Positions 1 through 28,110 of a DNA stretch of 28,110 nt are shown in pieces. The translations under genes and the position numbers were made by a program. Under the pieces are notes generated by a model. It searched no databases and was not told the DNA's origin. It worked only from the letters and a program-made list of their open reading frames with translations. The stretch is from a virus. Its lineage: Duplodnaviria > Heunggongvirae > Uroviricota > Caudoviricetes. The stretch is taken from IMG/VR virus record IMGVR_UViG_651053022_000001. One strand, 5' to 3'. How positions within the stretch are numbered: position 1 is the first letter of the stretch; every line of letters begins with the position of its first letter.

Positions 1-1293
<1,293 letters not shown>

Positions 1294-1410
1294 TACCCAA
1301 TTTTTCTGAATCTAAAAAGCGCCTGCGGGCGCTTTAAGTAGAGGTTTAATCATTTGAAAATAAATGGATTTTATTTTTAAGTGTCCATATAACGTCCATC
1401 TTTGAATGCA

Positions 1411-1450
1411 AAAAGCCCACAGCTTCTATGCTGTGGGCTTTGTTTTTTGG
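1411..1450 (+). terminator. rho-independent terminator downstream of serS
   Basis: GC stem gcccacag / ctgtgggc with 8-nt loop, followed by tttgttttttgg. A weaker hairpin (agcgcc/ggcgct) sits at about 1318-1333. Confidence 0.6.
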
Positions 1451-1470
1451 TGTCCTCATGAGTGAGGGAA

Positions 1471-1504
1471 CCAAAAAGAAAACCCGCAGTTTTTACGCTG
1501 CGGG
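1471..1504 (-). terminator. rho-independent terminator for the minus-strand hok-like transcript
   Basis: Stem cccgcag / ctgcggg; on the minus strand it is followed by ttttctttttgg. Confidence 0.45.
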
Positions 1505-1598
1505 CTTGTTGTTCACGTCAACTGGAAATAGGGTGCCTTTTCGACCTTTACCCTGGCAACCGATTGACGGGGAAGTTGCCTTCCCCGTCGCGGTTTCC

Positions 1599-1739
1599 TT
1601 ACTGCTTACACTGTAAGAACGCCGCAAACTCCGCTCCCCAGAAACTCATCCGTATTTCACACAGCGAACCGTGCAGCATCCAGATGATGAGGATTGCCGT
1701 CACGCAGAATGTGATGGCCGTAAGCGATTTTTGCGACAT
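1599..1739 (-). CDS. Hok/Gef-family type I toxin, 46 aa
   Basis: Hand-translated minus-strand ORF MSQKSLTAITFCVTAILIIWMLHGSLCEIRMSFWGAEFAAFLQCKQ: single TM helix, SLCEIR and E-x-AAF-L-x-C motifs typical of Hok proteins (closest to HokA by memory); AAGGAG Shine-Dalgarno 9 nt upstream. Below the 60-aa cutoff of the ORF track. Confidence 0.75.
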   Translation of the reverse strand: MSQKSLTAITFCVTAILIIWMLHGSLCEIRMSFWGAEFAAFLQCKQ

Positions 1740-1842
1740 AGCGCTTGCTCCTTTTTCGGGGAGGCGCTAACCTATCACTTGCTGAGGGTAGATGGTTAGG
1801 GCCTCGGGTTAACGTTAAAGTTGACTCGGGGCCTTTCCACAT
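1657..1842 (-). CDS. Mok-like overlapping reading frame (modulation of killing)
   Basis: 61-codon ORF in another frame that starts upstream of and fully overlaps the hok-like ORF, as mok does in hok/sok loci. Assignment is by position only; the sequence is not diagnostic. Confidence 0.4.
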   Translation of the reverse strand: MWKGPESTLTLTRGPNHLPSASDRLAPPRKRSKRYVAKIAYGHHILRDGNPHHLDAARFAV

Positions 1843-1930
1843 CTGGCCTTCGGGTATTCCCTCCGACCATCAGCCGAAAGGCACCCGCACGTAATCTATC
1901 GCTTTTTTGTTACTCCGGCAATTCTGCCTG

Positions 1931-2191
1931 TTAATTCTGAGATAAAGGCAAACTCATCTGATTGTTTCCCCTGTGTGAAGCTGGCAGATCATGCCACGGG
2001 ATACCTTCTGAAGAGTGAACGCCGGAGGCGTGTTTTGATGTGAATTTATGGAAAGCTTCCAGTGTTGAGAAGCATACGCCGCATTCCAGATTGTTACACT
2101 GGTAATACTTTTGCCGCACGGTGTTTGAATCATTTTCCGGACGACTGGTGCGGATACGGGCAGATGCGCCACAAAGCGGACAACGGAACAT
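1931..2191 (-). CDS. ogr: Ogr/Delta-family zinc-finger late-gene transcription activator
   Basis: MFRCPLCGASARIRTSR...YYQCNNLECGVCF matches the Cys4 zinc-finger layout of P2 Ogr; strong SD (aagggaggt) upstream; lies directly after gene D as in P2. Confidence 0.85.
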   Translation of the reverse strand: MFRCPLCGASARIRTSRPENDSNTVRQKYYQCNNLECGVCFSTLEAFHKFTSKHASGVHSSEGIPWHDLPASHRGNNQMSLPLSQN

Positions 2192-2231
2192 AGCGACCTC
2201 CCTTAACGTGGTGCTGCCTATTCTAAGTTGC

Positions 2232-3341
2232 TCACTCTGTTTCCGCTATCCATTCCGGGATTTTTGCCTCAAGCTCAAGCTGCGTGGTAAAACCGCTGTT
2301 ATCAATGGTGTGCTCGGCTTTTGCAATGATCCAGTCCTGATTATCAATCTCGCTTTTAAATCCTGTTACCGTGCCATGCATTTCGGGGTAGAGTTCTGCA
2401 CGTCCACGCGCCAGCGTGATGGAGAATGATGCGGCTCCGCGTTGTAGTTGCTGCCACTTTGCCGCCGCTGCGCGTCTTGCTGCCTGCTCGTTCTGATAAG
2501 TCTTGCGTAACACAAACACATTGCCTTCCGCGCCTTCCATATAATCACCTTCGCGGCTGCTGCTTTTCTCCTTTTTGGGTTTTGGCGGTTTACGGCGTTT
2601 CACGCTGACTTTTTTCTTTTTCCCGTAATTAAGATCAAGCCAGTAAGCGCGTACCCCCGTATACGCTTCGCGGTCAGCAATGCGGAACTGATGGCGATCG
2701 CCGCTGCTGCGTGTGATGGCAAACGATGGCAACGGCTGGCCCTGTGCGTTCACGCCACCGCCGGGCATGATGAATAACAGATTACCGCTTTTTACCGTGG
2801 TGATTGCGCCCAGCATTTCCGCCATGCGCGTAAGGAAGGACATGTCGCTTTCTTCGGTCTGGTCGGCGTGGTCGATTTCGATATCCATCAGCATTTCGCT
2901 GATTTGCGGTTTCAGACCATACCGATGAGCGATGGCGGATACCACACGCTCAACGGTCACATCATGCCAGGACACCTCACGTTTAACGTTAAATTCATCC
3001 CGAAAATCTGCGCTTCTGGCTGAAACAGTCAGCCTGTCCGGCGGTCCTTCGTGAGCGATTTCATCAACAATGTAAGTGCCTTTTTCTGTCAGCGGTTCTC
3101 CTTTCCAGCCAATGAGAACCGTCAGGCGCGCGCCCCGTGGCGGTAGCTGCAACTGACCATCCGCATCATCCAGCGTGATGGTGAGCTGGTCCGCCTCAAA
3201 TCCCCGGTTGTCGGTCAGTGACAGGCTCATCAGGCGCTCTGCCACGCCTGACAGCGTTTTACCCTCCGCGAGAATATCAAAATCCGGCATTTTCACGGGG
3301 TCTGTGCCCTGACTGAGCAATTGCATGGTGGTGTCGGTCAT
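2232..3341 (-). CDS. D: P2 gpD-like tail protein (late control protein D), 369 aa
   Basis: Length and sequence fit the phage late control D family; start chosen at internal Met (MTDTTMQLLSQ...) preceded by GGGAGGG; the track ORF extends to 3473 in the same frame. Confidence 0.85.
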   Translation of the reverse strand: MTDTTMQLLSQGTDPVKMPDFDILAEGKTLSGVAERLMSLSLTDNRGFEADQLTITLDDADGQLQLPPRGARLTVLIGWKGEPLTEKGTYIVDEIAHEGPPDRLTVSARSADFRDEFNVKREVSWHDVTVERVVSAIAHRYGLKPQISEMLMDIEIDHADQTEESDMSFLTRMAEMLGAITTVKSGNLLFIMPGGGVNAQGQPLPSFAITRSSGDRHQFRIADREAYTGVRAYWLDLNYGKKKKVSVKRRKPPKPKKEKSSSREGDYMEGAEGNVFVLRKTYQNEQAARRAAAAKWQQLQRGAASFSITLARGRAELYPEMHGTVTGFKSEIDNQDWIIAKAEHTIDNSGFTTQLELEAKIPEWIAETE

Positions 3342-3498
3342 CTGCTCCCTCCCTGTGCGGCATGGTCGCATGTGCGTGCGGAGGGGGTTACTGCTTTTTG
3401 TTGTCGCCGTGGCGGGAGAACGGCGCAGGGGTGAGATTACGCGCGTGGTGGGTGATGATTGTTGCCGAATCATTTAACGGATACAAGGGGCTGAAGCT

Positions 3499-4683
3499 AT
3501 GAGTGAAACTCGTTTTCATGGTGCCCGTGTCACGGAAAGTACCGACCTGGTAACAGCGATTAATGATGTTGATTCCAGCGTTATCGGTATCGTGGCAACG
3601 GCGGATGATGCGGATGCGGAGCTGTTCCCGCTGAACAAGCCCACACTGCTGACCCGCGTCAATGACGTGCTGGGAAAATGCGGGACTACGGGGACGCTTT
3701 ATCGTGCGCTTAAGGCTATCGCAGACCAGGTGAGCACAAAAGTGATCGTCGTTCGCGTGGCTGAACACAAAGAAGAAGGCGGTAGGACGCAGGATCAACT
3801 GGTTATCGGTGGTTCTGAATCTGACGGCAGCTATACGGGGATGTATGCGCTGCTTGTTGCAGAGCAGGATGAAAGCATCGGATACCGTCCGCGTATTCTG
3901 GCCGCGCCGGAGCTGGACACGGAGGCGGTGACAAAATCCCTGTGCGTGATTGCGGGTAAACTGCGCGCGTTTGTGTATGCCACATGTCATGGTTGTAACA
4001 CGATGGCTGAGGCGATTACCTACCGCCAGAAATTCAACGAACGTGAGGTGATGCTCTTATGGCCTGACTTCATCGCCTACAACCCGAAAAGTGGCAAAAA
4101 CGAAACGTTCCCCGCGCCTGCTTATGCGTGCGGCCTTCGTGCGTACATTGACCATGAGCAGGGCTGGCACAAATCGCTGTCCAACGTTCCGGTTAAAAAT
4201 GTGCTGGGGATGTCGAGGCATGTGTTCTGGTCGTTACAGGCCGAAGACAGTGATGCCAACAGCCTCAACAACAAAGAAATCACGACCATTATTCGTCGTA
4301 ACGGGTTCCGCTTCTGGGGCAACCGCACACCGGAAACGAACGCCTACATCTTTGAGGTGTATACCCGAACCGCACAGGTGCTGGCTGATTCAATTGCGGA
4401 AGCGCAGTTTGAAACCATCGACAGTCCACTGACGCCTGCGAACGTGAAGGATGTTATCAGTGCCATCAGGGCAAAATTGGATTCGCTGGTTACTGCCGGG
4501 AAACTGATTGGCGCGGAGTGCTGGTATGACGTGGTGGATAACGGCACCACGGATTTACGTCAGGGGCGTGTGCGTATTCGCTACAAATATACGCCCGTTC
4601 CCCCGCTGGAAGACATGGAGCTTTACCAGACGTTTACTGATGAATTCTTTGGTCCCGCATTTGCGGTGCTGGGAGGTGCCTGA
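3499..4683 (+). CDS. FI: contractile tail sheath protein (P2 gpFI-like)
   Basis: 394 aa with tail sheath family features; SD aagggg upstream; stop overlaps the FII start (TGATG). Confidence 0.92.
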   Translation: MSETRFHGARVTESTDLVTAINDVDSSVIGIVATADDADAELFPLNKPTLLTRVNDVLGKCGTTGTLYRALKAIADQVSTKVIVVRVAEHKEEGGRTQDQLVIGGSESDGSYTGMYALLVAEQDESIGYRPRILAAPELDTEAVTKSLCVIAGKLRAFVYATCHGCNTMAEAITYRQKFNEREVMLLWPDFIAYNPKSGKNETFPAPAYACGLRAYIDHEQGWHKSLSNVPVKNVLGMSRHVFWSLQAEDSDANSLNNKEITTIIRRNGFRFWGNRTPETNAYIFEVYTRTAQVLADSIAEAQFETIDSPLTPANVKDVISAIRAKLDSLVTAGKLIGAECWYDVVDNGTTDLRQGRVRIRYKYTPVPPLEDMELYQTFTDEFFGPAFAVLGGA

Positions 4684-5195
4684 TGGCTGTACCAAAACAT
4701 CTTCGCTTTTTTACGTTGTTTGTGGATGGTGAAAACGAAGTGGGTAAAGTGACATCCGTCACGCCGCCCAAACTGACGCGCAAAACCGACAGCTATCGTG
4801 GTGGTGGCATGATGGGAGCAGTAAGTATTGATCTCGGTCTGGACGACTCCGCGCTTGATGCGAGCTTTGTCATGGGGGGAGCTGTTCGTGCACTGTTCCT
4901 TAAGTATGGCGGCACGATTGACGGCACGCTGCTGCGTTTTGCGGGTGAATATTACACCGATGCAGAAAGCGATCTGTATGAAATCGAGATGCGCGGGCGT
5001 GTGACGGAAATTGATATGGGGGAGGCCAAACAGGGCGAAGCCACATCACACACTTACGCTGTCAAAAACACCTACTACAAGCTGAGCGTTAACGATCGCC
5101 CGCTGTGGGAAATCGACCTGTTGAACCACATCTACCGGAAGGACGGCAAGGACATTGTGCCTGACCGCATTCGTTCCGCGCTTGGGCTTGGCTGA
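4683..5195 (+). CDS. FII: tail tube protein (P2 gpFII-like)
   Basis: 170 aa, directly after the sheath gene with a 1-nt overlap. Confidence 0.9.
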   Translation: MAVPKHLRFFTLFVDGENEVGKVTSVTPPKLTRKTDSYRGGGMMGAVSIDLGLDDSALDASFVMGGAVRALFLKYGGTIDGTLLRFAGEYYTDAESDLYEIEMRGRVTEIDMGEAKQGEATSHTYAVKNTYYKLSVNDRPLWEIDLLNHIYRKDGKDIVPDRIRSALGLG

Positions 5196-5250
5196 TAAGT
5201 AATATGCAGGCGGCGCAGTGCGTCGCCTCTGACTGAAAAGGAGACAACTG

Positions 5251-5625
5251 ATGAAAGATATCGATACTGAAACCCGGAATAACACCGTAGCGGATGATGT
5301 GACGTCAGGTGAGGATATGGCTGTCGAACGTGGTGTAAAACTTTCCCGGCCAATTGAGCGTGGTGCCGAAAAAATCACATATGTGGAGATCACCGGGGCT
5401 ATTGAGCAGGCGGGATCCCTGCGTGGTCTGTCGCTGTCTGATGTGCTGAATCTGAAAGCGGATACCATGTTCACGCTGTTGCCTCGCGTGACCTCGCCAC
5501 GACTGGATGAAGTGATGATTAAAAAAATGTCGTCACGCGATTTTATTCAGTTGTGCGCTGTGGCTGTAAATTTTATGAGCGAGCCAGACTCTGGCGCGAA
5601 GAGCGTGCAGGAGACGGCAGCGTAA
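5251..5625 (+). CDS. E: tail assembly chaperone (P2 gpE-like)
   Basis: 124-aa ORF between tube and tape measure; AAGGAG SD upstream. Confidence 0.8.
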   Translation: MKDIDTETRNNTVADDVTSGEDMAVERGVKLSRPIERGAEKITYVEITGAIEQAGSLRGLSLSDVLNLKADTMFTLLPRVTSPRLDEVMIKKMSSRDFIQLCAVAVNFMSEPDSGAKSVQETAA

Positions 5626-5789
5626 TCACCCTGGTGTGCTTTGAGCACATCGAAGATCTGGTGGCGGATATTGCCGCCATTTTCAACTGGTCGCCCGCCG
5701 AAATCTTCATGATGACGCCCGGCGAAGTGGTTAGCTGGCGTGAGCGGGCGGCACTTCGCAGCGGGAATGCAGATAATGAAGACTCTTGA
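5251..5789 (+). CDS. tail assembly chaperone E+E' fusion by programmed -1 ribosomal frameshift (about 179 aa)
   Basis: The -1 frame is open from 5523 to 5789 and overlaps the 3' end of E and the 5' end of T; a canonical heptamer A_AAT_TTT at 5568-5574 is in the correct phase of E. Confidence 0.6.
5568..5574 (+). promoter_or_regulatory. candidate -1 frameshift slippery heptamer AAATTTT (E to E')
   Basis: X_XXY_YYZ pattern with zero-frame codons AAT TTT. The alternative TAAAAAA at 5520-5526 is less canonical. Confidence 0.5.
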
Positions 5790-8583
5790 CATCCGGGTCG
5801 CTTTCAGCGCCGTTGACAGGCTGACCCGGCCTGCCGAAAACGCCCGCCGCCTGATGGGGCAGTTTGGTGACTCCATTCAGCGAACGCAGGGGGCGATCAA
5901 AAATCTCGAGCGTCAGGCGCGTTCATTTGAGCGCGCCCGCGACGCTGTCAGTAAAGCGGATGCGGGTATCGTGAAAGCACGACGCCAGCTTAACGCCCTT
6001 AATCAGTTACAACGCACGGGTACAGTGCTCAGCGAAAAACAACAAAAGCTGATGCAGCAGTTAAGCACCCGGCTTGAACGCCTGAATGAATCGCGCACAC
6101 GGGAAATTCAGAAAATGCGGGAGCTTGGCGGAGAACTGAAACGCCACGGCATTTCCCTGACAGGCAGCGATAACACCATCCAGCAGGCCATCAGACGCAC
6201 CGAACAATACAACAACCAGCTTGAACGCGAACGGCAGGCGCTTGCGCGTGTAACGCAGGCTCGTGAGCGGTATTCGCGCGCGCAGGAAACCGCGGGAAAA
6301 CTGAAAACAGGTGGTGCGCTGGCAATTGGTGCGGCAGCGGCGGGCGGCTATGCTGCCGGGCGTTTTTTGCAGCCCGCGATCGGGTTCGGCAAAGAGATGT
6401 CCCGCGTTCAGGCGCTGACGCGAATCGACAAAAACAGCCCGCAGTTTAAGGCGCTGCGTGAGCAGGCGTTAAAACTTGGCTCTGAAACACAGTTTACTGC
6501 GAGTGATGCCGCCAGTGGGCAGAGCTTTCTGGCAATGGCTGGTTTTACTCCGCAGGCCATTCAGGCCGCATTGCCCGGTGTTCTTAATATGGCGCTGGCA
6601 GGTGGCGTCGAACTCGGCGAGACGGCTGATATAGGCTCCAATATCCTCACACAGTTCAACCTGACAGCCGATCAAATGGACCGGGTTGGCGATACGCTGA
6701 CAGCGGCATTCACCCGGACCAATACTGATTTACGCGCGCTGGGCGAAACCATGAAGTATACCGGTCCGGTTGCCGCAAAACTTGGTATCAGTCTTGAAGA
6801 AGCGGCAGCCATGGCCGGGATGCTTGCCAATAATGGTCTTCGTGGAAGCGATGCTGGTACGGCCATGCGCGCAAGTCTGTCCCGCCTTGCATCACCGCCA
6901 AAAGCTGCGGCTGATGCGCTGAAAGAGCTGGGGGTGTCAGTTGCTGACGCCAGAGGCAAAATGCGCCCGATGGAGGATGTGCTGCTTGATCTCTATAAGG
7001 CGACACAAAAATACGGACAGGTGGACCAGGTTTCCTTCTTCAAGGACATCGCCGGAGAAGAGGCGTTCGTTGGTTTGCAGACGCTTGTTGCGGCGGCTGG
7101 TTCAGGAGAGCTGCAAAAACTGACCAGAGAATTGCAGGGGGCAAGGGGAGAGGCCGATCGCGTTGCAAAAGTAATGGCCGATAATCTTGATGGGGACCTG
7201 AAAAATCTCGACAGCGCATGGGAAGGTCTTCGTATTCGCATCAGTGATCTGGTTGACGGTCCGCTGCGTTCTGTCACGCAGTGGCTCACGCGGGTGCTTG
7301 AAAAAATCACCTCGCTGGCGCAGGCCCATCCGGTACTGACGCGCCAGCTACTGATAGCAGGCGGTGCGTTGCTGGCAATGACTGCAACGGTTGGCTCGTT
7401 GTCGCTGGCTATTGGTGTGCTTGCTGGCCCGCTGGCAAAACTGCGTCTTGGCTTTTCCCTCCTGACCGGTTCAATGAATGCTGTCAGACTCCTGCCAGCA
7501 CTATGGGGAATGGTGACGGGTTCCGTTTCGTTACTGGGGGGCGCTATCGGGGCGTTGTTCAGTCCGGTCGGCCTTATCGTGGCTGCGCTTGCCGGAGCTG
7601 CCGTTCTCATCTGGAAATACTGGGATCCCATCAGGGCATTTTTTGCCGGGGTGTTCAGCGGGATTATGGAAAGGCTGACCCCGTTGCGCGAAACCTTTGA
7701 ACGGTTTGGTCCTGTTTTTGACGCAATCGGGAGTGGGATCAGCCAGGTGTTTAACTGGTTTAAATCGCTGCTGTCTCCGATGGAGTCCAGCAAGGAAACT
7801 CTGGATAAATGTACCAGTGCTGGCGAGATATTCGGTAACGTTCTTGGCGGTGCGTTACAACTTGTTCTGACACCTGCAAAAATGTTGCTGGATACGCTGG
7901 CGTGGATACTTGAAAAGCTTGGTGTGCTTCCGGATGAAGCGGAAAGGGCGCGCAAGAAAATCGAAGACGCACAGCGTGCGGCCATTCTTCAGGACAAGGT
8001 TGCCTTGCTTCAGGGGGACCTGGCGAAAATCAATCCGCCGAAGCCTGTGGAAAATGGCAATGGCACCGGAGGTGATAACCCCAAAGACAATAAACCGCTC
8101 ACAGACAGCAATACCGGTACGCTGCGCAGACTCAGCAAAATTGCTGATAACACAGGTAAGCTGGTTGAGGAGACGAAAAAACGCATTGGCCCCGGCGATA
8201 TTGTCTTTAAAAACCTGCCCCGAGCACTTGCTGTTCGTGGGGAGTGGCAGGAGCGGAAGATTGCGCAGGTCAGTAAGCCTGCCCCCGCAATTAATATCAC
8301 ACCCGTGGTCCCGGCTCCGCTGCCTCCGGCGCTGGTCCCTGTTGTTGCGGCCAGCTCCCGCCCGGTGGCGGAGGCTATACGATCTCCAGTGGCATCAGTT
8401 CCTGTAACTTCCCGTAACCGGGAGCCTGTTGCCTCCGGATTTGGTGGTGAAATTCATGTTCATCTGCATAACGTTGTTACGCAGAATCCCCGCGAACTGG
8501 CGAAACTGGTCGGTGAAATGGTCAGGGCAGAAATGGAACGGCGCGCCCGTGCCGGGCGTGGCAGTTTTTACGATAAAGATTGA
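5776..8583 (+). CDS. T: tail tape measure protein (P2 gpT-like)
   Basis: About 935 aa; coiled-coil N-terminal half, Gly/Ala-rich hydrophobic middle, position after E/E'. Start ambiguous (GTG 5740, ATG 5767 or ATG 5776). Confidence 0.9.
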   Translation: MKTLDIRVAFSAVDRLTRPAENARRLMGQFGDSIQRTQGAIKNLERQARSFERARDAVSKADAGIVKARRQLNALNQLQRTGTVLSEKQQKLMQQLSTRLERLNESRTREIQKMRELGGELKRHGISLTGSDNTIQQAIRRTEQYNNQLERERQALARVTQARERYSRAQETAGKLKTGGALAIGAAAAGGYAAGRFLQPAIGFGKEMSRVQALTRIDKNSPQFKALREQALKLGSETQFTASDAASGQSFLAMAGFTPQAIQAALPGVLNMALAGGVELGETADIGSNILTQFNLTADQMDRVGDTLTAAFTRTNTDLRALGETMKYTGPVAAKLGISLEEAAAMAGMLANNGLRGSDAGTAMRASLSRLASPPKAAADALKELGVSVADARGKMRPMEDVLLDLYKATQKYGQVDQVSFFKDIAGEEAFVGLQTLVAAAGSGELQKLTRELQGARGEADRVAKVMADNLDGDLKNLDSAWEGLRIRISDLVDGPLRSVTQWLTRVLEKITSLAQAHPVLTRQLLIAGGALLAMTATVGSLSLAIGVLAGPLAKLRLGFSLLTGSMNAVRLLPALWGMVTGSVSLLGGAIGALFSPVGLIVAALAGAAVLIWKYWDPIRAFFAGVFSGIMERLTPLRETFERFGPVFDAIGSGISQVFNWFKSLLSPMESSKETLDKCTSAGEIFGNVLGGALQLVLTPAKMLLDTLAWILEKLGVLPDEAERARKKIEDAQRAAILQDKVALLQGDLAKINPPKPVENGNGTGGDNPKDNKPLTDSNTGTLRRLSKIADNTGKLVEETKKRIGPGDIVFKNLPRALAVRGEWQERKIAQVSKPAPAINITPVVPAPLPPALVPVVAASSRPVAEAIRSPVASVPVTSRNREPVASGFGGEIHVHLHNVVTQNPRELAKLVGEMVRAEMERRARAGRGSFYDKD

Positions 8584-8595
8584 GGAGTCATGGCC

Positions 8596-9084
8596 ATGAT
8601 GATGATCTACGGCATGTTTGTTTTTGAGCTGCGCACGCTGCCGCATCAGCAGTTACAGCAAAACAAAAGCTGGCGGCATGTGAAAAATGAACGCGTTAAC
8701 CGTTCAGCAAGCTGGCAGTATATCGGTGCAGGTGATGATCGCATCGTTCTTTCTGGTGTGCTTTATCCTGAAATTACAGGTGGCGAAGTGTCGCTGTCGC
8801 TGCTGACCACGCAGGCGTATACAGGACGACCCTGGCCTTTGATTGATGGCGTCGGGCAGATTTACGGCATGTATGTCCTGACTGAAACGAATACGACCCG
8901 CTCCGAGTTTGATCGCTACGGTAAGGCGAAAAAGATAGAATTTTCACTGACTCTTGAACGCTGTGATGAGGATTTGCGGGAGCGCCTGCAATCCTCATCG
9001 TTCAGTGATATGCTGTCCGGCTTCAAAGATAAGGTGACATCATCTCTTAACAGCGCGGCCAGTTCAGTTAAAGGGCTGTTCTGA
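8596..9084 (+). CDS. U: tail protein (P2 gpU-like)
   Basis: MMMIYGMFVFELRTLPHQ... matches the gpU family; GAGGAG SD 8 nt upstream of ATG 8596 (alternative ATG 8590). Confidence 0.88.
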   Translation: MMMIYGMFVFELRTLPHQQLQQNKSWRHVKNERVNRSASWQYIGAGDDRIVLSGVLYPEITGGEVSLSLLTTQAYTGRPWPLIDGVGQIYGMYVLTETNTTRSEFDRYGKAKKIEFSLTLERCDEDLRERLQSSSFSDMLSGFKDKVTSSLNSAASSVKGLF

Positions 9085-9092
9085 TTTAACAC

Positions 9093-9129
9093 AAAAACCG
9101 CTAATGGTCAGATTAGCGGTTTTCATTTT
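9093..9129. terminator. bidirectional hairpin between U and the invertase remnant
   Basis: Stem ccgctaat / attagcgg flanked by an A-run and a T-run. Confidence 0.5.
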
Positions 9130-9670
9130 CCTGAGTCTGCCCGGTTGTTTCTTCAGTCTGTATATCGCCTACAGGGTGATAACGATAAATCGTCGATGTG
9201 CCAATGCCGTAAATTATTGCCAGTTGTTTTCTGTCGTGCCCGTTTTTGATTAGCCTTGCTATTTGCTCATGCTGTTCTTTTGTCAGCTTCGGTCGACGTC
9301 CGCCTGTGCGCCCCCTTGCGCGCGCTGCCGCCAGCCCGGCCAGTGTACGTTCAACAATTAATTCACGTTCCATTTCAGCCAGGGCACCCATCACGTGGAA
9401 GAAAAAACGCCCCATTGGAGAAGATGTGTCTATGCTGTCGGTCAGACTGCGAAAATTAATCCCTCGCTCCCGTAGTTCCCCGACGAGAGAAATCAGATGT
9501 TTCATGCTTCGCCCGAGGCGATCCAGTTTCCAGACAACCAGCGTGTCACCTTTTTGAAGGCGCTTTAAAGCGCGTTTTAATCCCGGTCGGTCTGTCTTTG
9601 TCCCGCTTAATTTATCTTCAAATATTTGTTCACATCCTGCACAAACAAGAGCGTTTCGTTGCAGGTCTTT
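9113..9670 (-). pseudogene. Gin/Pin/Cin/Hin-family serine DNA invertase, 5'-truncated
   Basis: Hand translation upstream of the track ORF gives KDLQRNALVCAGCEQIFEDKLSGTKTDRPGLKRALKRLQKGDTLVVWKLDRLGRSMKHLISLVGELRERGINFRSLTDSIDTSSPMGRFFFHVMGALAEMERELIVERTLAGLAAARARGR..., near-identical to Gin as I recall it from the equivalent of residue 16 onward. An in-frame TAA at 9671-9673 removes the first ~15 residues including the catalytic serine. Confidence 0.85.
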
Positions 9671-10013
9671 TTATCATTTTTTCATCATAAATACCTTCAC
9701 GAATACTTACAGCAACTCGCTCGTAAAAATTTAAAATATATTGAAATTTTCGACGCTCGGCCATTTCTTCATCTGTTATTATGCAACCATCACAAGGAAA
9801 AACATAAGAACGAAATGATTTGCCTGAACGATGCACTTGTTTCAGGGTATGCAATGACTCTATATATTGCATATCTTGCCGACTCTCAAAAAGAAAGTTG
9901 GCCGTTTGAGTTTTTTTTGCGGTACGCACATTGTAGATAATGGTTCCAATGGCAACCAAAACGCCAAGCAGAACAATAGCATTGCTGATGATTTGTAGTG
10001 TTATTGGGTTCAT
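9630..10013 (-). CDS. hypothetical membrane-anchored protein (N-terminal TM helix), 127 aa
   Basis: ORF in AT-rich DNA with a 24-residue hydrophobic segment (ITLQIISNAIVLLGVLVAIGTIIY) then a charged soluble region; last ~13 codons are read from invertase-derived DNA in another frame, so the C-terminus is probably not native. No family recognised. Confidence 0.5.
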   Translation of the reverse strand: MNPITLQIISNAIVLLGVLVAIGTIIYNVRTAKKTQTANFLFESRQDMQYIESLHTLKQVHRSGKSFRSYVFPCDGCIITDEEMAERRKFQYILNFYERVAVSIREGIYDEKMIKRPATKRSCLCRM

Positions 10014-10027
10014 CCTATTTCATCCAT

Positions 10028-10058
10028 AAAAAAGGCGGGGAGCAAATCCCCGCCTCAT
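10028..10058 (-). terminator. intrinsic terminator or attenuator hairpin immediately upstream of the 127-aa ORF
   Basis: Stem ggcgggga / tccccgcc, loop of ~5 nt; on the minus strand followed by tttttt, then the ATG of the 127-aa ORF 9 nt later. Confidence 0.5.
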
Positions 10059-10074
10059 TAGAGGTCAACGTAGC

Positions 10075-10110
10075 TTAGAAACCATCAAATTCATCATACA
10101 TTTTTTTCAT
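10075..10110 (-). CDS. 11-codon upstream ORF (MKKMYDEFDGF), candidate leader peptide
   Basis: ATG preceded by GAGGGGG SD at 5-nt spacing; stop 17 nt before the hairpin. Too short to be certain. Confidence 0.25.
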   Translation of the reverse strand: MKKMYDEFDGF

Positions 10111-10162
10111 ATCAACCCCCTCATAGAAATCATAACCACGTTTTGTGGTTTTTGTGACGTAT

Positions 10163-10191
10163 AAACTACATCAAAGGCAAGCCACGGTCAA
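10163..10191 (-). promoter_or_regulatory. candidate sigma70 promoter for the minus-strand cargo transcript
   Basis: Minus-strand TTGACC (-35), 17-bp spacer, TAGTTT (-10), about 50 nt upstream of the small ORF. Confidence 0.3.
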
Positions 10192-10210
10192 ATATATAGG
10201 CATGCTTACC

Positions 10211-10240
10211 TGCACAAAAGTGCACAAATTTGCACAATTT
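10211..10240. repeat. three phased direct repeats TGCACAA at exact 10-bp spacing
   Basis: tgcacaaaag / tgcacaaatt / tgcacaattt; a fourth TGCACAA at 10303-10309; inverted TTTTGTG copies at about 10141-10160. Confidence 0.7.
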
Positions 10241-10608
10241 TTTTGAACGACTTTTTACCCTTCCGGCCCGCATGGCGGCTGGATCCGTCAAGGATCCGTG
10301 CGTGCACAAAAAAACGCGCTTTTTCTGCGCGCAGGTGACGGGGGAACAGCCCGCGTTTCAGGGGGTAAATAGCATTCCCTGAACGATGTCGCAGAGACAC
10401 AACAGAATGGCCATATTTCTCACGCTGAGCATGAAAAAGGCGTGAGGGCTTTTGATTTGATGGGGTGAAAGGTAAGGCCGTCAAAATCGCACTGAGGCAG
10501 CGAGAACATGCAGTCAACGCGGTGGAATTGCGTAAGAGTCTGACCGTCGATGGTGGCGATAAACTGGAAGGCGTCGTGAAATTATCTGATTGATACAGGA
10601 GCTGGAGA

Positions 10609-10637
10609 GCCGGGGCATAAATTTTTTATGCCCCGGC
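10609..10637. repeat. perfect 29-bp palindrome (13-bp arms, 3-nt centre)
   Basis: gccggggcataaa ttt tttatgccccggc, about 100 bp upstream of the 174-aa ORF. Confidence 0.7.
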
Positions 10638-10736
10638 GAAGCAGCAGACAAGCGAAGCGCGTCAGCGATACGGCACCTTGCCGACCATACTTCATAAGTG
10701 CAAAATACGAGCAAAGAAATCAATGGAGGCTGTCTT

Positions 10737-11261
10737 ATGGTCATTAATTACAAGCAGTTAAGAGAAAAACGGGAGCAGGTAAAGGAGAGCTTTCGCCGCA
10801 ATGAAGATCTGACCCCGCTTGTACGCCTTGCCCAGGGCATTGTTGATGCTTATGAAATCTCGCTGGAGCTGCCATCACAGACCTGGACAGATAGCGACGG
10901 TAATCGCCAGCATTACGTTTCATGCGGACTGGAAGCAGCCGAAGGATTTCGCAGAATGCCTTTATCCCAGATCCCTGCCGCTACCCCCAAAGCACGGGGC
11001 AGCAATGATGAGCGAAAACTGACTTTTAGTATTGAAACGGTGGTTGACGACACACCTGGCGAAGTCGCGTTCGTGCACACTCCTGTTTCGATCGCAATGT
11101 ATAACGATGAAATACAGGTTCGCGTTAATAATAATATCGTGCCACTTAAAGAAGGTAATTCACCCTACACCACCGTTTGTGAAGCCATTCAATATTACGT
11201 TCTCTCTGAAATTGATAATCTCAAGCCTGACGGCACCCAGAAAATGGTTCAACTCTGGTAA
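10737..11261 (+). CDS. hypothetical soluble protein, 174 aa (cargo gene next to portal gene Q)
   Basis: ORF with GGAGG SD 7-8 nt upstream of ATG 10737 (track ORF starts at an upstream alternative start, 10698); acidic, no TM segment; no family recognised. Confidence 0.6.
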   Translation: MVINYKQLREKREQVKESFRRNEDLTPLVRLAQGIVDAYEISLELPSQTWTDSDGNRQHYVSCGLEAAEGFRRMPLSQIPAATPKARGSNDERKLTFSIETVVDDTPGEVAFVHTPVSIAMYNDEIQVRVNNNIVPLKEGNSPYTTVCEAIQYYVLSEIDNLKPDGTQKMVQLW

Positions 11262-11292
11262 AAAGGACAGCCCCATCACGGGGCTGTTTTTT
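11261..11292. terminator. bidirectional terminator shared by the 174-aa ORF and portal gene Q
   Basis: Stem cagcccc / ggggctg with A-run before and tttttt after; the Q stop codon lies in the loop. Confidence 0.6.
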
Positions 11293-12322
11293 CATCAAGA
11301 AGAGCATAAGAGTTAAAACGGATCACCTCTTCGCCAAGCCAGTCATTGATGTGCTTCATAGCCTCCATAACGGGCATCAGCTCGTTAATTGCGTAAACCC
11401 GCGCTGCCTTCTCCACATCGCCAAACGCACTTTTTTCGCCCGGCATCGCCCCCATCAGTTGCGGCGGAACGCGGTGCGCAGCCAGCACATCATCACGGGA
11501 TGCCGCCTTAACATTCATGAATTCATCTTTTGCGGTGATCTGCTGGAACGGCAAAATTTGCACCCCCTCTTTGCCCCCGTTGGGCGCATGAATGAGCACG
11601 TTTTTAAACGCACCACCACCACGTGCCCCCTGTAGCGTTTCTTTCAGGGAGTCCATGCTTTCGCGGTTTACCTGCGCTGCACCGATGTAGATGATGCACC
11701 CGGCGTGGGATCCGTTGTCGTAGTACAGTTTTCTGAACATGTCCGCCGAATGAGAAAGGCTGGCCGAGAGTAATGCGCCAAGATATTCCGGCATGCCGTA
11801 GATTTCCTGGTTAATATCCGGATTCATCAGGTGGCACACTTTGCCAGGACGAAACTGAAACGCGTCCTTGCCATCCTGCACATACCACCATGATTCAAGA
11901 TCGCTTCCGCGTCGCATGTATTTCGCCAGGGCGTGCCGTAATTTAAGCGGTTCGCCGAGCATATTGCTTCGAAGCTCAAGGAATGCGTTACCGAACACAA
12001 ACCAGTCCAGCGCCAGCGCCGAGAAATCCTGCCGGGAAAGCAGCGGGTGCGGGATGTAGCAACCGAGTAATACATTGCGCTTAAAGTAAAGCGCAGACTG
12101 ATGCCAGGACGTTTGCCGGGCTGCTCTTGCCAGACCGTACCAGTCCACCGGGGTTTCATACCACCGCCCGTTATCAGCACAGTACATATTGTCCAGCAGG
12201 TCATGCCCGGTCAGGCGATAAGGACCATCAAATGTGAATGCACTGAGCGATGATTCTTTCCTGAGCGCATCAGCGAGATCAATGCGTGAACTCATGCGCA
12301 CTTTTTTATTTTTTCTGCTCAT
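11276..12322 (-). CDS. Q: portal protein (P2 gpQ-like)
   Basis: About 345 aa, matching the P2 portal family in size and sequence; adjacent to and co-oriented with terminase P. Confidence 0.9.
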   Translation of the reverse strand: MSRKNKKVRMSSRIDLADALRKESSLSAFTFDGPYRLTGHDLLDNMYCADNGRWYETPVDWYGLARAARQTSWHQSALYFKRNVLLGCYIPHPLLSRQDFSALALDWFVFGNAFLELRSNMLGEPLKLRHALAKYMRRGSDLESWWYVQDGKDAFQFRPGKVCHLMNPDINQEIYGMPEYLGALLSASLSHSADMFRKLYYDNGSHAGCIIYIGAAQVNRESMDSLKETLQGARGGGAFKNVLIHAPNGGKEGVQILPFQQITAKDEFMNVKAASRDDVLAAHRVPPQLMGAMPGEKSAFGDVEKAARVYAINELMPVMEAMKHINDWLGEEVIRFNSYALLDEKTAP

Positions 12323-14073
12323 CAGAACTCCATAACCATGAAACGCTCGTTTTCTCCTTCGCCGCCAATTGGTTCGTTAATGACAGCAAGCATGGTTGCC
12401 CACGCAAGGTCGCCGTGGCTGATCCCCCTCGCGCGGTCCGTTTCGTAAGTGATAAAGCCGCCCGGTGTTTTCACCTTACGCACGGCGTTAAAGGCCGCGA
12501 CCAGCTCGCGTTCGGCGCGATCGTATTCCCACCGCCCGGCACGCATTATTTGCAGCATTTTCAGTACCAGCGACCGTTTTGATGACAGCGTGAAGGTGTA
12601 CGGAATAGCAGCAGGGAAAAACCGCTTCACTATCTGATAAACAGCCTCCCCGTTCCCGCCCGTCACATCAATGCCGATGTGTTCCACGTTGTAGCGACAC
12701 GTGAACTCTTCAATGACTCTGGCCTGTTCTTCAAACTCCAGCCCCTGAACGCGTCGCGTCTCCACCGTTCGAAAACGGCCGCCAGGAACAGCCGGAGGAA
12801 CCACCACGGACACAGCGCCGCTGTCGCCGTTGCCACTACTGCCGTTTGCGTCATACCCAATCCATACCGGACGATTCCCCATCGGGCGGGGAGCAAAAGG
12901 TTTCCAGTCTTTCCAGTCGTCGTATCCGTCAACACCGCAGCCAATCAGGATATTCAGGTTAAATGCCGATTCCCCTTCGCGGACAAACTCACACATATAG
13001 AGATTGAGGAACTCGTCTTCGGTGTTTTCATCACGAATTTCGTCGATATCGGTGTGTTTCCAGCCGTGATTAACCACATCTTCCAGCGTGACAATTTGCC
13101 GCCACGTCCGGTCAGGGCAGATAAGCCCATTATGCAGCGTTTTCCAGTCCACAGAAAAACGCTGGCGTTTATGCGAGGCCTTTTTCTCGTTCCAGCGGTC
13201 GCCGTTCCAGTAGGCGTATGCCTCGTGCGTTTCGGTGGATGGCGTGGAGAAGTAGGTGCGCCGCAGTCCGCTGAGGGTTGCCATAGCGCCAGCCACCTTG
13301 CGCAGTTCAGCAAAGCGACTGACCCAGAAAAATTCATCAAAATAAAAATTGCCCGTATAGGACTGTGCCGACGCAGCAGAAGTGCCGAGAAAATGCAGCT
13401 CTGCGCCGTTGGAGAGGATGATTTTATCGCCCCCTTTCAGCTCCACATCAACTTCAGCCGCGGCCTTCTGAATAATGCTTTTAAACTGGAACGCCTGACG
13501 ACGCGACGCAGACAAAAAAATCTGGTTACGCTGGTAAGGTTGCGCCACATCGTCACGCAGCGCCATCAGCAGTGCTTCCTGTGCAAAATACCAGGTCGCC
13601 CCAATCTGTCGGGATTTCAGGATCATCCTGTTACGTATCCCGGCTTCCCTGCAAAGGGTCAGGGAGTCAAACCAGCCCCGCTGATGCCACTCCAGCCTGC
13701 TGATGATTTTTTCCCGCAGTGCGGCAATCTGTTCCGGCGTGAAATGATTTTTGAGTTTTTTCGCCCGGCCTTTCTTTCCTGCGGCCATCACATCCGGCTG
13801 GCCATCATGCAGCTTTTTAAGCTGCCGGGTCAGCAGGTCTATTTCCTTAAAGTCACCGCCTGTTTTATTCTGTTTTTCAGTAAGCTGGATGAGGCGCGCA
13901 TCGATGGACTGCGTGACACGCTGCACGGGTGGCGTTTCATCCCACTGGTCACGTTTTTTCCACGCATAAATCGTGTTCGGGTTTATTCCCATCAGACGTG
14001 ATATTTCTGCGGGCGGATAACCCTGCCAGTAAAGTTGCCGCGCACGCTGGCGCACAAAAGCGTCCTGAATCAT
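12322..14073 (-). CDS. P: terminase large (ATPase) subunit (P2 gpP-like)
   Basis: 583 aa; size, position and sequence consistent with P2 gpP; divergent from O. Confidence 0.92.
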   Translation of the reverse strand: MIQDAFVRQRARQLYWQGYPPAEISRLMGINPNTIYAWKKRDQWDETPPVQRVTQSIDARLIQLTEKQNKTGGDFKEIDLLTRQLKKLHDGQPDVMAAGKKGRAKKLKNHFTPEQIAALREKIISRLEWHQRGWFDSLTLCREAGIRNRMILKSRQIGATWYFAQEALLMALRDDVAQPYQRNQIFLSASRRQAFQFKSIIQKAAAEVDVELKGGDKIILSNGAELHFLGTSAASAQSYTGNFYFDEFFWVSRFAELRKVAGAMATLSGLRRTYFSTPSTETHEAYAYWNGDRWNEKKASHKRQRFSVDWKTLHNGLICPDRTWRQIVTLEDVVNHGWKHTDIDEIRDENTEDEFLNLYMCEFVREGESAFNLNILIGCGVDGYDDWKDWKPFAPRPMGNRPVWIGYDANGSSGNGDSGAVSVVVPPAVPGGRFRTVETRRVQGLEFEEQARVIEEFTCRYNVEHIGIDVTGGNGEAVYQIVKRFFPAAIPYTFTLSSKRSLVLKMLQIMRAGRWEYDRAERELVAAFNAVRKVKTPGGFITYETDRARGISHGDLAWATMLAVINEPIGGEGENERFMVMEF

Positions 14074-14227
14074 TGCTCCCCCTGAGTAATTACAGGAAGA
14101 TTACCCGCGCGCGAAACTGTTCTCCTTAACCCTCTGTTCTGACTGTTTTCTTACAACAAAAGCCCTTTGTATCAGCCTGTTACGCTTTGCCATCATGACT
14201 GAAGAACCAGTCAGAGGGGCAAAAACT

Positions 14228-15064
14228 ATGGCTAATGAAAAAAAGACATCCCGCAAAAAGTTTCGCGTGGCTGTCTCCGGATCAACTGTTGATGGCCGTG
14301 AAATCAGTCCGGTGCATCTGCGTGAAGCCGCCGAGAACTTCAACCCGGATGTTTACGCTGCCCGCGTGAACGTTGAGCACTATCTCTCGCCATGTCCGTC
14401 AAGCGAATTTTCCGCAATGGGCGATGTCACCGCACTGAGTACGGAAGACATTACGGAAGGTCCGCTGGCCGGACGTACTGCGCTGTATGCAGAAATCGAA
14501 CCGACCGAGCGCATGAAGCAGCTTGTCGCTGACGGCAAGAAAATCTATTCCAGTATCGAACTGCACCCGCAGTTCTCCGTTAACGGGCGCGCCTATCTGG
14601 TCGGGCTGGCGATGACCGACACCCCGGCAAGCCTGGGCACTGAGCGCCTGAAATTCACGGCACAGCAACGTCAGGCGGTGATGACGTTCAACAGTATCCA
14701 GGGTGAAGCACCGCTTATCTCCGAAGCCATCGAGTCTGAAATCATCGAAATGGCAGAACAACGCCAGGAAGAAGGCACCCAGTGGTTTAACCGCGTAATG
14801 GGGATTATTGGTCGTGGCCGCAAAGCGGATGACGCCAGTTTCTCCCGAATTCAGGAAGCGGTGGAAGGCGTTGCAACGTCACAGGCCGACATTATCGACC
14901 GTTTTAATGTGCTGGAAACCCGCCATCAGCAGGACCGCCAGAAAATCACGTCACTGACCACAGAGCTGACAGCATTGAAGGAAAAACTGCGCACGCAGGA
15001 CGGCGATCCGCAGAACCGCTTCACCGCAACGGGCGCAGCCTCCGACCAGCTGGCTGACTTCTGA
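14228..15064 (+). CDS. O: capsid scaffolding protein (P2 gpO-like)
   Basis: MANEKKTSRKKFRVAVSGSTVDGREISPVHL... resembles the gpO N-terminus; start at ATG 14228 with SD; track ORF starts at 14195. Confidence 0.88.
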   Translation: MANEKKTSRKKFRVAVSGSTVDGREISPVHLREAAENFNPDVYAARVNVEHYLSPCPSSEFSAMGDVTALSTEDITEGPLAGRTALYAEIEPTERMKQLVADGKKIYSSIELHPQFSVNGRAYLVGLAMTDTPASLGTERLKFTAQQRQAVMTFNSIQGEAPLISEAIESEIIEMAEQRQEEGTQWFNRVMGIIGRGRKADDASFSRIQEAVEGVATSQADIIDRFNVLETRHQQDRQKITSLTTELTALKEKLRTQDGDPQNRFTATGAASDQLADF

Positions 15065-15087
15065 TAAGACAAAGGAGCAAATTTTTT

Positions 15088-16140
15088 ATGAATCTGGTGA
15101 TGTCAGATATTACCCGCAACAAGCTGGGTTGCTATATGGCGCAGCAGGCGTCGCTTAACAATATCCCGGTATCTGCACTGGTATCGCGATTTACCGTGGA
15201 ACCCGCGGTGCAGCAGCGTTTTGAAAACGCCTCAAAGGAAAGTACCGAATTTACGAAAAGAATTAACGTGATCGGCGTGACCGACCAGAAAGGCGAAAAA
15301 ATCCTCCTGGACACCACCGGGCCAATTGCGCGCACGAATAGCAGTTATGACGGCATCAAACGCCGTAACCCGAATAACGTGATCGATATGAAGTCTCGTC
15401 AGTACCAGTGCGAACAGGTGAACTACGATACCTTTATTTCGTACCCACAGCTTGATACCTGGGCGGCCCACAGCGATTTTCAGTCCCGTATCAGTACACA
15501 GATCGCCCGGCAGGTAGCGCTTGATCGCATCATGATTGGCTTTAACGGCACATCCCACGCCTACGAGTCTGATTTTCACACCAACAAGCTGCTTCAGGAC
15601 GTTAACGTGGGCTGGCTGGAGCACATCAGAACCGATGCCAGCGAGCGCGTAATGAATGACGTGACGCTGACCTCCCGCAACATGGACAACACTGTGGCGC
15701 ACGCGGGTAAGTATGCGAATGCCGATGCTCTGGTACAGGATGCGCGCTCATCCCTGCTGGATGAATGGCACAAGGAAGCTGACGACCTCGCGGTGATTAT
15801 GGGGCGCAACCTGTTTAACTCGCTGCGTCTGCCCGTGCTGAACAGCATCAGCGGCCAGAATCCCAATGCGGAATTACTTGCCGGGCAGCTCATCCTGTCA
15901 TCGCGCACCATTGGCGGGCTGGGCGTGTTCCTTGCGCCGTTCTTCCCGGATGCAACGATGCTTATCACCTCGTTCAACAACCTGTCGATTTACTGGCAGA
16001 AAGGTTCAATGCGTCGCCTGATGAAAGACGAGCCGGAATACAACCGCATCGCCACCTACCAGTCCATCAATGACGCTTATGTCGTTGAAGACTATGGCAA
16101 GTGCGCGATGGTCACTGGCCTGAAGTTCGCCGACAGCTAA
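15088..16140 (+). CDS. N: major capsid protein (P2 gpN-like)
   Basis: 350 aa with several blocks matching gpN as I recall it (FTVEP, GEKI, PFFPDATMLIT, VVEDY); AAGGAG SD. Confidence 0.93.
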   Translation: MNLVMSDITRNKLGCYMAQQASLNNIPVSALVSRFTVEPAVQQRFENASKESTEFTKRINVIGVTDQKGEKILLDTTGPIARTNSSYDGIKRRNPNNVIDMKSRQYQCEQVNYDTFISYPQLDTWAAHSDFQSRISTQIARQVALDRIMIGFNGTSHAYESDFHTNKLLQDVNVGWLEHIRTDASERVMNDVTLTSRNMDNTVAHAGKYANADALVQDARSSLLDEWHKEADDLAVIMGRNLFNSLRLPVLNSISGQNPNAELLAGQLILSSRTIGGLGVFLAPFFPDATMLITSFNNLSIYWQKGSMRRLMKDEPEYNRIATYQSINDAYVVEDYGKCAMVTGLKFADS

Positions 16141-16185
16141 TCAACTCACGGCGGGCATCATGCCCGCCTGTAACGGAGAGAAAAA

Positions 16186-16986
16186 ATGATTACTCCTGCA
16201 CAACAACACTGGCAGAACGTGATGGCACAGCGCGCAGGCCGGGCGAATGAAGGTGTGGACCACGCCGCGTGTACCGCGCATGAAGAGGTGCTGTATCGTC
16301 TGCGTCTGGCACAGGCCAGGCTAAAGGCCATACAGGCCAGAAGCGCGAAAGCCGCCATCAAAAAAGAGTTGTTGCCGGACTTTTCCGGCTGGATTGAGGG
16401 AACGCTGGAGGCTGACGGCGGGCAACAGGACGAAGTAATTGCCACGCTGATGGTGTGGGCGATTGACTGCGGCGATCTTCCGCTGGCGCTGCGTATTGGT
16501 GCATATGTGGTCCGTCACAACCTCATCATGCCGGATAACTTTGGCCGTACTGCTGCCACGGTACTGACCGAAGAAATCTGCAACCCGGTACTGACGCAGG
16601 CTGGGACGGATGCCGACGCGGATTTATCCGCCTTTATCGAACCACTGGACACACTTTGGGAAATTATCGCCAACCAGGACATGCCGGACGAAGTGCGCGC
16701 CAAATTATGCAAGGCGTGTGCCTTTGCCCGTCGTGGCCTGACCGATGCAGACAACATGGCCTCATCACTGAAGCTGCTGCGCGAAGCGATGCACCTGAAC
16801 CCGAACGCAGGTGTGAAACGCGAGATTGCAACCCTTTCCCGCGCCCTGAAAAAAGCCGATTCCGCAGCCGAACCAGAAGACGCCAGCGCACAGCAGGCGC
16901 AGGACGAAAGCAGCAAAAGTAAAAAGACAACGCGGAAGCCTGCAACACGAAAAACCACCGCGACGCAGAAGGCAAAGCGCGGTTAA
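16186..16986 (+). CDS. M: terminase small (endonuclease) subunit (P2 gpM-like)
   Basis: 266 aa; DMPDEVRAKL block and Lys/Arg-rich C-terminus as in gpM. Confidence 0.9.
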   Translation: MITPAQQHWQNVMAQRAGRANEGVDHAACTAHEEVLYRLRLAQARLKAIQARSAKAAIKKELLPDFSGWIEGTLEADGGQQDEVIATLMVWAIDCGDLPLALRIGAYVVRHNLIMPDNFGRTAATVLTEEICNPVLTQAGTDADADLSAFIEPLDTLWEIIANQDMPDEVRAKLCKACAFARRGLTDADNMASSLKLLREAMHLNPNAGVKREIATLSRALKKADSAAEPEDASAQQAQDESSKSKKTTRKPATRKTTATQKAKRG

Positions 16987-17087
16987 CGACTGACCCCGTC
17001 AGCGGGCGGCGTGCGCGGTGTTCCGGTTTGACTCCGTGACCGTTTACACCGCGCACCCACCGCCCGATTTTTTCAGGAGTGAACCCC

Positions 17088-17582
17088 ATGAGTATGGTTG
17101 CCAGAACTAACCCCGGCCCCGCAGAGGACGACATCACCGACACCGATGATGGCGATACCCGTATTTCAGCGGGTGCATTCTGGCCGGATATTGTGCTGCG
17201 CGAGCTGCGTCTGGCGGTACGACTGCCGGGCCGCGTGACCACCTCCCGCCTGCTGCATACCGCCACCGGGGCCATAGCACACGTTACCCGCGAGCTGGAA
17301 GCATGGCAGCAGGAACAACAGGCGGCTGGCTATCAGACGCTGGCCGATGTTCCGGCCCCTGTAATTAACGGAGAAAGCGTCAATCTCTGGCACTGGCGCA
17401 ATGCTGTTTATACCGCCACACGCGCCCTGATTCTGGAGCGTTACCGCGATGCGGACACAACGGACAAGGGCGACCGCCGGGCGGACGCACTGGATATACA
17501 GACATCGGATTTGTGGCGCGATGTGAGCTGGGCCATCTCTGACATTCTGGGACGACCGCGAATGTTTGCGGAGCTGTGCTGA
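17088..17582 (+). CDS. L: head completion/stabilisation protein (P2 gpL-like)
   Basis: 164 aa; CAGGAG SD 8 nt upstream of ATG 17088; stop overlaps the X start. Confidence 0.85.
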   Translation: MSMVARTNPGPAEDDITDTDDGDTRISAGAFWPDIVLRELRLAVRLPGRVTTSRLLHTATGAIAHVTRELEAWQQEQQAAGYQTLADVPAPVINGESVNLWHWRNAVYTATRALILERYRDADTTDKGDRRADALDIQTSDLWRDVSWAISDILGRPRMFAELC

Positions 17583-17782
17583 TGAAAGTGAAGGCACTGG
17601 AAGGCGACACCGTGGATTCGCTCTGTTTCCGGTACTACGGCACGACACAGGGCGTCACCGAAAAGGTGCTGGATGCCAACCCCGGACTCTGTCAGCAGGT
17701 ATTTCTGGACGCCGGGCAGGAAGTGGAGATGCCGGAGCCGGAGAAGAAGAAACGAGAAATGATTCAGTTGTGGGGGGAGTAG
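17582..17782 (+). CDS. X: tail protein X (P2 gpX-like, LysM-type)
   Basis: 66 aa, MKVKALEGDTVDSLCFRYYG... similar to gpX. Confidence 0.8.
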   Translation: MKVKALEGDTVDSLCFRYYGTTQGVTEKVLDANPGLCQQVFLDAGQEVEMPEPEKKKREMIQLWGE

Positions 17783-17784
17783 CA

Positions 17785-18108
17785 GTGAGCACCATTCAAA
17801 CAGGGATCACAGAGCAGGTTATTGCGTGGCTCTTTGACCACCTGCCAACGGTGTATGCAGTAGGCGCGGCGGTCAGCATTTCCGCGCTGATGAGTCTTTA
17901 TGACGGACGAACACTGGTTCAGACCGTAACGGGATCGCTGGCGTGCGGCGTTCTTGCCATGGCCGTGGCCGGGTCGCTGCGCTTCTTCGGGATCCCTGAG
18001 GATGCAGTGACGTTTTTTGGTGCCTCAATCGGTTTTATGGGCGCAGAGAAAGCACGCGACAAGGTTATTGCAATATTTGATCGCAGGGTGAAGGAGAGGA
18101 ACGAATGA
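17785..18108 (+). CDS. putative holin
   Basis: 107-aa membrane protein with hydrophobic segments and a charged C-terminus; GTG start with GGGGGAG SD; directly upstream of and overlapping the endolysin start. Confidence 0.6.
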   Translation: MSTIQTGITEQVIAWLFDHLPTVYAVGAAVSISALMSLYDGRTLVQTVTGSLACGVLAMAVAGSLRFFGIPEDAVTFFGASIGFMGAEKARDKVIAIFDRRVKERNE

Positions 18109-18497
18109 GCAACACATTTAAATTCAGCAGCCGGAGCGAAAAGAATTTGCAGGGTGTAAATCCTGATCTGGTGAAAGTGACCCGACGGGCGCTGGAAATC
18201 TCGGAAGTGGATTTTGGTATCACCGAAGGATTGCGCAGTCGTTATCGTCAGAAGCAGCTCGTGACCACAGGCAAGAGCCAGACCATGAACAGTCGCCATC
18301 TCACAGGGCATGCCGTGGATGTTGTGGCTTATGTCGGCAACCAGGTGTCATGGGAATGGCCGCTGTACGAAAAAATCGCAGCAGCATTCAGACAGGCCAG
18401 CCAGGAACTGAATATTCCGGTGGAATGGGGCGGCGACTGGAAGACCCTGAAAGACGGACCGCATTTTCAGTTACCACACGGAGCCTATCCGGCATGA
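18105..18497 (+). CDS. endolysin, peptidase M15 family (zinc L-Ala-D-Glu / D-Ala-D-Ala peptidase type)
   Basis: 130 aa with SRHLTGHAVD and DGPHFQ zinc-ligand style motifs; this differs from the lysozyme-type gpK of P2. Confidence 0.8.
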   Translation: MSNTFKFSSRSEKNLQGVNPDLVKVTRRALEISEVDFGITEGLRSRYRQKQLVTTGKSQTMNSRHLTGHAVDVVAYVGNQVSWEWPLYEKIAAAFRQASQELNIPVEWGGDWKTLKDGPHFQLPHGAYPA

Positions 18498-18889
18498 AGC
18501 TCTGGCCCACGCTTGGCGTCGCTTTCCTTCTGATTACATCCATGCGTCTGTCGTGGTCGCTGGGCCGGGAGAACGCCAGAAACGAAGCGCAGGCCAGCAC
18601 CCTGAAAAGTACCGTCGACACACTGAATATCATCAGCGCCGGGGTACAGGATATGCAGCAGGTGCTGGCTCAGCTCCGCGCGGAAAATCAGCAACGCAAT
18701 CAGGACGGAGAGGTAAGACGTGAACAGCTACGCAACGATATTGCAAAAGATGAATGCGCCCACGCTTTGCCTGACGCTCGTTTTACTGACAGGTTGCGCA
18801 GGCACGCAGAACGCGCCAGGGCCAGCGCCGTCAGTCCGGCTTATACCGCAGACGCTGACCATGCCGGTAACGCCTCCCCCCTTCCCTGA
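18494..18889 (+). CDS. i-spanin (Rz / LysB-like)
   Basis: N-terminal TM anchor (LWPTLGVAFLLITSM) and a coiled-coil periplasmic region; start overlaps the endolysin stop. Confidence 0.7.
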   Translation: MKLWPTLGVAFLLITSMRLSWSLGRENARNEAQASTLKSTVDTLNIISAGVQDMQQVLAQLRAENQQRNQDGEVRREQLRNDIAKDECAHALPDARFTDRLRRHAERARASAVSPAYTADADHAGNASPLP

Positions 18890-19031
18890 CCCACCCACAT
18901 GGGGAAACCTCGGAATATGGGGCGACCGCCTTCTGGATGCACTGGAAACCTGTAACGCGGATAAACGGGCCATTGCTGAACTGGATAAGAGAATAGCCGA
19001 ACTGACACACCAGACGGGAGTAACACAATGA
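18750..19031 (+). CDS. o-spanin (Rz1 / LysC-like lipoprotein), overlapped architecture
   Basis: Lipobox LLTGC after a short signal peptide, Pro-rich; begins inside the i-spanin gene in another frame and extends past it. GTG 18720 is an alternative start. Confidence 0.65.
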   Translation: MNAPTLCLTLVLLTGCAGTQNAPGPAPSVRLIPQTLTMPVTPPPFPDPPTWGNLGIWGDRLLDALETCNADKRAIAELDKRIAELTHQTGVTQ

Positions 19032-21799
19032 CCAGTAAGAACTTTGCACTGATTACAGCCATGACACAGGCTGAACTGACTCAAAAGGTGAATGAACATC
19101 TTGCGAAAGGGTGGCATCTTCAGGGGGAGACGCGGGTTGCCTACGAACCCGGCACCCCGTGGTATCTAATGCAGGCAATGGTGGCCGATGGCACTACAGA
19201 CATCTCACCTGATTCCCCCCAGCACGGCAGCGTGCCGGAGTGGTATTACGTGGTGGTACTTGCTGGTCAATCCAATGCCATGTCATATGGTGAGGGAATG
19301 CCGCTGCCGGATTCTTACGATGCGCCCCACCCACGCATTAAGCAACTGGCCCGTCGCAACACAGTGACTCCCGGTGGTAAAGCATGCGCATTTAACGACA
19401 TCATTCCGGCAGACCACTGCCTGCATGATGTTCAGGATATGAGCGCACTGAATCACCCGAATGCAGACCTGAGCAAAGGGCAGTATGGCTGTGTCGGACA
19501 GGGCTTGCATATTGCCAAACGCCTGTTGCCTTACATTCCACAGAATGCCGGGATTTTACTGGTTCCATGCTGTCGTGGTGGTTCGGCATTCACCCAGGGC
19601 GCGGAGGGGACATTCAGCGAGTCCACAGGAGCCAGTCAGGATTCGGCTCGCTGGGGTGTGGGTAAACCTTTATATCAGGACCTGATTTTGCGCACGAAGG
19701 CCGCATTGCAGAAAAACCCAAAAAACATGCTGCTGGCCGTATGCTGGATGCAGGGCGAATTTGACATGAGCGCCGCTACGTACTCACAGCAACCTCCGCT
19801 GTTTACGGCCATGCTGAAACAGTTTCGTGCGGACATTACCGAGTTTAACACGCAGTGTCATGGAGGCAGAGCGGCAAGTGTGCCATGGATTTGTGGTGAC
19901 ACGACGTATTACTGGAAAAACACCTACGGCACGCAGTACGACACCATTTACGGGGCGTACAAAAACAGGGAGAGCGACAACGTTTTCTTTGTGCCGTTCC
20001 TGACCGATGGTAGTGGCAACAATACCTCCACCAACGCACCAACGGAAGATCCGGATGCTGCAAGTGAGGGAACCCTGATGCAGGCGATTGCAGCAGAAGG
20101 TGATGTGGTCGTCAGTGGTGCAACTGAGCCGGAGTGGTACTACGTCATCGTACTGGCCGGGCAATCCAATGCCATGGCTTACGGTGAAGGGCTTCCGCTT
20201 CCGGATTCATACGATGCGCCCCATCCGCGCATTAAGCAACTGGCCCGTCGTAACACAGTGACTCCCGGTGGTGAAGTATGCGTATTTAACGACATCATTC
20301 CTGCTGACCATTGTCTGCATGATGTTCAGGATATGAGTACGATTAACCATCCCCGGGCTGACCTGAGCAAAGGGCAGTACGGCTGTGTCGGACAGGGCTT
20401 ACATATTGCCAAAAAACTGCTTCCGTATATCCCTAATAATGCGGGGATCCTGCTGGTACCATGCTGTCGTGGTGGTTCGGCATTCACCCAGGGCACGGAG
20501 GGGACATTCAGCGAGTCCACGGGGGCCAGTCAGGATTCGGCTCGCTGGGGAGTGGGTAAGCCGTTATATCAGGATCTGCTTTTCCGCACGAAGGCAGCAT
20601 TGCAGAAAAACCCGAAAAACGTTTTGCTGGCGATATGCTGGATGCAGGGGGAATTCGATATGACGAATGCCAGTTACGCCCAGCAGCCAGCAGCATTTCT
20701 TGCAATGGTACAGCAGTTCCGTGCTGACCTTGCCGGGCTGGCGGCGCAGTGTCACGGTGGAAGTCCGGCATCAGTCCCCTGGATTTGTGGCGACACGACA
20801 TACGCGTGGAAACAAGAACACGGTACGCAATATGAAGTGGTATATGGTGCATATAAAGGTAAAGAATCCCAGCAGATTTATTTTGTTCCCTTTATGACCG
20901 ATGGTAGCGGAGTTAATACACCGACAAACAACCCGTCAGAAGATCCTGATATTGCCGGGTCTGGTTATTACGGTTCGGCATCCCGAACGAACAAAAACTG
21001 GGTATCATCAAATCGCCAGACGCATTTCAGCTCATGGGCGCGTCGTGGCATTATTCCCGATCGTATGGCAACCGCTATTCTGAACGTAGCCGGTCGCACC
21101 TTAGCCTTCATCAGTGGTAAGGCACCGGAAATCAAACCCTCGCCCGGCGGCGACACGCCATCGGGGCCGTCTGAAGATGCATCCGTACGCACAATCTCCC
21201 TGTTGCCGACAGCCGGAGATGCTGCTGCGCAGGGCTGGAGCATTAAGAATGGCGGAATTCAGTTGTCAGATGGTGTATTTAAGATCACCAAGCAGAGCAA
21301 TAAAGCCTGGTCCCTGACGCGCCCGGTGGATGACGCAGTCTCCCTGCTGACACGGGGTGGCAGACTGAGCTGTAAGTTTCGACTGTCAGGCGCACTGACC
21401 AACAATCAGTTCGGTCTGGGAATTTATCTGTATACCGATGTAGCGTTACCTGACGTCGTGGCGATGACCGGGACTGGTAACCCGTTCCTGATGTCGTTCT
21501 TCACCCAGACCACAGACGGCAAACTGAATCTGATGCATCACAAGAAAGCAGGAAACACAAAGTTGGGCGAGTTCGGGAATTACAGTAACGACTGGCAGAC
21601 GCTGGAGCTGGTGTTCACCGCCGGCAGTGCCACGGTTACTCCGAAACTGAATGGAGTGGCTGGCCCGGCATTCCAGGTCATAAAAGACAGTCTGACACTG
21701 GGGCTGAATGCGCTGACGTTAACTGATATCACTAAAAATGCCGCGTACGGCGTCGATATCGGCAGCCTGGTGCTGGAAATCAATAATCCCGCAGCATAA
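19028..21799 (+). CDS. NanS-p-like prophage O-acetylesterase: DUF1737-type N-terminus, two tandem SGNH/sialate O-acetylesterase domains, C-terminal putative carbohydrate-binding domain
   Basis: 923 aa; the GQSNAMxYGEG esterase block occurs twice (about residues 70-345 and 365-640) with highly similar sequence. Confidence 0.8.
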   Translation: MTSKNFALITAMTQAELTQKVNEHLAKGWHLQGETRVAYEPGTPWYLMQAMVADGTTDISPDSPQHGSVPEWYYVVVLAGQSNAMSYGEGMPLPDSYDAPHPRIKQLARRNTVTPGGKACAFNDIIPADHCLHDVQDMSALNHPNADLSKGQYGCVGQGLHIAKRLLPYIPQNAGILLVPCCRGGSAFTQGAEGTFSESTGASQDSARWGVGKPLYQDLILRTKAALQKNPKNMLLAVCWMQGEFDMSAATYSQQPPLFTAMLKQFRADITEFNTQCHGGRAASVPWICGDTTYYWKNTYGTQYDTIYGAYKNRESDNVFFVPFLTDGSGNNTSTNAPTEDPDAASEGTLMQAIAAEGDVVVSGATEPEWYYVIVLAGQSNAMAYGEGLPLPDSYDAPHPRIKQLARRNTVTPGGEVCVFNDIIPADHCLHDVQDMSTINHPRADLSKGQYGCVGQGLHIAKKLLPYIPNNAGILLVPCCRGGSAFTQGTEGTFSESTGASQDSARWGVGKPLYQDLLFRTKAALQKNPKNVLLAICWMQGEFDMTNASYAQQPAAFLAMVQQFRADLAGLAAQCHGGSPASVPWICGDTTYAWKQEHGTQYEVVYGAYKGKESQQIYFVPFMTDGSGVNTPTNNPSEDPDIAGSGYYGSASRTNKNWVSSNRQTHFSSWARRGIIPDRMATAILNVAGRTLAFISGKAPEIKPSPGGDTPSGPSEDASVRTISLLPTAGDAAAQGWSIKNGGIQLSDGVFKITKQSNKAWSLTRPVDDAVSLLTRGGRLSCKFRLSGALTNNQFGLGIYLYTDVALPDVVAMTGTGNPFLMSFFTQTTDGKLNLMHHKKAGNTKLGEFGNYSNDWQTLELVFTAGSATVTPKLNGVAGPAFQVIKDSLTLGLNALTLTDITKNAAYGVDIGSLVLEINNPAA
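19233..20965 (+). repeat. in-frame tandem duplication (two units of ~840 bp, period 894 bp) inside the esterase gene
   Basis: Long stretches read almost identically at 19233-20070 and 20127-20965 (for example gagtggta..gcattcacccagggc..gaggggacattcagcgagtccac); by eye roughly 85-90 percent identity. Confidence 0.85.
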
Positions 21800-21822
21800 G
21801 GAAGAGCAGGAGAGCAAAACAG

Positions 21823-22290
21823 ATGCTTAAGACAAACAGTCTGCGAGAGTCCATGCTTCATGGGTGTCGGTGGTGCCAGGCTAATCCCGAGAAATTCACC
21901 ATTTTCGTGGAGAGCGGCAACATTGAAACGACCGGAGAAGCGCCCTCGTTTGTTTACCGCTATCAGATGGTGATGTTTGTCATGGATTACGCCGGAGAGC
22001 TGGACGACCTCACGCTGCCGCTGCTGGCGTGGTTATCCGAAAATCAGCCACAGTTGTTGCTCAATCCGGAGCGTAATCAGGACATCAAATTTTCTGCCGT
22101 TATCAATGACGATGACAGCGCCGATCTCCTGTTTACGCTCCCCCTGCGGGAACGCGTTCGCATCACGCGCAACAGTCAGGGCACACCGCAGGCAGAACAC
22201 CTGCCGGAGCCAAAACCCCGTCTGCCTTCTTCCGAAGGCGACTGGTCGCATGTATTCCAGGATGTGACGTGGGGTGAAAGCGATGGATAA
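21823..22290 (+). CDS. R: tail completion protein (P2 gpR-like)
   Basis: 155 aa, same size and position as P2 gpR. Confidence 0.85.
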   Translation: MLKTNSLRESMLHGCRWCQANPEKFTIFVESGNIETTGEAPSFVYRYQMVMFVMDYAGELDDLTLPLLAWLSENQPQLLLNPERNQDIKFSAVINDDDSADLLFTLPLRERVRITRNSQGTPQAEHLPEPKPRLPSSEGDWSHVFQDVTWGESDG

Positions 22291-22918
22291 GGCATTCACC
22301 CGCGTGGATGAAACCTTTGAGGCTATCCGCGACAGCCTGAATCAGCAGGCCATCAATAACATCGCCAGAAAGCTGGCACAGGATTTACGTCGCGCCCAGC
22401 AGGCACGTATCCGGTCACAAAAAGCGCCGGACGGGACCGAATGGACACCACGCAGACGCCGCGTAACCCGGATACAGGAGCGCATTCGCTTTATCTGGAA
22501 TAACGAAGCACGCACGCTGAAAAACTGGCATCACGACACAGGGAAATACGGGCGAACCATTACCGGGTGGGATGAGGATAAAAACAATATCCGCACGTTT
22601 TACCGGGATGACATCGACCGTTTTCTGGAAATACGCACCCGGCGCATCAACCAGGACAGCACAAAGCGCGTCCCCATGTTCGTAAAACTGCGCACCGCCC
22701 GCTACCTGAAAGCCCGTGCAGATGCCTCCGGTGTGACGGTGGGTTACAGCGGCGTGGCCGCACGTATTGCACGCGTTCATCAGTTCGGTGAGCGCGATCA
22801 GGTTGCGCCGGGCATTTTCACCGATTACCCGGTACGTGAGCTGTTGGGTATCAGCCAGGCAGATGAGCGCCTGATTTATAACACGGTGCTGGGCCGGATT
22901 GCGGAGGCTGTACGGTGA
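22283..22918 (+). CDS. S: tail completion / virion morphogenesis protein (P2 gpS family)
   Basis: 211 aa; start overlaps the R stop; longer than P2 gpS but fits the family by position and sequence style. Confidence 0.72.
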   Translation: MDKAFTRVDETFEAIRDSLNQQAINNIARKLAQDLRRAQQARIRSQKAPDGTEWTPRRRRVTRIQERIRFIWNNEARTLKNWHHDTGKYGRTITGWDEDKNNIRTFYRDDIDRFLEIRTRRINQDSTKRVPMFVKLRTARYLKARADASGVTVGYSGVAARIARVHQFGERDQVAPGIFTDYPVRELLGISQADERLIYNTVLGRIAEAVR

Positions 22919-23496
22919 GCGCAGAACTCATGCGACTGCTGAGCAACATCATCCGCACCGGGATCATCTCTGAAGTTGATGAGAAGTCCTGGCGCGTGCG
23001 CGTTCGCAGCGGCGAACTGGAAACAGGCTGGTTGCGCTGGAACACCACGCGCGCGGGAGCCTTCAATGTGTGGCTGCCGCCATCACCAGGCGAACAGGTG
23101 GTAATTGCCTGCATTGGCGGCAACCCGGAAACCGCCATGATAATTGGCAGCCTGTGGAGTGATGCCAGTCCGGCCCCCGGCAAAAGCCTGAAAGAAATCG
23201 TGGTCAGCGCGCCGGATGGCGCGGTGTTCCGCTACGACGCAGACGCTGGCGCACTGAGCGCCAGCGGCATGAAAACAGCCACCCTGCAGGCATCCGTCAG
23301 CGTGACACTGGATACGCCCGTCGTGGAATGCACAAACCTTCTGAGAACGGCGACGCTTGACGTCACAAAAGAGGGAAAGATGAGCGGCAATATCACGCAC
23401 AGCGGCGGCAATTTCACCTCAAACGGCATTACCGTGCATACGCATAAGCACGGTGGCGTTAAAGGTGGCAGCGATTCGACAGGAGGCCCGCAGTGA
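22915..23496 (+). CDS. V: baseplate assembly protein V / spike (P2 gpV-like)
   Basis: 193 aa; overlaps the S stop. Confidence 0.85.
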   Translation: MSAELMRLLSNIIRTGIISEVDEKSWRVRVRSGELETGWLRWNTTRAGAFNVWLPPSPGEQVVIACIGGNPETAMIIGSLWSDASPAPGKSLKEIVVSAPDGAVFRYDADAGALSASGMKTATLQASVSVTLDTPVVECTNLLRTATLDVTKEGKMSGNITHSGGNFTSNGITVHTHKHGGVKGGSDSTGGPQ

Positions 23497-23843
23497 CAAC
23501 CCGCTACACAGGAATGAACCCGGACGGGACGGGAAACCTGAACGATATGGAGCACCTGAAACAGTCAGTCAGGGACATCCTGATCACCCCGCTGGCAAGC
23601 CGGGTTATGCGACGGGAATATGGCAGCCTTGTGCCTGATTTGATTGACGAACCCATGAATAACACCACGCGTCTGCAATGCATGAGTGCTGCCGTGATTG
23701 CGCTGACACGATGGGAACCCCGCATTGCCCTGGACGCCATCGACGTTGTCTGGAAGGCAGGAGGCCGCGCCGGGGTGACGCTGTCGGGCACTGTCATGCA
23801 GACCATGCAGAATGTTGAATTAACCATCACGCTGAGAGAGTAA
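23493..23843 (+). CDS. W: baseplate protein W (gp25-like)
   Basis: 116 aa; overlaps the V stop. Confidence 0.88.
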   Translation: MTTRYTGMNPDGTGNLNDMEHLKQSVRDILITPLASRVMRREYGSLVPDLIDEPMNNTTRLQCMSAAVIALTRWEPRIALDAIDVVWKAGGRAGVTLSGTVMQTMQNVELTITLRE

Positions 23844-23846
23844 ATC

Positions 23847-24743
23847 ATGCCTGCTGTTGATCTTTCCCAGTTACCGGAACCCGCCATCATCGCGGAGCCT
23901 GATTTTGAGGCAATTCTGGCTGACACAAAGGCCATGATGATTGCGTCCTATCCTGCCGAACAGCGTGAAGCCGTCTCCGCCGCGCTGGAGCTGGAATCAG
24001 AACCCCTGAACGTTATCGCTCAAACCATGTCGTTTCGTGAAATGCTGTTACGCCAGCGGGTTAACGAGGGCGCACGCGCCTGCATGTTAAGCCACGGTTC
24101 AGGGACAAACCTGGACAACCTCGCGGGCAATATGAACACAAAGCGCCTGGTTATCACTCCGGCAACGGATACCACCGACGCGGTGATGGAGAGCGACACC
24201 TCGCTGAGACTGCGGGCGCAGCGGGCGTATGACGGCCTGAGTGTTGCTGGCCCGTCAGGTGCATACGAGTATTTTGCACGCAGCGCCAGCGGTCTGGTGC
24301 GTGATGCGCGGGCCATCAGCCCGTCTCCGGCCTGTGTGACGGTTTCCATTCTGTCCACTGAAGGCGACGGCACAGCAACGGAGGCGTTGCTTAATACCGT
24401 TCGCGCCGTTCTGAATGCAGAGGATACCCGCCCGGTGGCCGACCGACTGACCGTACAGAGCGCCAGCATCGTGACATGGCGGCTGAATGCAAAACTGTAC
24501 TTTTACCCCGGCCCGGAATCCGAACCTATTCTGGCTGCGGCTGAATCGTCGTTCAGGAAGTGGCTGGCTGAGCAGGGGCTTATTGGTCAGGACGTGGCGT
24601 TGTCAGCCATTGCTGCCGCACTTCATGTGCACGGCGTGCAACGCGTGGAGATAATCGAACCCACACAGAATATGGCCATCAGCGACATACAGGCGGCGCG
24701 CTGTGAGTCATTCACCATCAGCGAAGGTGGGCGTAATGAGTAA
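23847..24743 (+). CDS. J: baseplate assembly protein J
   Basis: 298 aa, P2 gpJ-like in size and position. Confidence 0.9.
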   Translation: MPAVDLSQLPEPAIIAEPDFEAILADTKAMMIASYPAEQREAVSAALELESEPLNVIAQTMSFREMLLRQRVNEGARACMLSHGSGTNLDNLAGNMNTKRLVITPATDTTDAVMESDTSLRLRAQRAYDGLSVAGPSGAYEYFARSASGLVRDARAISPSPACVTVSILSTEGDGTATEALLNTVRAVLNAEDTRPVADRLTVQSASIVTWRLNAKLYFYPGPESEPILAAAESSFRKWLAEQGLIGQDVALSAIAAALHVHGVQRVEIIEPTQNMAISDIQAARCESFTISEGGRNE

Positions 24744-25266
24744 TTCACTGTTACCGCCATCAGCCAGCAATTTCATGCGTTGCGCCGAAGCTGTCGGAGC
24801 GCGCATTACAGACATCCCGGTAGACCTCAACACGCTGTGGTCACCGGACACCTGCCCGGTGCATCTGCTGCCTTATCTCGCCTGGGCATTTTCCGTTGAC
24901 CGCTGGGATCGCAACTGGCCGGAAGAGACAAAGCGACAGGTGATTCGTGATGCATGGCTGATACACCGACACAAAGGGACCATCAGCGCACTGCGCCGGG
25001 CCATTGAGCCGCTGGGATACCTCATTCGCGTGTCTGAGTGGTGGGAGTTCGGCGGAGAACCGGGAACATTTACCGTTGAAGTCGGCACGCTGGACAGTGG
25101 CGTGACGGAGGAAATGTATCTGGAAATGGAGCGGTTGATTGCTGATGCCCGCCCGGTCAGCCGCCACATGACAGGGCTGAATATCATTCAGGAGATTCAG
25201 GGAGATATTTTCGCGGCGGCAGCAACTTACGACGGCGAAGTCATTACCATTTATCCGGACGATTAA
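24736..25266 (+). CDS. I: baseplate / tail protein I
   Basis: 176 aa from ATG 24736, which overlaps the J stop; same length as P2 gpI. Confidence 0.85.
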   Translation: MSNSLLPPSASNFMRCAEAVGARITDIPVDLNTLWSPDTCPVHLLPYLAWAFSVDRWDRNWPEETKRQVIRDAWLIHRHKGTISALRRAIEPLGYLIRVSEWWEFGGEPGTFTVEVGTLDSGVTEEMYLEMERLIADARPVSRHMTGLNIIQEIQGDIFAAAATYDGEVITIYPDD

Positions 25267-25268
25267 GC

Positions 25269-26504
25269 ATGAGTACCACAACACGTAAATTTAAAACCGT
25301 TATCACCGATACGGGTGCCAAAAAATTAGCTCAGGCAGCCGCGCCAGATGGTAAGCCTGTCCGCCTGACTCATATGGCCGTGGGCGACGGTGGCGGCACG
25401 TTGCCCACACCAGACAGTAAGCAGACCCGTCTGGTGCATGAGGTGTGGCGACATACTGTTAATCGCGTCATCCTGGACGCAACACATCAGAACCGCATTA
25501 TTGCGGAGCTGGTTATTCCTCCTGAAACGGGCGGATTCTGGATCCGGGAAATTGGTGTATTTGATGAGCACGGCGATTTAATCGCGGTGGGCAATACTGC
25601 CGAAAGTTACAAGCCAGCCGTTGCCGAAGGGTCCGGTCGTGCACAAACATTTCGCACCATTCTGACCGTATCCAGCACTGCCACCGTGGTGCTTACCGTG
25701 GATAACACCATGGTGATGGCCACAGTGGATTACGTGGATGACAAACTGAAAGAGCATGAACAGTCACGACGTCACCCGGACGCCTCGCTGACCGCAAAAG
25801 GCTTTGTTCAACTCAGTAGCGCCACTAACAGCGTGTCTGAAACGCAGGCTGCAACGCCGAAAGCAGTAAAGGCCGCGTATGACCTTGCTAACGGTAAATA
25901 TACTGCGCAGGATGCCAGCACGACGCGAAAAGGCCTTGTCCAGCTCAGTAGCGCCACCAACAGCGTGTCTGAAACGCAGGCTGCAACGCCGAAAGCAGTA
26001 AAGGCCGCGTATGACCTTGCTAACGCAAAATATACCGCTCAGGACGCCACGACGGCACAAAAAGGGATAGTCCAGCTCAGTAGTGCCACCAACAGCACGT
26101 CTGAAACACTGGCCGCGACATCGAAAGCTGTTAAGGCGGTAATGGATGAAACGAACAAGAAAGCGCCCTTAAATAGTCCTGCACTGACCGGAACGCCAAC
26201 AACACCAACTGCGCGACAGGGAACGAATAATACCCAAATCGCAAGCACGGCTTTCGTTATGGCTGCGATTGCCGCCCTTGTAGATTCGTCACCTGATGCA
26301 CTGAACACGCTGAACGAGCTGGCTGCGGCGCTGGGCAACGACCCGAATTTTGCGACCACCATGACTAACGCGCTTGCGGGTAAGCAACCGAAAGATGCCA
26401 CCCTGACGGCGCTGGCCGGACTTACTACTGCGGCAGGCAAGTTTCCGTATTTTACGGGGAATGATGTCGCCAGCCTGGCAACCCTGACAAAAGTCATTTA
26501 CTAA
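25269..26504 (+). CDS. H: tail fibre protein H, N-terminal (constant) portion only; probably C-terminally truncated
   Basis: 411 aa versus about 669 aa for P2 H; contains three 44-aa tail-fibre repeats; stop codon is immediately followed by AT-rich non-phage DNA and gnd. Confidence 0.85.
   Translation: MSTTTRKFKTVITDTGAKKLAQAAAPDGKPVRLTHMAVGDGGGTLPTPDSKQTRLVHEVWRHTVNRVILDATHQNRIIAELVIPPETGGFWIREIGVFDEHGDLIAVGNTAESYKPAVAEGSGRAQTFRTILTVSSTATVVLTVDNTMVMATVDYVDDKLKEHEQSRRHPDASLTAKGFVQLSSATNSVSETQAATPKAVKAAYDLANGKYTAQDASTTRKGLVQLSSATNSVSETQAATPKAVKAAYDLANAKYTAQDATTAQKGIVQLSSATNSTSETLAATSKAVKAVMDETNKKAPLNSPALTGTPTTPTARQGTNNTQIASTAFVMAAIAALVDSSPDALNTLNELAAALGNDPNFATTMTNALAGKQPKDATLTALAGLTTAAGKFPYFTGNDVASLATLTKVIY
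25797..26192 (+). repeat. three tandem 132-bp (44-codon) repeats inside H
   Basis: Repeated unit encoding G-x-VQLSSATNS-x-SET-x-AAT-x-KAVKA..., with near-identical DNA at 25800, 25932 and 26064. Confidence 0.75.
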
Positions 26505-26703
26505 AGCATTTCGATGGCATATAAGGAGTATTACGCGCTACATATTACGGAAACCAATTCTTTCTTATAAAAACTATAGAAAAATTACATCCGAACTGGT
26601 AAAGTGATTAAATAAAGTCCTAATTTTACTACTGAAATGGTATCTTTATTTAAAGATCTTTGCTTTATATACCAATTTTTTAACGCCCTGACAGGAGTAA
26701 ACA

Positions 26704-28110
26704 ATGTCAAAGCAACAGATCGGCGTCGTCGGTATGGCAGTGATGGGGCGCAACCTTGCGCTCAACATCGAAAGCCGTGGTTATACCGTCTCTATTTTCA
26801 ACCGTTCCCGTGAAAAAACGGAAGAAGTGATTGCCGAAAATCCAGGCAAAAAACTGGTTCCTTACTATACGGTGAAAGAGTTTGTTGAATCTCTGGAAAC
26901 GCCTCGTCGCATCCTGTTAATGGTGAAAGCAGGTGCAGGCACGGATGCTGCTATTGATTCCCTTAAGCCGTACCTCGATAAAGGTGACATCATCATTGAT
27001 GGTGGTAACACCTTCTTCCAGGACACTATTCGTCGTAATCGTGAGCTTTCTGCAGAAGGCTTTAACTTCATCGGTACTGGTGTTTCTGGCGGTGAAGAAG
27101 GCGCGCTGAAAGGACCTTCCATTATGCCTGGTGGCCAGAAAGAAGCCTATGAACTGGTTGCGCCGATCCTGACCAAAATCGCCGCAGTGGCTGAAGACGG
27201 GGAGCCATGCGTTACCTATATTGGTGCCGATGGCGCAGGCCACTATGTGAAGATGGTTCACAACGGTATTGAATACGGTGATATGCAGCTGATTGCTGAA
27301 GCCTATTCTCTGCTTAAAGGTGGCCTGAACCTCACCAACGAAGAACTGGCGCAGACCTTTACCGAGTGGAATAACGGTGAACTGAGCAGCTACCTGATTG
27401 ACATTACCAAAGATATCTTCACCAAAAAAGATGAAGACGGTAACTACCTGGTTGATGTGATTCTGGATGAAGCTGCAAACAAAGGTACGGGTAAATGGAC
27501 CAGCCAGAGCGCGCTGGATCTCGGCGAACCGCTGTCGCTGATTACCGAGTCTGTGTTTGCACGTTATATCTCTTCTCTGAAAGATCAGCGCGTTGCCGCG
27601 TCTAAAGTTCTCTCTGGCCCGCAAGCGCAGCGAGCAGGCGACAAAGCTGAGTTTATCGAGAAGGTTCGTCGTGCGCTGTATCTGGGCAAAATCGTTTCTT
27701 ACGCTCAGGGCTTCTCTCAGTTGCGTGCTGCGTCTGAAGAATACAACTGGGATCTGAACTACGGCGAAATCGCGAAGATTTTCCGTGCTGGCTGCATCAT
27801 CCGTGCGCAGTTCCTGCAGAAAATCACCGATGCATACGCCGAAAATCCGCAGATCGCTAACCTGCTGCTGGCTCCGTACTTTAAGCAAATCGCCGATGAC
27901 TATCAGCAGGCGCTGCGCGATGTCGTTGCTTATGCAGTACAGAACGGTATCCCGGTTCCGACCTTCGCCGCTGCGGTTGCCTATTATGACAGCTACCGTG
28001 CCGCTGTTCTGCCTGCAAACCTGATCCAGGCACAGCGTGACTATTTCGGTGCACATACTTATAAGCGCATCGATAAAGAAGGTGTGTTCCATACCGAATG
28101 GCTGGATTAA
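26704..28110 (+). CDS. gnd: 6-phosphogluconate dehydrogenase, decarboxylating; complete 468 aa
   Basis: Full-length ORF with AGGAG SD; sequence matches Gnd as I recall it ([16 protein letters not shown]-binding N-terminus). Confidence 0.96.

Follow-up and report, generated by a model that had tools for sequence, protein, structure and literature searches.

The DNA between serS and gnd in the 28,110 nt viral sequence examined here (IMG/VR record IMGVR_UViG_651053022_000001; the window) is, judged by sequence comparison, part of a P88-like prophage (Xuanwuvirus, Peduoviridae) carried by E. coli ST131 strains between serS and dmsA. Its arrangement is due either to a real terminus-spanning inversion that split the prophage and the O-antigen cluster, or to an assembly error. 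A real illegitimate rearrangement, an event of an ordinary kind with unusual breakpoints, is modestly favoured and predicts that the half of the prophage carrying the integrase and replication genes lies beside the O-antigen cluster.

Genomic context of the window

The window was mapped by blastn to the annotated genome of E. coli ST131 strain 4/4, used as the reference, and its whole length was found to match E. coli ST131 genomes at 99.99–100% identity. Positions 1–9668 correspond to the plus strand of strain 4/4 (99.99% identity), 9666–20071 and 20966–26495 to the minus strand (about 100%), and 26496–28110 to the gnd region (100%). All bases of the interval between the two host genes (1294–26703) align with annotated features of strain 4/4, with four SNPs in about 25 kb and no indels.

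Both flanking genes are complete, as stated in the preliminary description. The serS gene (1–1293, + strand; 774–2066 in the L001 coordinates of the reference) encodes a full-length product of 430 aa with Pfam Seryl_tRNA_N and class II core domains, and gnd (gndA; 26704–28110, + strand) a full-length product of 468 aa with NAD_binding_2 and 6PGD domains. Each is 100% identical to the gene in ST131 genomes. That description was also right that the two genes are far apart in E. coli, as they are located at 0.949 Mb (serS) and 2.286 Mb (gnd) in strain 4/4, a separation of 1.34 Mb. The different host synteny that it offered as one explanation is contradicted, as serS, gnd and the phage DNA are 100% ST131 and the serS-prophage junction is common to 303 genomes in which the order is serS, prophage, dmsA.

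The bare layout of host gene, late phage genes and host gene, with no integrase or replication genes, could also belong to a cryptic prophage that decayed long ago in a lineage whose natural gene order places serS beside gnd. This is highly improbable, as serS and gnd were not close together in any of the complete E. coli genomes examined (5,426), both flanks match ST131 at 100% and the right one starts partway through an O-antigen gene. The retained genes include no pseudogenes, insertion sequences, deletions or divergence beyond the four SNPs relative to the intact prophage, and the only damaged genes are the four cut at the junctions described below. The term remnant, in the sense of decay, is therefore not appropriate for genes that match an intact, recently active prophage. 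Comparisons with ST131 genomes refute both a different host synteny and a decayed remnant, and these candidates were rejected.

Phage genes retained in the window

The window holds about two-thirds of a P88-like prophage, with 96–97% identity to P88, 520873 and P884B11 across the shared half of the query. All of the P2-type modules (Q,P; O,N,M,L,X; lysis; R,S,V,W,J,I,H; FI–U; D; ogr) were identified by Pfam and one-to-one mapping, including the opposed FI–U block typical of the genus, which P88 carries on the strand opposite to H and D. Strain 4/4 carries the entire prophage, in which int, C, cox, A and parM are located beside dmsA. In the window, the attachment core AAAGCGCCTGCGGGCGCTTT (1316–1335), which is the serS terminator hairpin, is the only att copy, whereas the reference has a second copy of this 20-mer, between int and dmsA (L001 40746).

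The interval between serS and gnd includes no integrase, C repressor, cox or replication genes (A, B), as previously noted, and no tRNA genes. The additional claim that it contains only phage late genes and cargo does not hold, as the 208 nt at 26496–26703 are from the O-antigen cluster; the other non-P88 DNA (20072–20965) is from a different, lambdoid, prophage. No insertion sequences or long inverted repeats were found in the window, and its sole recombinase gene is a truncated tail-fibre invertase gene. As int, cox, A and the second att site are all missing, the window carries part of a prophage and this part is unable to excise or replicate, in agreement with the earlier view.

The arm next to serS includes a hok/gef-family toxin gene (1599–1739, − strand; reference annotation and an NCBIfam HokA-like match) as cargo, an intact gene for the late-gene activator ogr (1931–2191, − strand; Pfam Ogr_Delta, 5e-14, and reference annotation) and an ORF for the tail/baseplate hub protein gpD (2232–3473, − strand; Pfam Phage_GPD, phrog_52). 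The gpD homologue in P88 is 366 aa, which would correspond to 2232–3332. The tail block of FI (sheath), FII (tube), E, E', T (tape measure) and U (3499–9084, + strand; Pfam and reference annotation) has the same strand relative to D as in P88. It is followed by nt 45–600 of a Gin/Cin-type serine invertase gene (9113–9668, − strand; blastn map, Pfam Resolvase and HTH_7). The first 44 nt, and hence the start codon and the catalytic Ser9, are missing; the full-length reference translation begins VLIGYVRVSTNDQ.

Beyond the invertase gene are codons 1–116 of 165 of a DUF4760 gene (9666–10013, − strand; Pfam and reference map), the ORF of which continues to 9630, out of frame, inside the invertase gene. 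A hypothetical cargo ORF (10737–11261, + strand; reference annotation, phrog_5091 in PHROGs) has the cos region probably upstream of it, at about 10240–10420, though a search for the P2 cos sequence found none. Genes for the portal Q (11276–12322, − strand) and the large terminase P (12322–14073, − strand) were assigned from the reference annotation and the P88 gene order. The head genes O (scaffold), N (capsid), M (small terminase), L and X (14228–17782, + strand) are 100% identical to the reference. They precede a lysis cassette (17785–19031, + strand; Pfam and reference annotation) encoding a holin, an M15 endolysin, a LysB-like protein (DUF2570) and LysC. An esterase cargo gene, described below, is followed by the tail completion and baseplate genes R, S, V, W, J and I (21823–25266, + strand; reference map) and by codons 1–409 of 740 of the tail-fibre gene H (25269–26495, + strand; Pfam Phage_tail_fib and Phage_fiber_2).

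The truncated H ORF stops at 26504, after two foreign codons. The adjoining sequence is the last 112 nt of the 792 nt glycosyltransferase gene of the O25b cluster next to gnd (26496–26607, + strand; reference map), which is probably wbbL-like; the fragment gave only weak glycosyltransferase matches in NCBIfam. A 96 nt spacer separates it from gnd.

Non-homologous junctions

Junction A (9666–9668) joins the invertase gene to the DUF4760 gene (reference 958440, + strand, to 977285, − strand) with a 3 bp overlap, TCT. Junction B (26495/26496) joins H to the last O25b glycosyltransferase gene (reference 961350, − strand, to 2287266, − strand) with no shared bases. Together, A and B cut four genes mid-ORF, those for the invertase, DUF4760, H and the glycosyltransferase. 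As the parental sequences share 3 bp at A and none at B, and there is no insertion sequence at either, homologous recombination between repeats does not account for them. Neither junction was found in the 5,426 complete E. coli genomes; further scans were negative in metagenome and viral contigs for A, and in genome and metagenome contigs for B. Neither the DUF4760 nor the H fusion product is on record, and a search for the reciprocal junctions, which lie outside the window, did not find them.

The preliminary description had overlooked that the 16.8 kb head, lysis and baseplate block is inverted relative to the tail block, that non-homologous joints bracket the invertible tail-fibre segment, and that a third junction lies within the esterase cargo gene.

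This third junction, J3 (20071/20072), is the left joint of an 894 bp in-frame insert (20072–20965, + strand) in a NanS-p-like sialate O-acetylesterase gene (19028–21799, + strand; Pfam DUF1737, SASA, SASA and DUF6645) that encodes 923 aa, whereas the reference allele encodes 625 aa. The insert is 100% identical to codons 42–339 of the esterase gene of a lambdoid prophage in the same ST131 genomes (in strain 4/4, from 1456554), and cost the recipient gene no sequence. J3 is non-homologous with 0–1 bp of homology, so that homology at all three junctions is at most 3 bp. One of its breaks is at the exact first base of identity between the esterase paralogues, and the right end of the insert merges into a 52 nt stretch identical in both genes. 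The insert looks like a product of one-sided homologous repair, with homology on the right and end joining on the left. J3 likewise had no match in the 5,426 complete E. coli genomes, nor in genome and viral contigs; the 923 aa esterase is not on record, and no homologue with two SASA domains was found among 5.8 billion protein clusters.

Relationship of the junctions to the invertible tail-fibre segment

In the reference, the crossover sites of the invertible tail-fibre segment are TTATTTAAAACC-TC-GGTTTACGAGAA and TTCTCGTAAACC-GA-GGTATTCGATAA, centred at about L001 10552 and 13300, and the joints correspond to L001 10441 and 13351. A and B therefore bracket the segment, and the missing piece extends 111 nt and 50 nt beyond its two sites. 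This piece, a 2.9 kb element, consists of the invertible segment, both crossover sites and short flanks. Switching of the tail-fibre segment has been observed inside single ST131 isolates (bioRxiv 10.1101/2022.05.07.487787). The breaks at A and B are off the central dinucleotides and formed no hybrid sites, and no crossover-type site or half-site is left in the window, so the link between the breakpoints and the invertase is positional only.

The inferred 1.33 Mb inversion

The arm from att through hok, ogr, D and FI–U to the invertase gene is in its native position next to serS. The 15.9 kb block that runs from H' back to DUF4760' lies in reversed orientation and is joined to this arm at A, and its far end is joined at B to wbbL'-gnd, normally 1.33 Mb away and in the opposite orientation. 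The first proposal, that a prophage sits at the joint of a large rearrangement, is borne out by sequence comparison with ST131 genomes.

The simplest history would be two inversions, one of 18.8 kb within the prophage (reference 958441–977285) and one of 1.33 Mb (961350–2287266), but one event that caused breaks at all four of these points would account for the layout just as well. If the two inversions were independent, it would be unexplained that each has one of its ends beside the invertible segment. As both phage-side breaks are just outside crossover sites, the most likely cause would be breakage tied to the segment, followed by limited trimming and then by homology-independent end joining, with the esterase insert arising by one-sided homologous repair. 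The invertible segment and the early, replication and integrase genes would then be found at the other end of the inversion, beside the remainder of the O-antigen cluster, and the last O-antigen glycosyltransferase gene would be split. The half in the window would be unable to excise, replicate or make tail fibres, but would retain ogr, the late operons, the lysis genes and the cargo genes.

The implied inversion spans dif (1681697 in strain 4/4) with arms of 720 kb and 606 kb, so that dif would be displaced by 115 kb and the replichores, in strain 4/4 coordinates, would stay balanced. A random partner would be equally balanced about dif about 4.5% of the time. Such an inversion is of a tolerated kind. 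Of 222 complete ST131 genomes, 26 were reported to differ in synteny, in most cases by one inversion centred on ori or ter (PMC11739808), and rrn operons have served as the inversion repeats in ST131 wound isolates (bioRxiv 10.1101/2022.05.07.487787).

Alternative origins of the junctions

The absence of any independent occurrence of A, B or J3 in the collections searched, together with fusion proteins that are unrecorded, counts against a real rearrangement. So does the number of unique non-homologous joints, as three within 28 kb that otherwise equals the reference is high for a single natural isolate. E. coli is not known to have a dedicated NHEJ pathway and end joining is rare in this species, which also argues against it. 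The main alternative, though less probable, is that the sequence is chimeric, arising by an assembly, scaffolding or finishing artefact or another in silico join, and the true chromosome has an intact prophage between serS and dmsA and gnd in its usual place. Each junction is unique to the window in 5,426 genomes and two contig collections, every joined piece is 100% identical to another site in the same ST131 genome, and four genes are cut mid-ORF at joints sharing 0–3 bp, all of which speak for a chimera. The phage-side breaks also lie directly beside the invertible segment and the esterase paralogue, which in ST131 cultures are of the heterogeneous or repeated type that is hard to assemble, and two of the five segments beyond the breakpoints are repeated elsewhere in strain 4/4. 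However, graph-based misassembly joins sequences through shared k-mers, whereas these joints share at most 3 bp and bypass repeats. Random chimeric joins are not expected near crossover sites or where paralogue identity begins. Two random breaks 111 and 50 nt from the sites would have a chance of roughly 1e-5 in a 40 kb prophage, a figure that does not allow for the choice of feature, and random chimeric reads would not be expected to place the third break precisely at the start of paralogue identity. A near-symmetric inversion around dif with the distant partner and the very high base accuracy (four SNPs, no indels) also speak against a chimera.

Within the favoured illegitimate rearrangement, a single catastrophe is an unlikely sub-case. 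The invertase, or a Gin-like enzyme of a co-resident Mu-like prophage, would have cut both crossover sites without religation, the segment would have been lost and the ends trimmed by 50–111 nt, and the chromosome would have been rebuilt by end joining and one-sided homologous repair, with A, B and J3 simultaneous. One event would then account for both A and B beside the same 2.9 kb element, and the missing piece is exactly the invertible segment with both sites and short flanks. The form of J3 also fits a broken end that invaded the paralogue while the other end was joined without homology (HFIR, PMC3240628). However, at least 4–5 simultaneous double-strand breaks would be needed, at 977285, 2287266 and 1456554 as well as at both sites, and a scan that covered only 977285 of these three saw no crossover-like sequence nearby, the closest core match being some 440 nt distant. 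Abortive cleavage by Gin/Cin-type invertases is not known to rearrange chromosomes in vivo, and the window is compatible with mere relocation of the segment as well as with its loss.

Comparison with known systems

The ST131 serS-dmsA prophage ('Entero_P88', bioRxiv 10.1101/2022.05.07.487787) uses the same att at the serS terminator and has genes 99.99–100% identical to those in the window, and Escherichia phage P88 (NC_026014; Xuanwuvirus, Peduoviridae) has the same genes at 96–97% identity. Both share with the window the FI–U block opposed to D and H, hok, ogr and the Gin-type invertase. Missing from the window copy, relative to the P88-like prophage, are the invertible segment, G, the C-terminus of H, the 3' end of the DUF4760 gene and the entire early, replication and integrase arm. 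Its 15.9 kb late block is inverted, and its esterase gene has a second SASA domain.

The Mu G and P1 C segments are about 90% identical to the missing piece, and the Gin/Cin/Hin segments of Mu, P1 and P7 likewise have 26 bp sites of the same consensus and an adjacent serine invertase gene. However, the joints in the window are 50–111 nt from the crossover dinucleotides and join unrelated DNA, and are therefore not products of site-specific inversion. In the P88-like prophage of E. coli F2_407_2_2 (NZ_CP074756.1), the late and early block is flipped directly after the invertase gene, giving the same order, FI–U to Q-P-O...H, as in the window. That inversion lies within a complete prophage and is bounded by two IS26 copies, whereas the joints in the window have no insertion sequence or repeat.

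Homology-independent joining and joining with one-sided homology are documented in E. coli (PMC3240628, PMC3375238, bioRxiv 10.1101/605246). J3, with 52 nt of identity at one end of the insert and 0–1 bp at the other, and A and B (3 and 0 bp) are comparable to such homology-facilitated illegitimate recombination and native end joining. Those precedents concern linear DNA entering the cell or breaks made by engineering, whereas the donor and recipient at J3 are two prophages on one chromosome and the recipient sequence was kept. Published inversions centred on ori or ter, in ST131 and other bacteria, that have a resolved mechanism use repeats (rrn, IS elements, prophages), unlike the partners in the window, which lack homology, but the inversion inferred here would, like them (Molari et al. 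2025, PMC11739808; Eisen et al. 2000, cited therein), be megabase-sized and near-symmetric and would keep gene orientation with respect to replication.

Origin of the DNA in the window

The serS (1–1293) and gnd (26704–28110) genes, described as complete in the preliminary description, are both full length, with the window opening at the ATG of serS and closing at the stop codon of gnd, and no tRNA genes were found in the window. Pfam analysis of the interval between them identified P2-family proteins for head, tail, baseplate and lysis, together with a DUF4760 protein and the C-terminal part of a serine recombinase.

The window was compared by megablast with 5,426 complete E. coli genomes, a collection that includes four ST131 genomes (NZ_CP107117, CP124372, CP107184 and CP107182) for which double or translocated inversions are reported. 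At least 80% of window 1–2300 (serS, hok, ogr and the start of D) was found in one place in 303 genomes, and this segment matches many ST131 chromosomes at 100% identity. The gnd end (26496–28110) likewise matches, at 100%, the region of these strains that holds the O25b glycosyltransferase gene and gndA, and by sequence identity the comparison shows the window DNA to be that of E. coli ST131. None of the 5,426 genomes includes the window as a whole, or a sequence spanning 26495/26496 or 9666–9668. A different natural gene order in the host, one of the explanations offered in the preliminary description, is effectively excluded, as is an old decayed remnant.

In the ST131 strain 4/4 (NZ_CP023826.1), relative to which the window has 4 SNPs and no indels, the phage is an entire prophage flanked by serS and dmsA. 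The gene order is hok, ogr, D; FI-FII-E-E'-T-U; the invertase gene; an invertible tail-fibre segment; H, I, J, W, V, S, R; an esterase gene; lysis genes; X, L, M, N, O, P, Q; and then cargo, parM, replication endonuclease A, early genes, cox, C and int. A 20 bp core, AAAGCGCCTGCGGGCGCTTT, corresponding to the serS terminator, is found at both ends of this prophage, and the window retains only the serS-side copy (1316–1335). The phage is P88-like (genus Xuanwuvirus), sharing 96–97% identity with P88, 520873 and P884B11. The FI-U block is oriented opposite to D and H, but an old invertase-mediated inversion was rejected as the cause because P88 itself has this order. The gpD reading frame (window 2232–3473; 3005–4246 in the strain 4/4 serS-dmsA prophage locus) is open for 413 codons, and D of P88 is 366 aa. 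Only an 801 nt 'VgrG/Pvc8 family' gene and a small pseudogene are annotated for this region of ST131 in RefSeq, and the short call is probably an annotation artefact, not a truncation.

Five segments of the window map to the strain 4/4 chromosome. Window 1–9668 corresponds to reference 948773–958440 (+ strand, 99.99% identity), 9666–20071 to 977285–966880 (reverse strand, 100%), 20072–20965 to 1456554–1457447 (+ strand, 100%), 20966–26495 to 966879–961350 (reverse strand, 3 SNPs), and 26496–28110 to 2287266–2285652 (reverse strand, 100%). The third of these comes from another esterase gene, at 1456431–1458284 in a lambdoid prophage. Two of the four SNPs (25965–25966) are inside a pair of tandem 132 nt Phage_fiber_2 repeats (89% identical; window 25796–26059) within the tail-fibre gene H.

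In strain 4/4, gnd is on the other strand and 1.34 Mb from the prophage site, consistent with the statement in the preliminary description that serS and gnd are far apart in E. coli-type chromosomes, and this mapping indicates that a large rearrangement with a prophage at the junction was the right reading. All bases of the interval are accounted for on the reference, and none falls in a gene for integration, immunity or replication, which confirms the reported absence of such genes. The claim that the interval holds only phage late genes and cargo needs amending, as its final 208 bp belong to the O-antigen cluster and 894 bp originate in a different prophage.

The junctions

At junction A (9666–9668), nucleotide 45 of the invertase gene is joined to codon 116 of the DUF4760 gene with a 3 bp overlap (TCT), and the invertase has lost its start codon and Ser9 of the YVRVSTNDQ motif, the residue established as catalytic in Gin and Hin. 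At junction B (26495/26496), codon 409 of H is joined to nucleotide 681 of a 792 nt glycosyltransferase gene with no overlap. No homology, IS elements or repeats were found at the junctions. A break associated with cos was considered for junction A and rejected, as the P2 cos sequence is absent and the likely cos region, ~650 nt from A, is retained. One arm of an 18 nt imperfect inverted repeat (CTGGCAACCCTAAAACAA and CTGGCAACCCTGACAAAA, on opposite strands; 11289–11306 and 13354–13371 in the strain 4/4 prophage locus) lies 3 nt away from breakpoint B; with 3 mismatches, the repeat is at chance level.

Junction A cuts the DUF4760 gene and parts it from an ORF for a 280 aa product. These belong, with a phrog_5091 ORF, to the cargo between Q/cos and the par genes (window 9630–11261; 28939–30318 in the strain 4/4 prophage locus), a position that is a frequent home of defence genes in P2-like phages. 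The 280 aa product belongs to phrog_12528 and has a weak Csx27-like PADLOC match (1e-5), and the defence-system search matched no known system in the DUF4760 cargo region.

The third joint, J3 (20071/20072), is within the NanS-p-like esterase cargo gene (19028–21799; insert 20072–20965), where codon 348 of the prophage's own gene is joined in frame to codon 42 of the lambdoid-prophage gene. The lambdoid-derived stretch extends to the start of identity between the two genes (window 20966–21017), after which the prophage's own sequence resumes. The break in the latter is at the last base before this identity begins, which is where a strand-exchange intermediate between the two genes would stall. 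The product is a 923 aa ORF with the arrangement DUF1737-SASA-SASA-DUF6645, in which the insert supplies the second SASA catalytic domain and is 100% identical to the lambdoid-prophage esterase found 0.49 Mb away in ST131. No counterpart with this arrangement was found among 5.8 billion protein clusters, and matches of 912 and 917 aa were rejected as homologues, each being a single-SASA fusion. Two chimeric esterases in NCBI (P0045 and P0060) were likewise set aside as products of unrelated events. Chimeric esterase genes in the public assemblies GCA_053292605.1 (8001–10049 of the locus) and GCA_025750815.1 (5751–8420 of the locus), where the fusions are of a nitrate-reductase-like N-terminus with SASA-DUF6645 and of DUF1737-SASA with tail-fibre domains, indicate that this family is often involved in fusions, or in misassemblies.

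Exact searches recovered no match to junction A in metagenome or viral contigs, to junction B in genome or metagenome contigs, or to J3 in genome or viral contigs; none of the predicted reciprocal junctions was found in viral contigs, and exact look-ups gave no record of the three fusion proteins. Megablast with pieces spanning the junctions was negative in the 5,426 genomes as well. Five segments from beyond the breakpoints, searched as a concatenate in strain 4/4, were found in 7 places rather than 5, two of them being repeated, though the search does not assign which two. A truncated invertase product of 130 aa occurs in 392 blocks of the protein collection but was rejected as support for junction A. 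In the one assembly translated (GCA_046372085.1; 9794–10393 of the locus), the product arises because the invertase gene is disrupted at its 5' end (...GINK*QNTDL compared with ...VSTNDQNTDL), and the layout is otherwise normal in all six places shown. Many strains may therefore already have lost the ability to switch tail fibres.

Breakpoint placement and the implied rearrangement

The invertible segment in the reference is flanked by 170 nt inverted repeats and includes two 26 bp sites of the Gin/Cin/Hin type, TTATTTAAAACC-TC-GGTTTACGAGAA and TTCTCGTAAACC-GA-GGTATTCGATAA. The phage DNA absent between A and B (reference 958441–961349) is the entire invertible segment with flanks of 111 nt and 50 nt. 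Two random breaks in a 40 kb prophage would produce such a placement with a probability of ~1e-5, before allowing for post hoc choice of the feature, and the breakpoints are not random. The invertase itself was rejected as the maker of the junctions, as the joints are 111 and 50 nt from the crossover sites, off the crossover dinucleotides, and no half-site is present in the window, indicating that this is not a product of site-specific inversion. In the phage collection, homology across the invertible region has no boundary that coincides with the breakpoints.

When the reference is divided into S1 (to 958440), S2 (958441–961349, invertible), S3 (961350–977285), S4 (977286–2287266) and S5 (the rest), the order in the window is S1, S3 reversed and the start of S4 reversed. 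Two inversions, of S2+S3 (18.8 kb) and then of S2'+S4 (1.33 Mb), would generate S1-S3'-S4'-S2-S5, and a single event with several breaks, in which S2 was lost, would generate S1-S3'-S4'-S5. The window fits both alike. On either history, the arm with the early, replication and int genes is predicted to be 1.3 Mb away, beside the remainder of the O-antigen cluster. With dif of strain 4/4 at 1681697, the arms of the large inversion are 720 kb and 606 kb, hence dif would be shifted by only 115 kb, and equal symmetry is expected from a randomly chosen partner in ~4.5% of cases. Altered core synteny has been found in 26 of 222 complete ST131 genomes, mostly as single inversions centred on ori or ter (PMC11739808), and the large inversion is of a type tolerated in nature.

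Rearrangement or chimeric assembly

On balance, we consider it somewhat probable that the window records a real illegitimate rearrangement of the P88-like prophage. That it is a chimeric assembly appears less likely, though three unique non-homologous joints within one 28 kb stretch, the lack of any independent occurrence of these joints in the collections searched, and the rarity of end joining in E. coli all count against a real event. Tail-fibre segments of three ST131 prophages also switch within single isolates (bioRxiv 10.1101/2022.05.07.487787), making the region hard to assemble, which counts on the same side. However, neither random chimeric reads nor misjoins in a k-mer graph explain the relation of the breakpoints to the features beside them, and the overlaps are only 0–3 bp, with repeats skipped rather than traversed. 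The symmetry of the inversion around the terminus and the small divergence from strain 4/4 (just the 4 SNPs) also argue for a real event, as does a related prophage in strain F2_407_2_2 with a natural internal inversion that starts right after the invertase gene, though this is flanked by IS26. Homology-independent and one-sided-homology joining are, moreover, documented in E. coli (PMC3240628, PMC3375238, bioRxiv 10.1101/605246). Undetermined or engineered origins account for what probability remains.

If the rearrangement is real, one conceivable reading is that a phage tail-fibre invertase, or an invertasome on its segment, broke both crossover sites in a lysogen, and that the cell survived by homology-independent rejoining. 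In one step, this would have yielded a 1.33 Mb inversion spanning the terminus, a split and immobilised prophage, a knockout of an O-antigen glycosyltransferase gene and, via one-sided homologous repair, a sialate esterase with two catalytic domains. Such a common origin is improbable, but if true would make prophage DNA-inversion systems a source of large illegitimate rearrangements of the E. coli chromosome.

Predicted properties and significance

By analogy with P2, the stranded half would be unable to excise, as it lacks int and cox and has a single att site, or to replicate, as it lacks A and ori. Any particles would be without tail fibres because H is truncated and G is absent, and the invertase would be dead, its 5' end having been lost. 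The ogr gene, late operons, lysis cassette, hok and the enlarged esterase gene are intact, and the late genes and cargo could be expressed if Ogr were made locally, if a co-resident P2-like prophage provided it, or through Delta of the P4 type.

At junction B, just 112 nt from the 3' end of the O25b glycosyltransferase gene (window 26496–26607) remain next to gnd. This gene is presumably wbbL, and it has weak generic NCBIfam matches only. With this last glycosyltransferase gene of the O25b cluster split, the O antigen should be lost or altered, and we infer that this could plausibly give the large inversion a selective advantage under phage or immune pressure.

If the event is real, the strain is probably rough as a result of this split, which bears on serotyping, phage susceptibility and vaccines. 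It would also represent a clean, natural, repeat-free, replichore-balanced inversion of megabase size in a pandemic clone, with half of an otherwise active prophage stranded together with ogr, lysis genes, hok and the esterase gene, all open to activation by a P2-like phage or P4-like satellite in the same cell. The placement of the breaks next to the invertible segment would then indicate an undocumented cost of phage inversion systems. If the window is instead an artefact, it warns that invertible segments and paralogous prophage genes can yield chimeric 'complete' sequences that resemble novel islands between core genes.

The element is an already known prophage, and an inversion-split prophage is an ordinary type of event. 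The lack of homology at the joints, the placement beside an invertible segment and the templated in-frame esterase insert are unusual, and these rest on a single sequence. The invertible segment in the reference is ~90% identical to the G segment of Mu and the C segment of P1. The P88-like prophage of F2_407_2_2 (NZ_CP074756.1) is at another chromosomal site, and ogr and D are separated in it by an inserted ParA gene. Its natural internal inversion of ~20 kb, which starts directly after the invertase gene, is bounded by two copies of IS26 (15740–16444 and 36976–37680 of the locus), unlike the joints in the window.

Follow-up and report, generated by a model that had tools for sequence, protein, structure and literature searches.

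A predicted hok/sok-type toxin-antitoxin cassette at the serS-side end of a P88/P2-like prophage, and the question of its mok frame

Between the gene serS and the ogr gene of a prophage, a reading frame of 46 codons raises the question of whether a complete toxin-antitoxin system of the hok/sok type is encoded there, and whether that system is built on the hok/mok/sok plan of the R1 plasmid locus. The window analysed here is the whole stretch of 28,110 nucleotides of the IMG/VR record IMGVR_UViG_651053022_000001 (Caudoviricetes), for which a first-pass annotation, made from the letters of the sequence, had proposed a Hok/Mok-type toxin locus. Pfam, Rfam, folding, covariation and homology support the hok/sok-type core of this proposal, and the locus is likely to be a complete type I toxin-antitoxin cassette with a Sok antisense RNA on the plus strand. 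The mok part of the proposal fares differently and is taken up below.

The window begins with serS (1-1293, plus strand) and is the same as Escherichia coli K-12 through position 1335, with divergence beginning at 1336. The terminator hairpin of serS coincides with a 20-bp att core, AAAGCGCCTGCGGGCGCTTT (1316-1335, plus strand), which was identified by comparison with K-12 and by its repetition in E. coli JJ1887, a genome that matches window positions 1440-1935 at 100%. In JJ1887, a second copy of the 20-mer lies just past the phage integrase gene, and it is because the serS-dmsA spacer of K-12 restarts there that the terminator is regarded as the att core. Farther into the window follow ogr, which encodes an Ogr/Delta zinc-finger protein (1931-2191, minus strand; Pfam PF04606), gpD (2232-3473, minus strand) and a tail sheath gene (3499-4683, plus strand). 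By this comparison, the window from 1336 onward is assigned to the prophage and the hok cassette (~1475-1921) to a position about 140 bp inside it. The locus lies, as annotated, at the serS-side border of the prophage, bounded by the serS terminator (1318-1335) on one side and the stop codon of ogr (1931) on the other. The closest phage genomes, P88, Chuche and Xuanwuvirus (Peduoviridae), show 91-94% identity, and the host element is in good probability a P88/P2-like (Peduoviridae) prophage that integrated in the serS terminator and carries the hok cassette as accessory cargo at its att-proximal end.

The toxin gene, hok, occupies positions 1599-1739 on the minus strand and encodes 46 residues followed by a stop codon (MSQKSLTAITFCVTAILIIWMLHGSLCEIRMSFWGAEFAAFLQCKQ). 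Its product matches the Pfam family HOK_GEF (PF01848) over residues 7-44 of 46 with 29.9 bits (E 4.1e-7), above the curated cut-off of 22 bits, so the frame is an intact member of the Hok family, as first annotated. The peptide is small and hydrophobic and contains the L-C-E motif and the second, C-terminal Cys/Tyr position that characterise the family. Residues L26, C27, E28 and C44 are invariant or nearly so among 17 aligned members of the subfamily, and the same L-C-E and C-terminal Cys positions are highlighted in a published Hok logo (bioRxiv 10.1101/2025.08.07.668861). The Shine-Dalgarno (SD) sequence, which had been described as good, is AAGGAG at 1753-1748 (minus strand), 8 nt ahead of the ATG. 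Thirty-seven non-redundant relatives were aligned (alignment A3); their sources are E. coli, E. albertii, Salmonella, Citrobacter and Klebsiella oxytoca prophages, phage P88 and Sp5. Seventeen of the A3 sequences share this exact Hok peptide; they represent 14 distinct DNAs, and all 15 variable sites among them are synonymous, which argues for selection on the peptide.

The peptide and the kind of element to which it belongs are already known. It corresponds to the RefSeq protein WP_000078916.1, a "Hok/Gef family protein" annotated in hundreds of E. coli genomes, and PGAP annotates the same coding sequence beside ogr in E. coli JJ1887 and other complete genomes. The identical peptide is also the construct 72_1621 of Hok cluster 72 in the catalogue of Escalera-Maurer et al. 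(bioRxiv 10.1101/2025.08.07.668861), in which this cluster, represented by 72_1621 and 72_1589, is abundant. According to the text of that paper, 72_1621 was cloned and was toxic upon arabinose induction, a reading that follows from its naming only 19_179, 60_1482 and 69_1540 as non-toxic among the 45 Hok peptides tested (bioRxiv 10.1101/2025.08.07.668861). Inducible expression, which had been suggested as a check of the frame, has therefore already been reported for the exact peptide, with toxicity on overexpression. The catalogue is one of peptides, and Mok, Sok and mRNA structure lie, according to its authors, outside its analysis. What is new here are the placement of Sok, the tac, fbi and ucb elements of the mRNA, and the absence of mok.

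The full-length hok mRNA is predicted to measure about 412 nt (~1475-1886, minus strand), with its 5' end set by position 1 of the Rfam model RF01794 and its 3' end by the terminator. A putative promoter, read from the sequence at 1893-1921 (minus strand), consists of a -35 element TTGCCG (1921-1916), a 17-nt spacer and a -10 element TAGATT (1898-1893); it agrees with the consensus at only 8 of 12 positions, and its -10 element is conserved in A3 as TAGATT or TAGAAT. A consensus scan gave no promoter at its threshold for either hok or sok, and both promoters rest on homology and conservation. The mRNA has, as had been claimed, a terminator of its own, an intrinsic hairpin at 1507-1480 on the minus strand that is followed by a U-run and is conserved with compensatory changes (helix 20).

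Over positions 1726-1886 of the minus strand, the leader matches the Rfam sok model RF01794 in its full length (model positions 1-157) with 42.8 bits (E 5.4e-8), which is below the gathering score of 59. The controls scored 118 bits (hokC of K-12), 87 bits (an R1-type plasmid locus), 113.5 bits (hokW of Sp5) and 120 bits (an intact hokA), and the low score here indicates that the hok leader of this locus is divergent. In K-12, RF01794 matches the hokC strand, opposite to the annotated sokC; the model is thus understood to describe the hok mRNA leader in sense, and a match on the minus strand is what is expected of a hok locus.

An antisense RNA had been expected on the plus strand around 1750-1880 and had been considered impossible to define from sequence. 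The expected range indeed brackets the RNA placed here, and the second judgement was too pessimistic, since a Sok of 62-66 nt can be positioned at ~1781-1842 (plus strand) by means of the annotated SokC of K-12, which aligns through positions 44-106 of the Rfam model. This predicted RNA would fold into a single-stranded 5' tail of 9 nt and a hairpin of 16 bp, followed by UUUCC (dG -33.7 kcal/mol, z = -5.97). Its putative promoter (1745-1773, plus strand), proposed by homology and conservation, is composed of a -35 element TTGCTC (1745-1750), a 17-nt spacer and a -10 element TAACCT (1768-1773), and agrees with the sigma-70 consensus at only 6 of 12 positions. The complement of the -10 element, AGGUUAG, is invariant or nearly so across the 37 sequences of A3, and TAACCT is also found in hokW/sokW and in hokA. 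In a comparison with known hok/sok loci, by which the sok promoter was to be checked, the -10 element is identical to the hexamer that was altered, exactly and with the primers YO-421/422, in a promoter-less mutant of sokW (Takada et al. 2021, PMC8621323). Promoter, 5' tail and hairpin, the features of a Sok-type cis-antisense RNA, are all present at 1745-1842 on the plus strand, and transcription of this stretch is predicted.

How the two RNAs might interact is suggested by the folding of the hok mRNA, which has a minimum free energy (MFE) of -172.6 kcal/mol (z = -6.47 against shuffled sequences). In the full-length MFE structure, mRNA positions 1-15, the tac element (GGGUGCCUUUCGGCU; 1872-1886, minus strand), pair with positions 341-356, the fbi element (GGUCGAAAAGGCACCC; 1531-1546, minus strand). 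When the mRNA is truncated to position 352 or less, positions 1-11 pair instead with positions 50-59, the ucb element (GAAAGGCCCC; 1828-1837, minus strand); both partners of tac were located by folding and covariation. The predicted Sok-target region (1767-1805, minus strand; helix 5) consists of GAGGC (1805-1801), which aligns with the SD of R1 mok, and of a hairpin (1800-1767) whose loop, UACCCUCAGCAAGU (1790-1777), contains a YUNR motif and is complementary to the 5' tail of the predicted Sok. In the full-length fold, the partner of this region is the 3' untranslated region, and a local hairpin (1739-1769, minus strand; helices 6 and 7), which starts with the in-frame UAG discussed below, encloses the SD and AUG of hok. 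In this hairpin, the anti-SD or dcb element (GCCUC at 1765-1761, and CUCC) pairs with the SD and with the A of the ATG. In the truncated fold, GAGGC (mRNA 82-86) pairs with the GCCUC of dcb (mRNA 122-126), and the probability of the target loop being unpaired rises from 0.24 to 0.88. Farther downstream, folding and covariation define a conserved 3' stem-loop (GACGGGGAAGGCAACUUCCCCGUC; 1566-1589, minus strand; helix 16), which probably forms the protected 3' end of the processed mRNA. The same arrangement of tac/fbi, tac/ucb and GAGG/dcb pairings has been described for the hok mRNA of R1 (PMC9841398).

A structural relay, in which the GAGGC of the trimmed mRNA would bind the anti-SD and so release the SD of hok, with Sok reversing the change, is hinted at by these MFE structures and is unsupported by the accessibilities of the SD. 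The hok SD is unpaired with a probability of 0.34 in the full-length mRNA, 0.24 in the truncated mRNA and 0.35 in the truncated mRNA bound by Sok, so no opening of the SD in the truncated form is seen in the partition-function accessibilities of the thermodynamic model.

The long-range pairings themselves are well reflected in the relatives. Across the 37 sequences of A3, the tac/fbi helix (helix 1 of the full-length structure) is paired in 89.5% of cases and the tac/ucb helix (helix 1 of the truncated structure) in 93%, each with four pairs that changed on both sides. Columns 65-69, in the 5' strand of each helix, covary with the fbi partner and with the ucb partner alike: where column 66 has C or G, its partners in columns 422 and 107 have the complementary G or C. 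Helices 6 and 7 of the SD/AUG hairpin are paired in 99.5% and 88.5% of cases, respectively, and helix 16 of the 3' stem-loop in 90%, with five pairs changed on both sides. The observed covariation score was reached by none of 500 shuffles, and 87-90% of cells were paired in the real structures versus 38-46% in slid controls. The conserved fold-back elements, for which a search had been recommended, are hence both predicted and covarying in 37 relatives, and the coupled covariation is strong evidence that the two predicted conformations of the mRNA are under selection.

By homology with R1 hok/sok, and with the support of folding and covariation, the following mechanism is inferred. The full-length mRNA would be locked by the pairing of tac (1886-1872) with fbi (1546-1531), with the target loop tied up by the 3' region and the SD and AUG of hok by their local hairpin, and would be neither translated nor bound by Sok. 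Slow trimming of the 3' end up to the stem-loop at 1589-1566 would remove fbi, upon which tac could pair with ucb (1837-1828) and the target hairpin would expose its loop. Sok (~1781-1842, plus strand) would then bind this loop through its 5' tail and lead to decay of the mRNA. If the supply of Sok stopped, either by loss of the element or by shut-off of transcription, Hok would be made and the inner membrane damaged.

Several characterised systems can be set beside this one. With hok/mok/sok of R1 (parB), the locus shares a Hok/Gef peptide with LCE and two cysteines and, as predicted here, a folded mRNA of ~400 nt with tac/fbi lock, tac/ucb alternative, GAGG/dcb stem, 3' stem-loop and terminator, as well as a cis-antisense RNA of ~60 nt with 5' tail and hairpin opposite the same part of the leader. 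The two differ in their peptides (30% identity; 46 residues here and 52 in R1), in their leaders (42.8 bits against RF01794 here and 87 bits for the R1-type locus), in the in-frame mok, which is missing here, and in distribution, the type described here being carried by phages and seldom by plasmids. Among characterised peptides, HokA of the E. coli chromosome, whose locus is intact in strain 536, comes closest, at 43% identity. HokA shares MxQK, WM..SLCE and AAFLxCK, has both cysteines hard-coded, and its locus contains the same complement of the sok -10, AGGTTAG; unlike the locus here, however, hokA has a canonical leader (120 bits) and an in-frame mokA of 20 codons.

[quoted passage not shown] 2021, PMC8621323). 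It is likewise borne by a prophage and has the sok -10 TAACCT, whereas its HokW has 51 residues (28% identity), its leader is canonical (113.5 bits) and it is accompanied by mokW (orf74). Sp5 in fact holds two loci, hokW (L106, 3118-3442) and a relative of the window locus (15958-16424), which lies beside lom and is unannotated in AP000363. Orthology with hokW-sokW is ruled out by the 28% peptide identity together with the existence of separate loci within Sp5, and the label "MokW-like host killing", attached to the 46-residue genes, is misleading because hokW is a different locus.

As for the role of the cassette, its classical hok/sok architecture weakly favours retention of the prophage, that is, addiction. 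Chromosomal hok loci of E. coli are reported as inactive in post-segregational killing in earlier work, as cited in a preprint (bioRxiv 10.1101/2025.08.07.668861). The same parts could also serve mainly in the lytic cycle or in defence, with Hok speeding lysis and phage release on induction, as has been demonstrated for hokW-sokW of Sp5, or aborting infection by other phages. This seems rather unlikely, even if the cassette adjoins ogr, the late-gene activator, and deletion of hokW-sokW halves the yield of Sp5 (PMC8621323), since the locus here is no orthologue of hokW and since no link in its sequence connects the transcription of hok or sok to SOS or late-gene control. Furthermore, according to the preprint, hok is not enriched near defence systems (bioRxiv 10.1101/2025.08.07.668861). 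Searches of the literature on hok yielded nothing specific about P2-like phages.

There remains the matter of mok, the part of the first annotation that did not stand. The -1-frame ORF that had been taken for a mok-like frame overlapping hok (61 codons; 1657-1842, minus strand) does exist in the window, but it has the wrong frame and the wrong position for a mok, lacks conservation and is judged no conserved part of the system. The mok of the R1-type, hokC, hokW and hokA loci extends hok in frame at its N-terminal end by about 19-20 codons and starts 8 nt after GAGG. Here, AUC (1793-1791) stands at the aligned start position, and an in-frame UAG at 1769-1767, overlapping the sok -10, ends the frame. 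The distance from the sok -10 to the hok ATG is 10 nt shorter than in hokA (34 vs 44 nt), and it is for this reason that GGUUAG becomes an in-frame UAG. Each of the 37 sequences of A3 has an in-frame stop at a distance of 6-36 nt before the ATG of hok.

When all three frames of the 37 leaders were considered, no leader ORF with a conserved start and frame was found. In 20 of the 37 sequences, phage P88 and Sp5 among them, no ORF runs from the leader across the start of hok, and the sole widespread leader ORF is one of three codons, GUG-AUA-GGU-UAG, located inside the sok promoter. The -1 ORF is closed and has no start codon in P88, Sp5, most Salmonella relatives and the relatives L010, L016, L020, L029, L052, L057, L061 and L088.

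It is highly unlikely that the window holds a canonical hok/mok/sok locus in which ORF 1657-1842, with its AUG at mRNA position 45 and an SD-like GAAGG, acts as mok, so that its translation past the start of hok would make the hok ribosome-binding site accessible, and Sok would prevent that translation. The ORF does read through the hok start in the window, the predicted 3' end of Sok (1842) reaches its AUG, and some -1-frame ORF, with a start at ATG -103 or GTG -100 and an SD-like motif, is kept in 11 of the 20 E. coli-type relatives. Known mok frames, however, are in frame with hok and begin about 19-20 codons upstream, so that this ORF is non-homologous to them; the aligned position reads AUC and is followed by the in-frame UAG; relatives with a closed -1 ORF encode identical or near-identical Hok peptides; and the AUG of the ORF, 103 nt upstream of the hok ATG, is buried inside the very stable tac/ucb hairpin.

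From the sequences compared, it is concluded that ORF 1657-1842 is fortuitous and that the locus belongs to a hok subfamily apparently devoid of mok, the one trait that sets this otherwise ordinary cassette apart. For R1, it is reported that mok must be translated as far as the hok SD (PMC9841398). It is a tenable, if still tentative, proposal that Hok cluster 72 is a natural hok/sok lineage without mok, which would be controlled by the fold-back switch of the mRNA and Sok alone. Such control, free of coupling to a leader ORF, might for instance rely on decay set off by Sok or on ribosomes that initiate directly at the hok SD.

The distribution of the cassette is that of a phage-borne element. 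Of 5426 complete E. coli genomes, 1575 contained a match, as did 198 phage records, and the cassette also occurs in real phages (P88, Chuche and Xuanwuvirus). On plasmids, this type was found in 34 of 72,556 records, versus at least 5000 for the Hok of R1. A profile search of genome contigs with the 17-sequence alignment gave 7 loci only, three of them from assemblies under the names Planococcaceae, Vagococcus and Xanthomonas pisi, probably through contamination. In P2-like prophages of Salmonella, the genes are likewise ordered GpD-Ogr-Hok and are followed by the junction with the host, with up to three copies (one, two or three) in tandem, and an enrichment of hok in prophages and in tandem "islets" has been described (bioRxiv 10.1101/2025.08.07.668861). 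Stx phages carry the type described here as a separate second locus, and the stretch which they have in common with the P2-like prophage corresponds to window positions 1531-1907, bounded by the end of fbi and, on the other side, by a point slightly beyond the hok -10, so that the mobile unit coincides with the functional RNA.

That the locus is an inactive relic, a hok-like remnant without working antisense control or function that travels as a passive passenger of the prophage, would fit the reported lack of post-segregational killing by chromosomal hok loci (as cited in the preprint), the weak promoter matches, the missing mok and an Rfam score below the gathering score, and is nevertheless very improbable in view of the intact ORF with its synonymous-only variation, the two alternative long-range helices kept by coupled compensatory changes, the (nearly) invariant sok -10, the carriage of the cassette by so many complete E. 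coli genomes and by viable phages, the reported toxicity of the peptide (bioRxiv 10.1101/2025.08.07.668861) and a unit shared by P2-like and Stx elements that runs exactly from the -10 to fbi.

A hok/sok-type cassette at this site is of little import beyond annotation: the cargo gene at the serS-side end of the prophage is of a standard type I toxin-antitoxin kind. With its Rfam score below the gathering score, the sok/hok leader escapes standard RNA annotation here, which leaves the predicted Sok of an abundant subfamily of phages without annotation in ~1,500 complete E. coli genomes. If the proposal of a lineage without mok is true, mok would be dispensable for a working hok system, and cluster 72 would be a simpler model for the RNA switch. 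A whole subfamily without mok would thus provide a natural test of the need for leader-ORF coupling in the control of hok.

Besides hokW, the separate hok locus of Sp5, Stx phages carry another hok-type locus, which codes for a 46-aa Hok. In VT2-Sakai/Sp5, this second locus occupies positions 15958-16424 of the compared contig (L106), at 44.5 kb of AP000363, between orf66 and lom, and is 83% identical to the window. It has no annotation in the original records, RefSeq re-annotations label it as 'MokW-like host killing', and its Rfam sok score is only 33-36 bits.

Salmonella P2-like prophages (L111-L113, L114, L095 and L096) contain the whole hok cassette in two or three tandem copies, located immediately after ogr. 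The copies, which recur with a period of ~498 bp (hok at 1505, 2003 and 2501 in L111-L113), have diverged from each other in sequence. Two unrelated type I toxins are found side by side in a genome of Salmonella diarizonae (L115), in which the hok homologue is followed, ~240 bp downstream, by an Ibs-family toxin gene at 2881-2940. Matches to the Hok peptide of the window's subfamily are also filed under a Planococcaceae MAG (L008, 98% identity), Vagococcus sp. (L009, 98%) and Xanthomonas pisi (L012, 72%). The cassette DNA flanking Hok in the first two is near-identical to that of the subfamily, and contamination most likely accounts for all three of these assemblies labelled as non-enterobacterial.

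The spacer that separates the hok terminator from the att core (window 1336-1470) is A/T-rich in part and contains repeats of the motifs GTGTCCATA / ACGTCCATC at 1381-1400, followed by a bidirectional terminator hairpin at 1412-1441. A near-copy of the motifs, AAGTGTCCATAAACTGTCCATC, is present at the integrase end of the same prophage in E. coli JJ1887 (L118, about 1053), and these motifs are probably integrase arm-type sites. In the related phage P88, this spacer is ~560 bp longer than in the window, and the additional DNA includes an 80-aa ORF.

The P2-like JJ1887 prophage has plasmid-like maintenance genes inside it: the genes at 2920-4198 of L117, adjoining the replication endonuclease gene, code for a segregation protein of the ParM type and for a protein of 'plasmid partitioning/stability'. 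In the window, gpD is a single 413-aa ORF (2232-3473), whereas RefSeq annotates the corresponding JJ1887 region (L001, 3793-4646) as an 801-nt 'VgrG/Pvc8 family' CDS and a partial pseudogene, despite sequence identity across the part compared. Unlike in P2, D and ogr in the window are opposite in orientation to the sheath and tube genes.

In the fold of the full-length hok mRNA, the region of the Sok-target loop forms a long-range helix with the 3' untranslated region, pairing window positions of about 1790-1774 with 1564-1549, which correspond to columns 158-174 and 398-414 of A3, the alignment of 37 non-redundant relatives of the cassette. Because five pairs of this helix have changed on both sides within the alignment, the comparison suggests that, in the hok subfamily of the window, selection acts on the concealment of the Sok target itself.

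Follow-up and report, generated by a model that had tools for sequence, protein, structure and literature searches.

Introduction

Site-specific inversion by recombinases of the Gin and Hin type depends on an ordered nucleoprotein assembly. Two recombinase dimers, placed on inverted sites, combine with a Fis-bound enhancer that lies in the 5′ part of the recombinase gene to form the invertasome. Within this assembly both sites are cleaved, by way of a phosphoserine link, and rotation follows. Truncated pseudogenes of the Pin/Gin type also occur in defective E. coli prophages, pinH of K-12 being an example, and have no invertible partner. The Hin enhancer is a 65-bp element approximately 100 bp from one crossover site (PMC3798978). 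In isolates of E. coli ST131, reversible tail-fibre inversions have been described together with a DNA invertase in the prophage considered here, 'Entero_P88' (preprint 10.1101/2022.05.07.487787).

An intact version of the locus considered here is provided by the prophage of E. coli ST131 strain JJ1886, which is sited between dmsA and serS. In phage 503458 the genes FI, FII, E, E′, T and U are followed by a 199-aa invertase encoded on the other strand, and then by the invertible fibre genes and by H, I and J. The JJ1886 prophage displays the same succession of T, U, invertase and invertible fibre segment, as do all 10 of 10 further loci that carry the invertase. The two crossover sites of the intact prophage occupy positions 35973–35998 (gixL) and 38731–38756 (gixR) of L003, the JJ1886 prophage locus, and are located at the outer ends of the arms of a 170-nt inverted repeat. 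The first lies within the tail-fibre gene H and the second just upstream of the invertase gene. The intact invertase flips the gixL–gixR segment of approximately 2.76 kb, thereby exchanging the fibre's receptor-binding end and the fibre chaperone.

Overall organization of the window

The window, that is the whole stretch of 28,110 nucleotides analysed, begins with serS, followed by ogr-D-FI-FII-E-T-U and an incomplete invertase gene, then by a partial DUF4760 gene, Q-P-O-N-M-L...V-W-J-I and a partial H, and finally by gnd. Its main components are:

Positions 1–1293, plus strand: serS, the normal right-hand chromosomal flank of the prophage.
Positions 8590–9084, plus strand: the gpU tail gene (Pfam Phage_P2_GpU, E = 5.5e-39), by synteny the gene that usually adjoins the invertase among these phages.
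Positions 9669–20071, minus strand: block c1, comprising part of the DUF4760 gene, portal Q, terminase P, O, N, M, L, lysis genes and the 5′ part of an esterase gene.
Positions 20072–20965, plus strand: an esterase insert of 894 nt, with joint J3 between 20071 and 20072, in frame at a codon boundary.
Positions 25269–26504, plus strand: the truncated tail-fibre gene H, 409 of its 661 codons plus two foreign codons, ending at joint J2.
Positions 26496–28110, plus strand: the gnd block, consisting of 112 nt from the 3′ end of the O25b glycosyltransferase gene and then gnd, 100% identical to ST131.

The P2-type late gene order FI-FII-E-T-U-invertase is present, as in a P88-like prophage, and DNA identity of the window to P88, 503458, P884B11 and the JJ1886 prophage is 95–100%. 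All five segments that make up the window are 99.99–100% identical to ST131 references. The first of them, window 1–9668, extends from the start of serS to invertase codon 16 and corresponds to JJ1886 946,020–955,687 with no mismatches in 9,668 nt. Block c1 is inverted relative to this serS-to-invertase block. Outside the joints, a single 1-nt intergenic indel (at 16163) and two mismatches are the only differences between the window and the references. A scan of the window against Rfam gave no matches.

Two parts of the prophage have no BLAST match in the window. One is L003 8500–20000, from the integrase to the C-terminus of DUF4760, in which annotation places the repressor, replication and partition genes. 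The other runs from L003 35936 to about 38854, between the H and invertase breakpoints, a length of approximately 2.9 kb. From the mapped positions of gixL and gixR this missing piece amounts to the invertible segment with 50 bp on the H side and approximately 110 bp on the invertase side. The fibre tips too are absent from the window. A complete P88-like prophage would carry integrase, repressor and replication genes, a full H, a fibre chaperone and the invertible segment, and the window does not hold this set. Neither does it hold, in cis, two inverted 26-bp sites of the gix/hix type and an invertible segment; both sites are present in intact relatives.

The invertase remnant

The features around the truncated gene are:

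Positions 9094–9123, strand not assigned: a terminator-like hairpin where the U and invertase genes converge, a candidate from a consensus scan only.
Positions 9113–9667, minus strand: the Gin-type invertase remnant, codons 16–199 and the stop codon, with no start codon, promoter or Ser9.
Positions 9671–9673 (TAA) and 9674–9676 (TGA), minus strand: two stops in the invertase frame, in DNA derived from DUF4760.

Translation of the minus strand over 9113–9703 gives FVKVFMMKK, the two stops, and then KDLQRNALVCAGCEQ...TQENENR with a terminal stop. A lysine and then Asp16 of the invertase directly follow the two stops, and the open stretch downstream of 9671–9676 comprises 184 residues. The first-pass annotation had described a Gin-family invertase cut at codon 16, and the translation of residues 16–199 bears this out, as does the Pfam Resolvase profile (PF00239), which is matched from position 18 to 144 of 145 with E = 8.4e-43. 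The C-terminus matches HTH_7 (Pfam, E = 2.9e-13), so that the remnant shows the pairing of a Resolvase domain with a C-terminal HTH_7 that typifies the Gin/Hin/Pin/Cin invertases. Residues 16–199 are 100% identical to those of the intact 199-aa JJ1886 invertase, WP_000905061.1, and the DNA from codon 16 onwards is unchanged with respect to the intact prophage.

What is missing is residues 1–15, MLIGYVRVSTNDQNT. These contain Ser9, which, following established knowledge of serine recombinases, we take to be the nucleophile. Nothing in the window matches the invertase 5′ end, and no frame encodes MLIGYVRVSTNDQNT; the loss of the N-terminus with its catalytic serine, noted at first reading, is thus confirmed and extends to the start codon. 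The remnant lacks both the catalytic serine and the complete open reading frame with a start codon that belong to a Gin/Hin/Pin/Cin invertase. Its first in-frame start is Met70, making the longest conventional open reading frame 130 aa (9113–9505). A functional 130-aa product beginning at Met70 was considered and appears unlikely, as there is no catalytic serine and no ribosome-binding site is obvious by eye upstream. The 'short' invertase of 130 aa that is listed in many public assemblies arises from start-codon calls or from frameshifts in otherwise canonical loci.

Could the invertase be supplied or assisted from elsewhere in the window? The first-pass annotation had proposed a search for intact invertase copies and gix-like sites. 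There is no second invertase in the window, nor any gix-like site, whether three or fewer or eight or fewer mismatches are allowed. With Ser9, the start codon and the promoter gone from the remnant, and with both gix sites and the invertible segment absent, inversion is impossible in the window. Judged by its sequence, the feature is a dead 3′ remnant of the tail-fibre invertase of an ST131 P88-like prophage (Xuanwuvirus, P2 family).

The position next to U, in place of one beside an invertible tail-fibre segment, had been taken as anomalous. Adjacency to U is the norm in this family, as 503458, JJ1886 and the 10 of 10 further loci attest. The absence of the segment from the other side of the gene is indeed abnormal.

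The junction with DUF4760

Two features define the point of truncation:

Positions 9666–9668, strand not assigned: junction J1, a 3-nt microhomology, tct on the plus strand, common to the invertase and DUF4760 sides.
Positions 9630–10013, minus strand: a hybrid open reading frame of 127 aa, comprising DUF4760 residues 1–116 of 165 and 11 out-of-frame residues from invertase DNA.

In a megablast search of phage genomes the region falls into exactly two parts. Window 8500–9668 is 99.8% identical to Xuanwuvirus phages (P88-like, Peduoviridae), in which it covers tape measure, tail protein and DNA invertase. Window 9666–11400 is 100% identical to other P2-family records, there annotated as hypothetical proteins and portal. 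The BLAST blocks of the two sides overlap at 9666–9668. On the invertase parent the sequence reads ...gttgcaggtct and continues with gtattctggtcat...; on the DUF4760 parent it reads ...gtaagatgttct and continues with ttttatcatttt...; in the window ...gttgcaggtct is followed directly by ttttatcatttt.... When both intact parental loci are compared with the window at this point, 'tct' is all that they have in common.

Local BLAST locates both sides in the same prophage. Window 8218–9668 corresponds to L003 40305–38855, reversed, and window 9666–20071 to L003 20001–30405, forward, with 99.99% identity and one 1-nt indel. The two sides of J1 are about 18.8 kb apart in the intact prophage and in opposite relative orientation, and J1 is therefore an inversion-type joint. 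In the window the invertase gene is cut inside codons 15/16 and is connected, by way of the 3-nt microhomology, to the DUF4760 gene of its own prophage at codon 116. The hybrid open reading frame matches the Pfam DUF4760 profile from position 2 to 101 of 141. When PADLOC was applied to DUF4760 and its neighbours, the only result was a weak Csx27-like match to a 280-aa neighbour located outside the window.

These observations alter the interpretation of the truncation. The first-pass annotation had pictured a gene in an odd place beside U, decapitated by foreign AT-rich DNA. The in-frame TAA at 9671–9673 is there, with a TGA at 9674–9676 in addition, and so is the switch in base composition, GC falling from approximately 0.55 (0.54–0.56 over 9200–9499) to 0.345 over 9600–9799. 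The truncation and the AT-rich switch on which that picture relied are real. The partner DNA is not foreign, however; it belongs to the DUF4760 gene carried by this very ST131 prophage, is contiguous with the portal and terminase genes, and from 9666 on matches ST131 genomes at 100% identity. We regard the foreign-DNA explanation as scarcely credible. The stops at 9671–9676 are not mutations of the invertase gene but another gene, DUF4760, read out of frame. Recovery of the N-terminus by correction of a sequencing error had been named as an outcome that would refute the truncation. This is excluded, as the DNA past the joint is another part of the prophage, matched at 99.99% over 10.4 kb.

The breakpoint itself had been assigned to 9671–9676 and attributed to recombination or deletion. 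A recombination breakpoint it is, placed within 3–8 nt of its true position at 9666–9668. A simple deletion is rejected because the partner block is in inverted orientation, and J1 is moreover one of three private joints.

Two further joints

The second joint, J2, falls between 26495 and 26496, where codon 409 of H (L003 35935) is followed directly by the terminal part of the O25b glycosyltransferase gene that precedes gnd, with no microhomology (0 nt). The breakpoint in H precedes the gixL centre by 50 bp. The gnd block beyond it is 100% identical to ST131 strain 4/1-1 at approximately 2.26 Mb, and in reference genomes lies about 1.3 Mb from the prophage.

At the third joint, J3, the 894-nt insert follows residue 348 of the DUF6645/SASA esterase native to the prophage. 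It matches, at 100% identity, the SASA esterase gene in a lambdoid ST131 prophage at approximately 1.454 Mb, of which it supplies residues 42–339, and the product is a 923-aa protein with two SASA domains. The left breakpoint coincides exactly with the point at which the esterase paralogues change from approximately 78% identical to identical, with 0 nt of identity at the joint. The right edge is inside sequence that is identical between both paralogues.

Origin of the joints

Several questions should be addressed in considering how this arrangement came about. By what process were the ends joined? Was the invertase itself responsible? Did the joints form in a cell or during the making of the sequence?

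Homologous recombination is excluded at J1, at J2 and on the left of J3 since the identity at these points is 3, 0 and 0 nt, respectively. Site-specific recombination at gix or quasi-gix sites was likewise rejected, the breakpoints being 50 and approximately 110 bp outside gix and the partner breakpoints scoring 3–8 compared with 32–33 for true sites. Most likely, we infer, the ends were joined by a homology-independent process (end joining) or by template switching. The large chromosomal inversions reported for ST131 in the literature are mediated by rRNA operons and are unrelated.

A less direct involvement of the invertase can be envisaged. In an aborted inversion, double-strand cleavage at both gix sites might have released the segment, after which the ends would have been resected by approximately 50 and 110 bp and joined elsewhere. 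The missing piece of approximately 2.9 kb, equivalent to the gixL–gixR segment with 50 bp and approximately 110 bp of flank, is what such a process would remove, and by analogy with Hin, whose enhancer is about 100 bp from the nearest crossover site (PMC3798978), the invertase cut may fall near the corresponding position. The joints are not at gix cores, though, the scores just given identify no convincing gix-like site at the partner breakpoints, and at least two further independent breaks would be needed. We consider this sequence of events improbable. An extension of it into one catastrophic event, with the segment released by a cleaved or otherwise stalled invertasome and the resected ends repaired to distant loci by homology-independent joining or template switching, including a stalled esterase-paralogue intermediate and the end of the O-antigen cluster, appears improbable also. 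Were it true, this single-event reading would entail a terminus-spanning inversion of approximately 1.3 Mb and a novel two-domain esterase, and would offer a natural bacterial example of phase-variation machinery triggering chromothripsis-like restructuring.

Searches for the joints in other sequences were negative. Neither J1, J2 nor J3 occurs in 5,426 complete E. coli genomes. GTDB representatives and JGI metagenomes contain neither J1 nor J2, and IMG/VR does not contain J1. The three chimeric open reading frames have no match in an exact-protein index. The layout of two SASA domains was not found among the proteins scored in a homologue search, where query coverage reached at most 63% and one candidate of 912 aa proved to contain a single module. 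As none of the three joints was seen in the public collections searched, there is no independent confirmation of them in a living cell. Whether they arose in a cell or in the making of the sequence we judge to be about evenly balanced.

If the joints are real, they would record a complex rearrangement in an ST131 cell, either an 18.8-kb inversion and then one of approximately 1.3 Mb, or one event of multiple breaks or template switching. In the stepwise route the first inversion would involve the stretch bounded by invertase codon 15 and DUF4760 codon 116. A second inversion, with one breakpoint at H codon 409 and the other at the end of the O25b cluster, would place the remnant beside gnd, and a templated insertion from the esterase paralogue would complete the arrangement. 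After two inversions the invertible segment would be found, together with the int-A-par block, beside the O-antigen cluster elsewhere in the genome, and they predict a reciprocal joint, CTGTTGTGTAAGATGTTCTGTATTCTGGTCATTTGTTGATACC, connecting the C-terminal side of DUF4760 to the invertase N-terminus.

Several features are consistent with such a history. The orientations of the serS-side and gnd blocks fit an inversion between approximately 0.958 Mb and 2.261 Mb. On the K-12 map serS is at approximately 0.94 Mb and gnd at approximately 2.10 Mb, nearly symmetric around dif at approximately 1.59 Mb, and inversions of this kind are tolerated by cells; at K-12 positions, then, the near-symmetry of serS and gnd around dif favours a real event. 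Two of the breakpoints bracket the invertible segment within 50–110 bp. At J3 the left breakpoint occupies the boundary of paralogue identity and the reading frame is kept. Finally, short-read contigs typically stop at the inner edge of the 170-nt inverted repeat, which argues against simple concatenation; a typical draft contig (L015) ends there and not at codon 16, and a join of concatenated short-read contigs is accordingly disfavoured.

Against a real rearrangement, no second genome carries any of the joints. E. coli lacks classical NHEJ and joints with 0 nt of microhomology are rare. It is also improbable that three events should affect one 35-kb prophage with no accompanying point mutation. 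Formation of the joints in an ST131 cell is accordingly a tentative reading, to which we give somewhat less than an even chance.

Formation outside the cell, with a living strain that carries the intact prophage, merits comparable weight and is held just as tentatively. The sequence could be a chimera produced in amplification, library preparation, assembly or scaffolding, or it could be a construct. Near-perfect identity of all five segments to ST131 references (99.99–100%) is in keeping with this, as is the finding that all three joints are private and have only 0–3 nt of homology. Three of them in 28 kb is far above normal and unusual in a natural isolate. Chimeras from strand-displacement amplification typically show joints of the inversion type that connect nearby sites through a few nucleotides of microhomology. 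On the other hand, graph assemblers mis-join at shared k-mers and not at 0–3 nt, the usual contig ends at this locus fall in the inverted repeat, and the breakpoints coincide with biologically meaningful boundaries.

Whichever way the joints were made, one account of the feature is very probably correct as a whole: a non-functional 3′ remnant of an ST131 prophage invertase, attached through a non-homologous, inversion-type joint to the prophage's own DUF4760 gene, this being one of three private joints by which the prophage has been scrambled. Taken alone the remnant is of little importance. It is a further case of invertase inactivation in a damaged prophage, and the switch to which the gene belonged has already been described for the ST131 prophage. 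The practical value is as a flag, since the window carries three private, homology-free joints in 28 kb and brings serS beside gnd. Caution concerning the source assembly is advisable before synteny is read from it, before the prophage is counted as intact, and before the 923-aa two-SASA esterase or the hybrid DUF4760 open reading frame is annotated as a real protein. If the joints are real they would represent a large, repeat-independent inversion in a pandemic clone.

Comparison with known systems

The intact homologue of the remnant is clearly related to Gin, matching the Gin crystal structures 4m6f and 3uj3 with E values of about 1e-99 (1.4e-99 for 4m6f). The remnant had been called near-identical to Gin as far as the C-terminus. 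For the catalytic domain that description is apt, with one mismatch to Mu Gin across residues 16–120. It does not extend to the DNA-binding (HTH) domain, which is diverged although HTH_7 is also present, and overall identity to Mu Gin is 79%. Gin, Cin of P1, Pin of e14 and Hin of Salmonella are Fis/enhancer-dependent invertases; without Ser9 and the sites, the remnant cannot work like Gin.

The intact JJ1886 invertase, shared with the Xuanwuvirus phages P88, 503458 and P884B11, is the closer comparison. Residues 16–199 of the remnant and the U/T flank are 100% identical to it, and the gene occupies the same place adjacent to gpU. Relative to the intact JJ1886 locus the remnant has lost codons 1–15, the GTG start, the promoter, gixR, the invertible segment and gixL. 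Its upstream neighbour is the truncated DUF4760 gene, where in the intact locus it is the fibre segment.

Truncated invertase genes in decayed prophages are already known, and only the unique joint is new here. In contrast to decayed-prophage pseudogenes of the pinH type, the remnant displays no point-mutational decay and is situated at a fresh, private joint of the inversion type.

Additional private joints

Two further joints in the window are, like that between the invertase remnant and the DUF4760 gene, private, that is, absent from every collection searched. The second lies between positions 26495 and 26496, with these features on its two sides.

25269-26504, H', truncated tail-fibre gene H, which ends at the joint
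26704-28110, gnd, downstream of the joint

Gene H is broken off at codon 409 of 661 and joined, with 0 nt of microhomology, to the O25b glycosyltransferase gene, of which the final 112 nt are present, upstream of gnd. As a result serS and gnd are 25 kb apart in the window, as opposed to about 1.3 Mb in ST131 references.

The third joint, between 20071 and 20072, falls within the ORF 19028-21799. Here an 894-nt SASA-esterase module from a lambdoid ST131 prophage has entered a P88-type DUF6645/NanS-like gene with the reading frame preserved, and the joint is placed at the exact boundary where the two esterase paralogues become identical. The product, of 923 amino acids, carries two SASA domains; no such two-SASA protein was found in the protein collection searched or in the complete E. 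coli genomes (5,426).

The truncated DUF4760 gene and other features

In intact prophages the DUF4760 gene is paired with a gene of unknown function encoding 280 amino acids, and the pair lies within an AT-rich accessory slot that separates the partition genes from the portal gene. The partner, which gives a weak Csx27-like match in PADLOC (E = 1e-5), is missing from the window.

9630-10013, minus strand, hybrid DUF4760 ORF, 127 amino acids, a truncated gene
10032-10056, minus strand, strong terminator-like hairpin, 10 pairs of which seven are GC, followed by a T-run
18969-20348 of JJ1886 locus L003 (the intact P88-like prophage of this ST131 reference strain), region of the intact DUF4760 and 280-amino-acid genes

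Since the hairpin stops approximately 19 nt ahead of the DUF4760 start codon, there is no space for the gene to have a promoter of its own. The positions at which linear phage records end suggest a cos site near 10211-10258.

Annotation of JJ1886 places two genes between serS and gene D.

About 1600-2230, Hok/Gef-family toxin gene and ogr

No Rfam match, to a Sok-type or any other RNA family, was obtained throughout the whole window. Across 10.4 kb the sole small difference from JJ1886 is one extra C at 16163, in an intergenic stretch with capsid gene N on one side and terminase gene M on the other.

Short invertase calls in public assemblies

The collection's index lists, in 392 of its blocks, a 'short invertase' of 130 amino acids that is identical in sequence to window 9113-9505. 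Of the 10 public-assembly loci read (L006-L015), four have the whole N-terminus intact, and there the short call is probably a start-codon artefact; the intact JJ1886 gene starts with GTG. The other six carry changes that may be either true inactivations or homopolymer errors of long reads: five have frameshifts within the first third of the gene, as assembled, and in L015 the N-terminus is intact, yet an in-frame stop occurs farther downstream.

Follow-up and report, generated by a model that had tools for sequence, protein, structure and literature searches.

A 3'-truncated DUF4760 cargo gene at a private junction in a P2-like prophage of Escherichia coli ST131

The chimeric reading frame and its surroundings

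The window, which is the whole 28,110-nucleotide stretch of DNA that was analysed, represents a P2-like prophage adjoining serS of E. coli O25b:H4-ST131, named Phi1 in strain EC958 (Forde et al., 2014; PMC4134206). The region around the reading frame under study, a chimera of two unrelated genes, is composed of the following features.

9113..9665, minus strand: remnant of a serine DNA-invertase gene (Resolvase and HTH_7), beginning at Asp16
9630..10013, minus strand: chimeric 127-aa ORF with an ATG start, made of DUF4760 codons 1-116, 11 out-of-frame codons derived from the invertase gene and TGA
9666..9668: junction J1, a 3-bp microhomology TCT (codon Arg116) common to both parental sequences
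9669..10013, minus strand: codons 1-115 of the DUF4760 gene (its native 5' portion), with 100% identity to ST131 WP_001068329
10014..10697: non-coding region 5' of the ORF, identical to the intact locus
10032-10056, minus strand: terminator-like hairpin inside this non-coding region
10129-10158, minus strand: promoter-like site inside the same non-coding region
10698..11261, plus strand: conserved hypothetical gene WP_000236495 (phrog_5091), which accompanies the cassette beside the portal gene
11276..12322, minus strand: portal gene Q, marking the Q side of the P2 gpA-gpQ hotspot

The first-pass annotation, made from the DNA letters and their translated reading frames, had described a 127-aa ORF at 9630..10013, and this frame, on the minus strand with an ATG start, is present exactly as given. 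Its proposed single N-terminal TM helix and low-GC setting were borne out as well. Residues 8-26 (IISNAIVLLGVLVAIGTII) form the Kyte-Doolittle maximum of the protein (2.57, 19-residue windows) and the basic stretch RTAKK directly follows the helix, while GC content is 0.35-0.41 across 9450-10199 compared to 0.51-0.60 in the flanking phage genes. Against the Pfam family DUF4760 (PF15956) the ORF scored 67.7 bits (E = 1.6e-18) at a cut-off of 25, demonstrating that it is not a chance reading frame. The match covers positions 2-101 of the 141 profile positions, whereas the intact protein is matched from 2 to 141 (117.8 bits); the domain in the window is therefore incomplete and lacks the conserved C-terminal helices.

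Alignment revealed that the ORF is identical to WP_001068329 over residues 1-116, after which it continues with PATKRSCLCRM and a stop codon. These residues are invertase DNA read in a shifted frame. The earlier claim that the ORF crosses a recombination junction into an out-of-frame invertase remnant was thus correct, with the join at 9666-9668, and so was the origin of the terminal codons; their number, estimated at about 13, had to be revised to 11, or 12 if the shared Arg codon is counted. The native part at 9669..10013 accounts for the TM helix (residues 8-27) and for the helices that are predicted as far as residue ~110. In an exact-protein look-up the chimeric 127-aa protein was not on record.

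Upstream of the ORF, 1 kb is unchanged with respect to the intact locus and the start signals are kept. In this region a GC-rich minus-strand hairpin with a T-run (GAGGCGGGGATTTGCTCCCCGCCTT TTTT) ends 18 nt 5' of the ATG, and a 5-codon mini-ORF (ATGGATGAAATAGGATGA), seen by eye, has a stop codon that overlaps the ATG (10014-10056). The hairpin at 10032-10056 may terminate the P-Q late operon, serve as a leader element, or do both.

The intact DUF4760 gene, its cassette and its family

The intact counterpart is a 165-aa 'DUF4760 domain-containing protein' (WP_001068329) annotated in ST131 chromosomes, and positions 9666-10700 of the window show 100% identity to many ST131 chromosomes that carry the intact gene. 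Strain 4/1-1 of ST131 carries, in this order, portal gene Q, a 174-aa hypothetical gene, DUF4760, a gene for a 280-aa protein, a ParR-like gene, ParM and replication gene A. DUF4760 is the first gene of a two-gene cassette, the second encoding the 280-aa protein with four TM helices (WP_000193205). It was described that the gpA-gpQ interval is a cos-proximal cargo hotspot at which P2 itself carries old/tin (Rousset et al., 2022; PMC9122126). Table S5B of the same study contains 'system 3, DUF4760' with 1102 occurrences, in which protein 1 has one TM helix (Phobius) and protein 2 has four; the sequence of protein 1 is identical to the intact protein.

In the window, the Q side of this hotspot is intact (Q at 11276-12322, with identical spacer DNA) and the gpA side is not in the window. 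The DUF4760 remnant abuts invertase DNA where the gpA side would stand. The gene of the 4-TM partner WP_000193205 gave no match anywhere in the window, and a search of the window for a P2/P4-type cos site found none. An intact DUF4760 cassette is also held by the database entry ON470623.1 ('Escherichia phage vB_EcoM-705R2'), together with ~11 kb of chromosomal genes (ycaO-focA-pflB...dmsABC) beside the integrase; this entry is a prophage-plus-flank sequence and not a packaged phage genome.

The first-pass annotation had suspected that the native C-terminus was replaced, had proposed a search for intact homologues, and had named a frame not conserved among them as evidence against its reading. 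The search recovered the native continuation lost from the ORF (TSYTTVVETYDIAEPLIKAIRESINSDTTYQEFEWLVRRWKANPLRKNK, 49 aa), which is conserved across Enterobacterales, and the homologues keep a frame of 165-175 aa, confirming the replacement. In total 111 clusters of 150-190 aa were obtained across Enterobacterales with near-complete coverage. Among 21-36 homologues from many genera, P131, I133, R137, E138, Q147, E148, E150, L152, W156 and P160, all located in the lost tail, show no or almost no variation. When 1.84 billion representatives were searched with the profile, 2,675 DUF4760 clusters reached E<=0.001; most of the best 150 of these 2,675 matches extend over almost all of the profile, and those that are shorter match one end only.

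In the AF2 model of the intact protein (pLDDT 93), helices span residues 3-46, 48-63, 81-105, 111-139 and 147-158. The first of these corresponds to the TM segment and its extension, and the C-terminal domain is all-helical.

The homologues of Xenorhabdus, Pectobacterium, Kosakonia, Rahnella and Providencia stand without the 4-TM partner. In Xenorhabdus and Pectobacterium the homologue is a solo gene of P2-like prophages, at the same hotspot position, in Lelliottia it adjoins the integrase of a P2/186-like prophage, and in Providencia it is a moron of a siphovirus-type prophage. The homologues of Kosakonia and Rahnella are single-gene insertions between housekeeping operons. These solo occurrences and varied contexts indicate that DUF4760 is mobile, self-sufficient cargo for which the 4-TM partner is optional.

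Junctions of the window and the origin of the truncated frame

Positions 1-9668 of the window are collinear with strain 4/1-1 and 100% identical to it up to codon 16 of the invertase gene. Positions 9666-20071 are the reverse complement of a 4/1-1 stretch that lies 18.8 kb off and starts inside the DUF4760 gene, and the two parental alignments overlap by 3 bp only (TCT). The intact invertase begins with VLIGYVRVSTNDQNTDLQ; the remnant begins at D16 and lacks residues 1-15, including Ser9 of VLIGYVRVST, the catalytic serine (position 9 or 10 in serine recombinases). Further downstream, two additional joins are present.

20071..20072: junction J3, blunt, out of register and in frame, between the Phi1 DUF6645/esterase gene and a nanS-like SASA esterase gene
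26495..26496: junction J2, blunt, between tail-fibre gene H and the 3' end of the last O25b glycosyltransferase gene

At J2, gene H (25269-26504) breaks off after ...ATLTKV, 38 bp short of its 26-bp crossover site, and is followed by the last 112 bp of the final O25b O-antigen gene and then by gnd (26704-28110). The two partner loci are ~1.3 Mb apart in ST131 strain 4/1-1. The partner at J3 is a SASA family carbohydrate esterase gene of a lambdoid prophage at ompW, ~0.5 Mb off in 4/1-1, and the join creates a 923-aa ORF (19028-21799) whose N-terminal part comes from the Phi1 DUF6645/esterase gene. The lambdoid stretch is 98.9% identical to 4/1-1 overall, with 3 mismatches in its first ~1040 bp, and the return to Phi1 takes place within a stretch of ~600 bp that is identical in both esterase paralogues. 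The reference DNA missing between J1 and J2 amounts to exactly the 2.8-kb invertible tail-fibre segment plus flanks of 99 and 38 bp.

All three joins are private to the window. In 5,426 complete E. coli genomes, megablast detected no place that spans both sides of J1 (1.7-kb and 200-bp queries) or that spans J2. The exact 31-mer of J1 had no match in genome, viral and metagenome collections, that of J2 was absent from genome and metagenome collections, and the chimeric proteins of J2 and J3 were not on record in exact-protein look-ups. IS sequences were not present at any of the window junctions. An IS-mediated origin was considered and rejected, as the IS421 of some ST131 strains lies upstream of the intact gene and not at the breakpoint.

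The breakpoints were compared to the crossover sites of the invertase system. The true 26-bp sites (TTATTTAAAACCTCGGTTTACGAGAA and its partner inside tail-fibre gene H) are identical to the Phi1 sites reported by Forde et al. (2014; PMC4134206). J1 is 99 bp away from the first true site, on its outer side, and J2 is 38 bp from the other. The four parental breakpoints of J1 and J2 were scored as crossover half-sites in each surrounding register, and all were at background level: the J1 breakpoints reached 9-10/24, where the background had a mean of 9.4 (95th percentile 12) and the true site scored 19/24. No site-like sequence with at least 17/26 matches exists anywhere in the window, and a crossover inside a 26-bp site with its 2-bp core on both partners was not found. 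Since the breakpoints score as background and the true sites are 99 and 38 bp off, an invertase-mediated origin of J1 was rejected and the join was in all likelihood not made by the invertase.

Taken together, the 127-aa ORF is very probably a 3'-truncated copy of a prophage cargo gene, whose product would be a by-product without function or, at the very most, a membrane peptide that does not last long. Most likely it is an ordinary pseudogene-type remnant, dead rather than a new gene. The intact gene belongs to the gpA-gpQ cassette of Phi1, and its 165-aa DUF4760 product has a single TM helix and a C-terminal domain made up of helices throughout. In the window, codon 116 is linked to the body of the tail-fibre DNA-invertase gene, on the same strand and in another frame, by a non-homologous join that has 3 bp of microhomology. 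Because the frames differ at J1, translation adds 11 unrelated residues and then stops. The join removes the last 49 conserved residues, comprising most of helix 111-139 and all of helix 147-158, and likewise the gene of the 4-TM partner and the first 15 invertase codons including the catalytic serine. As the upstream region is untouched, the chimeric ORF may still be transcribed and translated. The truncated product is not expected to fold like the native protein and, without two helices of the model, would misfold and be non-functional or short-lived. On the other hand, the upstream region is intact so that a product could be made, and a TM helix with ~90 cytoplasmic residues could in principle keep some membrane activity. 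Two inversions, one nested in the other, can account for J1 and J2; judged from the record coordinates, the larger (0.96-2.26 Mb) would lie more or less symmetrically around the terminus. Descriptions already exist of the family, its locus, the prophage and the invertase system, and only the break is private to the window.

The strongest rival to a rearrangement in the cell is an assembly or scaffolding chimera at J1, in which case the ORF would be absent from the organism altogether and both the DUF4760 and the invertase gene would be intact, as in other ST131 strains. We give this a substantial probability, though one somewhat below even. Three non-homologous joins within 17 kb, for which thousands of ST131 genomes show no intermediate, agree about as well with a chimera as with a recent complex rearrangement. 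The first-pass annotation had already offered a junction artefact as one option, and with J1 being private and two private blunt joins nearby this option is at least as likely as was thought. Within 17 kb, J1, J3 and J2 join DNA that is 98.9-100% identical to 4/1-1 loci lying 18.8 kb, ~0.5 Mb and ~1.3 Mb apart. Two of the three joins (J2 and J3) are completely blunt, and neither the three joins nor the three chimeric proteins occurred in any collection searched. The DNA missing between J1 and J2 is, apart from the 99 and 38 bp, the very segment that was shown by Forde et al. (2014; PMC4134206) to flip in ~50% of reads and to generate spurious contigs, with a warning that assemblies can be corrupted by it, and the return after J3 through ~600 bp of identical sequence is a classic repeat-mediated path switch. 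However, blunt joins in unique sequence are not normally made by graph assemblers, and the partner breakpoints (DUF4760 codon 116 and the 3' end of the glycosyltransferase gene) are not known repeats, with IS421 near the gene in some strains but not at the breakpoint. J1 has a microhomology of 3 bp, J3 is in frame, the two nested inversions account for J1 and J2, and the window runs as one continuous sequence from the serS ATG to the gnd stop codon.

We regard it as very unlikely that the shortened product still works at the membrane as an exclusion protein or toxin, with the TM helix and the first helices being sufficient and the C-terminus regulatory. In favour of this, the start region and 1 kb of promoter-proximal DNA have not changed, the protein retains its TM helix together with residues 28-116, and small TM proteins are often effectors in phage defence (Rousset et al., 2022; PMC9122126). 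Nevertheless, the lost segment belongs to the best-conserved parts of a family in which near full-length proteins predominate among the best 150 profile matches and the shorter ones match one end, the operon partner is gone, and the fusion is unique to the window with no sign of selection. Least probable of all, and very improbable indeed, is a site-specific inversion by the Phi1 invertase at secondary ('quasi') crossover sites: although this enzyme is highly active (Forde et al., 2014; PMC4134206), inversions of this kind are known for P1 Cin (Iida & Hiestand-Nauer, as cited in PMC4134206), and J1, with its breakpoint in the invertase gene, and J2 lie close to true sites, the J1 parental breakpoints are unlike the 26-bp site (best half-site 10/24), no true site takes part in the join, the window has no sequence with at least 17/26 site matches, and the event destroys the catalytic N-terminus.

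The copy of the Phi1 inversion system in the window can be compared with that of EC958, which has a Gin/Cin/Pin-type invertase (PMC4134206). The remnant is a part of this gene and the sites of 4/1-1 are its sites, whereas the window copy is without the catalytic serine, both crossover sites and the invertible segment.

Other parts of the prophage are rearranged as well. In the region 1931-9084, the tail block FI-FII-E-T-U (3499-9084, plus strand) is inverted relative to D (2232-3473, minus strand) and ogr (1931-2191, minus strand). The same inversion is present in ST131 strain 4/1-1, the only reference genome that was examined for it, which indicates that Phi1 was scrambled before the events in the window. 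The PGAP annotation of D in 4/1-1 is a 266-aa fragment. At the prophage edge, between serS and ogr, a gene of the Hok/Gef toxin family is located at 1599-1739, as annotated in the identical ST131 reference.

The truncated ORF itself matters little: it came about through a private rearrangement, or through faulty assembly, of a well-known ST131 prophage that was already scrambled. Given the three private non-homologous joins, other ORFs of the window that appear as fusions or as novel, namely the 923-aa esterase and the 411-aa tail-fibre stub, call for similar caution.

Function of the intact family

The small membrane-anchored exclusion and abortive-infection proteins of phages include T4 Imm, P22 SieA, lambda RexB and P4 Gop. 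DUF4760 resembles them in being short, TM-anchored, prophage-encoded and situated in an accessory locus, a comparison of architecture alone. From its genomic context, the intact DUF4760 protein is probably a lysogen-expressed inner-membrane protein whose helical domain would face the cytoplasm in a predicted N-out/C-in orientation, a placement based on the positive-inside rule. The first-pass annotation had brought up prophage exclusion or abortive infection. Its view of the gene as prophage cargo holds, the gene lying at the old-tin locus of P2; the proposed exclusion role did not gain support, as there is no significant PADLOC match and the protein belongs to PHROG 2284, a group annotated as of unknown function. 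From the genomic context, we consider the chances about even that intact DUF4760 acts as a phage exclusion or abortive infection protein, in E. coli optionally coupled to the 4-TM partner.

In PADLOC, the 127-aa ORF had no match and the intact protein reached E = 0.014 only (PDC-S35), and no NCBIfam model matched the DUF4760 protein; homology to a described anti-phage defence protein was therefore not detected by either. Low-stringency Pfam searches of longer DUF4760 members revealed no informative fused domains. The DUF4760 sequence does not appear in the accessible part of Table S2 of evaluated systems (Rousset et al., 2022; PMC9122126) or in the accessible supplements of Vassallo 2022. A record of a functional test of the intact gene was not found in the literature searched, where the one paper that names DUF4760 is unrelated, and the available supplements of a later P2/P4 paper contained nothing on it.

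Regarding its closest described relative, 'system 3' of Rousset et al. (PF15956, PHROG 2284), the window ORF shares residues 1-116, the DNA of the Q side and the neighbouring hypothetical gene, but it lacks the last 49 residues and the 4-TM partner, and invertase DNA replaces the gpA side. P2 old/tin and the validated cargo (DUF4238, HP+HP+HP, DprA+PRTase and TIR+TM of phage AC1) occupy the same cos-proximal locus and are likewise low-GC, moron-like cargo, but DUF4760 has no sequence relationship to them and no significant PADLOC match.

Foldseek searches with the model of the intact protein returned chains of the EDS1 family first, with TM scores of 0.52-0.58 (query-normalised) and non-significant E-values. 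The matched part of these chains, which have 520-626 residues, is presumably the EP domain of EDS1/PAD4/SAG101 (PF18117). Only 7-10% of the residues are identical, and the TM helix forms part of the alignment. Similarity at the sequence or profile level was not found: the DUF4760 profile had no match among PDB sequences at E<=10, and hhalign of DUF4760 against a 28-sequence EP alignment gave a probability of 0.2%. This alignment was made of database entries carrying PF18117, gathered with an EDS1 query. The truncated ORF of the window is without two of the helices of the intact model. The likeness to plant EDS1-family proteins may thus serve as a weak, fold-only lead. It is a long shot that DUF4760 is a bacterial and phage counterpart of the EDS1/PAD4/SAG101 EP domain, which might act as a membrane-tethered helical sensor of a small-molecule, nucleotide-derived immune signal or of a phage product, alone or via the 4-TM partner, with the window copy as an inactivated allele. 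If true, this would account for DUF4760 ranking third by frequency among the cargo of the P2 defence hotspot.

An experiment on the intact gene would be worthwhile, as it is among the most frequent cargo of this hotspot and also occurs alone, both in the P2-like prophages of a number of genera and at a few sites in chromosomes. The 280-aa 4-TM partner has a weak PADLOC match (E = 1.1e-5, 23.9 bits) to Csx27, a membrane protein tied to type VI-B CRISPR systems.

Follow-up and report, generated by a model that had tools for sequence, protein, structure and literature searches.

The locus at 9674-11262 is the cos-proximal accessory region of a P88-like (Xuanwuvirus, P2 family) prophage of E. coli ST131, a prophage inserted between serS and dmsA. 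It was analysed within a window of 28,110 nucleotides, the whole stretch of DNA of IMG/VR record IMGVR_UViG_651053022_000001, which in three blocks matches ST131 strain 4/1-1 at 99.99-100% identity. As described in a first-pass annotation, a 127-aa ORF on the minus strand (9630-10013), with one strongly hydrophobic N-terminal membrane helix, and a 174-aa ORF on the plus strand (10737-11261), encoding a soluble protein, are separated by 723 bp. The latter adjoins portal gene Q (11276-12322, minus strand), annotated as ‘portal protein’ in all matching records and taken here as the anchor of the hotspot. The AT-richness ascribed to this stretch applies to 9669-10210, with 36-40% GC, and fails for 10211-10665 (51.6%) and for the insertion carrying the 174-aa gene (47%); the whole window has 53.7%. 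The spacer between the two ORFs is indeed rich in hairpins and repeats, with eight terminator-like sites in the terminator scan versus 2.1 +/- 1.3 in shuffled sequences, three copies of TGCACAA and a 13-bp palindrome. Judged by sequence comparison, the stretch is not a single island: the ~1.6 kb previously regarded as one unit of unrelated cargo comprises three independent modules with different distributions.

The leftmost module does not hold a natural gene, as had been assumed. The 127-aa ORF is a chimera, recognized by Pfam, PHROG and alignment as a truncated pseudogene of a 165-aa membrane-anchored protein. Codons 1-115 (9669-10013) belong to a DUF4760 gene; after residue 115 the sequence diverges from the native protein, and the last 11-12 codons and the stop are antisense invertase DNA. 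Against Pfam DUF4760 (PF15956; cut-off 25), the ORF reaches 67.7 bits over model positions 2-101 of 141, and the native 165-aa protein 119.3 bits over positions 2-141; phrog_2284 also matches the ORF. Over its N-terminal two thirds the window ORF is thereby a clear member of Pfam DUF4760/phrog_2284, a family without assigned function, from which it differs by an incomplete domain. Full-length homologues have 160-192 aa. According to the structure model, the truncation removes helices H111-140 and H147-158, and the product lacks two of the five long helices together with 7 of the 28 invariant residues. With these losses, the product encoded in the window should be non-functional. DUF4760-based function is almost certainly dead here.

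The cut occurs at a non-native junction with TCT microhomology (9666-9668), which joins the interior of the DUF4760 gene to a 5′-truncated serine DNA-invertase gene (9113-9668, minus strand; Pfam and alignment), a remnant of a tail-fibre inversion system. The remnant lacks its first 15 codons (native N-terminus VLIGYVRVSTNDQNT), including the start codon and the catalytic serine, and is 99.9% identical up to 9668 to the invertase of Shae_phiSM/P88-like phages. Pfam matches are Resolvase (PF00239, E 9e-43), confined to model positions 18-144, and HTH_7 (PF02796, E 3e-13). Compared with the serine invertases Hin, Gin, Cin and Pin, the Resolvase domain and the C-terminal HTH are present but the N-terminal Ser motif is missing. 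The junction is the left end of an inverted 16.8-kb prophage block: positions 1-9668 of the window correspond to 1023-10690 of the strain 4/1-1 prophage, and 9666-20071 to its positions 29535 to 19130, reversed. A second junction, from the tail fibre to gnd, lies at 26495/26496. On the prophage side, the breakpoints miss the inverted repeats of the invertible tail-fibre segment, falling 95 and 34 bp beyond them, and a gix-like site (TTATCGAATACCTCGGTTTACGAGAA) is located beyond the second junction. An origin by site-specific recombination at the crossover sites, i.e. a junction made by the invertase itself, is therefore rejected.

Both junctions may instead be artefacts of assembly or scaffolding; the chromosome would then carry an intact DUF4760 gene and the prophage in its usual ST131 arrangement. 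This reading is a serious one, judged somewhat short of an even chance. The 9666-9668 junction was found in none of 5,426 complete E. coli genomes, nor in GTDB representatives, JGI metagenomes or IMG/VR; the second junction was equally missing from the collections searched, and no existing record of the fusion protein was found. The near-identity of the window with strain 4/1-1 in all three blocks points the same way, as do the closeness of the breakpoints to the inverted repeats of a segment that is hard to assemble and the order serS, left arm, reversed interior, gnd, which requires at least two large inversions. Yet contig breaks normally fall within repeats or at their edges, and these lie 34-95 bp further out; the breakpoint in DUF4760 lies in unique sequence, found at one place per genome. 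Moreover, a 3-bp microhomology is typical of genuine illegitimate recombination, and neither Ns nor linker sequences mark the junctions. Since the window holds non-native junctions, ORFs crossing them are to be distrusted.

Elsewhere the DUF4760 cassette is found in ~5% of complete E. coli genomes, and its intact form in hundreds of ST131 genomes, one copy being located at ~973.99-974.69 kb of NZ_CP023844.1. Its distribution suggests a mobile single-gene cassette in prophage accessory slots. The 280-aa native neighbour was considered as an obligatory partner and rejected, being absent at the Xenorhabdus, Lelliottia and Serratia loci and at all 40 representative loci. The native cassette would be ordered as promoter, mini-ORF, intrinsic terminator and 165-aa gene, all on the minus strand. 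A sigma-70-like promoter candidate (GTCACA-18-TATGAT, 10129-10158), from a consensus scan only, occupies a position analogous to the old-tin transcript starts of P2, ~150 bp from cosR. It is followed by a mini-ORF, MKKMYDEFDGF* (10075-10110), recognized by its conserved motif as a putative leader peptide or micropeptide and preceded by a strong Shine-Dalgarno sequence (GAGGGGG, plus-strand 10116-10122). Next comes an intrinsic terminator (GAGGCGGGGA-loop-TCCCCGCCTT and a T-run, 10028-10056; terminator scan), which leaves 14 nt before the start codon of DUF4760. Another tiny ORF (MDEIG) overlaps this start and is more simply explained as the Shine-Dalgarno region of the gene. Rfam contains no family matching the leader region; SorX on the terminator hairpin was discarded as sub-threshold (19 bits against a gathering score of 46.6).

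Conservation of this leader extends well beyond E. coli. The motif DE(F/Y)(D/E)(G/W)F-stop is found upstream of DUF4760 at 18 enterobacterial loci besides the window, and close variants, with a 4-codon extension or a terminal L, at two further loci. Codons of the mini-ORF vary synonymously and its flanks are unconserved, while the C-terminal residue and the position of the stop are nearly fixed. The corresponding position holds a hairpin with a T-run in 16 of the 18 further loci with the motif or a close variant, a count in which two are read from the printed sequence and Morganella has no reported terminator; four different stem sequences are represented. Where the distance from T-run to ATG was computed, it is 14 nt at 11 of 17 loci. 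In the alignment, compensatory changes affect three of the five stem pairs, a limited covariation. Among viral contigs from IMG/VR, DUF4760 follows the mini-ORF at 95-105 nt in 15 of the 19 that are informative, and in three viral contigs no DUF4760 gene follows the mini-ORF and terminator. The literature searched yielded nothing relevant on a DEFDGF peptide.

Leader peptides and ribosome-dependent attenuators are known from trpL-type leaders, from tnaC and from the mccA-terminator-mccB arrangement of microcin C. The DUF4760 leader resembles them in its short ORF with a strong Shine-Dalgarno sequence, in the intrinsic terminator directly upstream of the gene and in its conserved geometry. It differs in that no run of a single regulatory codon is present, a specific C-terminal peptide is conserved and no convincing antiterminator was found. 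Pairing of the Shine-Dalgarno region with an ACCUC after the stop has a mean z of -1.1 versus shuffles and is absent in 4-5 of the 18 loci, so an antiterminator structure appears weakly supported by the sequences. Mini-ORF and terminator may nonetheless act as a translation-dependent attenuator that holds the membrane protein low in the lysogen. With antiterminator pairing at this level, attenuation is unproven as a mechanism and the mini-ORF could encode a functional peptide instead.

Precedents for micropeptides are mccA in the microcin C operon and the precursors of RiPPs, and the SSB tip provides an example of an acidic C-terminal tail ending in Phe. By analogy, the mini-ORF may specify a functional micropeptide whose excess over DUF4760 would be set by the terminator. 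It would serve the DUF4760 protein as a ligand, a substrate or an antidote, or would mimic an acidic tail ending in Phe, such as the SSB tip. Conservation at the peptide level with free synonymous change, up to the nearly invariant C-terminus, agrees with this reading, and so do the three viral contigs that keep the leader alone and the faint signal for an antiterminator. Against it, with 9-12 residues the peptide is unlikely to be stable in the cytoplasm and is itself a prediction only, and the constant 14-nt spacing and strict adjacency to DUF4760 fit cis-regulation equally well. A peptide function is thus considered possible, on the doubtful side.

The native DUF4760 protein is predicted to consist of one N-terminal membrane helix and a cytoplasmic helical bundle, and may be a prophage-encoded effector of the exclusion or abortive-infection type. 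Its closest model in PADLOC-DB v2.0.0 is PDC-S35 (E 0.014, not significant), NCBIfam matches neither the window ORFs nor the native protein, a profile search against PDB sequences yields no match to any solved structure, and in the literature searched DUF4760 has one passing, unrelated mention. Its fold qualifies as an EP-type helical bundle, as in the EP domain of the plant proteins EDS1, PAD4 and SAG101, receptors of TIR-derived nucleotide signals, with which identity is 6-9%. Unlike the EDS1 family, DUF4760 has no lipase-like domain and carries a membrane anchor instead. It is also a single gene, with no TIR partner nearby at the Xenorhabdus, Lelliottia and Serratia loci. A paper on bacterial TIR systems is silent on DUF4760, and a search for EP-domain homologues did not bring it up either. 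The resemblance could be convergent helical packing. It is tempting to propose that DUF4760 cassettes form an undescribed, self-contained prophage module, in which the mini-ORF and terminator would gate a membrane-anchored, EP-fold exclusion or Abi effector that senses translation or a ligand, a bacterial counterpart of EP proteins; alternatively, the mini-ORF may supply a peptide partner. This proposal is speculative and rather unlikely to hold as a whole.

The second module is a non-coding block of 455 bp (10211-10665), conserved throughout the P88-like (Xuanwuvirus) phages and set beside their portal gene. It is 93-100% identical in 16 phage records and portal-adjacent in every one. Within it lie the three TGCACAA copies (10212-10237), a candidate end at ~10256, a GGATCC..GGATCC pair, a hairpin (10314-10332) and the perfect 13-bp palindrome (10609-10637). 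The block accounts for most of the repeats and hairpins of the spacer; what had been read as repeat- and hairpin-rich cargo is mostly conserved phage backbone, together with the conserved leader. A 42-aa ORF (10465-10593), annotated in some records, was rejected as non-coding because substitutions are spread evenly over codon positions (5, 7, 5). The block is a probable cos/terminase-recognition region. The P2 cos sequence itself is not present: the 19-nt P2/186 cohesive end has no match even when 3 mismatches are allowed, and BLAST against the P2 cos region finds nothing similar. The cos assignment therefore draws on synteny with P2 and on the start of one record, that of P884B11 (LR595891), linearized at window position ~10255/10256.

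The third module is a 635-bp insertion (10666-11300, plus strand), defined by alignments as a moron flanked by the cos block and the 3′ end of Q. Phage Chuche aligns to 10210-10665 and then from 11301 onwards, with 21 bp between; for Shae_phiSM and P884B11, absence of the insertion is judged from the break of a four-phage alignment at 10666. The segment is found in 397 of the 5,426 E. coli genomes (~7% of complete genomes) and in 4 of 50,697 phage records. It carries an intact 174-aa gene of an orphan, phage-associated family (10737-11261, plus strand), with the ribosome-binding site GGAGG at 10725-10729 and a GTG-extended version starting at 10698. At its end, a bidirectional terminator hairpin (ACAGCCCC-loop-GGGGCTGT, 11267-11293), identified by the terminator scan on the minus strand, as inverted repeat I19 and by direct reading, is common to the 174-aa gene, through its plus-strand T-run, and to the convergent Q. 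Ogr-type late promoters (TGT-N12-ACA) were dismissed, with four occurrences in the window against 6.7 expected and none usefully upstream of the 174-aa gene.

The 174-aa protein is soluble, without any hydrophobic segment, mildly acidic (pI 5.0) and of alpha/beta type. It matches phrog_5091 (E 1.4e-67, residues 1-168 on profile positions 1-164 of 164), a phage-restricted orphan family without known function. Profile searches have thus provided families for both ORFs, DUF4760/phrog_2284 and phrog_5091, where none had been recognized before, and neither protein turns out to be an ordinary structural or regulatory one. No fold match, defence-database match or recognizable domain was obtained for the 174-aa protein. 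A profile search of the PDB retrieved designed helical-repeat proteins over 44 residues, a match dismissed as an artefact of composition, since the AF2 model, itself based on 11 similar sequences only, has beta structure in part of this region.

Morons of temperate phages include bor and lom of lambda. The 174-aa gene resembles such genes as a discrete insertion between backbone elements, with its own ribosome-binding site and terminator, absent from close relatives; it differs in having no assigned function, phenotype or domain. Its relatives occupy classic moron positions in lambdoid and P2-like prophages, some beside lysis or antiterminator genes. Probably, this moron was acquired separately, and its product would be a cytoplasmic alpha/beta protein. 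Most likely, the protein is a dispensable accessory that acts by protein-protein binding in phage-host or phage-phage conflict. A more specific version, in which it is a counter-defence protein of the anti-restriction or anti-Abi type encoded beside the genome end, and not a lysogenic-conversion or defence gene, is held to be rather improbable. Far less probable still is a part in the virion or in packaging, as an accessory component tied to portal and terminase. Such a role would suit the immediately convergent arrangement with Q, seen in E. coli and in a Salmonella relative of 61% identity, and one distant relative whose neighbours on either side, in a myophage, are the central-spike and baseplate genes. 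It is at odds with the absence of the gene from Chuche, from Shae_phiSM and P884B11 (by alignment break) and from all but four phage records, with its location on the opposite side of cos in Trabulsiella, and with the other relatives beside lysis or antiterminator genes.

The setting of these modules was correctly recognized as that of the P2 old/tin hotspot. In phage P2, old and tin are located across cos from Q, with cos 168 bp from Q. The cos-proximal interval between gpA and gpQ of P2-like prophages is a hotspot of anti-phage genes (PMC9122126; PMC13586616), and in the native ST131 prophage the locus sits between gpA and gpQ, adjoining the probable cos. Gene content left of 10211 differs among vB_EcoM-569R5, PhiR44_2, Chuche, Shae_phiSM and P884B11. 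As with old and tin, variable accessory genes lie by cos, across from Q, and are transcribed away from cos. The window proteins differ in lacking homology with Old, with Tin and with all PADLOC models; the window ORFs match no model of PADLOC-DB v2.0.0, Old-family and Rousset ‘Rst’ systems included. The window also departs from the native hotspot. Only the Q side is kept, the gpA side being replaced by the invertase remnant and tail genes; the adjacency of gpA, ParM/ParP and the 280-aa neighbour is lost, and DUF4760 is cut short. The exact protein set of ST131 (WP_001068329, WP_000193205 and WP_000236495) is catalogued in Table S5 of Rousset et al. 2022 (PMC9122126), where this set recurs ~160 times. 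The accessions are confined to this catalogue and are absent from Table S2, which lists the tested systems.

Comparison of the locus across related phages confirms that cargo varies left of 10211, but separates the two ORFs that had been grouped. The 174-aa gene occurs without DUF4760 in PhiR44_2 and in at least 108 E. coli genomes, and DUF4760 without the 174-aa gene in Xenorhabdus, Lelliottia and Serratia. Chuche keeps the cos block with neither gene; Shae_phiSM and P884B11 keep it without DUF4760 and, as judged from the alignment break at ~10666, without the 174-aa gene. The first-pass annotation had seen here an intact, divergent two-gene island acting jointly as an undescribed defence or exclusion system. 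Three observations speak for it: the position in the published gpA-gpQ hotspot, the joint presence of both proteins in the ~160 catalogued loci and in most ST131 genomes, and the failure of both to match structural or regulatory families. Clonal inheritance of the ST131 prophage accounts for the co-occurrence. The reading is refuted for the window itself, where the membrane protein is truncated and chimeric, and is further opposed by the backbone DNA between the genes, conserved in phages that have neither, by the occurrence of each gene without the other and by the fact that the set was already catalogued. A joint two-gene system is extremely improbable. Any role in defence for the DUF4760 or the 174-aa family would be putative, with PADLOC giving no significant hit for either. 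Overall, the locus is probably best explained as a disrupted region made of a dead DUF4760 cassette remnant, a probable cos block and a separate 174-aa moron. Here the DUF4760 gene is cut after codon 115 at the junction with the truncated invertase gene, with a leader that may still be expressible.

The locus thus represents a known kind, catalogued hotspot cargo of the P2 family, in a damaged copy, within which phage backbone, the probable cos region, can now be told apart from true cargo. Cloning the 1.6-kb segment of the window would put a truncated gene to the test, with a probably misleading outcome. The micro-ORF and terminator preceding DUF4760 across Enterobacterales constitute a candidate new cis-regulatory leader or micropeptide. 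If the likeness to EP domains reflects homology, a widespread prophage cassette would be linked to a signalling domain of plant immunity. Finally, ST131, which carries the prophage, is a pandemic lineage, and with the 174-aa gene in ~7% and DUF4760 in ~5% of complete E. coli genomes, a function of either would concern many clinical isolates.

The first-pass annotation placed a possible two-gene defence or exclusion island beside the portal gene Q (11276-12322, minus). The sequence bears out both ORFs with their strands, a spacer of 723 bp and the adjoining portal gene. In this window an intact two-gene island is nevertheless excluded, since the 127-aa ORF (9630-10013, minus) is a chimera and the 174-aa gene (10737-11261, plus) is an independent moron. 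Both proteins had been left without a recognised family; profile searches assign the first, in part, to DUF4760 and the second to phrog_5091, a family of no assigned function. The 127-aa ORF covers positions 2-101 alone of the 141 in the Pfam DUF4760 model, against 2-141 for WP_001068329, the native ST131 protein of 165 aa; full-length homologues measure 160-192 aa. Alignment of the window with both parental sequences shows that these meet at 9666-9668, where they share a TCT microhomology. The ORF is DUF4760 up to ...EKMIKR (residue 115), and its C-terminal residues PATKRSCLCRM and stop codon are invertase-gene sequence read in antisense; the invertase gene lacks its first 15 codons, the catalytic serine motif among them. 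In the AF2 model of native DUF4760 (pLDDT 92.9), the cut leaves little of helix 111-140 and nothing of helix 147-158, and 7 of the 28 invariant residues go with them; judged from this model, the 127-aa product should not fold.

The window is bounded exactly by the serS ATG and the gnd stop codon. E. coli ST131 strain 4/1-1 (NZ_CP023844) matches nucleotides 1-9668 at 100% identity; this stretch begins with serS and enters the left arm (hok, ogr, D, sheath, tube, E, T, U and DNA invertase) of a P88-like prophage (Xuanwuvirus, P2 family), inserted in that strain between serS and dmsA. The same prophage is then read in reverse at 9666-20071: the run begins within DUF4760 and takes in cos, Q, P, O, N, M, L and the lysis genes, and these 10.4 kb differ from strain 4/1-1 at one position. 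The reversed run goes on at 20128-26495, from baseplate genes to the tail-fibre gene H, and at 26496 jumps to the O-antigen glycosyltransferase/gnd region, 1.3 Mb distant in ST131 genomes. The jumps at 9666-9668 and 26495/26496 are therefore two non-native junctions. At the second, H breaks off ∼35 bp ahead of its gix-like crossover site and runs, with no homology at the join, into the 3′ end of the glycosyltransferase gene, followed by gnd. Between the junctions the prophage lacks native 10691-13599, which comprises the invertible tail-fibre segment with 95 and 34 bp of flank. The prophage-side breakpoints coincide with neither inverted repeats nor crossover sites; the absence of this piece reflects either a complex rearrangement or a misassembly. 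Neither junction was found among 5,426 complete E. coli genomes, a 40-mer across the first has no match in GTDB representative genomes, JGI metagenomes or IMG/VR, and the fusion protein made there was not found among 153 billion recorded gene positions. That both junctions are assembly artefacts is a substantial possibility, somewhat short of an even chance; it would bear on whether the organism's gene is intact, not on how the window sequence reads. As the window reads, its DUF4760 copy is broken.

Two other differences from strain 4/1-1 lie in the reversed run. The sole mismatch in the 10.4 kb, at 16675 (C in the window, T in 4/1-1), falls in the terminase small-subunit gene M (16186-16986), intact in the window and an annotated pseudogene with internal stop Q164* in 4/1-1. 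The SASA-esterase/DUF6645 gene (19028-21799, plus) encodes 923 aa in the window versus 625 aa in the strain; ∼894 bp of it (20128-21027) repeat the segment before them, in frame and with divergence, which explains the whole of the 97% identity of this block to 4/1-1.

The native order in ST131 genomes is gpA, ParM, ParP, a 280-aa hypothetical protein, DUF4760, a gap of ∼720 bp, the 174-aa gene, Q and P, as also in phages vB_EcoM-569R5 and 705R2. In P2, old and tin fill the equivalent place, separated from Q by cos. The gpA-gpQ interval is an anti-phage system hotspot adjoining cos (Rousset et al. 2022, PMC9122126), confirmed by a 2026 study as the main P2 defence hotspot (PMC13586616). Because the native locus lies at the old/tin equivalent within this published hotspot, near cos, the proposed placement was right. 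The slot is thus known, and the native gene set is already catalogued; its accessions (WP_001068329, WP_000193205 and WP_000236495) were not found in the tested-systems table of the same study (Rousset et al. 2022, PMC9122126).

The spacer joins parts of three independent modules: 10014-10210 belongs to the DUF4760 cassette, 10211-10665 is a conserved non-coding block by the portal gene, and 10666-10736 begins a separate insertion. Its description as rich in hairpins and repeats agrees with 8 terminator-like sites (2.1 ± 1.3 in shuffled sequence), a TGCACAA repeat in three copies and a 13-bp palindrome that is perfect. The label 'AT-rich' suits 9669-10210 (36-40% GC) but not the rest (47-52%; window 53.7%). 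Across 16 phage records, which together represent all P88-like phages, the central block shows 93-100% identity and adjoins the portal gene in every one; left of 10211, the DNA changes from phage to phage. Several phage records annotate a hypothetical protein for a 42-aa ORF inside it (10465-10593, plus). The substitutions in this ORF are spread evenly over the codon positions (5,7,5), so that it probably does not encode a protein, and the block is read as functional non-coding DNA. By synteny with P2, it is a probable candidate for the cos/terminase-recognition region. The phage P88_4B11 record is linearised at window ∼10255/10256, just past the TGCACAA repeats; the P2 cos sequence itself was not found in the window, either allowing ≤3 mismatches or by BLAST against the P2 cos region.

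In phage Chuche, the alignment covers 10210-10665 and resumes at 11301; 21 bp stand there in place of the 635 bp (10666-11300) that carry the 174-aa gene, and the matches of Shae_phiSM and P884B11 likewise end at ∼10666. A GGAGG ribosome-binding site precedes the gene, and its terminator is bidirectional, serving Q as well. It occurs in 397 of 5,426 complete E. coli genomes, but just 4 of the 50,697 phage records have it; PhiR44_2 and at least 108 genomes carry it without DUF4760. A Salmonella homologue (61% protein identity) occupies the same cos-to-portal slot, and one in Trabulsiella lies on the opposite side of cos. None of Pfam, PADLOC and NCBIfam contains a match to the protein. Among 1.84 billion representatives, a profile search picks out 89 relatives, mostly of 155-175 aa, and the 10 checked against Pfam carry no domain. 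In lambdoid prophages relatives sit between the Q antiterminator and holin or between lysis genes and terminase; others follow ogr in a P2-like prophage or lie inside a myophage baseplate module, and one has a non-phage context. That the protein is a counter-defence factor seems unlikely, and that it is a virion accessory protein very improbable.

DUF4760 is a mobile single-gene cassette. It occupies the gpA-gpQ slot by itself in a P2-like prophage of Xenorhabdus, follows the integrase in a Lelliottia 186-like prophage and lies beside tail-fibre and Bro-N genes in Serratia. Flanking ORFs read by eye point to tail-fibre/Bro-N neighbours in Klebsiella and Yersinia, a prophage repressor in Achromobacter and, at several loci, single-gene islets by housekeeping genes. 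The P2 slot accounts for only 6 of 40 species-representative loci, three of them C-terminal remnants. In Trabulsiella (L047) and Symbiopectobacterium (L056/L057), only C-terminal fragments of DUF4760 are left beside P2-like portal genes; the hotspot therefore has natural remnants of the cassette, which fits with cargo replacement. The 280-aa ST131 neighbour is ruled out as a conserved partner by the representative loci (n = 40). In the native prophage (L002 6969-7811, outside the window) it belongs to phrog_12528 and weakly matches Csx27 in PADLOC (E 1.1e-5). Csx27 is a membrane protein associated with type VI-B CRISPR.

On the minus strand, the cassette opens with a candidate sigma-70-like promoter (10158-10129), followed by a mini-ORF, MKKMYDEFDGF-stop (10110-10075), with a strong SD ahead, and 18 nt further by a strong intrinsic terminator (10056-10028), 14 nt past which DUF4760 starts. 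This mini-ORF layout recurs upstream of DUF4760 at 18 other loci across Enterobacterales, with hairpin and T-run in 16, in Xenorhabdus, Kluyvera, Enterobacter, Dryocola, Klebsiella, Atlantibacter, Rahnella, Franconibacter, Pantoea, Morganella, Yersinia, Serratia and Lelliottia. Two further loci are close variants (one read-through extension, one terminal Leu). The peptide ends in DE(F/Y)(D/E)(G/W)F-stop, and its codons change synonymously (GAT/GAC, GAA/GAG, TTT/TTC, all four Gly codons, all three stop codons), a pattern indicating conservation at the peptide level. The flanks are unconserved, the terminator stems are of four kinds, and the T-run lies 14 nt from the ATG in 11 of the 17 loci where this distance was computed. 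The motif was not found with distant homologues in Halomonadaceae, Pasteurellaceae and Betaproteobacteria. Among 22 IMG/VR contigs with the mini-ORF, 19 have enough downstream sequence: DUF4760 lies 95-105 nt downstream in 15, three lack it, and one carries IS421 within the terminator, as do strains LS4 and OX637964. In some ST131-type genomes, this IS4-family element, in the 3′ arm of the terminator, parts the mini-ORF from DUF4760. Pairing of the SD region with a post-stop ACCUC has only weak support (mean z -1.1). The leader falls in no Rfam family, and nothing on it was found in the literature. There is about an even chance that mini-ORF and terminator form a translation-dependent attenuator, which would hold down expression of the DUF4760 membrane protein. 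A functional micropeptide, its stoichiometry set by the terminator, would also be compatible with peptide-level conservation; we consider it rather unlikely.

From recurrence in prophage accessory or defence slots and a membrane anchor, and from these two features alone, we tentatively infer that the DUF4760 protein may act as an exclusion or abortive-infection type effector, at odds clearly below even. The fuller proposal of a self-contained, leader-gated membrane effector with an EP-like fold (resemblance of the cytoplasmic domain to the EP domain of plant EDS1/PAD4/SAG101) is doubtful. To our knowledge, the conserved leader and the EP-like fold are undescribed so far, and it is these that lend the locus its interest.

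Follow-up and report, generated by a model that had tools for sequence, protein, structure and literature searches.

The window analysed here, a stretch of 28,110 nucleotides, is P2-like (Peduoviridae) prophage DNA with tape measure, gpU, portal Q, terminase P, capsid and baseplate genes. On its minus strand, between the portal gene and the replication/partition genes, which is the cos-proximal old/tin position, a short leader is followed by the 5' part of a gene for a DUF4760 membrane protein (Table 1). The old/tin position (gpA-gpQ) has been defined as a P2 defence hotspot (Rousset et al. 2022, PMC9122126), and the arrangement 'DUF4760 + StbA + Plasmid_stab_B' recurs in the supplementary locus table of that study, the main text of which makes no mention of DUF4760. 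The boundary of the cassette lies about 100 nt upstream of the small ORF, at ~10211. The sole tandem repeat array is found at 10211-10237, upstream of the leader promoter, and no tandem repeats occur between this promoter and the terminator.

Table 1. Features of the leader and of the truncated downstream gene, with positions in the window.
Feature	Position	Strand	Details
Sigma-70 promoter of the leader	10163..10191	-	TTGACC (10191-10186), 17-nt spacer, TAGTTT (10168-10163); read from sequence
5' hairpin of the leader RNA	10134..10150	-	AACCAC aaaac GUGGUU; minimum-free-energy fold
Shine-Dalgarno (SD) sequence of the small ORF	10116..10122	-	GAGGGGG; 5 nt to ATG
11-codon ORF	10075..10110	-	MKKMYDEFDGF; ATG at 10110, TAA at 10077-10075; member of the x-[FY]DEFDGF mini-ORF family
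Anti-SD-like element	10060..10068	-	UUGACCUCU; between stop codon and terminator, within the 18-nt spacer
Intrinsic terminator	10028..10056	-	10-bp stem, 7 G-C pairs, 5-nt loop, U6; hairpin GAGGCGGGGA/UUUGC/UCCCCGCCUU at 10056-10032, U6 at 10033-10028
DUF4760 (PF15956) gene, 5' part	9667..10013	-	~116 codons; ATG at 10013
Junction of DUF4760 and P88/Xuanwuvirus-type DNA invertase	9666..9668		AGA microhomology

The promoter, the SD sequence, the 11-codon ORF, the hairpin with its U-tract and the following ATG had been noticed in a first-pass annotation of the window and are all present, but the gap lengths, the choice of the promoter and the completeness of the downstream gene had to be revised. 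The distance from stop codon to hairpin is 18 nt instead of 17 nt, and the DUF4760 start codon lies 14 nt from the last U of the U6 tract; the 9 nt given previously are counted from the end coordinate used in that annotation. A GTCACA-18-TATGAT match from a consensus scan was rejected as leader promoter, because the TTGACC-17-TAGTTT promoter is the comparatively conserved one, with TTGACT-17-TAATTT at the same position in diverged relatives. This promoter would place the transcription start of the leader near 10156. The 5' hairpin is kept in relatives with other sequences (ACUAC/GUAGU, UCACU/GUGAA), and AAGGGGG or GGAGG is found at the position of the SD sequence.

The 127-aa ORF, initially taken as the downstream gene, is composed of the 5' part of DUF4760 and 11 foreign codons that end at 9630. 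DUF4760 is cut at about codon 116 by the junction with a 5'-truncated P88-type DNA invertase gene (9113-9665), and the window ORF matches PF15956 at profile positions 2-101 of 141 (E 1.6e-18, 67.7 bits; cut-off 25 bits). The intact gene, which reaches 119.3 bits (E 1.8e-34) against the same cut-off, encodes 165 aa and is present in ST131 prophages and in the phages vB_EcoM-569R5 and PV468777; the DUF4760 part of the window is 100% identical to the ST131 prophage copies. The junction was found in none of 5,426 complete E. coli genomes. The leader is intact in the window and is carried by 299 of these 5,426 genomes (~5%), the ST131 prophage included. The DUF4760 protein combines an N-terminal transmembrane helix with a helical domain. 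An AlphaFold2 model of the intact protein (38-sequence alignment, pLDDT 92.9) consists of helices throughout and starts with a long transmembrane/stalk helix. Neither a Foldseek search of the model against the PDB, which gave nothing significant, nor sequence comparison identified a relative in this database. The soluble domain of DUF4760 may have the fold of the EP domain of plant EDS1/PAD4. PADLOC likewise gave no match for DUF4760 or for the YLATT-like proteins described below, and only a weak Csx27 match for a 280-aa neighbour; a known defence system was therefore dismissed as the identity of the two protein families.

The terminator hairpin folds with -20.3 kcal/mol, compared with -9.6 +/- 2.1 kcal/mol for shuffled sequences (z -5.0; 0 of 200 shuffles as good), and ranks top among the terminator-like sites of the region. 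For the leader RNA, presumed to extend from 10156 to 10026, the minimum-free-energy structure (-35.9 kcal/mol) combines the 5' hairpin, a 10-bp helix between SD/AUG and UUGACCUCU, and the terminator. In the finished short RNA of a P2-type leader this helix is predicted to sequester the leader's own SD and AUG. The terminator pairs with a probability of 0.999, forms in folding also when the small ORF is masked as if covered by a ribosome, and is predicted to be constitutive. An alternative antiterminator, for which RNA folding had been recommended in the first-pass annotation, was sought and no credible structure was found: the sole competitor for the 5' arm of the terminator is a 4-bp CCUC/GAGG mini-hairpin, which is the only partner of this arm before the 3' arm is made. 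The UUGACCUCU element has two possible partners, the SD region, as in the minimum-free-energy fold, and the GAGG of the terminator base, with which its CCUC can pair.

The SD:anti-SD helix is paired in 79% of the cells across relatives, but covariation is weak, its score being reached by 9 of 500 shuffles. Each of the two partners is conserved for other reasons, and the element is absent outside the P2 group. We treat this long-range helix as a candidate structure. The terminator stem has GAGGCGGGGA in common with the P2 cohesive end, and the hairpin was considered as a phage cos site. This was rejected, because the 19-mer is absent even at 3 mismatches and the 10-mer match is within chance once one mismatch is allowed; similarity to P2-like cos flanks (CTGCGCGC..TGACGG) is found ~280 bp from the hairpin, near 10326.

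Loci were retrieved without bias, by the DUF4760 protein alone, and their upstream regions were inspected afterwards. All 31 distinct DUF4760 relatives (40-100% identity), which derive from P2-like and other prophages and from chromosomal islands, keep the small ORF, the hairpin and the gene. In IMG/VR, 39 loci (74-100% identity, 24 distinct upstream regions) contain small ORF and hairpin, except for a single copy whose hairpin is interrupted by an IS element. Both elements are also present in 12 homologues of greater divergence (40-63% identity), located in a lambdoid prophage, in a lambda-like tail region and on several chromosomal islands. The first relatives found, MKKVFDEFDGF of Citrobacter phage Shae_phiSM, MNKAFDEFDGF of E. 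coli JNEC-KY208 and MKKRYDEFDGF of plasmid pMS21199B, differ at synonymous sites of the conserved codons, and their terminator is kept with one compensatory exchange of a G-C for an A-U pair. Diverged relatives have different GC-rich hairpins at the equivalent position.

The peptide reads MKKFDEFDGF upstream of a Yersinia enterocolitica protein (L288) and in Lelliottia (L292), MKKCDEFDGF in Enterobacter sp. R4-368 (L287), MKNFDEFEGF in L291, MKKFDEYEGV in Klebsiella (L381) and Serratia (L384), MEKFDEYEGV in L290, M[VI]NYIRDEFEGF in L284 and L383 (Providencia), MRYSDEYEGL in Entomohabitans (L285) and MMKRIICDEFEWV in Photorhabdus (L382). At 40% identity, L289 has MKMKDTSGGL and a hairpin. The peptide types track the DUF4760 clades: DEFDGF is found with homologues of at least 59% identity, DEYEGV in Klebsiella, Serratia and L290, and DEFEGF in Providencia. 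Both DUF4760/peptide clades occur within Klebsiella. Over the 31 leaders the small ORF comprises 10-13 codons and ends with TAA (28 leaders) or TGA (3 leaders); the hairpin has energies of -13 to -23 kcal/mol and ends 13-40 nt from the DUF4760 start. Stop codon and hairpin are 14-18 nt apart in 26 of the 31, and the spacer sequence itself is not conserved. In L031 and L036 the small ORF has decayed along with the DUF4760 gene. The module is thus old, mobile and under selection, and its layout is not a chance arrangement.

Selection acts on the peptide. In 16 diverged P2-type leaders, the DEFDGF codons vary at 6 of 6 third positions and at 0 of 12 first and second positions. The first 3-4 codons of the small ORF are free to change, while the C-terminal 7 residues are invariant and tolerate synonymous changes only. 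DEFDGF is 100% conserved even where DUF4760 falls to 59% identity. This codon-level purifying selection bears out the first-pass view of the small ORF as a translated leader, and supports the conclusion that it is translated and under selection.

The same pattern weighs on the possibility that the RNA itself is the product, i.e. that a ~130-nt sRNA with a single-stranded UUGACCUCU seed 5' of the terminator pairs with the ribosome-binding sites of targets and that the ORF is secondary. A precedent for such a dual-function sRNA is SgrS/SgrT, with the order of ORF, seed and terminator. The predicted RNA does consist of a 5' hairpin, a seed region and a terminator with U-tail, and the ACCUCU core of UUGACCUCU is invariant in 15 of 16 P2-type leaders. 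We nevertheless consider this explanation very unlikely: the conservation is codon-like and not RNA-like, the relatives outside the P2 group keep the peptide but lack ACCUCU, and the seed is paired with the leader's own SD in the minimum-free-energy fold. Furthermore, a search of the whole window with the Rfam 15 covariance models gave no match at gathering score, and the best hits on the leader are terminator-like and reach only 19 and 17 bits, where the gathering scores are 45-47; a known sRNA was thereby removed as identity of the leader.

The layout had been proposed to represent translation-coupled transcription attenuation that keeps a possibly toxic membrane protein under tight control. 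Part of this proposal is retained. A translated short ORF and a conserved terminator are located between promoter and gene, and no promoter fits into the 14 nt between U-tract and DUF4760 start; DUF4760 thus depends on read-through, and the terminator must limit its expression. The coupling to translation is not retained. No antiterminator is present, and MKKMYDEFDGF has no run of tandem regulatory codons but a fixed, conserved peptide sequence instead. In 26 of 31 leaders the stop codon precedes the hairpin by 14-18 nt, so that a terminating ribosome cannot occlude the hairpin; at the stop codon it would end ~8 nt short of it. Classical attenuation by a ribosome-coupled switch is therefore not supported. 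A feature of arrest regulators is present, namely amino acid-level conservation of the peptide next to a putative stall site.

Accordingly, a cis-acting leader of another kind has to be considered, in which the nascent DEFDGF would stall the ribosome at the stop codon, perhaps in response to a metabolite or to phage infection, and would thereby alter terminator read-through or DUF4760 translation. In the P2-type variant, the stalled ribosome could keep the anti-SD UUGACCUCU off the SD and leave CCUC free to pair with the GAGG of the terminator base. We regard this explanation as a serious competitor, though somewhat less probable than the model preferred below. All 31 relatives show the layout, which is typical of leader-peptide control, and no separate promoter serves DUF4760; conservation is confined to the C-terminal residues beside the stop codon, as in TnaC and SpeFL, and the hexapeptide is extremely conserved relative to DUF4760. 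In addition, the stop-hairpin distance is held at 14-18 nt despite an unconserved spacer, SD, ACCUCU and the GAGG of the terminator base are mutually complementary in P2-type leaders, and the predicted fold of the short RNA hides its SD in a helix. On the other hand, the sole antiterminator candidate, with 4 bp, would have to compete with a terminator of -20 kcal/mol and is lacking in relatives that do not belong to the P2 group, and the ~8 nt between a ribosome at the stop codon and the hairpin also apply here. Two peptide types moreover occur within one host genus, i.e. on one ribosome. Further evidence on this question comes from copies of the peptide that are found outside the module.

IMG/VR was scanned for M-x-DEFDGF-stop with full degeneracy at synonymous sites. 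At least 120 loci were found, compared with none for a permuted control of identical codons (M-x-FDGDFE-stop). In 185,579 species-representative genomes the pattern occurs at 8 loci, 6 of them in Enterobacterales. These free-standing mini-ORFs have 8 codons and show the hexapeptide to be a portable unit. In lambdoid phages they are located after the Q antiterminator and its terminator; some copies overlap the end of a gene whose C-terminal motif resembles a ClpX zinc finger (read by eye from the sequence), and others follow a conserved phage gene of 123-133 aa. In the latter case the mini-ORF start overlaps the stop codon of the gene (ATGA), and a palindrome, a terminator and the convergent terL gene come next; the 24-nt mini-ORF is present or absent at one and the same locus, with TAA or TAG as stop codon. 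Since TAA, TGA and TAG are all used by motif-bearing ORFs, release-factor specificity is ruled out, which also speaks against a stall at the stop codon.

An abundant family upstream of terS is different in origin: it is what an in-frame deletion has left of a 77-aa gene (PHROG 1541) ending in FYDEFDG[F/L/S]. It contains the decay variants DEFDVF and DEFDGV and a frameshift, which indicates that not every mini-ORF copy is under selection; the idea that all free-standing mini-ORFs are selected was abandoned on these grounds. In this family the stop codon is only 5 nt before the terminator, and a ribosome there would block the terminator, in favour of the cis-acting leader. The terS remnant is also an argument for a passive explanation, by which the hairpin would be an insulating terminator at the cos-proximal edge of a moron cassette and the small ORF a functionless leftover 3' gene end; the cassette boundary ~100 nt upstream of the small ORF is in line with this. 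We regard it as highly improbable for the DUF4760 leader, because start codon and SD are intact and purifying selection at the codon level extends across DUF4760 homologues down to 44% identity and across unrelated contexts. A remnant would be expected to decay, which is what has happened in L031 and L036 to the copy and the DUF4760 gene alike.

In T4-like phages (Dhaka-, Gapriver- and Mosigvirus), 2-3 mini-ORFs of 8 codons, each behind its own TAAGAGG, are arrayed upstream of a-gt.2 and encode M[KN]DEHPDF, MNDEYEKV and MNDEFDGF. MNDEFDGF is intact in all 7 T4-like genomes examined, and its variable sites are synonymous in the mini-ORF frame (4 of 4) and non-synonymous in the annotated a-gt.2 frame. 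In T4, VKDEHP.. and the body of a-gt.2 have been joined by a 1-nt deletion. Peptides made of two fused units, such as MFDEFDGFDEHPDF and M(F/P/K)DEFDGFDEHPDF, were found in the scan for DEHPDF-stop and are present in lambdoid phages. A sister ORF, MIR[NK]FR[FY]SDEHPDF, is followed by a terminator hairpin and precedes an unrelated multi-TM protein of 323-334 aa, which has a below-threshold similarity to YLATT. Free-standing 8-codon DEYEGV mini-ORFs were not found in these searches; DEYEGV is restricted to the DUF4760-linked 10-codon ORFs and to the C-termini of longer proteins. It is suggestive that the three mini-ORF types of the T4-like array would correspond to the three types of small ORF that precede the two DUF4760 clades (A and B) and the YLATT-like protein.

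For a cis-acting leader these copies cut both ways. Similar peptides before two unrelated membrane proteins suit a portable sensor cassette, but some copies have nothing downstream, and stalling hardly explains the arrays of three variants or the fused units, in which the inner unit would never occupy the peptidyl-transferase centre when the stop codon is reached. It is this combination of arrays, fused units, copies with nothing downstream, three stop codons and clade-specific peptide types within a host genus that favours the peptide as the functional product.

We therefore tentatively prefer, with less than even confidence, to view the leader as a peptide mini-gene whose own terminator would set a high ratio of peptide to membrane protein, in a manner resembling mccA and toxIN, and whose peptide probably acts in trans. 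The sigma-70 promoter, the 5' hairpin, the strong SD and the efficient terminator would provide dedicated expression of the mini-gene within a fixed two-part module, in which a peptide ORF ending in DE(F/Y)(D/E)G(F/V/L) is separated by the terminator from the DUF4760 gene. Most transcripts would end at the terminator and yield a ~130-nt RNA with the peptide ORF alone, and a minor read-through fraction would be the sole source of DUF4760 mRNA. The terminator would then act as a constitutive attenuator that keeps the peptide in high excess over the membrane protein. The C-terminal hexapeptide would be the functional part, and its most likely target would be the downstream membrane protein or a pathway under the control of this protein.

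The basis of this peptide mini-gene model is comparative throughout, consisting of the conserved layout, the selection on the peptide, the missing internal promoter and the missing antiterminator. Several observations stand against it. The predicted sequestration of SD and AUG in the terminated RNA is poorly suited for mass production of a peptide. The hexapeptide is better conserved than DUF4760 and similar peptides precede two unrelated membrane proteins, which fits a highly conserved partner, such as the ribosome or a host factor, better than specific binding to the downstream protein. The terS-family copies are deletion remnants with decay variants. Stable trans-acting peptides of 8-11 residues are rare in bacteria, which also counts against a peptide acting in trans.

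A more specific proposal, which we consider unlikely but worth stating, is a toxin-antitoxin or abortive-infection module. Here, a labile peptide of 8-13 residues with the C-terminus DE(F/Y/H)xx(F/V) would be the antidote of a membrane effector, and the free-standing phage mini-ORFs would be antidote mimics. Two effector families would exist, DUF4760 and the YLATT-like multi-TM protein, and the terminator between the genes would keep the antidote in excess. The T4-like arrays (DEHPDF, DEYEKV, DEFDGF) and the fused two-unit peptides of lambdoid phages could then serve as the phage mimics.

The upstream mini-ORF is not annotated in any of the records examined. DEFDGF was not found as a peptide in the literature, in which the uncharacterised DUF4760 appears only in a single unrelated paper. 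The kind of layout, a small ORF, a terminator and a gene, is known, but the peptide family, its conservation, its link to DUF4760 and the spread of the mini-gene in phages appear to be undescribed. If correct, one of the smallest conserved genes of enterobacterial phages, present in T4-like, lambdoid and other phages, has been left unannotated so far, and it would offer a handle on the function of DUF4760 as a recurrent uncharacterised cargo of the P2 defence hotspot. If the peptide is a trans-acting partner or antidote, the locus would be a two-component prophage module of a new type, for which phages encode mimics; a portable stalling cassette would be a new sensor leader. An EP-domain-like fold of DUF4760 would make it the first prokaryotic relative found of this plant EDS1-family receptor domain.

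Among known systems, mccA-mccB comes close to the preferred model. A tiny ORF of 7 codons and a terminator generate an abundant short transcript with minor read-through, and this determines how much peptide is made relative to the downstream protein (Zukher et al. 2014, PMC4231749). Common to both are the tiny ORF (7 codons in mccA, 8-13 here), the strong SD, the intrinsic terminator before the next gene and sequences of the SD region that are able to pair near the terminator. In the mcc system termination needs ribosome binding (PMC4231749), whereas the terminator described here is predicted to form regardless. MccA, on which MccB acts as its substrate, has a C-terminal Asn, in contrast to the terminal Phe of the present peptide, and the downstream gene encodes a DUF4760 membrane protein and no MccB-like adenylating enzyme.

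The type III toxin-antitoxin system toxIN consists of a promoter, the antidote, a Rho-independent terminator that sets the ratio, and the effector, and phages are known to mimic antidotes, as exemplified by pseudo-ToxI and by T4 Dmd, which acts against RnlA/LsoA. The order of the elements, the location on mobile elements and in prophage defence hotspots, and the free-standing antidote-like copies in phages of the same hosts are shared with our module. The upstream element is, however, a peptide under codon selection instead of RNA repeats, and the downstream product is a membrane protein, with a candidate effector role only, instead of an endoribonuclease.

Classical attenuators (trp, his, pheA, pyrBI) share the promoter, the short leader ORF, the terminator, the structural gene and the lack of a second promoter. 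The sequence of their leader peptide is itself not known to be conserved. The DUF4760 leader differs by its conserved peptide, its missing antiterminator and codon run, and a stop codon too far from the terminator. Arrest peptides (TnaC, SpeFL, SecM and the Erm leaders) are likewise encoded by short upstream ORFs with conserved C-terminal residues at the stall or stop site. The peptides described here are set apart from them by the use of three stop codons and by copies in arrays, fusions and at operon ends; the stall is putative, and no rut site or SD-sequestering hairpin is consistently found within the ribosome footprint. With respect to its genomic setting, finally, the module corresponds to the cargo of the P2 old/tin hotspot, with which it has in common an identical genomic position and the recurrence of DUF4760 in the supplementary locus table (PMC9122126).

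In T4-like phages, two to three tandem 8-codon mini-ORFs (M[KN]DEHPDF, MNDEYEKV and MNDEFDGF), each with its own SD, are located upstream of a-gt.2 and carry versions of DEFDGF, the conserved C-terminal hexapeptide of the leader sORF, or of its sister motif DEHPDF. The last mini-ORF of the array contains the annotated a-gt.2 start in a different frame, and it is the mini-ORF frame rather than the annotated one that is under selection. In T4 itself, VKDEHP.. is joined to the a-gt.2 body through a 1-nt deletion. Two-unit fused mini-peptides were also detected in IMG/VR, e.g. MFDEFDGFDEHPDF, MPDEFDGFDEHPDF, MKDEFDGFDEHPDF and ..LDEFEGFDEHPDF; in these, the hexapeptide acts as a unit that can be repeated.

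A parallel module is built on DEHPDF: the sORF MIR[NK]FR[FY]SDEHPDF (or MIMKFRFSDEHPDF) is followed by a terminator hairpin and by a multi-TM protein of 323-334 aa, which shows a sub-threshold similarity to Pfam YLATT (E about 1e-4) and had no PADLOC matches. In TL-2011b-like phages, terS-terL is flanked on both sides, in inverted orientation, by the 12-bp palindrome GTGACATGTCAC and a terminator. A DEFDGF mini-ORF often accompanies each palindrome copy, and many different genes stop just short of the downstream copy.

In E. coli MSI001, IS421 (IS4 family) is inserted within the terminator hairpin, after ..GATTTGCTCCC, which splits the sORF from the membrane-protein gene DUF4760, the latter then being annotated as frameshifted. 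The 49-kb plasmid pMS21199B, which contains phage-like genes, carries a P2-type leader (MKKRYDEFDGF and terminator; 80% identical); DUF4760 is absent behind it, and a 33-codon ORF for the hydrophobic peptide MATFKRWSALSLSILLHVPILAWLIARQINARL starts directly 3' of the U-tract.

Coordinates of the features (L-numbers, retrieved relative loci with coordinates within each locus)
Feature	Position	Source or match
Mini-ORF arrays	L155:1480-1570; L439-L444	T4-like phages IME08, SP18, dhabil, CJ20, UP19, VR25, ESh27
Fused two-unit mini-peptides	L445, L459, L474, L464, L458, L463	IMG/VR
DEHPDF sORF, terminator, multi-TM protein	L451:490-1606; L460:1690-2789; L471:445-1553; L475	
Palindrome GTGACATGTCAC and terminator	L014, L165, L156 and many IMG/VR loci	TL-2011b-like phages
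IS421 in terminator hairpin	L007:2678-3861; also L026, L034, L043, L172	E. coli MSI001 (L007)
Plasmid leader	L008:2553-2765	pMS21199B
5'-truncated DNA invertase gene	window 9113-9668	P88/Xuanwuvirus type
3'-truncated DUF4760 gene	window 9666-10013	
TTGTGCA repeats	window 10211-10245	
Second terminator-like hairpin	window 10332-10314	
P2 cos-flank-like motif	near window 10326-10345	
174-aa ORF	window 10737-11261	PHROG 5091
Terminator common to 174-aa ORF and portal gene	window 11267-11287	
Rz-like spanin	window 18350-18889	
923-aa ORF	window 19028-21799	PHROG 143 and others
Tail-completion gene	window 21823-22290	

In the window, the truncated invertase and DUF4760 genes meet at an AGA microhomology. 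The whole left side of this junction (sheath, tube, tape measure, gpU) matches P88-like phages and the whole right side vB_EcoM-569R5-like P2 phages. Between the two halves, the entire early region is absent: D, ogr, int, immunity, replication and par. Of 5,426 complete E. coli genomes, not one carries the junction. The 923-aa ORF sits between the lysis genes, among them the Rz-like spanin, and the tail-completion gene; in P2-like late regions, a gene of this size is unusual at that position.

The 174-aa ORF, without a Pfam match, is convergent with the portal gene. It occupies the stretch from the presumed cos region to gpQ, which is free of genes in P2. TTGTGCA occurs three times immediately upstream of the leader promoter, as direct repeats about 10-11 bp apart (TRF: TGCACAAAAG x2.7). 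The 19-nt P2 cohesive end itself was not found in the window. The P2 cos-flank motif CTGCGCGC..TGACGG is seen again here, and in P2 itself three comparable (T/G)TGCAT repeats stand at the corresponding position, about 95 bp from cosR. The features of this part of the window may be terminase-binding or cos-region elements.

Follow-up and report, generated by a model that had tools for sequence, protein, structure and literature searches.

Introduction

The closest described relatives of the gene analysed here are the NanS-p esterases of Stx and other lambdoid phages (the 933W L0105/Z1466 family and phi24B gp84/vb_24B_21), which share its combination of a DUF1737 domain, a NanS-like SASA/SGNH domain and a lectin-like jelly-roll domain. 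DUF1737 is the capsid-binding domain of phi24B NanS-p, for which binding to the capsid as a hexamer has been reported. The chromosomal NanS (YjhS) of E. coli (3PT5) has a homologous catalytic domain with the same blocks, GQSNA, RGGSAF, MQGEFD and xHFS, but is a single-domain protein without DUF1737 and lectin-like domains. According to the catalytic block definitions adopted here (PMC10792757, PMC9487903), the catalytic acid/base sits in block V, which in 3PT5 corresponds to R-x-SHFS-303. A further relative is encoded near serS by the P88-like prophage of E. coli ST131, where it is annotated as a 625/626-aa 'DUF6645 domain-containing protein' (JJ1886 P423_RS04670, WP_023363135.1). The gene family, its location in P2-like prophages and its likely function are already known and are represented thousands of times in databases; carriage of this esterase by P2-like prophages is barely discussed in the literature searched.

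In this study, we analysed a 28,110-nucleotide stretch of viral DNA (the window), in which a sequence-only reading had singled out a NanS-p-like gene with an internally repeated catalytic domain. The window runs from base 1 of serS to the gnd stop codon and was therefore probably cut from an annotated assembly.

Results

The esterase ORF (19028..21799, + strand) encodes 923 aa and its start overlaps, as ATGA, the stop codon of lysC (18720..19031, + strand), an Rz1-like o-spanin gene identified by Pfam (LysC, E = 1.6e-13) and by the JJ1886 annotation. The next late-operon gene encodes the tail completion protein gpR (21823..22290, + strand; P2_Phage_GpR, E = 1.4e-38). The capsid gene N, L, X, the holin, the M15 endolysin and LysC lie upstream, and GpR, S and V downstream. 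The gene order N-M-L-X-holin-endolysin-lysB-lysC-R-S-V-W-J-I-H, together with P2-family Pfam domains, identifies a P2-like late operon (Peduoviridae, P88/Xuanwuvirus-like), and the window is 96-98% identical to P88-like phages at the DNA level. The reference phage P88 has no gene between lysB/lysC and R. These data support the assignment of the esterase gene as a moron of a P2-type late operon. It does not occupy the usual lambdoid location downstream of Q/stx and upstream of holin S, a feature that is contextual and does not define the family.

The sequence-only reading had correctly placed the gene between the spanins and R, but it had taken this position to be out of the ordinary and had proposed a survey of P2-like prophages for nanS-p. 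The gene is in fact already common in this slot: of 5426 complete E. coli genomes, 376, with ST131 notable among them, have the identical lysC-to-esterase junction, always followed by a 625/626-aa single-domain gene, and deposited P88-like phages carry the gene at the same place. Likewise, the assembly collection has 10,919 blocks with the GpR protein of the window, taken as a neighbouring control, and a 625/626-aa esterase lies upstream of it in 6/6 places shown.

Pfam analysis of the 923-aa protein detected DUF1737 (aa 4-53; 19037..19186, + strand; PF08410, 28.3 bits against a cut-off of 24), SASA as two stretches, and DUF6645 (aa 774-884). DUF1737 is the P2-prophage allele and is only about 27% identical to the N-terminus of the lambdoid allele. 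The C-terminal lectin-like jelly-roll domain (aa 728-920; 21209..21787, + strand) was recovered by comparison with 6YP6, the C-terminal domain of NanS-p (E = 2.9e-29), by PF20350 (E = 3.3e-19) and by Foldseek (TMt 0.84). A complete SASA/SGNH domain, holding block I (the GQSN serine), block II, block III (QGE) and block V (His), is contained within aa 366-686, a region that covers residues 16-332 of NanS 3PT5 (E = 9e-122); Foldseek comparison of an AlphaFold2 model with 3PT5 gave 57% identity. The three domains of the NanS-p family are present, and sequence and fold comparison support a NanS-p-type esterase, as had been proposed for this 923-aa product, with the architecture DUF1737-SASA-DUF6645. 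The domain annotation that had been suggested as a check likewise recovers the esterase fold, both by Pfam and by the matches to NanS. By homology to NanS and NanS-p, the predicted activity would be that of an esterase acting on Neu5,9Ac2 or on mucin sialic acids.

Comparison of the gene with itself, also suggested at the outset, gave one diagonal only, at an offset of 894 nt (298 codons), in frame, and the reading frame is intact throughout. Module 1 (aa 70-348; 19235..20071, + strand) belongs to the recipient P2-type gene described below and carries blocks I-III, namely Ser82 within GQSNA, RGGSAF at position 183 and MQGEFD at 241. It is followed by an 894-nt insert (aa 349-646; 20072..20965, + strand) composed of a lambdoid DUF1737 linker tail, TLMQAIAAEGDVVVSGATE, and of SASA module 2, which again holds blocks I-III (Ser380). 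Block V comes only after the insert, in a single segment (aa 647-690, YYGSASRTNKNWVSSNRQTHFSS...AILNVAG; 20966..21097, + strand) that includes the C-terminal helix and aligns to NanS residues ~284-332. The in-frame repeat claimed by the sequence-only reading is thus real, as are the two GQSN motifs (GQSNA at aa 80 and aa 378), but the repeated unit is not a whole SGNH domain: blocks I-III are doubled, whereas block V (THFSS) and the C-terminal helix are single.

This arrangement bears directly on whether, as suggested, the two copies might both be active. The protein has a single HFSS, at aa 666, and His666 (nt 21023-21025) is its sole block V histidine. Module 1 stops at the equivalent of NanS residue ~283; it has no block V histidine of its own, whereas copy 2 plus block V aligns over the whole of 3PT5. 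Because block V with its catalytic histidine is present once, it could complete no more than one esterase module, for which the second, being contiguous with it, is the simplest candidate; the first copy would then be dead weight or, at best, a module retaining binding only. It should be noted that the AlphaFold2 model of the full protein is of only moderate quality, with a pLDDT of 71.7 and a pTM of 0.43; its fold assignments agree with those above. Its pLDDT falls below 50 at aa 632-671, so the model is not informative as to which module receives block V.

The two copies (aa 70-348 and aa 368-646) share 80.6% of their residues and 77.3% of their nucleotides, a divergence of ~19-23% that exceeds the 10-15% first estimated. 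DNA identity between them drops from ~90% to ~55% along the repeated unit, with a dS of ~1.0 and a dN/dS of 0.14. This level of dS is the distance between two old paralogues, as the parental origins of the pieces make clear. Nucleotides 1-1044 of the gene match the ST131 P2-type gene, and likewise locus L004, at 1044/1044 positions, inside a block 99.99% identical to JJ1886, and nucleotides 1939-2772 match the ST131 P2-type gene at 833/834. The insert is identical, at 894/894 positions, to nt 124-1017 of a nanS-p paralogue that sits in a lambdoid prophage context in ST131 strain 4/1-1 and many other strains, and it matches the metagenome loci L002 and L003 at 890/894. At the protein level, P0003 accounts for aa 1-348 at 100% identity, residues 42-339 of P0006 for aa 349-646 at 99-100%, and P0001 for aa 647-923 at 99.6-100%; removal of aa 349-646 restores P0001 save for four alignment columns (one gap and three substitutions). 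Copy 1 thus has 100% identity to the P2-type allele and copy 2 to the lambdoid allele; the copies are not each other's closest relatives and do not come from the same source gene. Donor and recipient occur together in ST131 genomes; in strain 4/1-1, for instance, they lie at 1.454 Mb and 0.964 Mb. On these matches, the 923-aa gene appears to be the ordinary ST131 single-domain esterase gene plus 894 nt of a sister gene from another prophage. Since the second copy is identical to a paralogue extant elsewhere in ST131 genomes, the event is of essentially zero age, contrary to the initial view that the duplication was not recent.

Apart from the 894-nt insert, which the recipient gene (JJ1886 P423_RS04670) lacks, the window matches that gene and its surroundings exactly or almost exactly, in the flanks, N-terminus, module 1, block V and C-terminus. 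The left joint, GGA|ACC (20071|20072), is illegitimate and without microhomology. It falls exactly at the nucleotide where the two paralogues turn identical, a coincidence that random illegitimate recombination does not predict and that counts against the explanation favoured below. The right-hand joint is homologous: the crossover lies within a stretch of 52 nt (20966..21017, + strand) identical in donor and recipient by sequence comparison, which forms the start of a ~750-nt region nearly identical in both paralogues, and the window carries recipient bases at the next three diagnostic sites (21018, 21073 and 21112). The window runs unbroken through this ~750-nt repeat, which breaks short-read assemblies; the phage record ON470623 ends inside the gene. 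An exact run of 606 nt is already common to both paralogues; it points to an earlier exchange between them, and because of it the two esterases have the same lectin-like domain.

The junction was then sought elsewhere. A 36-mer spanning it had no match in GTDB representative genomes, JGI metagenomes or IMG/VR; no complete E. coli genome and no phage record spans the junction, and the 923-aa protein is not on record in a search of 5.8 billion protein clusters or in exact-protein look-ups. An exhaustive phmmer search of 1.84 billion proteins returned 457 representatives, among which the 10 long or multi-stretch hits were scanned with Pfam; none of these 10 has two SASA domains. Long homologues from the first search were of other kinds: P0044 (912 aa) is not a duplication but is fused by read-through to an ORF downstream of it, and P0003, P0060 and P0069 are fusions with tail-fibre parts. 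The odd public record CP050216.1 (6.6 Mb) has the same gene abruptly fused to a tail-fibre collar. These searches indicate that the 923-aa variant is a one-off singleton and not an evolved double enzyme.

The esterase gene is not the only irregularity of the window. At 9666..9668, a non-native blunt junction with a 3-nt overlap brings the invertase gene, of which the first 44 nt are missing, up against the interior of a DUF4760 gene, and none of the complete E. coli genomes has sequence running across it. At 26495..26496, a second non-native blunt junction, without microhomology, leads from midway through tail-fibre gene H into the final 111 nt of an O25b glycosyltransferase gene, which is followed by gnd. 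The junction-specific proteins of both sites are on no record. Apart from the breakpoints, only 3 bases differ from ST131 genomes over the ~25.6 kb compared, and the blocks, which match JJ1886 or strain 4/1-1 at 99.96-100%, meet in blunt joints within genes. With respect to JJ1886 the blocks are rearranged, and neither the early region (int, C, cox, A) nor the invertible segment is present, so the window does not hold an intact P2-like prophage. The order of the blocks would imply two nested inversions, one of 18.9 kb and one of ~1.3 Mb (0.958-2.261 Mb). With its truncated tail fibre, cut O-antigen glycosyltransferase and lost early region, it is a prophage remnant, and the prophage is dead. 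Rearrangement by the invertase was considered and rejected: at the JJ1886 locus, the 170-nt inverted repeats occupy 26608-26777 and 29230-29399, the breakpoints, at 26574 and 29494, fall 34 nt and 95 nt beyond them, and the junctions have no gix/cix-like half-sites.

Discussion

The demonstrated anatomy, parental origins, single block V and uniqueness of the variant are best accounted for by a private and recent rearrangement, in which the esterase gene of an ST131 P88-like prophage gained 894 nt in frame from its lambdoid paralogue in the same genome. We give this reading a probability of roughly 0.55. In the simplest mechanism, the two prophage genes, present in one cell, would have undergone template switching or an illegitimate recombination anchored by homology, and the esterase event may be part of a private cluster of rearrangements in which the prophage was also cut at 9666-9668 and at 26495|26496. 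The product would read, in order, P2-type DUF1737, a SASA remnant with serine, oxyanion and QGE blocks but lacking histidine and helix, the linker, SASA blocks I-III, block V with His666, and the lectin-like domain. Because the gene forms part of the late operon, with a start that overlaps the lysC stop and with no promoter or terminator signal above shuffle expectation around it, we infer that it would be expressed late in lytic growth, by analogy with nanS-p in Stx phages. Its function would be the de-O-acetylation of sialic acids, possibly displayed on the virion via DUF1737. That the event took place in a cell is inferred, as are its mechanism and the expression and activity of the product. 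The unbroken passage through the ~750-nt repeat and the recipient bases at the three diagnostic sites speak for this rearrangement. The absence of the junction and of the 923-aa protein from every collection searched speaks against it, as do three unique blunt breakpoints within 28 kb of a near-identical ST131 background, which is atypical for clonal evolution, the dead prophage that results, and the unrecorded junction-specific proteins of the other two breakpoints.

The main competitor, which we hold to be less probable but still a serious possibility, shares this anatomy but places the origin of the chimera, and of the two other breakpoints, outside a cell, the true gene being the ordinary 625-aa form. 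Such a sequence might result from mis-assembly or mis-scaffolding with faulty gap filling from paralogous reads, from chimeric amplification, or from editing or construction. It would explain why three novel junctions and three junction-specific proteins occur in no collection searched, why the control protein with its 10,919 blocks stands beside the 625/626-aa form wherever shown (6/6), and why near-perfect JJ1886 and strain 4/1-1 blocks meet bluntly inside genes; the recipient side of the esterase joint lies exactly at a repeat edge, where contigs tend to end, and CP050216.1 offers another abrupt fusion of this gene. However, sequences without overlap are not joinable by graph-based assemblers. 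Moreover, the donor 5' region and the DUF4760 region are single-copy in ST131, and the inverted repeats of the invertible segment end 34 and 95 nt short of the tail-fibre and invertase breakpoints. Of the 6 breakpoint ends, 5 therefore do not coincide with a repeat edge. Short-read contigs ending at such edges, and gap filling with paralogous reads, are accordingly not supported as the route, though still conceivable, the recipient side of the esterase joint being the only repeat edge. The ~750-nt paralogue repeat is correctly resolved in the window, and the insert ends exactly at the homologous position, an outcome that random cutting and pasting would not give.

Much less probable is a real, functional two-headed enzyme, in which both serine modules work, block V being shared or supplied in trans within an oligomer, or in which the His-less module 1 binds O-acetyl-sialic acid beside an active esterase. 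The intact frame and the conservation of blocks I-III in both modules are compatible with it; hexameric capsid binding through DUF1737, as reported for phi24B NanS-p, would bring modules close together, and a natural sialate esterase with two catalytic modules is known, Tannerella forsythia NanS (Albers et al. 2021, cited in PMC8319020). Against it, the variant stands alone and its insert differs from the donor at no position, with no sign of inheritance or selection; the 10 Pfam-scanned hits among the 457 representatives include no two-SASA relative, two modules have one histidine and one C-terminal helix between them, and the surrounding prophage is disrupted. There is a similarly slim chance that the chimera is a real expressed allele at its birth, to which inter-prophage recombination added a His-less SASA module still able to bind O-acetylated sialic acid. 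This would place a lectin-plus-esterase pair, with a logic like that of viral haemagglutinin-esterases, on a P2-type capsid via a capsid-specific DUF1737, and would offer a natural snapshot of new domain architectures arising from paralogous morons. Finally, the initial model of an in-situ tandem duplication of the catalytic domain, since diverged by 10-15% into an old two-domain enzyme new to P2-like phages, finds agreement in the in-frame direct repeat at the 894-nt offset and the two GQSN motifs but is refuted by the parental matches of 1044/1044, 894/894 and 833/834 and hardly deserves consideration, since each copy is 99.6-100% identical to a different extant gene while the copies share only 77% of positions, a lambdoid-type linker came along with the second copy, and the single-domain gene is widespread in the same slot.

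As a discovery the locus carries little weight. It is a worked example of the fact that the divergence of repeat copies cannot date a duplication when paralogues coexist in the genome, and users of the assembly should be aware that the region holds three junctions without a counterpart elsewhere. Provided that the sequence is genuine, it is also a record of DNA passing between two ST131 prophages, one P2-like and one lambdoid, an exchange at which the 606-nt run identical in both genes already hints.

Compared with known systems, the gene resembles the lambdoid nanS-p genes as a late-operon moron adjoining the lysis genes, and its insert is a literal piece of such a gene. It differs from them in its site, which is the lysC-R interval of a P2/P88-like late operon and not the stretch from Q/stx to holin S, in its divergent DUF1737 and in its extra, incomplete SASA module. 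The recipient is the 625/626-aa esterase gene of the ST131 P88-like prophage. In-frame internal repeats are also found in other nanS-p alleles, P0005 (707 aa; standing for 52 UniRef sequences), P0007 (709 aa) and P0032 (730 aa), but these are exact self-duplications of 85-100 aa, unlike the patch from a different paralogue described here. T. forsythia NanS likewise has two esterase modules per polypeptide acting on O-acetylated sialic acids; the 923-aa protein is set apart by modules that are paralogous copies of one family, by a single shared block V and by an arrangement that is a singleton.

Domain content and genomic setting of the esterase gene

The esterase ORF (19028..21799, + strand) encodes a 923-aa protein in which Pfam detects DUF1737 (aa 4-53), SASA in two stretches and DUF6645 (aa 774-884); it was assigned to phrog_143 of PHROGs, a family whose profile has 634 positions. 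k-mer self-comparison gave a single self-diagonal at an offset of 894 nt (298 codons), confirming the in-frame repeat first recognized from the sequence. The two copies, aa 70-348 and aa 368-646, aligned without gaps at 80.6% protein identity and the repeat core was 77.3% identical at the DNA level, so that the 10-15% divergence proposed in the sequence-only reading was too low; along the repeat unit the DNA identity between copies drops from ~90% to ~55%. The placement in a P2-type late operon was equally borne out: P2-family late genes are found upstream (major capsid N, L, X, holin, M15 endolysin and LysC) and downstream (GpR, S and V), and the lysC stop overlaps the esterase start in ATGA. 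No promoter-like or terminator-like site around the esterase gene exceeded shuffle expectation, and the parent gene is predicted to be transcribed together with the late and lysis genes. By strong homology, this parent gene would encode a NanS-p-type sialate O-acetylesterase with a lectin-like C-terminal module.

P88-like phages (Xuanwuvirus, Peduoviridae) share 96-98% identity with the window. In P88 itself (L014, NC_026014.1, 18978-19116), the esterase slot between lysB/lysC and R holds a mere 137-nt spacer, and this empty slot identifies the esterase as a moron. The slot had been considered a novelty, a view that does not withstand a survey in which 376 of 5426 complete E. coli genomes proved to have the same lysC-esterase junction at ~100% identity, among them JJ1886, EC958 and other ST131 genomes, where the gene is annotated 'DUF6645 domain-containing protein'. 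Since P88 lacks the esterase and 376 of the 1039 complete genomes having this type of lysB/lysC region carry it, the gene is an optional moron of the P88-like phage group. Deposited phages, e.g. vB_EcoM-705R2, also have the esterase at lysC; in the assembly collection, 10,919 blocks contain the GpR of the window, and a 625/626-aa esterase lies directly upstream of GpR in 6/6 places shown. NanS-p has been treated for lambdoid/Stx phages and 'non-Stx prophages' (PMC10462455), and an ST131 pangenome paper describes the P2-like region with the esterase unmentioned (PMC9205054). P2 carriage of NanS-p is thus under-described in the searched literature, yet not new data.

In phi24B, the NanS-p protein gp84 was reported to be a capsid-decorating protein, docked as a hexamer via DUF1737 (2026 preprint). 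The DUF1737 N-termini of the P2-type (window 19028-19234) and lambdoid (L007 3878-4060) genes are only ~27% identical. Considered with the docking reported for phi24B, this divergence may fit adaptation to another, P2-family capsid and, by analogy, the esterase may also decorate the virions of P2-type phages.

The repeat unit is an incomplete catalytic domain

A search against solved structures matched aa 366-686 to the full E. coli NanS/YjhS (3PT5 residues 16-332, E = 9e-122) and aa 728-920 to the lectin-like C-terminal domain of phi24B NanS-p (6YP6, E = 2.9e-29), in agreement with Foldseek on an AlphaFold2 model (TMt 0.87 for NanS and 0.84 for 6YP6). The SGNH blocks of NanS were located in an active-site survey at 17-GQSNA-21, 120-RGGSAF-125, 178-MQGEFD-183 and R-x-SHFS-303 (PMC10792757). 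SGNH hydrolases carry the catalytic acid/base pair in block V, of which NanS lacks the aspartate (PMC9487903). The window protein contains two of each of the motifs GQSNA (aa 80 and 378), RGGSAF (183 and 481) and MQGEFD (241 and 539), whereas HFSS occurs only once, its histidine being position 666. Copy 1 ends at DPDAASEG, equivalent to NanS residue ~283. Two Ser-bearing N-terminal portions of ~280 residues each therefore face one block V His loop and one C-terminal helix (aa 647-690), which leaves room for no more than one complete module. The SGNH domain had been described as duplicated with both copies possibly active: the first part holds for the three doubled motifs only, and the second has no structural basis, as the block V histidine and the terminal helix are single. 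The repeat unit is an incomplete catalytic domain.

In the chimera, module 2 and the contiguous block V should constitute the one working esterase. Module 1, devoid of both catalytic base and terminal helix, is most likely inactive and possibly poorly folded; AlphaFold2 confidence was lower for module 1 and very low for aa 632-671. A binding-only function of module 1, or its complementation in trans within an oligomer, is conceivable but unlikely, and nothing speaks for either.

The second copy originates from a lambdoid paralogue

Comparison with homologous proteins resolved the 923-aa sequence into three parts. Residues 1-348 match P0003 at 100% and P0001 at 98.9% identity, two proteins of the 624/625-aa allele type with the N-terminus MTSKNF, and aa 647-923 are 99.6-100% identical to P0001. 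By contrast with these flanks, aa 349-646, linker TLMQAIAAEGDVVVSGATE included, correspond at 99.3-100% identity to residues 42-339 of P0006, a 617-aa allele with the N-terminus MAFKHYDVV and 3161 member sequences. Deletion of aa 349-646 yields P0001, bar four alignment columns (one gap and three substitutions). At the DNA level, nt 1-1044 of the gene are identical to locus L004 (1044/1044) and nt 1939-2772 match locus L001 at 833/834 positions. In many ST131 genomes, a 'SASA family carbohydrate esterase' gene contains the 894-nt insert without a single difference as its nt 124-1017. This donor gene has the neighbourhood of a classic NanS-p (Q antiterminator, tRNAs, esterase, class II holin and lysozyme) and lies ~0.49 Mb from the P2-type gene in the same genomes. 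This identity to an existing lambdoid paralogue overturns the earlier view that the duplication was not recent. The dS of ~1.0 between the copies (dN/dS 0.14) reflects the old divergence of two functional paralogues and not the time since duplication, and the insertion event is of essentially zero age.

At the left edge (20071|20072), window-donor identity stops abruptly with 0 nt overlap (GGA|ACC), whereas at the right edge it continues 52 nt past the insert. Beyond the right edge the paralogues share ~750 nt with three mismatches, at all of which the window has the base of the recipient. This shared stretch corresponds to window 20966-21780 (L005 21045-21878 versus L007 4895-5731) and includes a 606-nt exact run covering the lectin-like domain of both ST131 esterase genes, while their 5' halves are just 45-90% identical. 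Such near-identity over ~750 nt, with its exact run, suggests gene conversion between the two prophages at an earlier date. The 'partial genome' of vB_EcoM-705R2 (L015, ON470623.1, 9363-10613) stops in the esterase gene at ~nt 1251, within the repeat common to the lambdoid paralogue, indicating that short-read assemblies break there.

The two-module form was absent from the best 120 of 1466 relatives retrieved at E <= 1e-50 from 5.8 billion protein clusters; the few ~900-aa matches (P0044, P0060 and P0069) owe their length to fusion with tail-fibre parts or a downstream ORF. No two SASA modules of the NanS-p family were detected in 10 long or multi-stretch hits scanned against Pfam, taken from 457 representatives drawn from 1.84 billion proteins, and an exact look-up found the 923-aa protein on no record. 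A 36-mer over the esterase junction was absent from GTDB representatives, JGI metagenomes and IMG/VR, and in complete E. coli genomes its halves are always ~880 bp apart within a single-domain gene.

Two further breakpoints and the provenance of the window

The window, a rearranged ST131 sequence, opens with the first base of serS and closes with the gnd stop codon. These genes are ~1.3 Mb apart in ST131 genomes and here bracket a 25-kb prophage remnant. Positions 1-9668 match the JJ1886 reverse strand at 100.000%, from serS to the invertase gene without its first 44 nt; 9666-20071 match JJ1886 at 99.99%, from mid DUF4760 gene to esterase nt 1044; 20072-20965 are the insert (894/894 with the lambdoid paralogue); 20966-26495, from the remaining esterase gene to mid tail-fibre gene H, differ from JJ1886 at 2/5530 nt; and the queried part of the last block, 26496-27200, matches gnd and the end of the O25b cluster of ST131 at 100%. 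Neither the early region of the prophage (int to A) nor its invertible tail-fibre segment is present.

The junction at 9666-9668 is blunt and non-native, with a 3-nt overlap (TCT), and relative to JJ1886 is an inversion-type join of sites 18.9 kb apart. At 26495|26496, tail-fibre gene H is cut mid-gene and joined without microhomology to the 3'-terminal 111 nt of an O25b glycosyltransferase gene, after which comes gnd. Both junctions lie inside unique genes, and the DUF4760 region and the 5' region of the donor are single-copy. None of the complete E. coli genomes spans either junction, and their junction-specific ORFs are on no record. Invertase crossover sites were rejected as the cause, the inverted repeats of the invertible segment (26608-26777 and 29230-29399 of the JJ1886 locus) lying 34 and 95 nt from the breakpoints, and the breakpoints are not repeat edges. 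Two nested inversions, one of 18.9 kb within the prophage and one of ~1.3 Mb (0.958-2.261 Mb), together with the insert could yield the observed block order.

We favour a real, private rearrangement, with a probability of about 0.55. The right joint is homologous and adjoins a heterology barrier, prior exchange between the two paralogues is evident, and the window passes correctly through the repeat that interrupts short-read assemblies. An artefact or a constructed sequence is a weaker though serious contender: three singleton blunt junctions occur within 28 kb of otherwise clonal DNA, no public data set contains any of the three, both the prophage and an O-antigen gene are disrupted, and the left joint falls on the very nucleotide at which identity between the paralogues begins, a coincidence that has no explanation. 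Against this, joins without overlap are impossible for graph assemblers, and the gene boundaries at both ends of the window suggest that it was extracted from an annotated assembly. Whether real event or artefact, this is not an evolved two-domain architecture; if real, it is a structural variant, seen once, of a gene that is well represented, and if an artefact, nothing.

Relation to known esterases

Other irregular forms exist in the family. P0005 (707 aa, UniRef n=52), P0007 (709 aa) and P0032 (730 aa) have internal segments of 100, 95 and 85 residues, respectively, that are exactly duplicated in tandem and in frame, in different protein parts; the nanS-p family seems prone to internal duplication, or the gene to assembly errors. 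Fusions of the esterase with tail-fibre modules (Collar, Phage_fiber_2, prophage tail-fibre N-terminus) were observed in P0003 (L004 10001-12259, CP050216.1), P0060 and P0069. In CP050216.1, a 6.6-Mb 'E. coli' record that looks mis-joined, plasmid and T6SS genes flank the esterase.

The closest known systems are the recipient itself (the 625-aa esterase of the ST131 P2 prophage), the NanS-p proteins of lambdoid phages, the donor among them, and chromosomal NanS.

Follow-up and report, generated by a model that had tools for sequence, protein, structure and literature searches.

A prophage tail-fibre gene cut off at a non-homologous junction with the gnd region in E. coli ST131-like DNA

The window, i.e. 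the whole stretch of 28,110 nucleotides that was analysed, carries a tail-fibre gene H that ends after 411 codons next to DNA leading into gnd. This end is almost certainly a secondary, non-homologous breakpoint and neither the native end of the gene nor the product of invertase switching or of a simple deletion. The remnants of H, of the now dead invertase and of the glycosyltransferase gene in the window are functionless by-products, and H is not a new kind of tail fibre but an ordinary broken prophage gene at a structural breakpoint of a known kind. The cause that we prefer is a set of joins made during assembly, scaffolding or gap-filling, a preference held at about even strength.

Composition of the window and native layout of the prophage

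Five segments make up the window, each 99.98–100% identical to E. coli ST131 (EC958-like, O25b:H4). The first four are as follows:

1..9668, no strand assigned: segment S1, with serS, hok, ogr, D, FI, FII, E, T, U and an invertase remnant, in native ST131 order and orientation
9669..20071, no strand assigned: prophage block S2, 100% identical to EC958 and flipped relative to 1-9668
20072..20965, + strand: insert S3, 894 bp, equal to codons 42-339 of the SASA esterase gene of a lambdoid prophage
20966..26495, + strand: prophage block S4, with the 3' part of the esterase gene, R, S, V, W, J, I and H up to codon 409

The fifth, bases 26496-28110 (1615 bp), is 100% identical to the end of the ST131 O25b cluster and gnd. 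S1 is 99.98% identical to EC958. S2 contains a DUF4760 remnant, the portal gene Q, the terminase gene P, capsid and lysis genes, and the 5' part of an esterase gene. S4 departs from EC958 at three bases, one being the lambdoid T at 21271 and the other two lying near 259xx in the repeat region of H. Relative to the order on the serS side of EC958, S2 and S4 lie on the other strand. The whole 28,110 bases are covered by non-IS reference segments, with no IS at any junction, and the window contains no Ns.

The prophage is of the P88-like type (Xuanwuvirus, Peduoviridae). Its native order, in EC958 as well as in phage P88, is H, chaperone, inverted chaperone, inverted alternative tip, invertase, the U-to-FI genes on the opposite strand, and D. 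The first-pass annotation had expected the P2 order, with a single G after H; a P88-like prophage has two chaperone genes there. In this phage group, the FI-to-U tail genes lie naturally on the strand opposite to H (window 3499-9084 versus 11276-26495; P88; locus L013). Expectations based on the gene order of P2 mislead because of this opposite orientation and the position of these genes after the invertase. Compared with the module of phage P88 and of the serS-adjacent prophage of EC958, the window has the same H residues 1-409, V, W, J, I and U-to-FI genes. In that module, H runs on for about 250 residues more and is followed by two chaperone genes of opposite orientation, an alternative tip and a complete invertase; the window lacks all of these, and its H block is flipped relative to the invertase.

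Beyond the portal gene, just about 1.6 kb of prophage is present in the window (9669-11275). The early region, namely replication endonuclease, parM, cox, repressor and integrase, is absent from it.

The truncated tail-fibre gene H

25269..26504, + strand: H, 3'-truncated tail-fibre gene of 411 codons, namely 409 native codons plus Ile-Tyr-stop

The open reading frame of about 411 codons described in the first-pass annotation is correct (25269-26504), as is its statement that the receptor-binding half and the chaperone are missing, neither of which was found by tblastn of the window. H residues 1-409 align to the 661-aa H of the EC958 prophage and are 99.8–100% identical to the H of EC958/P88-like prophages; the identity ends at base 26495. 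Homology stops at residue 409 of 661, and the C-terminal receptor-binding part, about 250 aa in relatives, is absent from the H of the window. Past the break, the H of EC958 reads GGGCGGGATATT..., encoding LTKV/GRDILAKST.... tblastn with the C-terminus of the EC958 H, the two tail-fibre assembly proteins and the alternative H tip gave no match anywhere in the window. No chaperone gene lies immediately downstream of H, and both EC958 chaperones are unmatched by tblastn in the window.

The idea of an H that is short by nature, with its fibre tip encoded by another gene elsewhere, would have nothing in its favour but the intact N-terminal domains: as judged by domain search, the ORF starts with a tail-collar domain (PF12571, residues 6-153, E = 4e-54), and it has three PF03406 (Phage_fiber_2) repeats (E = 1.3e-60). 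Among the 120 best-scoring homologues listed, the complete ones that are identical over residues 1-409 are all at least 661 aa long, and one of these sits on at least 1000 contigs. Homologues in the same set that are shorter than 661 aa are contig-end partials, mostly of about 452 aa. Furthermore, the viable phage P88 carries a 764-aa H with chaperones next to it, and the final two codons and the stop of the window H derive from an out-of-frame glycosyltransferase gene. The idea was rejected on the length of the complete relatives among those 120 and is next to impossible.

Two further observations concern the gene itself. Cluster P0035 holds 909 'partial' H proteins of 452 aa, which represent the routine short-read assembly break of the ST131 H, inside the inverted repeat. 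The three internal repeats of H (window 25793-26137; approximately 131 bp; 85–87% mutual identity) are native to the gene and unrelated to the break.

The junction between H and the O-antigen side

The DNA around the junction at the end of H, named J2, reads as follows:

26490..26501, no strand assigned: junction J2, break between 26495 and 26496; blunt, with zero microhomology and no shared base
26496..26607, + strand: glycosyltransferase remnant, the last 112 bp of the terminal gene of the O25b cluster, including the stop codon
26608..26703, + strand: native spacer of 96 bp between the glycosyltransferase gene and gnd
26704..28110, + strand: gnd (6-phosphogluconate dehydrogenase), intact, 100% identical to ST131

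The flanks of J2 are ...ACAAAAGTC on the H side and ATTTACTAAAGC... on the glycosyltransferase side; identity to H ends with ...CTGACAAAAGTC at 26495. The join is out of frame, and the glycosyltransferase remnant is read as Ile-Tyr-stop after H codon 409. The other 680 bp of the terminal O25b glycosyltransferase gene are missing from the window. The GC content is about 0.54 in H and 0.415 across 26400-26799, a drop that agrees with the AT-rich DNA noted between H and gnd in the first-pass annotation, and gnd starts at 26704. That annotation took the stretch for generic gnd-upstream DNA; it is instead the end of the O25b glycosyltransferase gene (26496-26607) plus the spacer. The suggestion that the O-antigen cluster is gone is too simple, since its last 112 bp are present.

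The region from the glycosyltransferase gene to gnd is unbroken in 424 complete O25b genomes and broken in the window. The remaining E. coli and other O types have in common with it just the last ~1-23 bp before the gnd ATG, and 26496 to about 26680 is therefore O25b-specific DNA. J2 as a natural boundary of the O-antigen cluster was rejected on these grounds, 424 of the 424 O25b genomes being intact at this position and other O types sharing only ~1-23 bp. Neither an RNA family (Rfam) nor a terminator was found across 26200-26900, and the six break ends have no common motif, restriction site or long microhomology. An SspI site lies at the glycosyltransferase break, probably by chance in AT-rich DNA.

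The invertase, the crossover sites and junction J1

The second junction, J1, lies at the other end of the flipped prophage block.

9113..9668, - strand: remnant of the tail-fibre DNA invertase, residues 16-199 only
9666..9668, no strand assigned: junction J1, an inversion-type join between the invertase remnant and a 3'-truncated DUF4760 gene

The invertase remnant lacks the first 15 codons and hence the N-terminal catalytic serine (VRVS). The overlap at J1 is 3 nt (TCT), and the two genes meet head-on in inverted orientation (feature span 9113-10013). In EC958, the native crossover sites are 26 bp long and lie at 14334-14359 and 17082-17107 of locus L001, inside the 170-nt arms of an inverted repeat. 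On the upstream side, J2 stops approximately 50 bp short of the first crossover core and 33 bp short of the inverted-repeat arm, and the break in the invertase gene at J1 lies 111 bp beyond the second core. The stretch that is missing (EC958 L001 14297-17205) takes in both inverted-repeat arms with 33 bp and about 95 bp of flank, respectively. A 2.9-kb invertible fibre-tip segment is thereby lost, and with it the two crossover sites, the two chaperone genes and invertase codons 1-15.

The site search found no crossover site in the window beyond chance level. Conservation of the fibre gene in E. coli continues to L001 14352-14354, which is the crossover site, and so runs past the break in the window. 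A break at the crossover site or at a natural mosaic boundary was rejected because the position is ~50 bp upstream of the core. The end of H had been placed at the constant/variable boundary by the first-pass annotation; it is near this boundary, by the same distance upstream. The 130-aa invertase ORF of the window is on record only in the six arrangements shown, which keep the order H, chaperone, invertible segment, invertase; one of the six has an IS1 insertion. An IS1 lies within the invertible fibre-tip segment of this prophage in the ST131-like genome AP026479.1 (L018, locus 8425-9071).

Invertible tail-fibre segments occur in Mu (G/Gin), P1 (C/Cin) and e14 (P/Pin). Modules of this type are native to ST131 and P88, with a constant part of H, 170-nt inverted repeats that contain the 26-bp crossover sites, and an adjoining serine invertase; the window differs from them in lacking a crossover site, a variable part and an active invertase. 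A Gin/Hin-type prophage invertase that recombined the crossover site of H with a pseudo-site upstream of gnd would account for the position of J2 within about 50 bp of a crossover site and for the fact that the invertase gene is broken 111 bp from the other site. However, the break is off the 2-bp core, natural mosaic boundaries of the fibre gene sit at this core and not at 26495, neither flank of J2 is like the 26-bp site, none of which is left in the window, and the invertase itself is truncated. These features make such a switch very improbable.

The esterase insert and junction J3

The third junction, J3 (between 20071 and 20072), falls within the SASA/DUF6645 esterase gene of the P88-like prophage, after codon 348. 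The insert that follows, S3, is 100% identical to the lambdoid esterase gene; its donor prophage lies about 0.5 Mb off, on the opposite chromosomal strand. After S3, the return to the P88-like esterase gene runs via a repeat of ~750 bp common to both esterase genes. The product of the resulting ORF (window 19028-21799) is an in-frame protein of 923 aa with two SASA esterase domains.

The breakpoint of J3 on the prophage side (L001 8766) is the last base before the shared ~750-bp repeat, and the one on the lambdoid side (L005 4001) is in single-copy sequence. The repeat itself carries alleles of both genes: those of the prophage at 21018, 21073 and 21112, and the lambdoid T at 21271, a position at which 7 of the 7 natural copies checked have G.

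Geometry of the rearrangement

On the EC958 chromosome, the window follows a path from 948,556 to 958,223 on the plus strand, then from 977,068 down to 961,133 on the minus strand and finally from 2,301,484 down to 2,299,870 on the minus strand. On the ST131 map, the prophage is at 0.96 Mb and gnd at about 2.26-2.30 Mb, and the flanks of J2 are 1.34 Mb apart. Both flanks are on the minus strand, with a jump from the lower to the higher coordinate while reading in descending direction. The order of the blocks is reference-like (serS-side tail genes, H-to-DUF4760 block, segment to gnd), with the second and the third flipped. The simplest description is the loss of 958,224-961,132 (2.9 kb), a flip of the H-to-DUF4760 block (about 16-16.8 kb) and a flip of 1.32 Mb.

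The first-pass annotation had proposed deletion or recombination at J2. Recombination stands, in a secondary and non-native form. A simple deletion from H to gnd that took with it the tip of the fibre, its chaperone and the host DNA in between fits the absence of the first two and of most of the last O-antigen gene; unless the chromosome of the source strain is ordered very differently, it is geometrically excluded because, by the order of the flanks, it would remove the other 3.8 Mb, including the origin (oriC). The orientation of the serS-side block, opposite to that of the H block, and the essential genes between the two loci likewise speak against it, which leaves it extremely unlikely. 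The single junction seen at that stage does exist as J2, but the window holds three and J2 is not interpretable alone.

The dif site is at 1,694,012, and the breakpoints 977,069 and 2,301,484 give arms of 717 and 607 kb (L003, L020, L021), so that the 1.32-Mb flip shifts the replichore balance by about 110 kb only. The chance of such symmetry for a random misjoin is about 2–4%. Among single observations, the near symmetry around dif is the best hint of a real rearrangement, suggestive but not a proof.

P2 eduction is a prophage-associated loss of his-gnd-rfb by deletion next to a P2 prophage near his. The window resembles it in involving both a P2-family prophage and the gnd/O-antigen region, and differs from it in the site of the prophage (serS, 1.3 Mb away) and in a geometry that is not that of a deletion. 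A natural counterpart is E. coli strain F2_407_2_2 (NZ_CP074756.1, L002, locus 14913-37524), where the portal-to-H block is likewise flipped next to the invertase gene. There, IS26 is present at both ends, one copy directly adjoining the invertase gene, and the invertase is intact, whereas the window has no IS and both junction genes are truncated.

Uniqueness of the junctions

J2 and the duplicated esterase region are spanned in none of 5,426 complete E. coli genomes, and exact-string scans for the three junction strings found them absent from IMG/VR, the GTDB species representatives and the JGI metagenomes. Exact-protein look-up in an index of 153 billion genes found no entry for the 411-aa H, the 923-aa esterase or the fused DUF4760 product. 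The tape-measure protein of the window is represented by 10,196 blocks in the gene index; the contigs read from these showed seven distinct arrangements, none with the junctions of the window and most with the native layout. A literature search on ST131 inversions at this locus yielded nothing relevant.

Origin of the junctions

Where the breaks lie, how the blocks are arranged, that the joins are unique and what the native layout is were all established in the analysis of the window; the cause is inferred, and the preferred one is joins made during assembly, scaffolding or gap-filling. Three breakpoints would then have cut the P88-like ST131 prophage and host DNA into five blocks that were re-joined; the dropped piece would be the repeat-rich, orientation-variable segment, the hardest for assemblers, and the mixed alleles in the esterase repeat would be a consensus over a collapsed repeat. 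Such joins fit three private junctions within 17 kb of otherwise ST131-perfect sequence, a reference-like order in which only the orientations are wrong, an esterase insert exactly where unique sequence meets a paralogue-shared repeat, and the mixture of both paralogues' alleles inside this repeat. Assembly misjoins at invertible or repeated prophage DNA are similar to the window in the loss of an orientation-variable segment, flipped flanks, a paralogue insert at the edge of a repeat and mixed alleles. Two things set the window apart from them: several of its breaks fall in unique sequence, and its large flip is symmetric about the terminus, as is typical of real, tolerated inversions. The breaks in DUF4760, in the glycosyltransferase gene and at L005 4001 are single-copy, unlike repeat-driven contig ends; ordinary short-read contig ends at repeats were rejected accordingly, as they fit only the prophage side of J3. 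In draft ST131 assemblies, the usual break in H is at residue ~452 (the 909-member cluster) and not at 409, a difference that also counts in favour of a real event. Further points against assembly joins are the window's freedom from Ns, its perfect base-level accuracy and the fact that, to our knowledge, de Bruijn assemblers are incapable of inventing junction k-mers. The balance is close, and the assembly reading is kept at roughly even strength.

The main competitor, with a probability somewhat below even, is a real and recent multi-break rearrangement in an ST131 isolate, made up of segment loss, a 16.8-kb inversion and a 1.32-Mb inversion. The ends would have been joined without homology, by alternative end-joining or gyrase-type illegitimate recombination; alternatively, successive intramolecular transpositions of IS26/IS1 could have produced them, with IS copies that are missing from the sequence; the reciprocal junctions, where inverted target-site duplications would be expected, fall outside the window. 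Clean junctions in unique sequence with 0-3 nt of overlap, a 1.32-Mb flip that spans dif with the arms and balance shift given above, and the natural precedent of F2_407_2_2, an IS26-flanked inversion with the block in matching orientation beside the invertase, are consistent with such an event, as is the natural IS1 in the invertible segment of AP026479.1. The breaks 50 and 111 bp outside the crossover cores are as expected from resected ends, and the mosaic of alleles in the esterase repeat also fits patchy heteroduplex repair. However, three independent illegitimate joins would be needed in 17 kb with zero divergence since, the two inversions must have one breakpoint in common, no IS is present at any junction, and the arrangement is absent from all other ST131 assemblies searched. 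In addition, J3 falls exactly on a homology boundary, a coincidence of about 1 in 1000 for a random break. A reading as one event, in which an abortive double-strand cut by the invertase at each crossover site freed the segment and the resected ends (50 and 111 bp) were joined non-homologously to other broken ends, appears improbable.

Implications

The biological weight of the window is small: at best, it is a structural variant peculiar to a single ST131 isolate and, at worst, an assembly join. If the junctions are real, the prophage would be dead or non-infective for want of a fibre tip and an invertase, and the last O-antigen glycosyltransferase gene would be disrupted, probably with a rough phenotype that could have been selected, e.g. 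by phage or serum. If the single-event reading were true, an IS-free, terminus-symmetric inversion of 1.3 Mb would have killed the prophage and the last O25b glycosyltransferase gene in a pandemic clone, and a phage site-specific recombinase would have seeded a shattering-type chromosomal rearrangement.

For annotation, the 411-aa 'tail fibre', the 923-aa double-esterase and the truncated invertase are not to be taken as new protein architectures, and the adjacency of serS and gnd is unfit for synteny or O-typing without read support.

A minor point concerns the gpD-like ORF (window 2232-3473, - strand), which is readable as 413 aa from an upstream ATG. Its annotation is inconsistent: identical DNA is publicly called 369, 306 or 266 aa.
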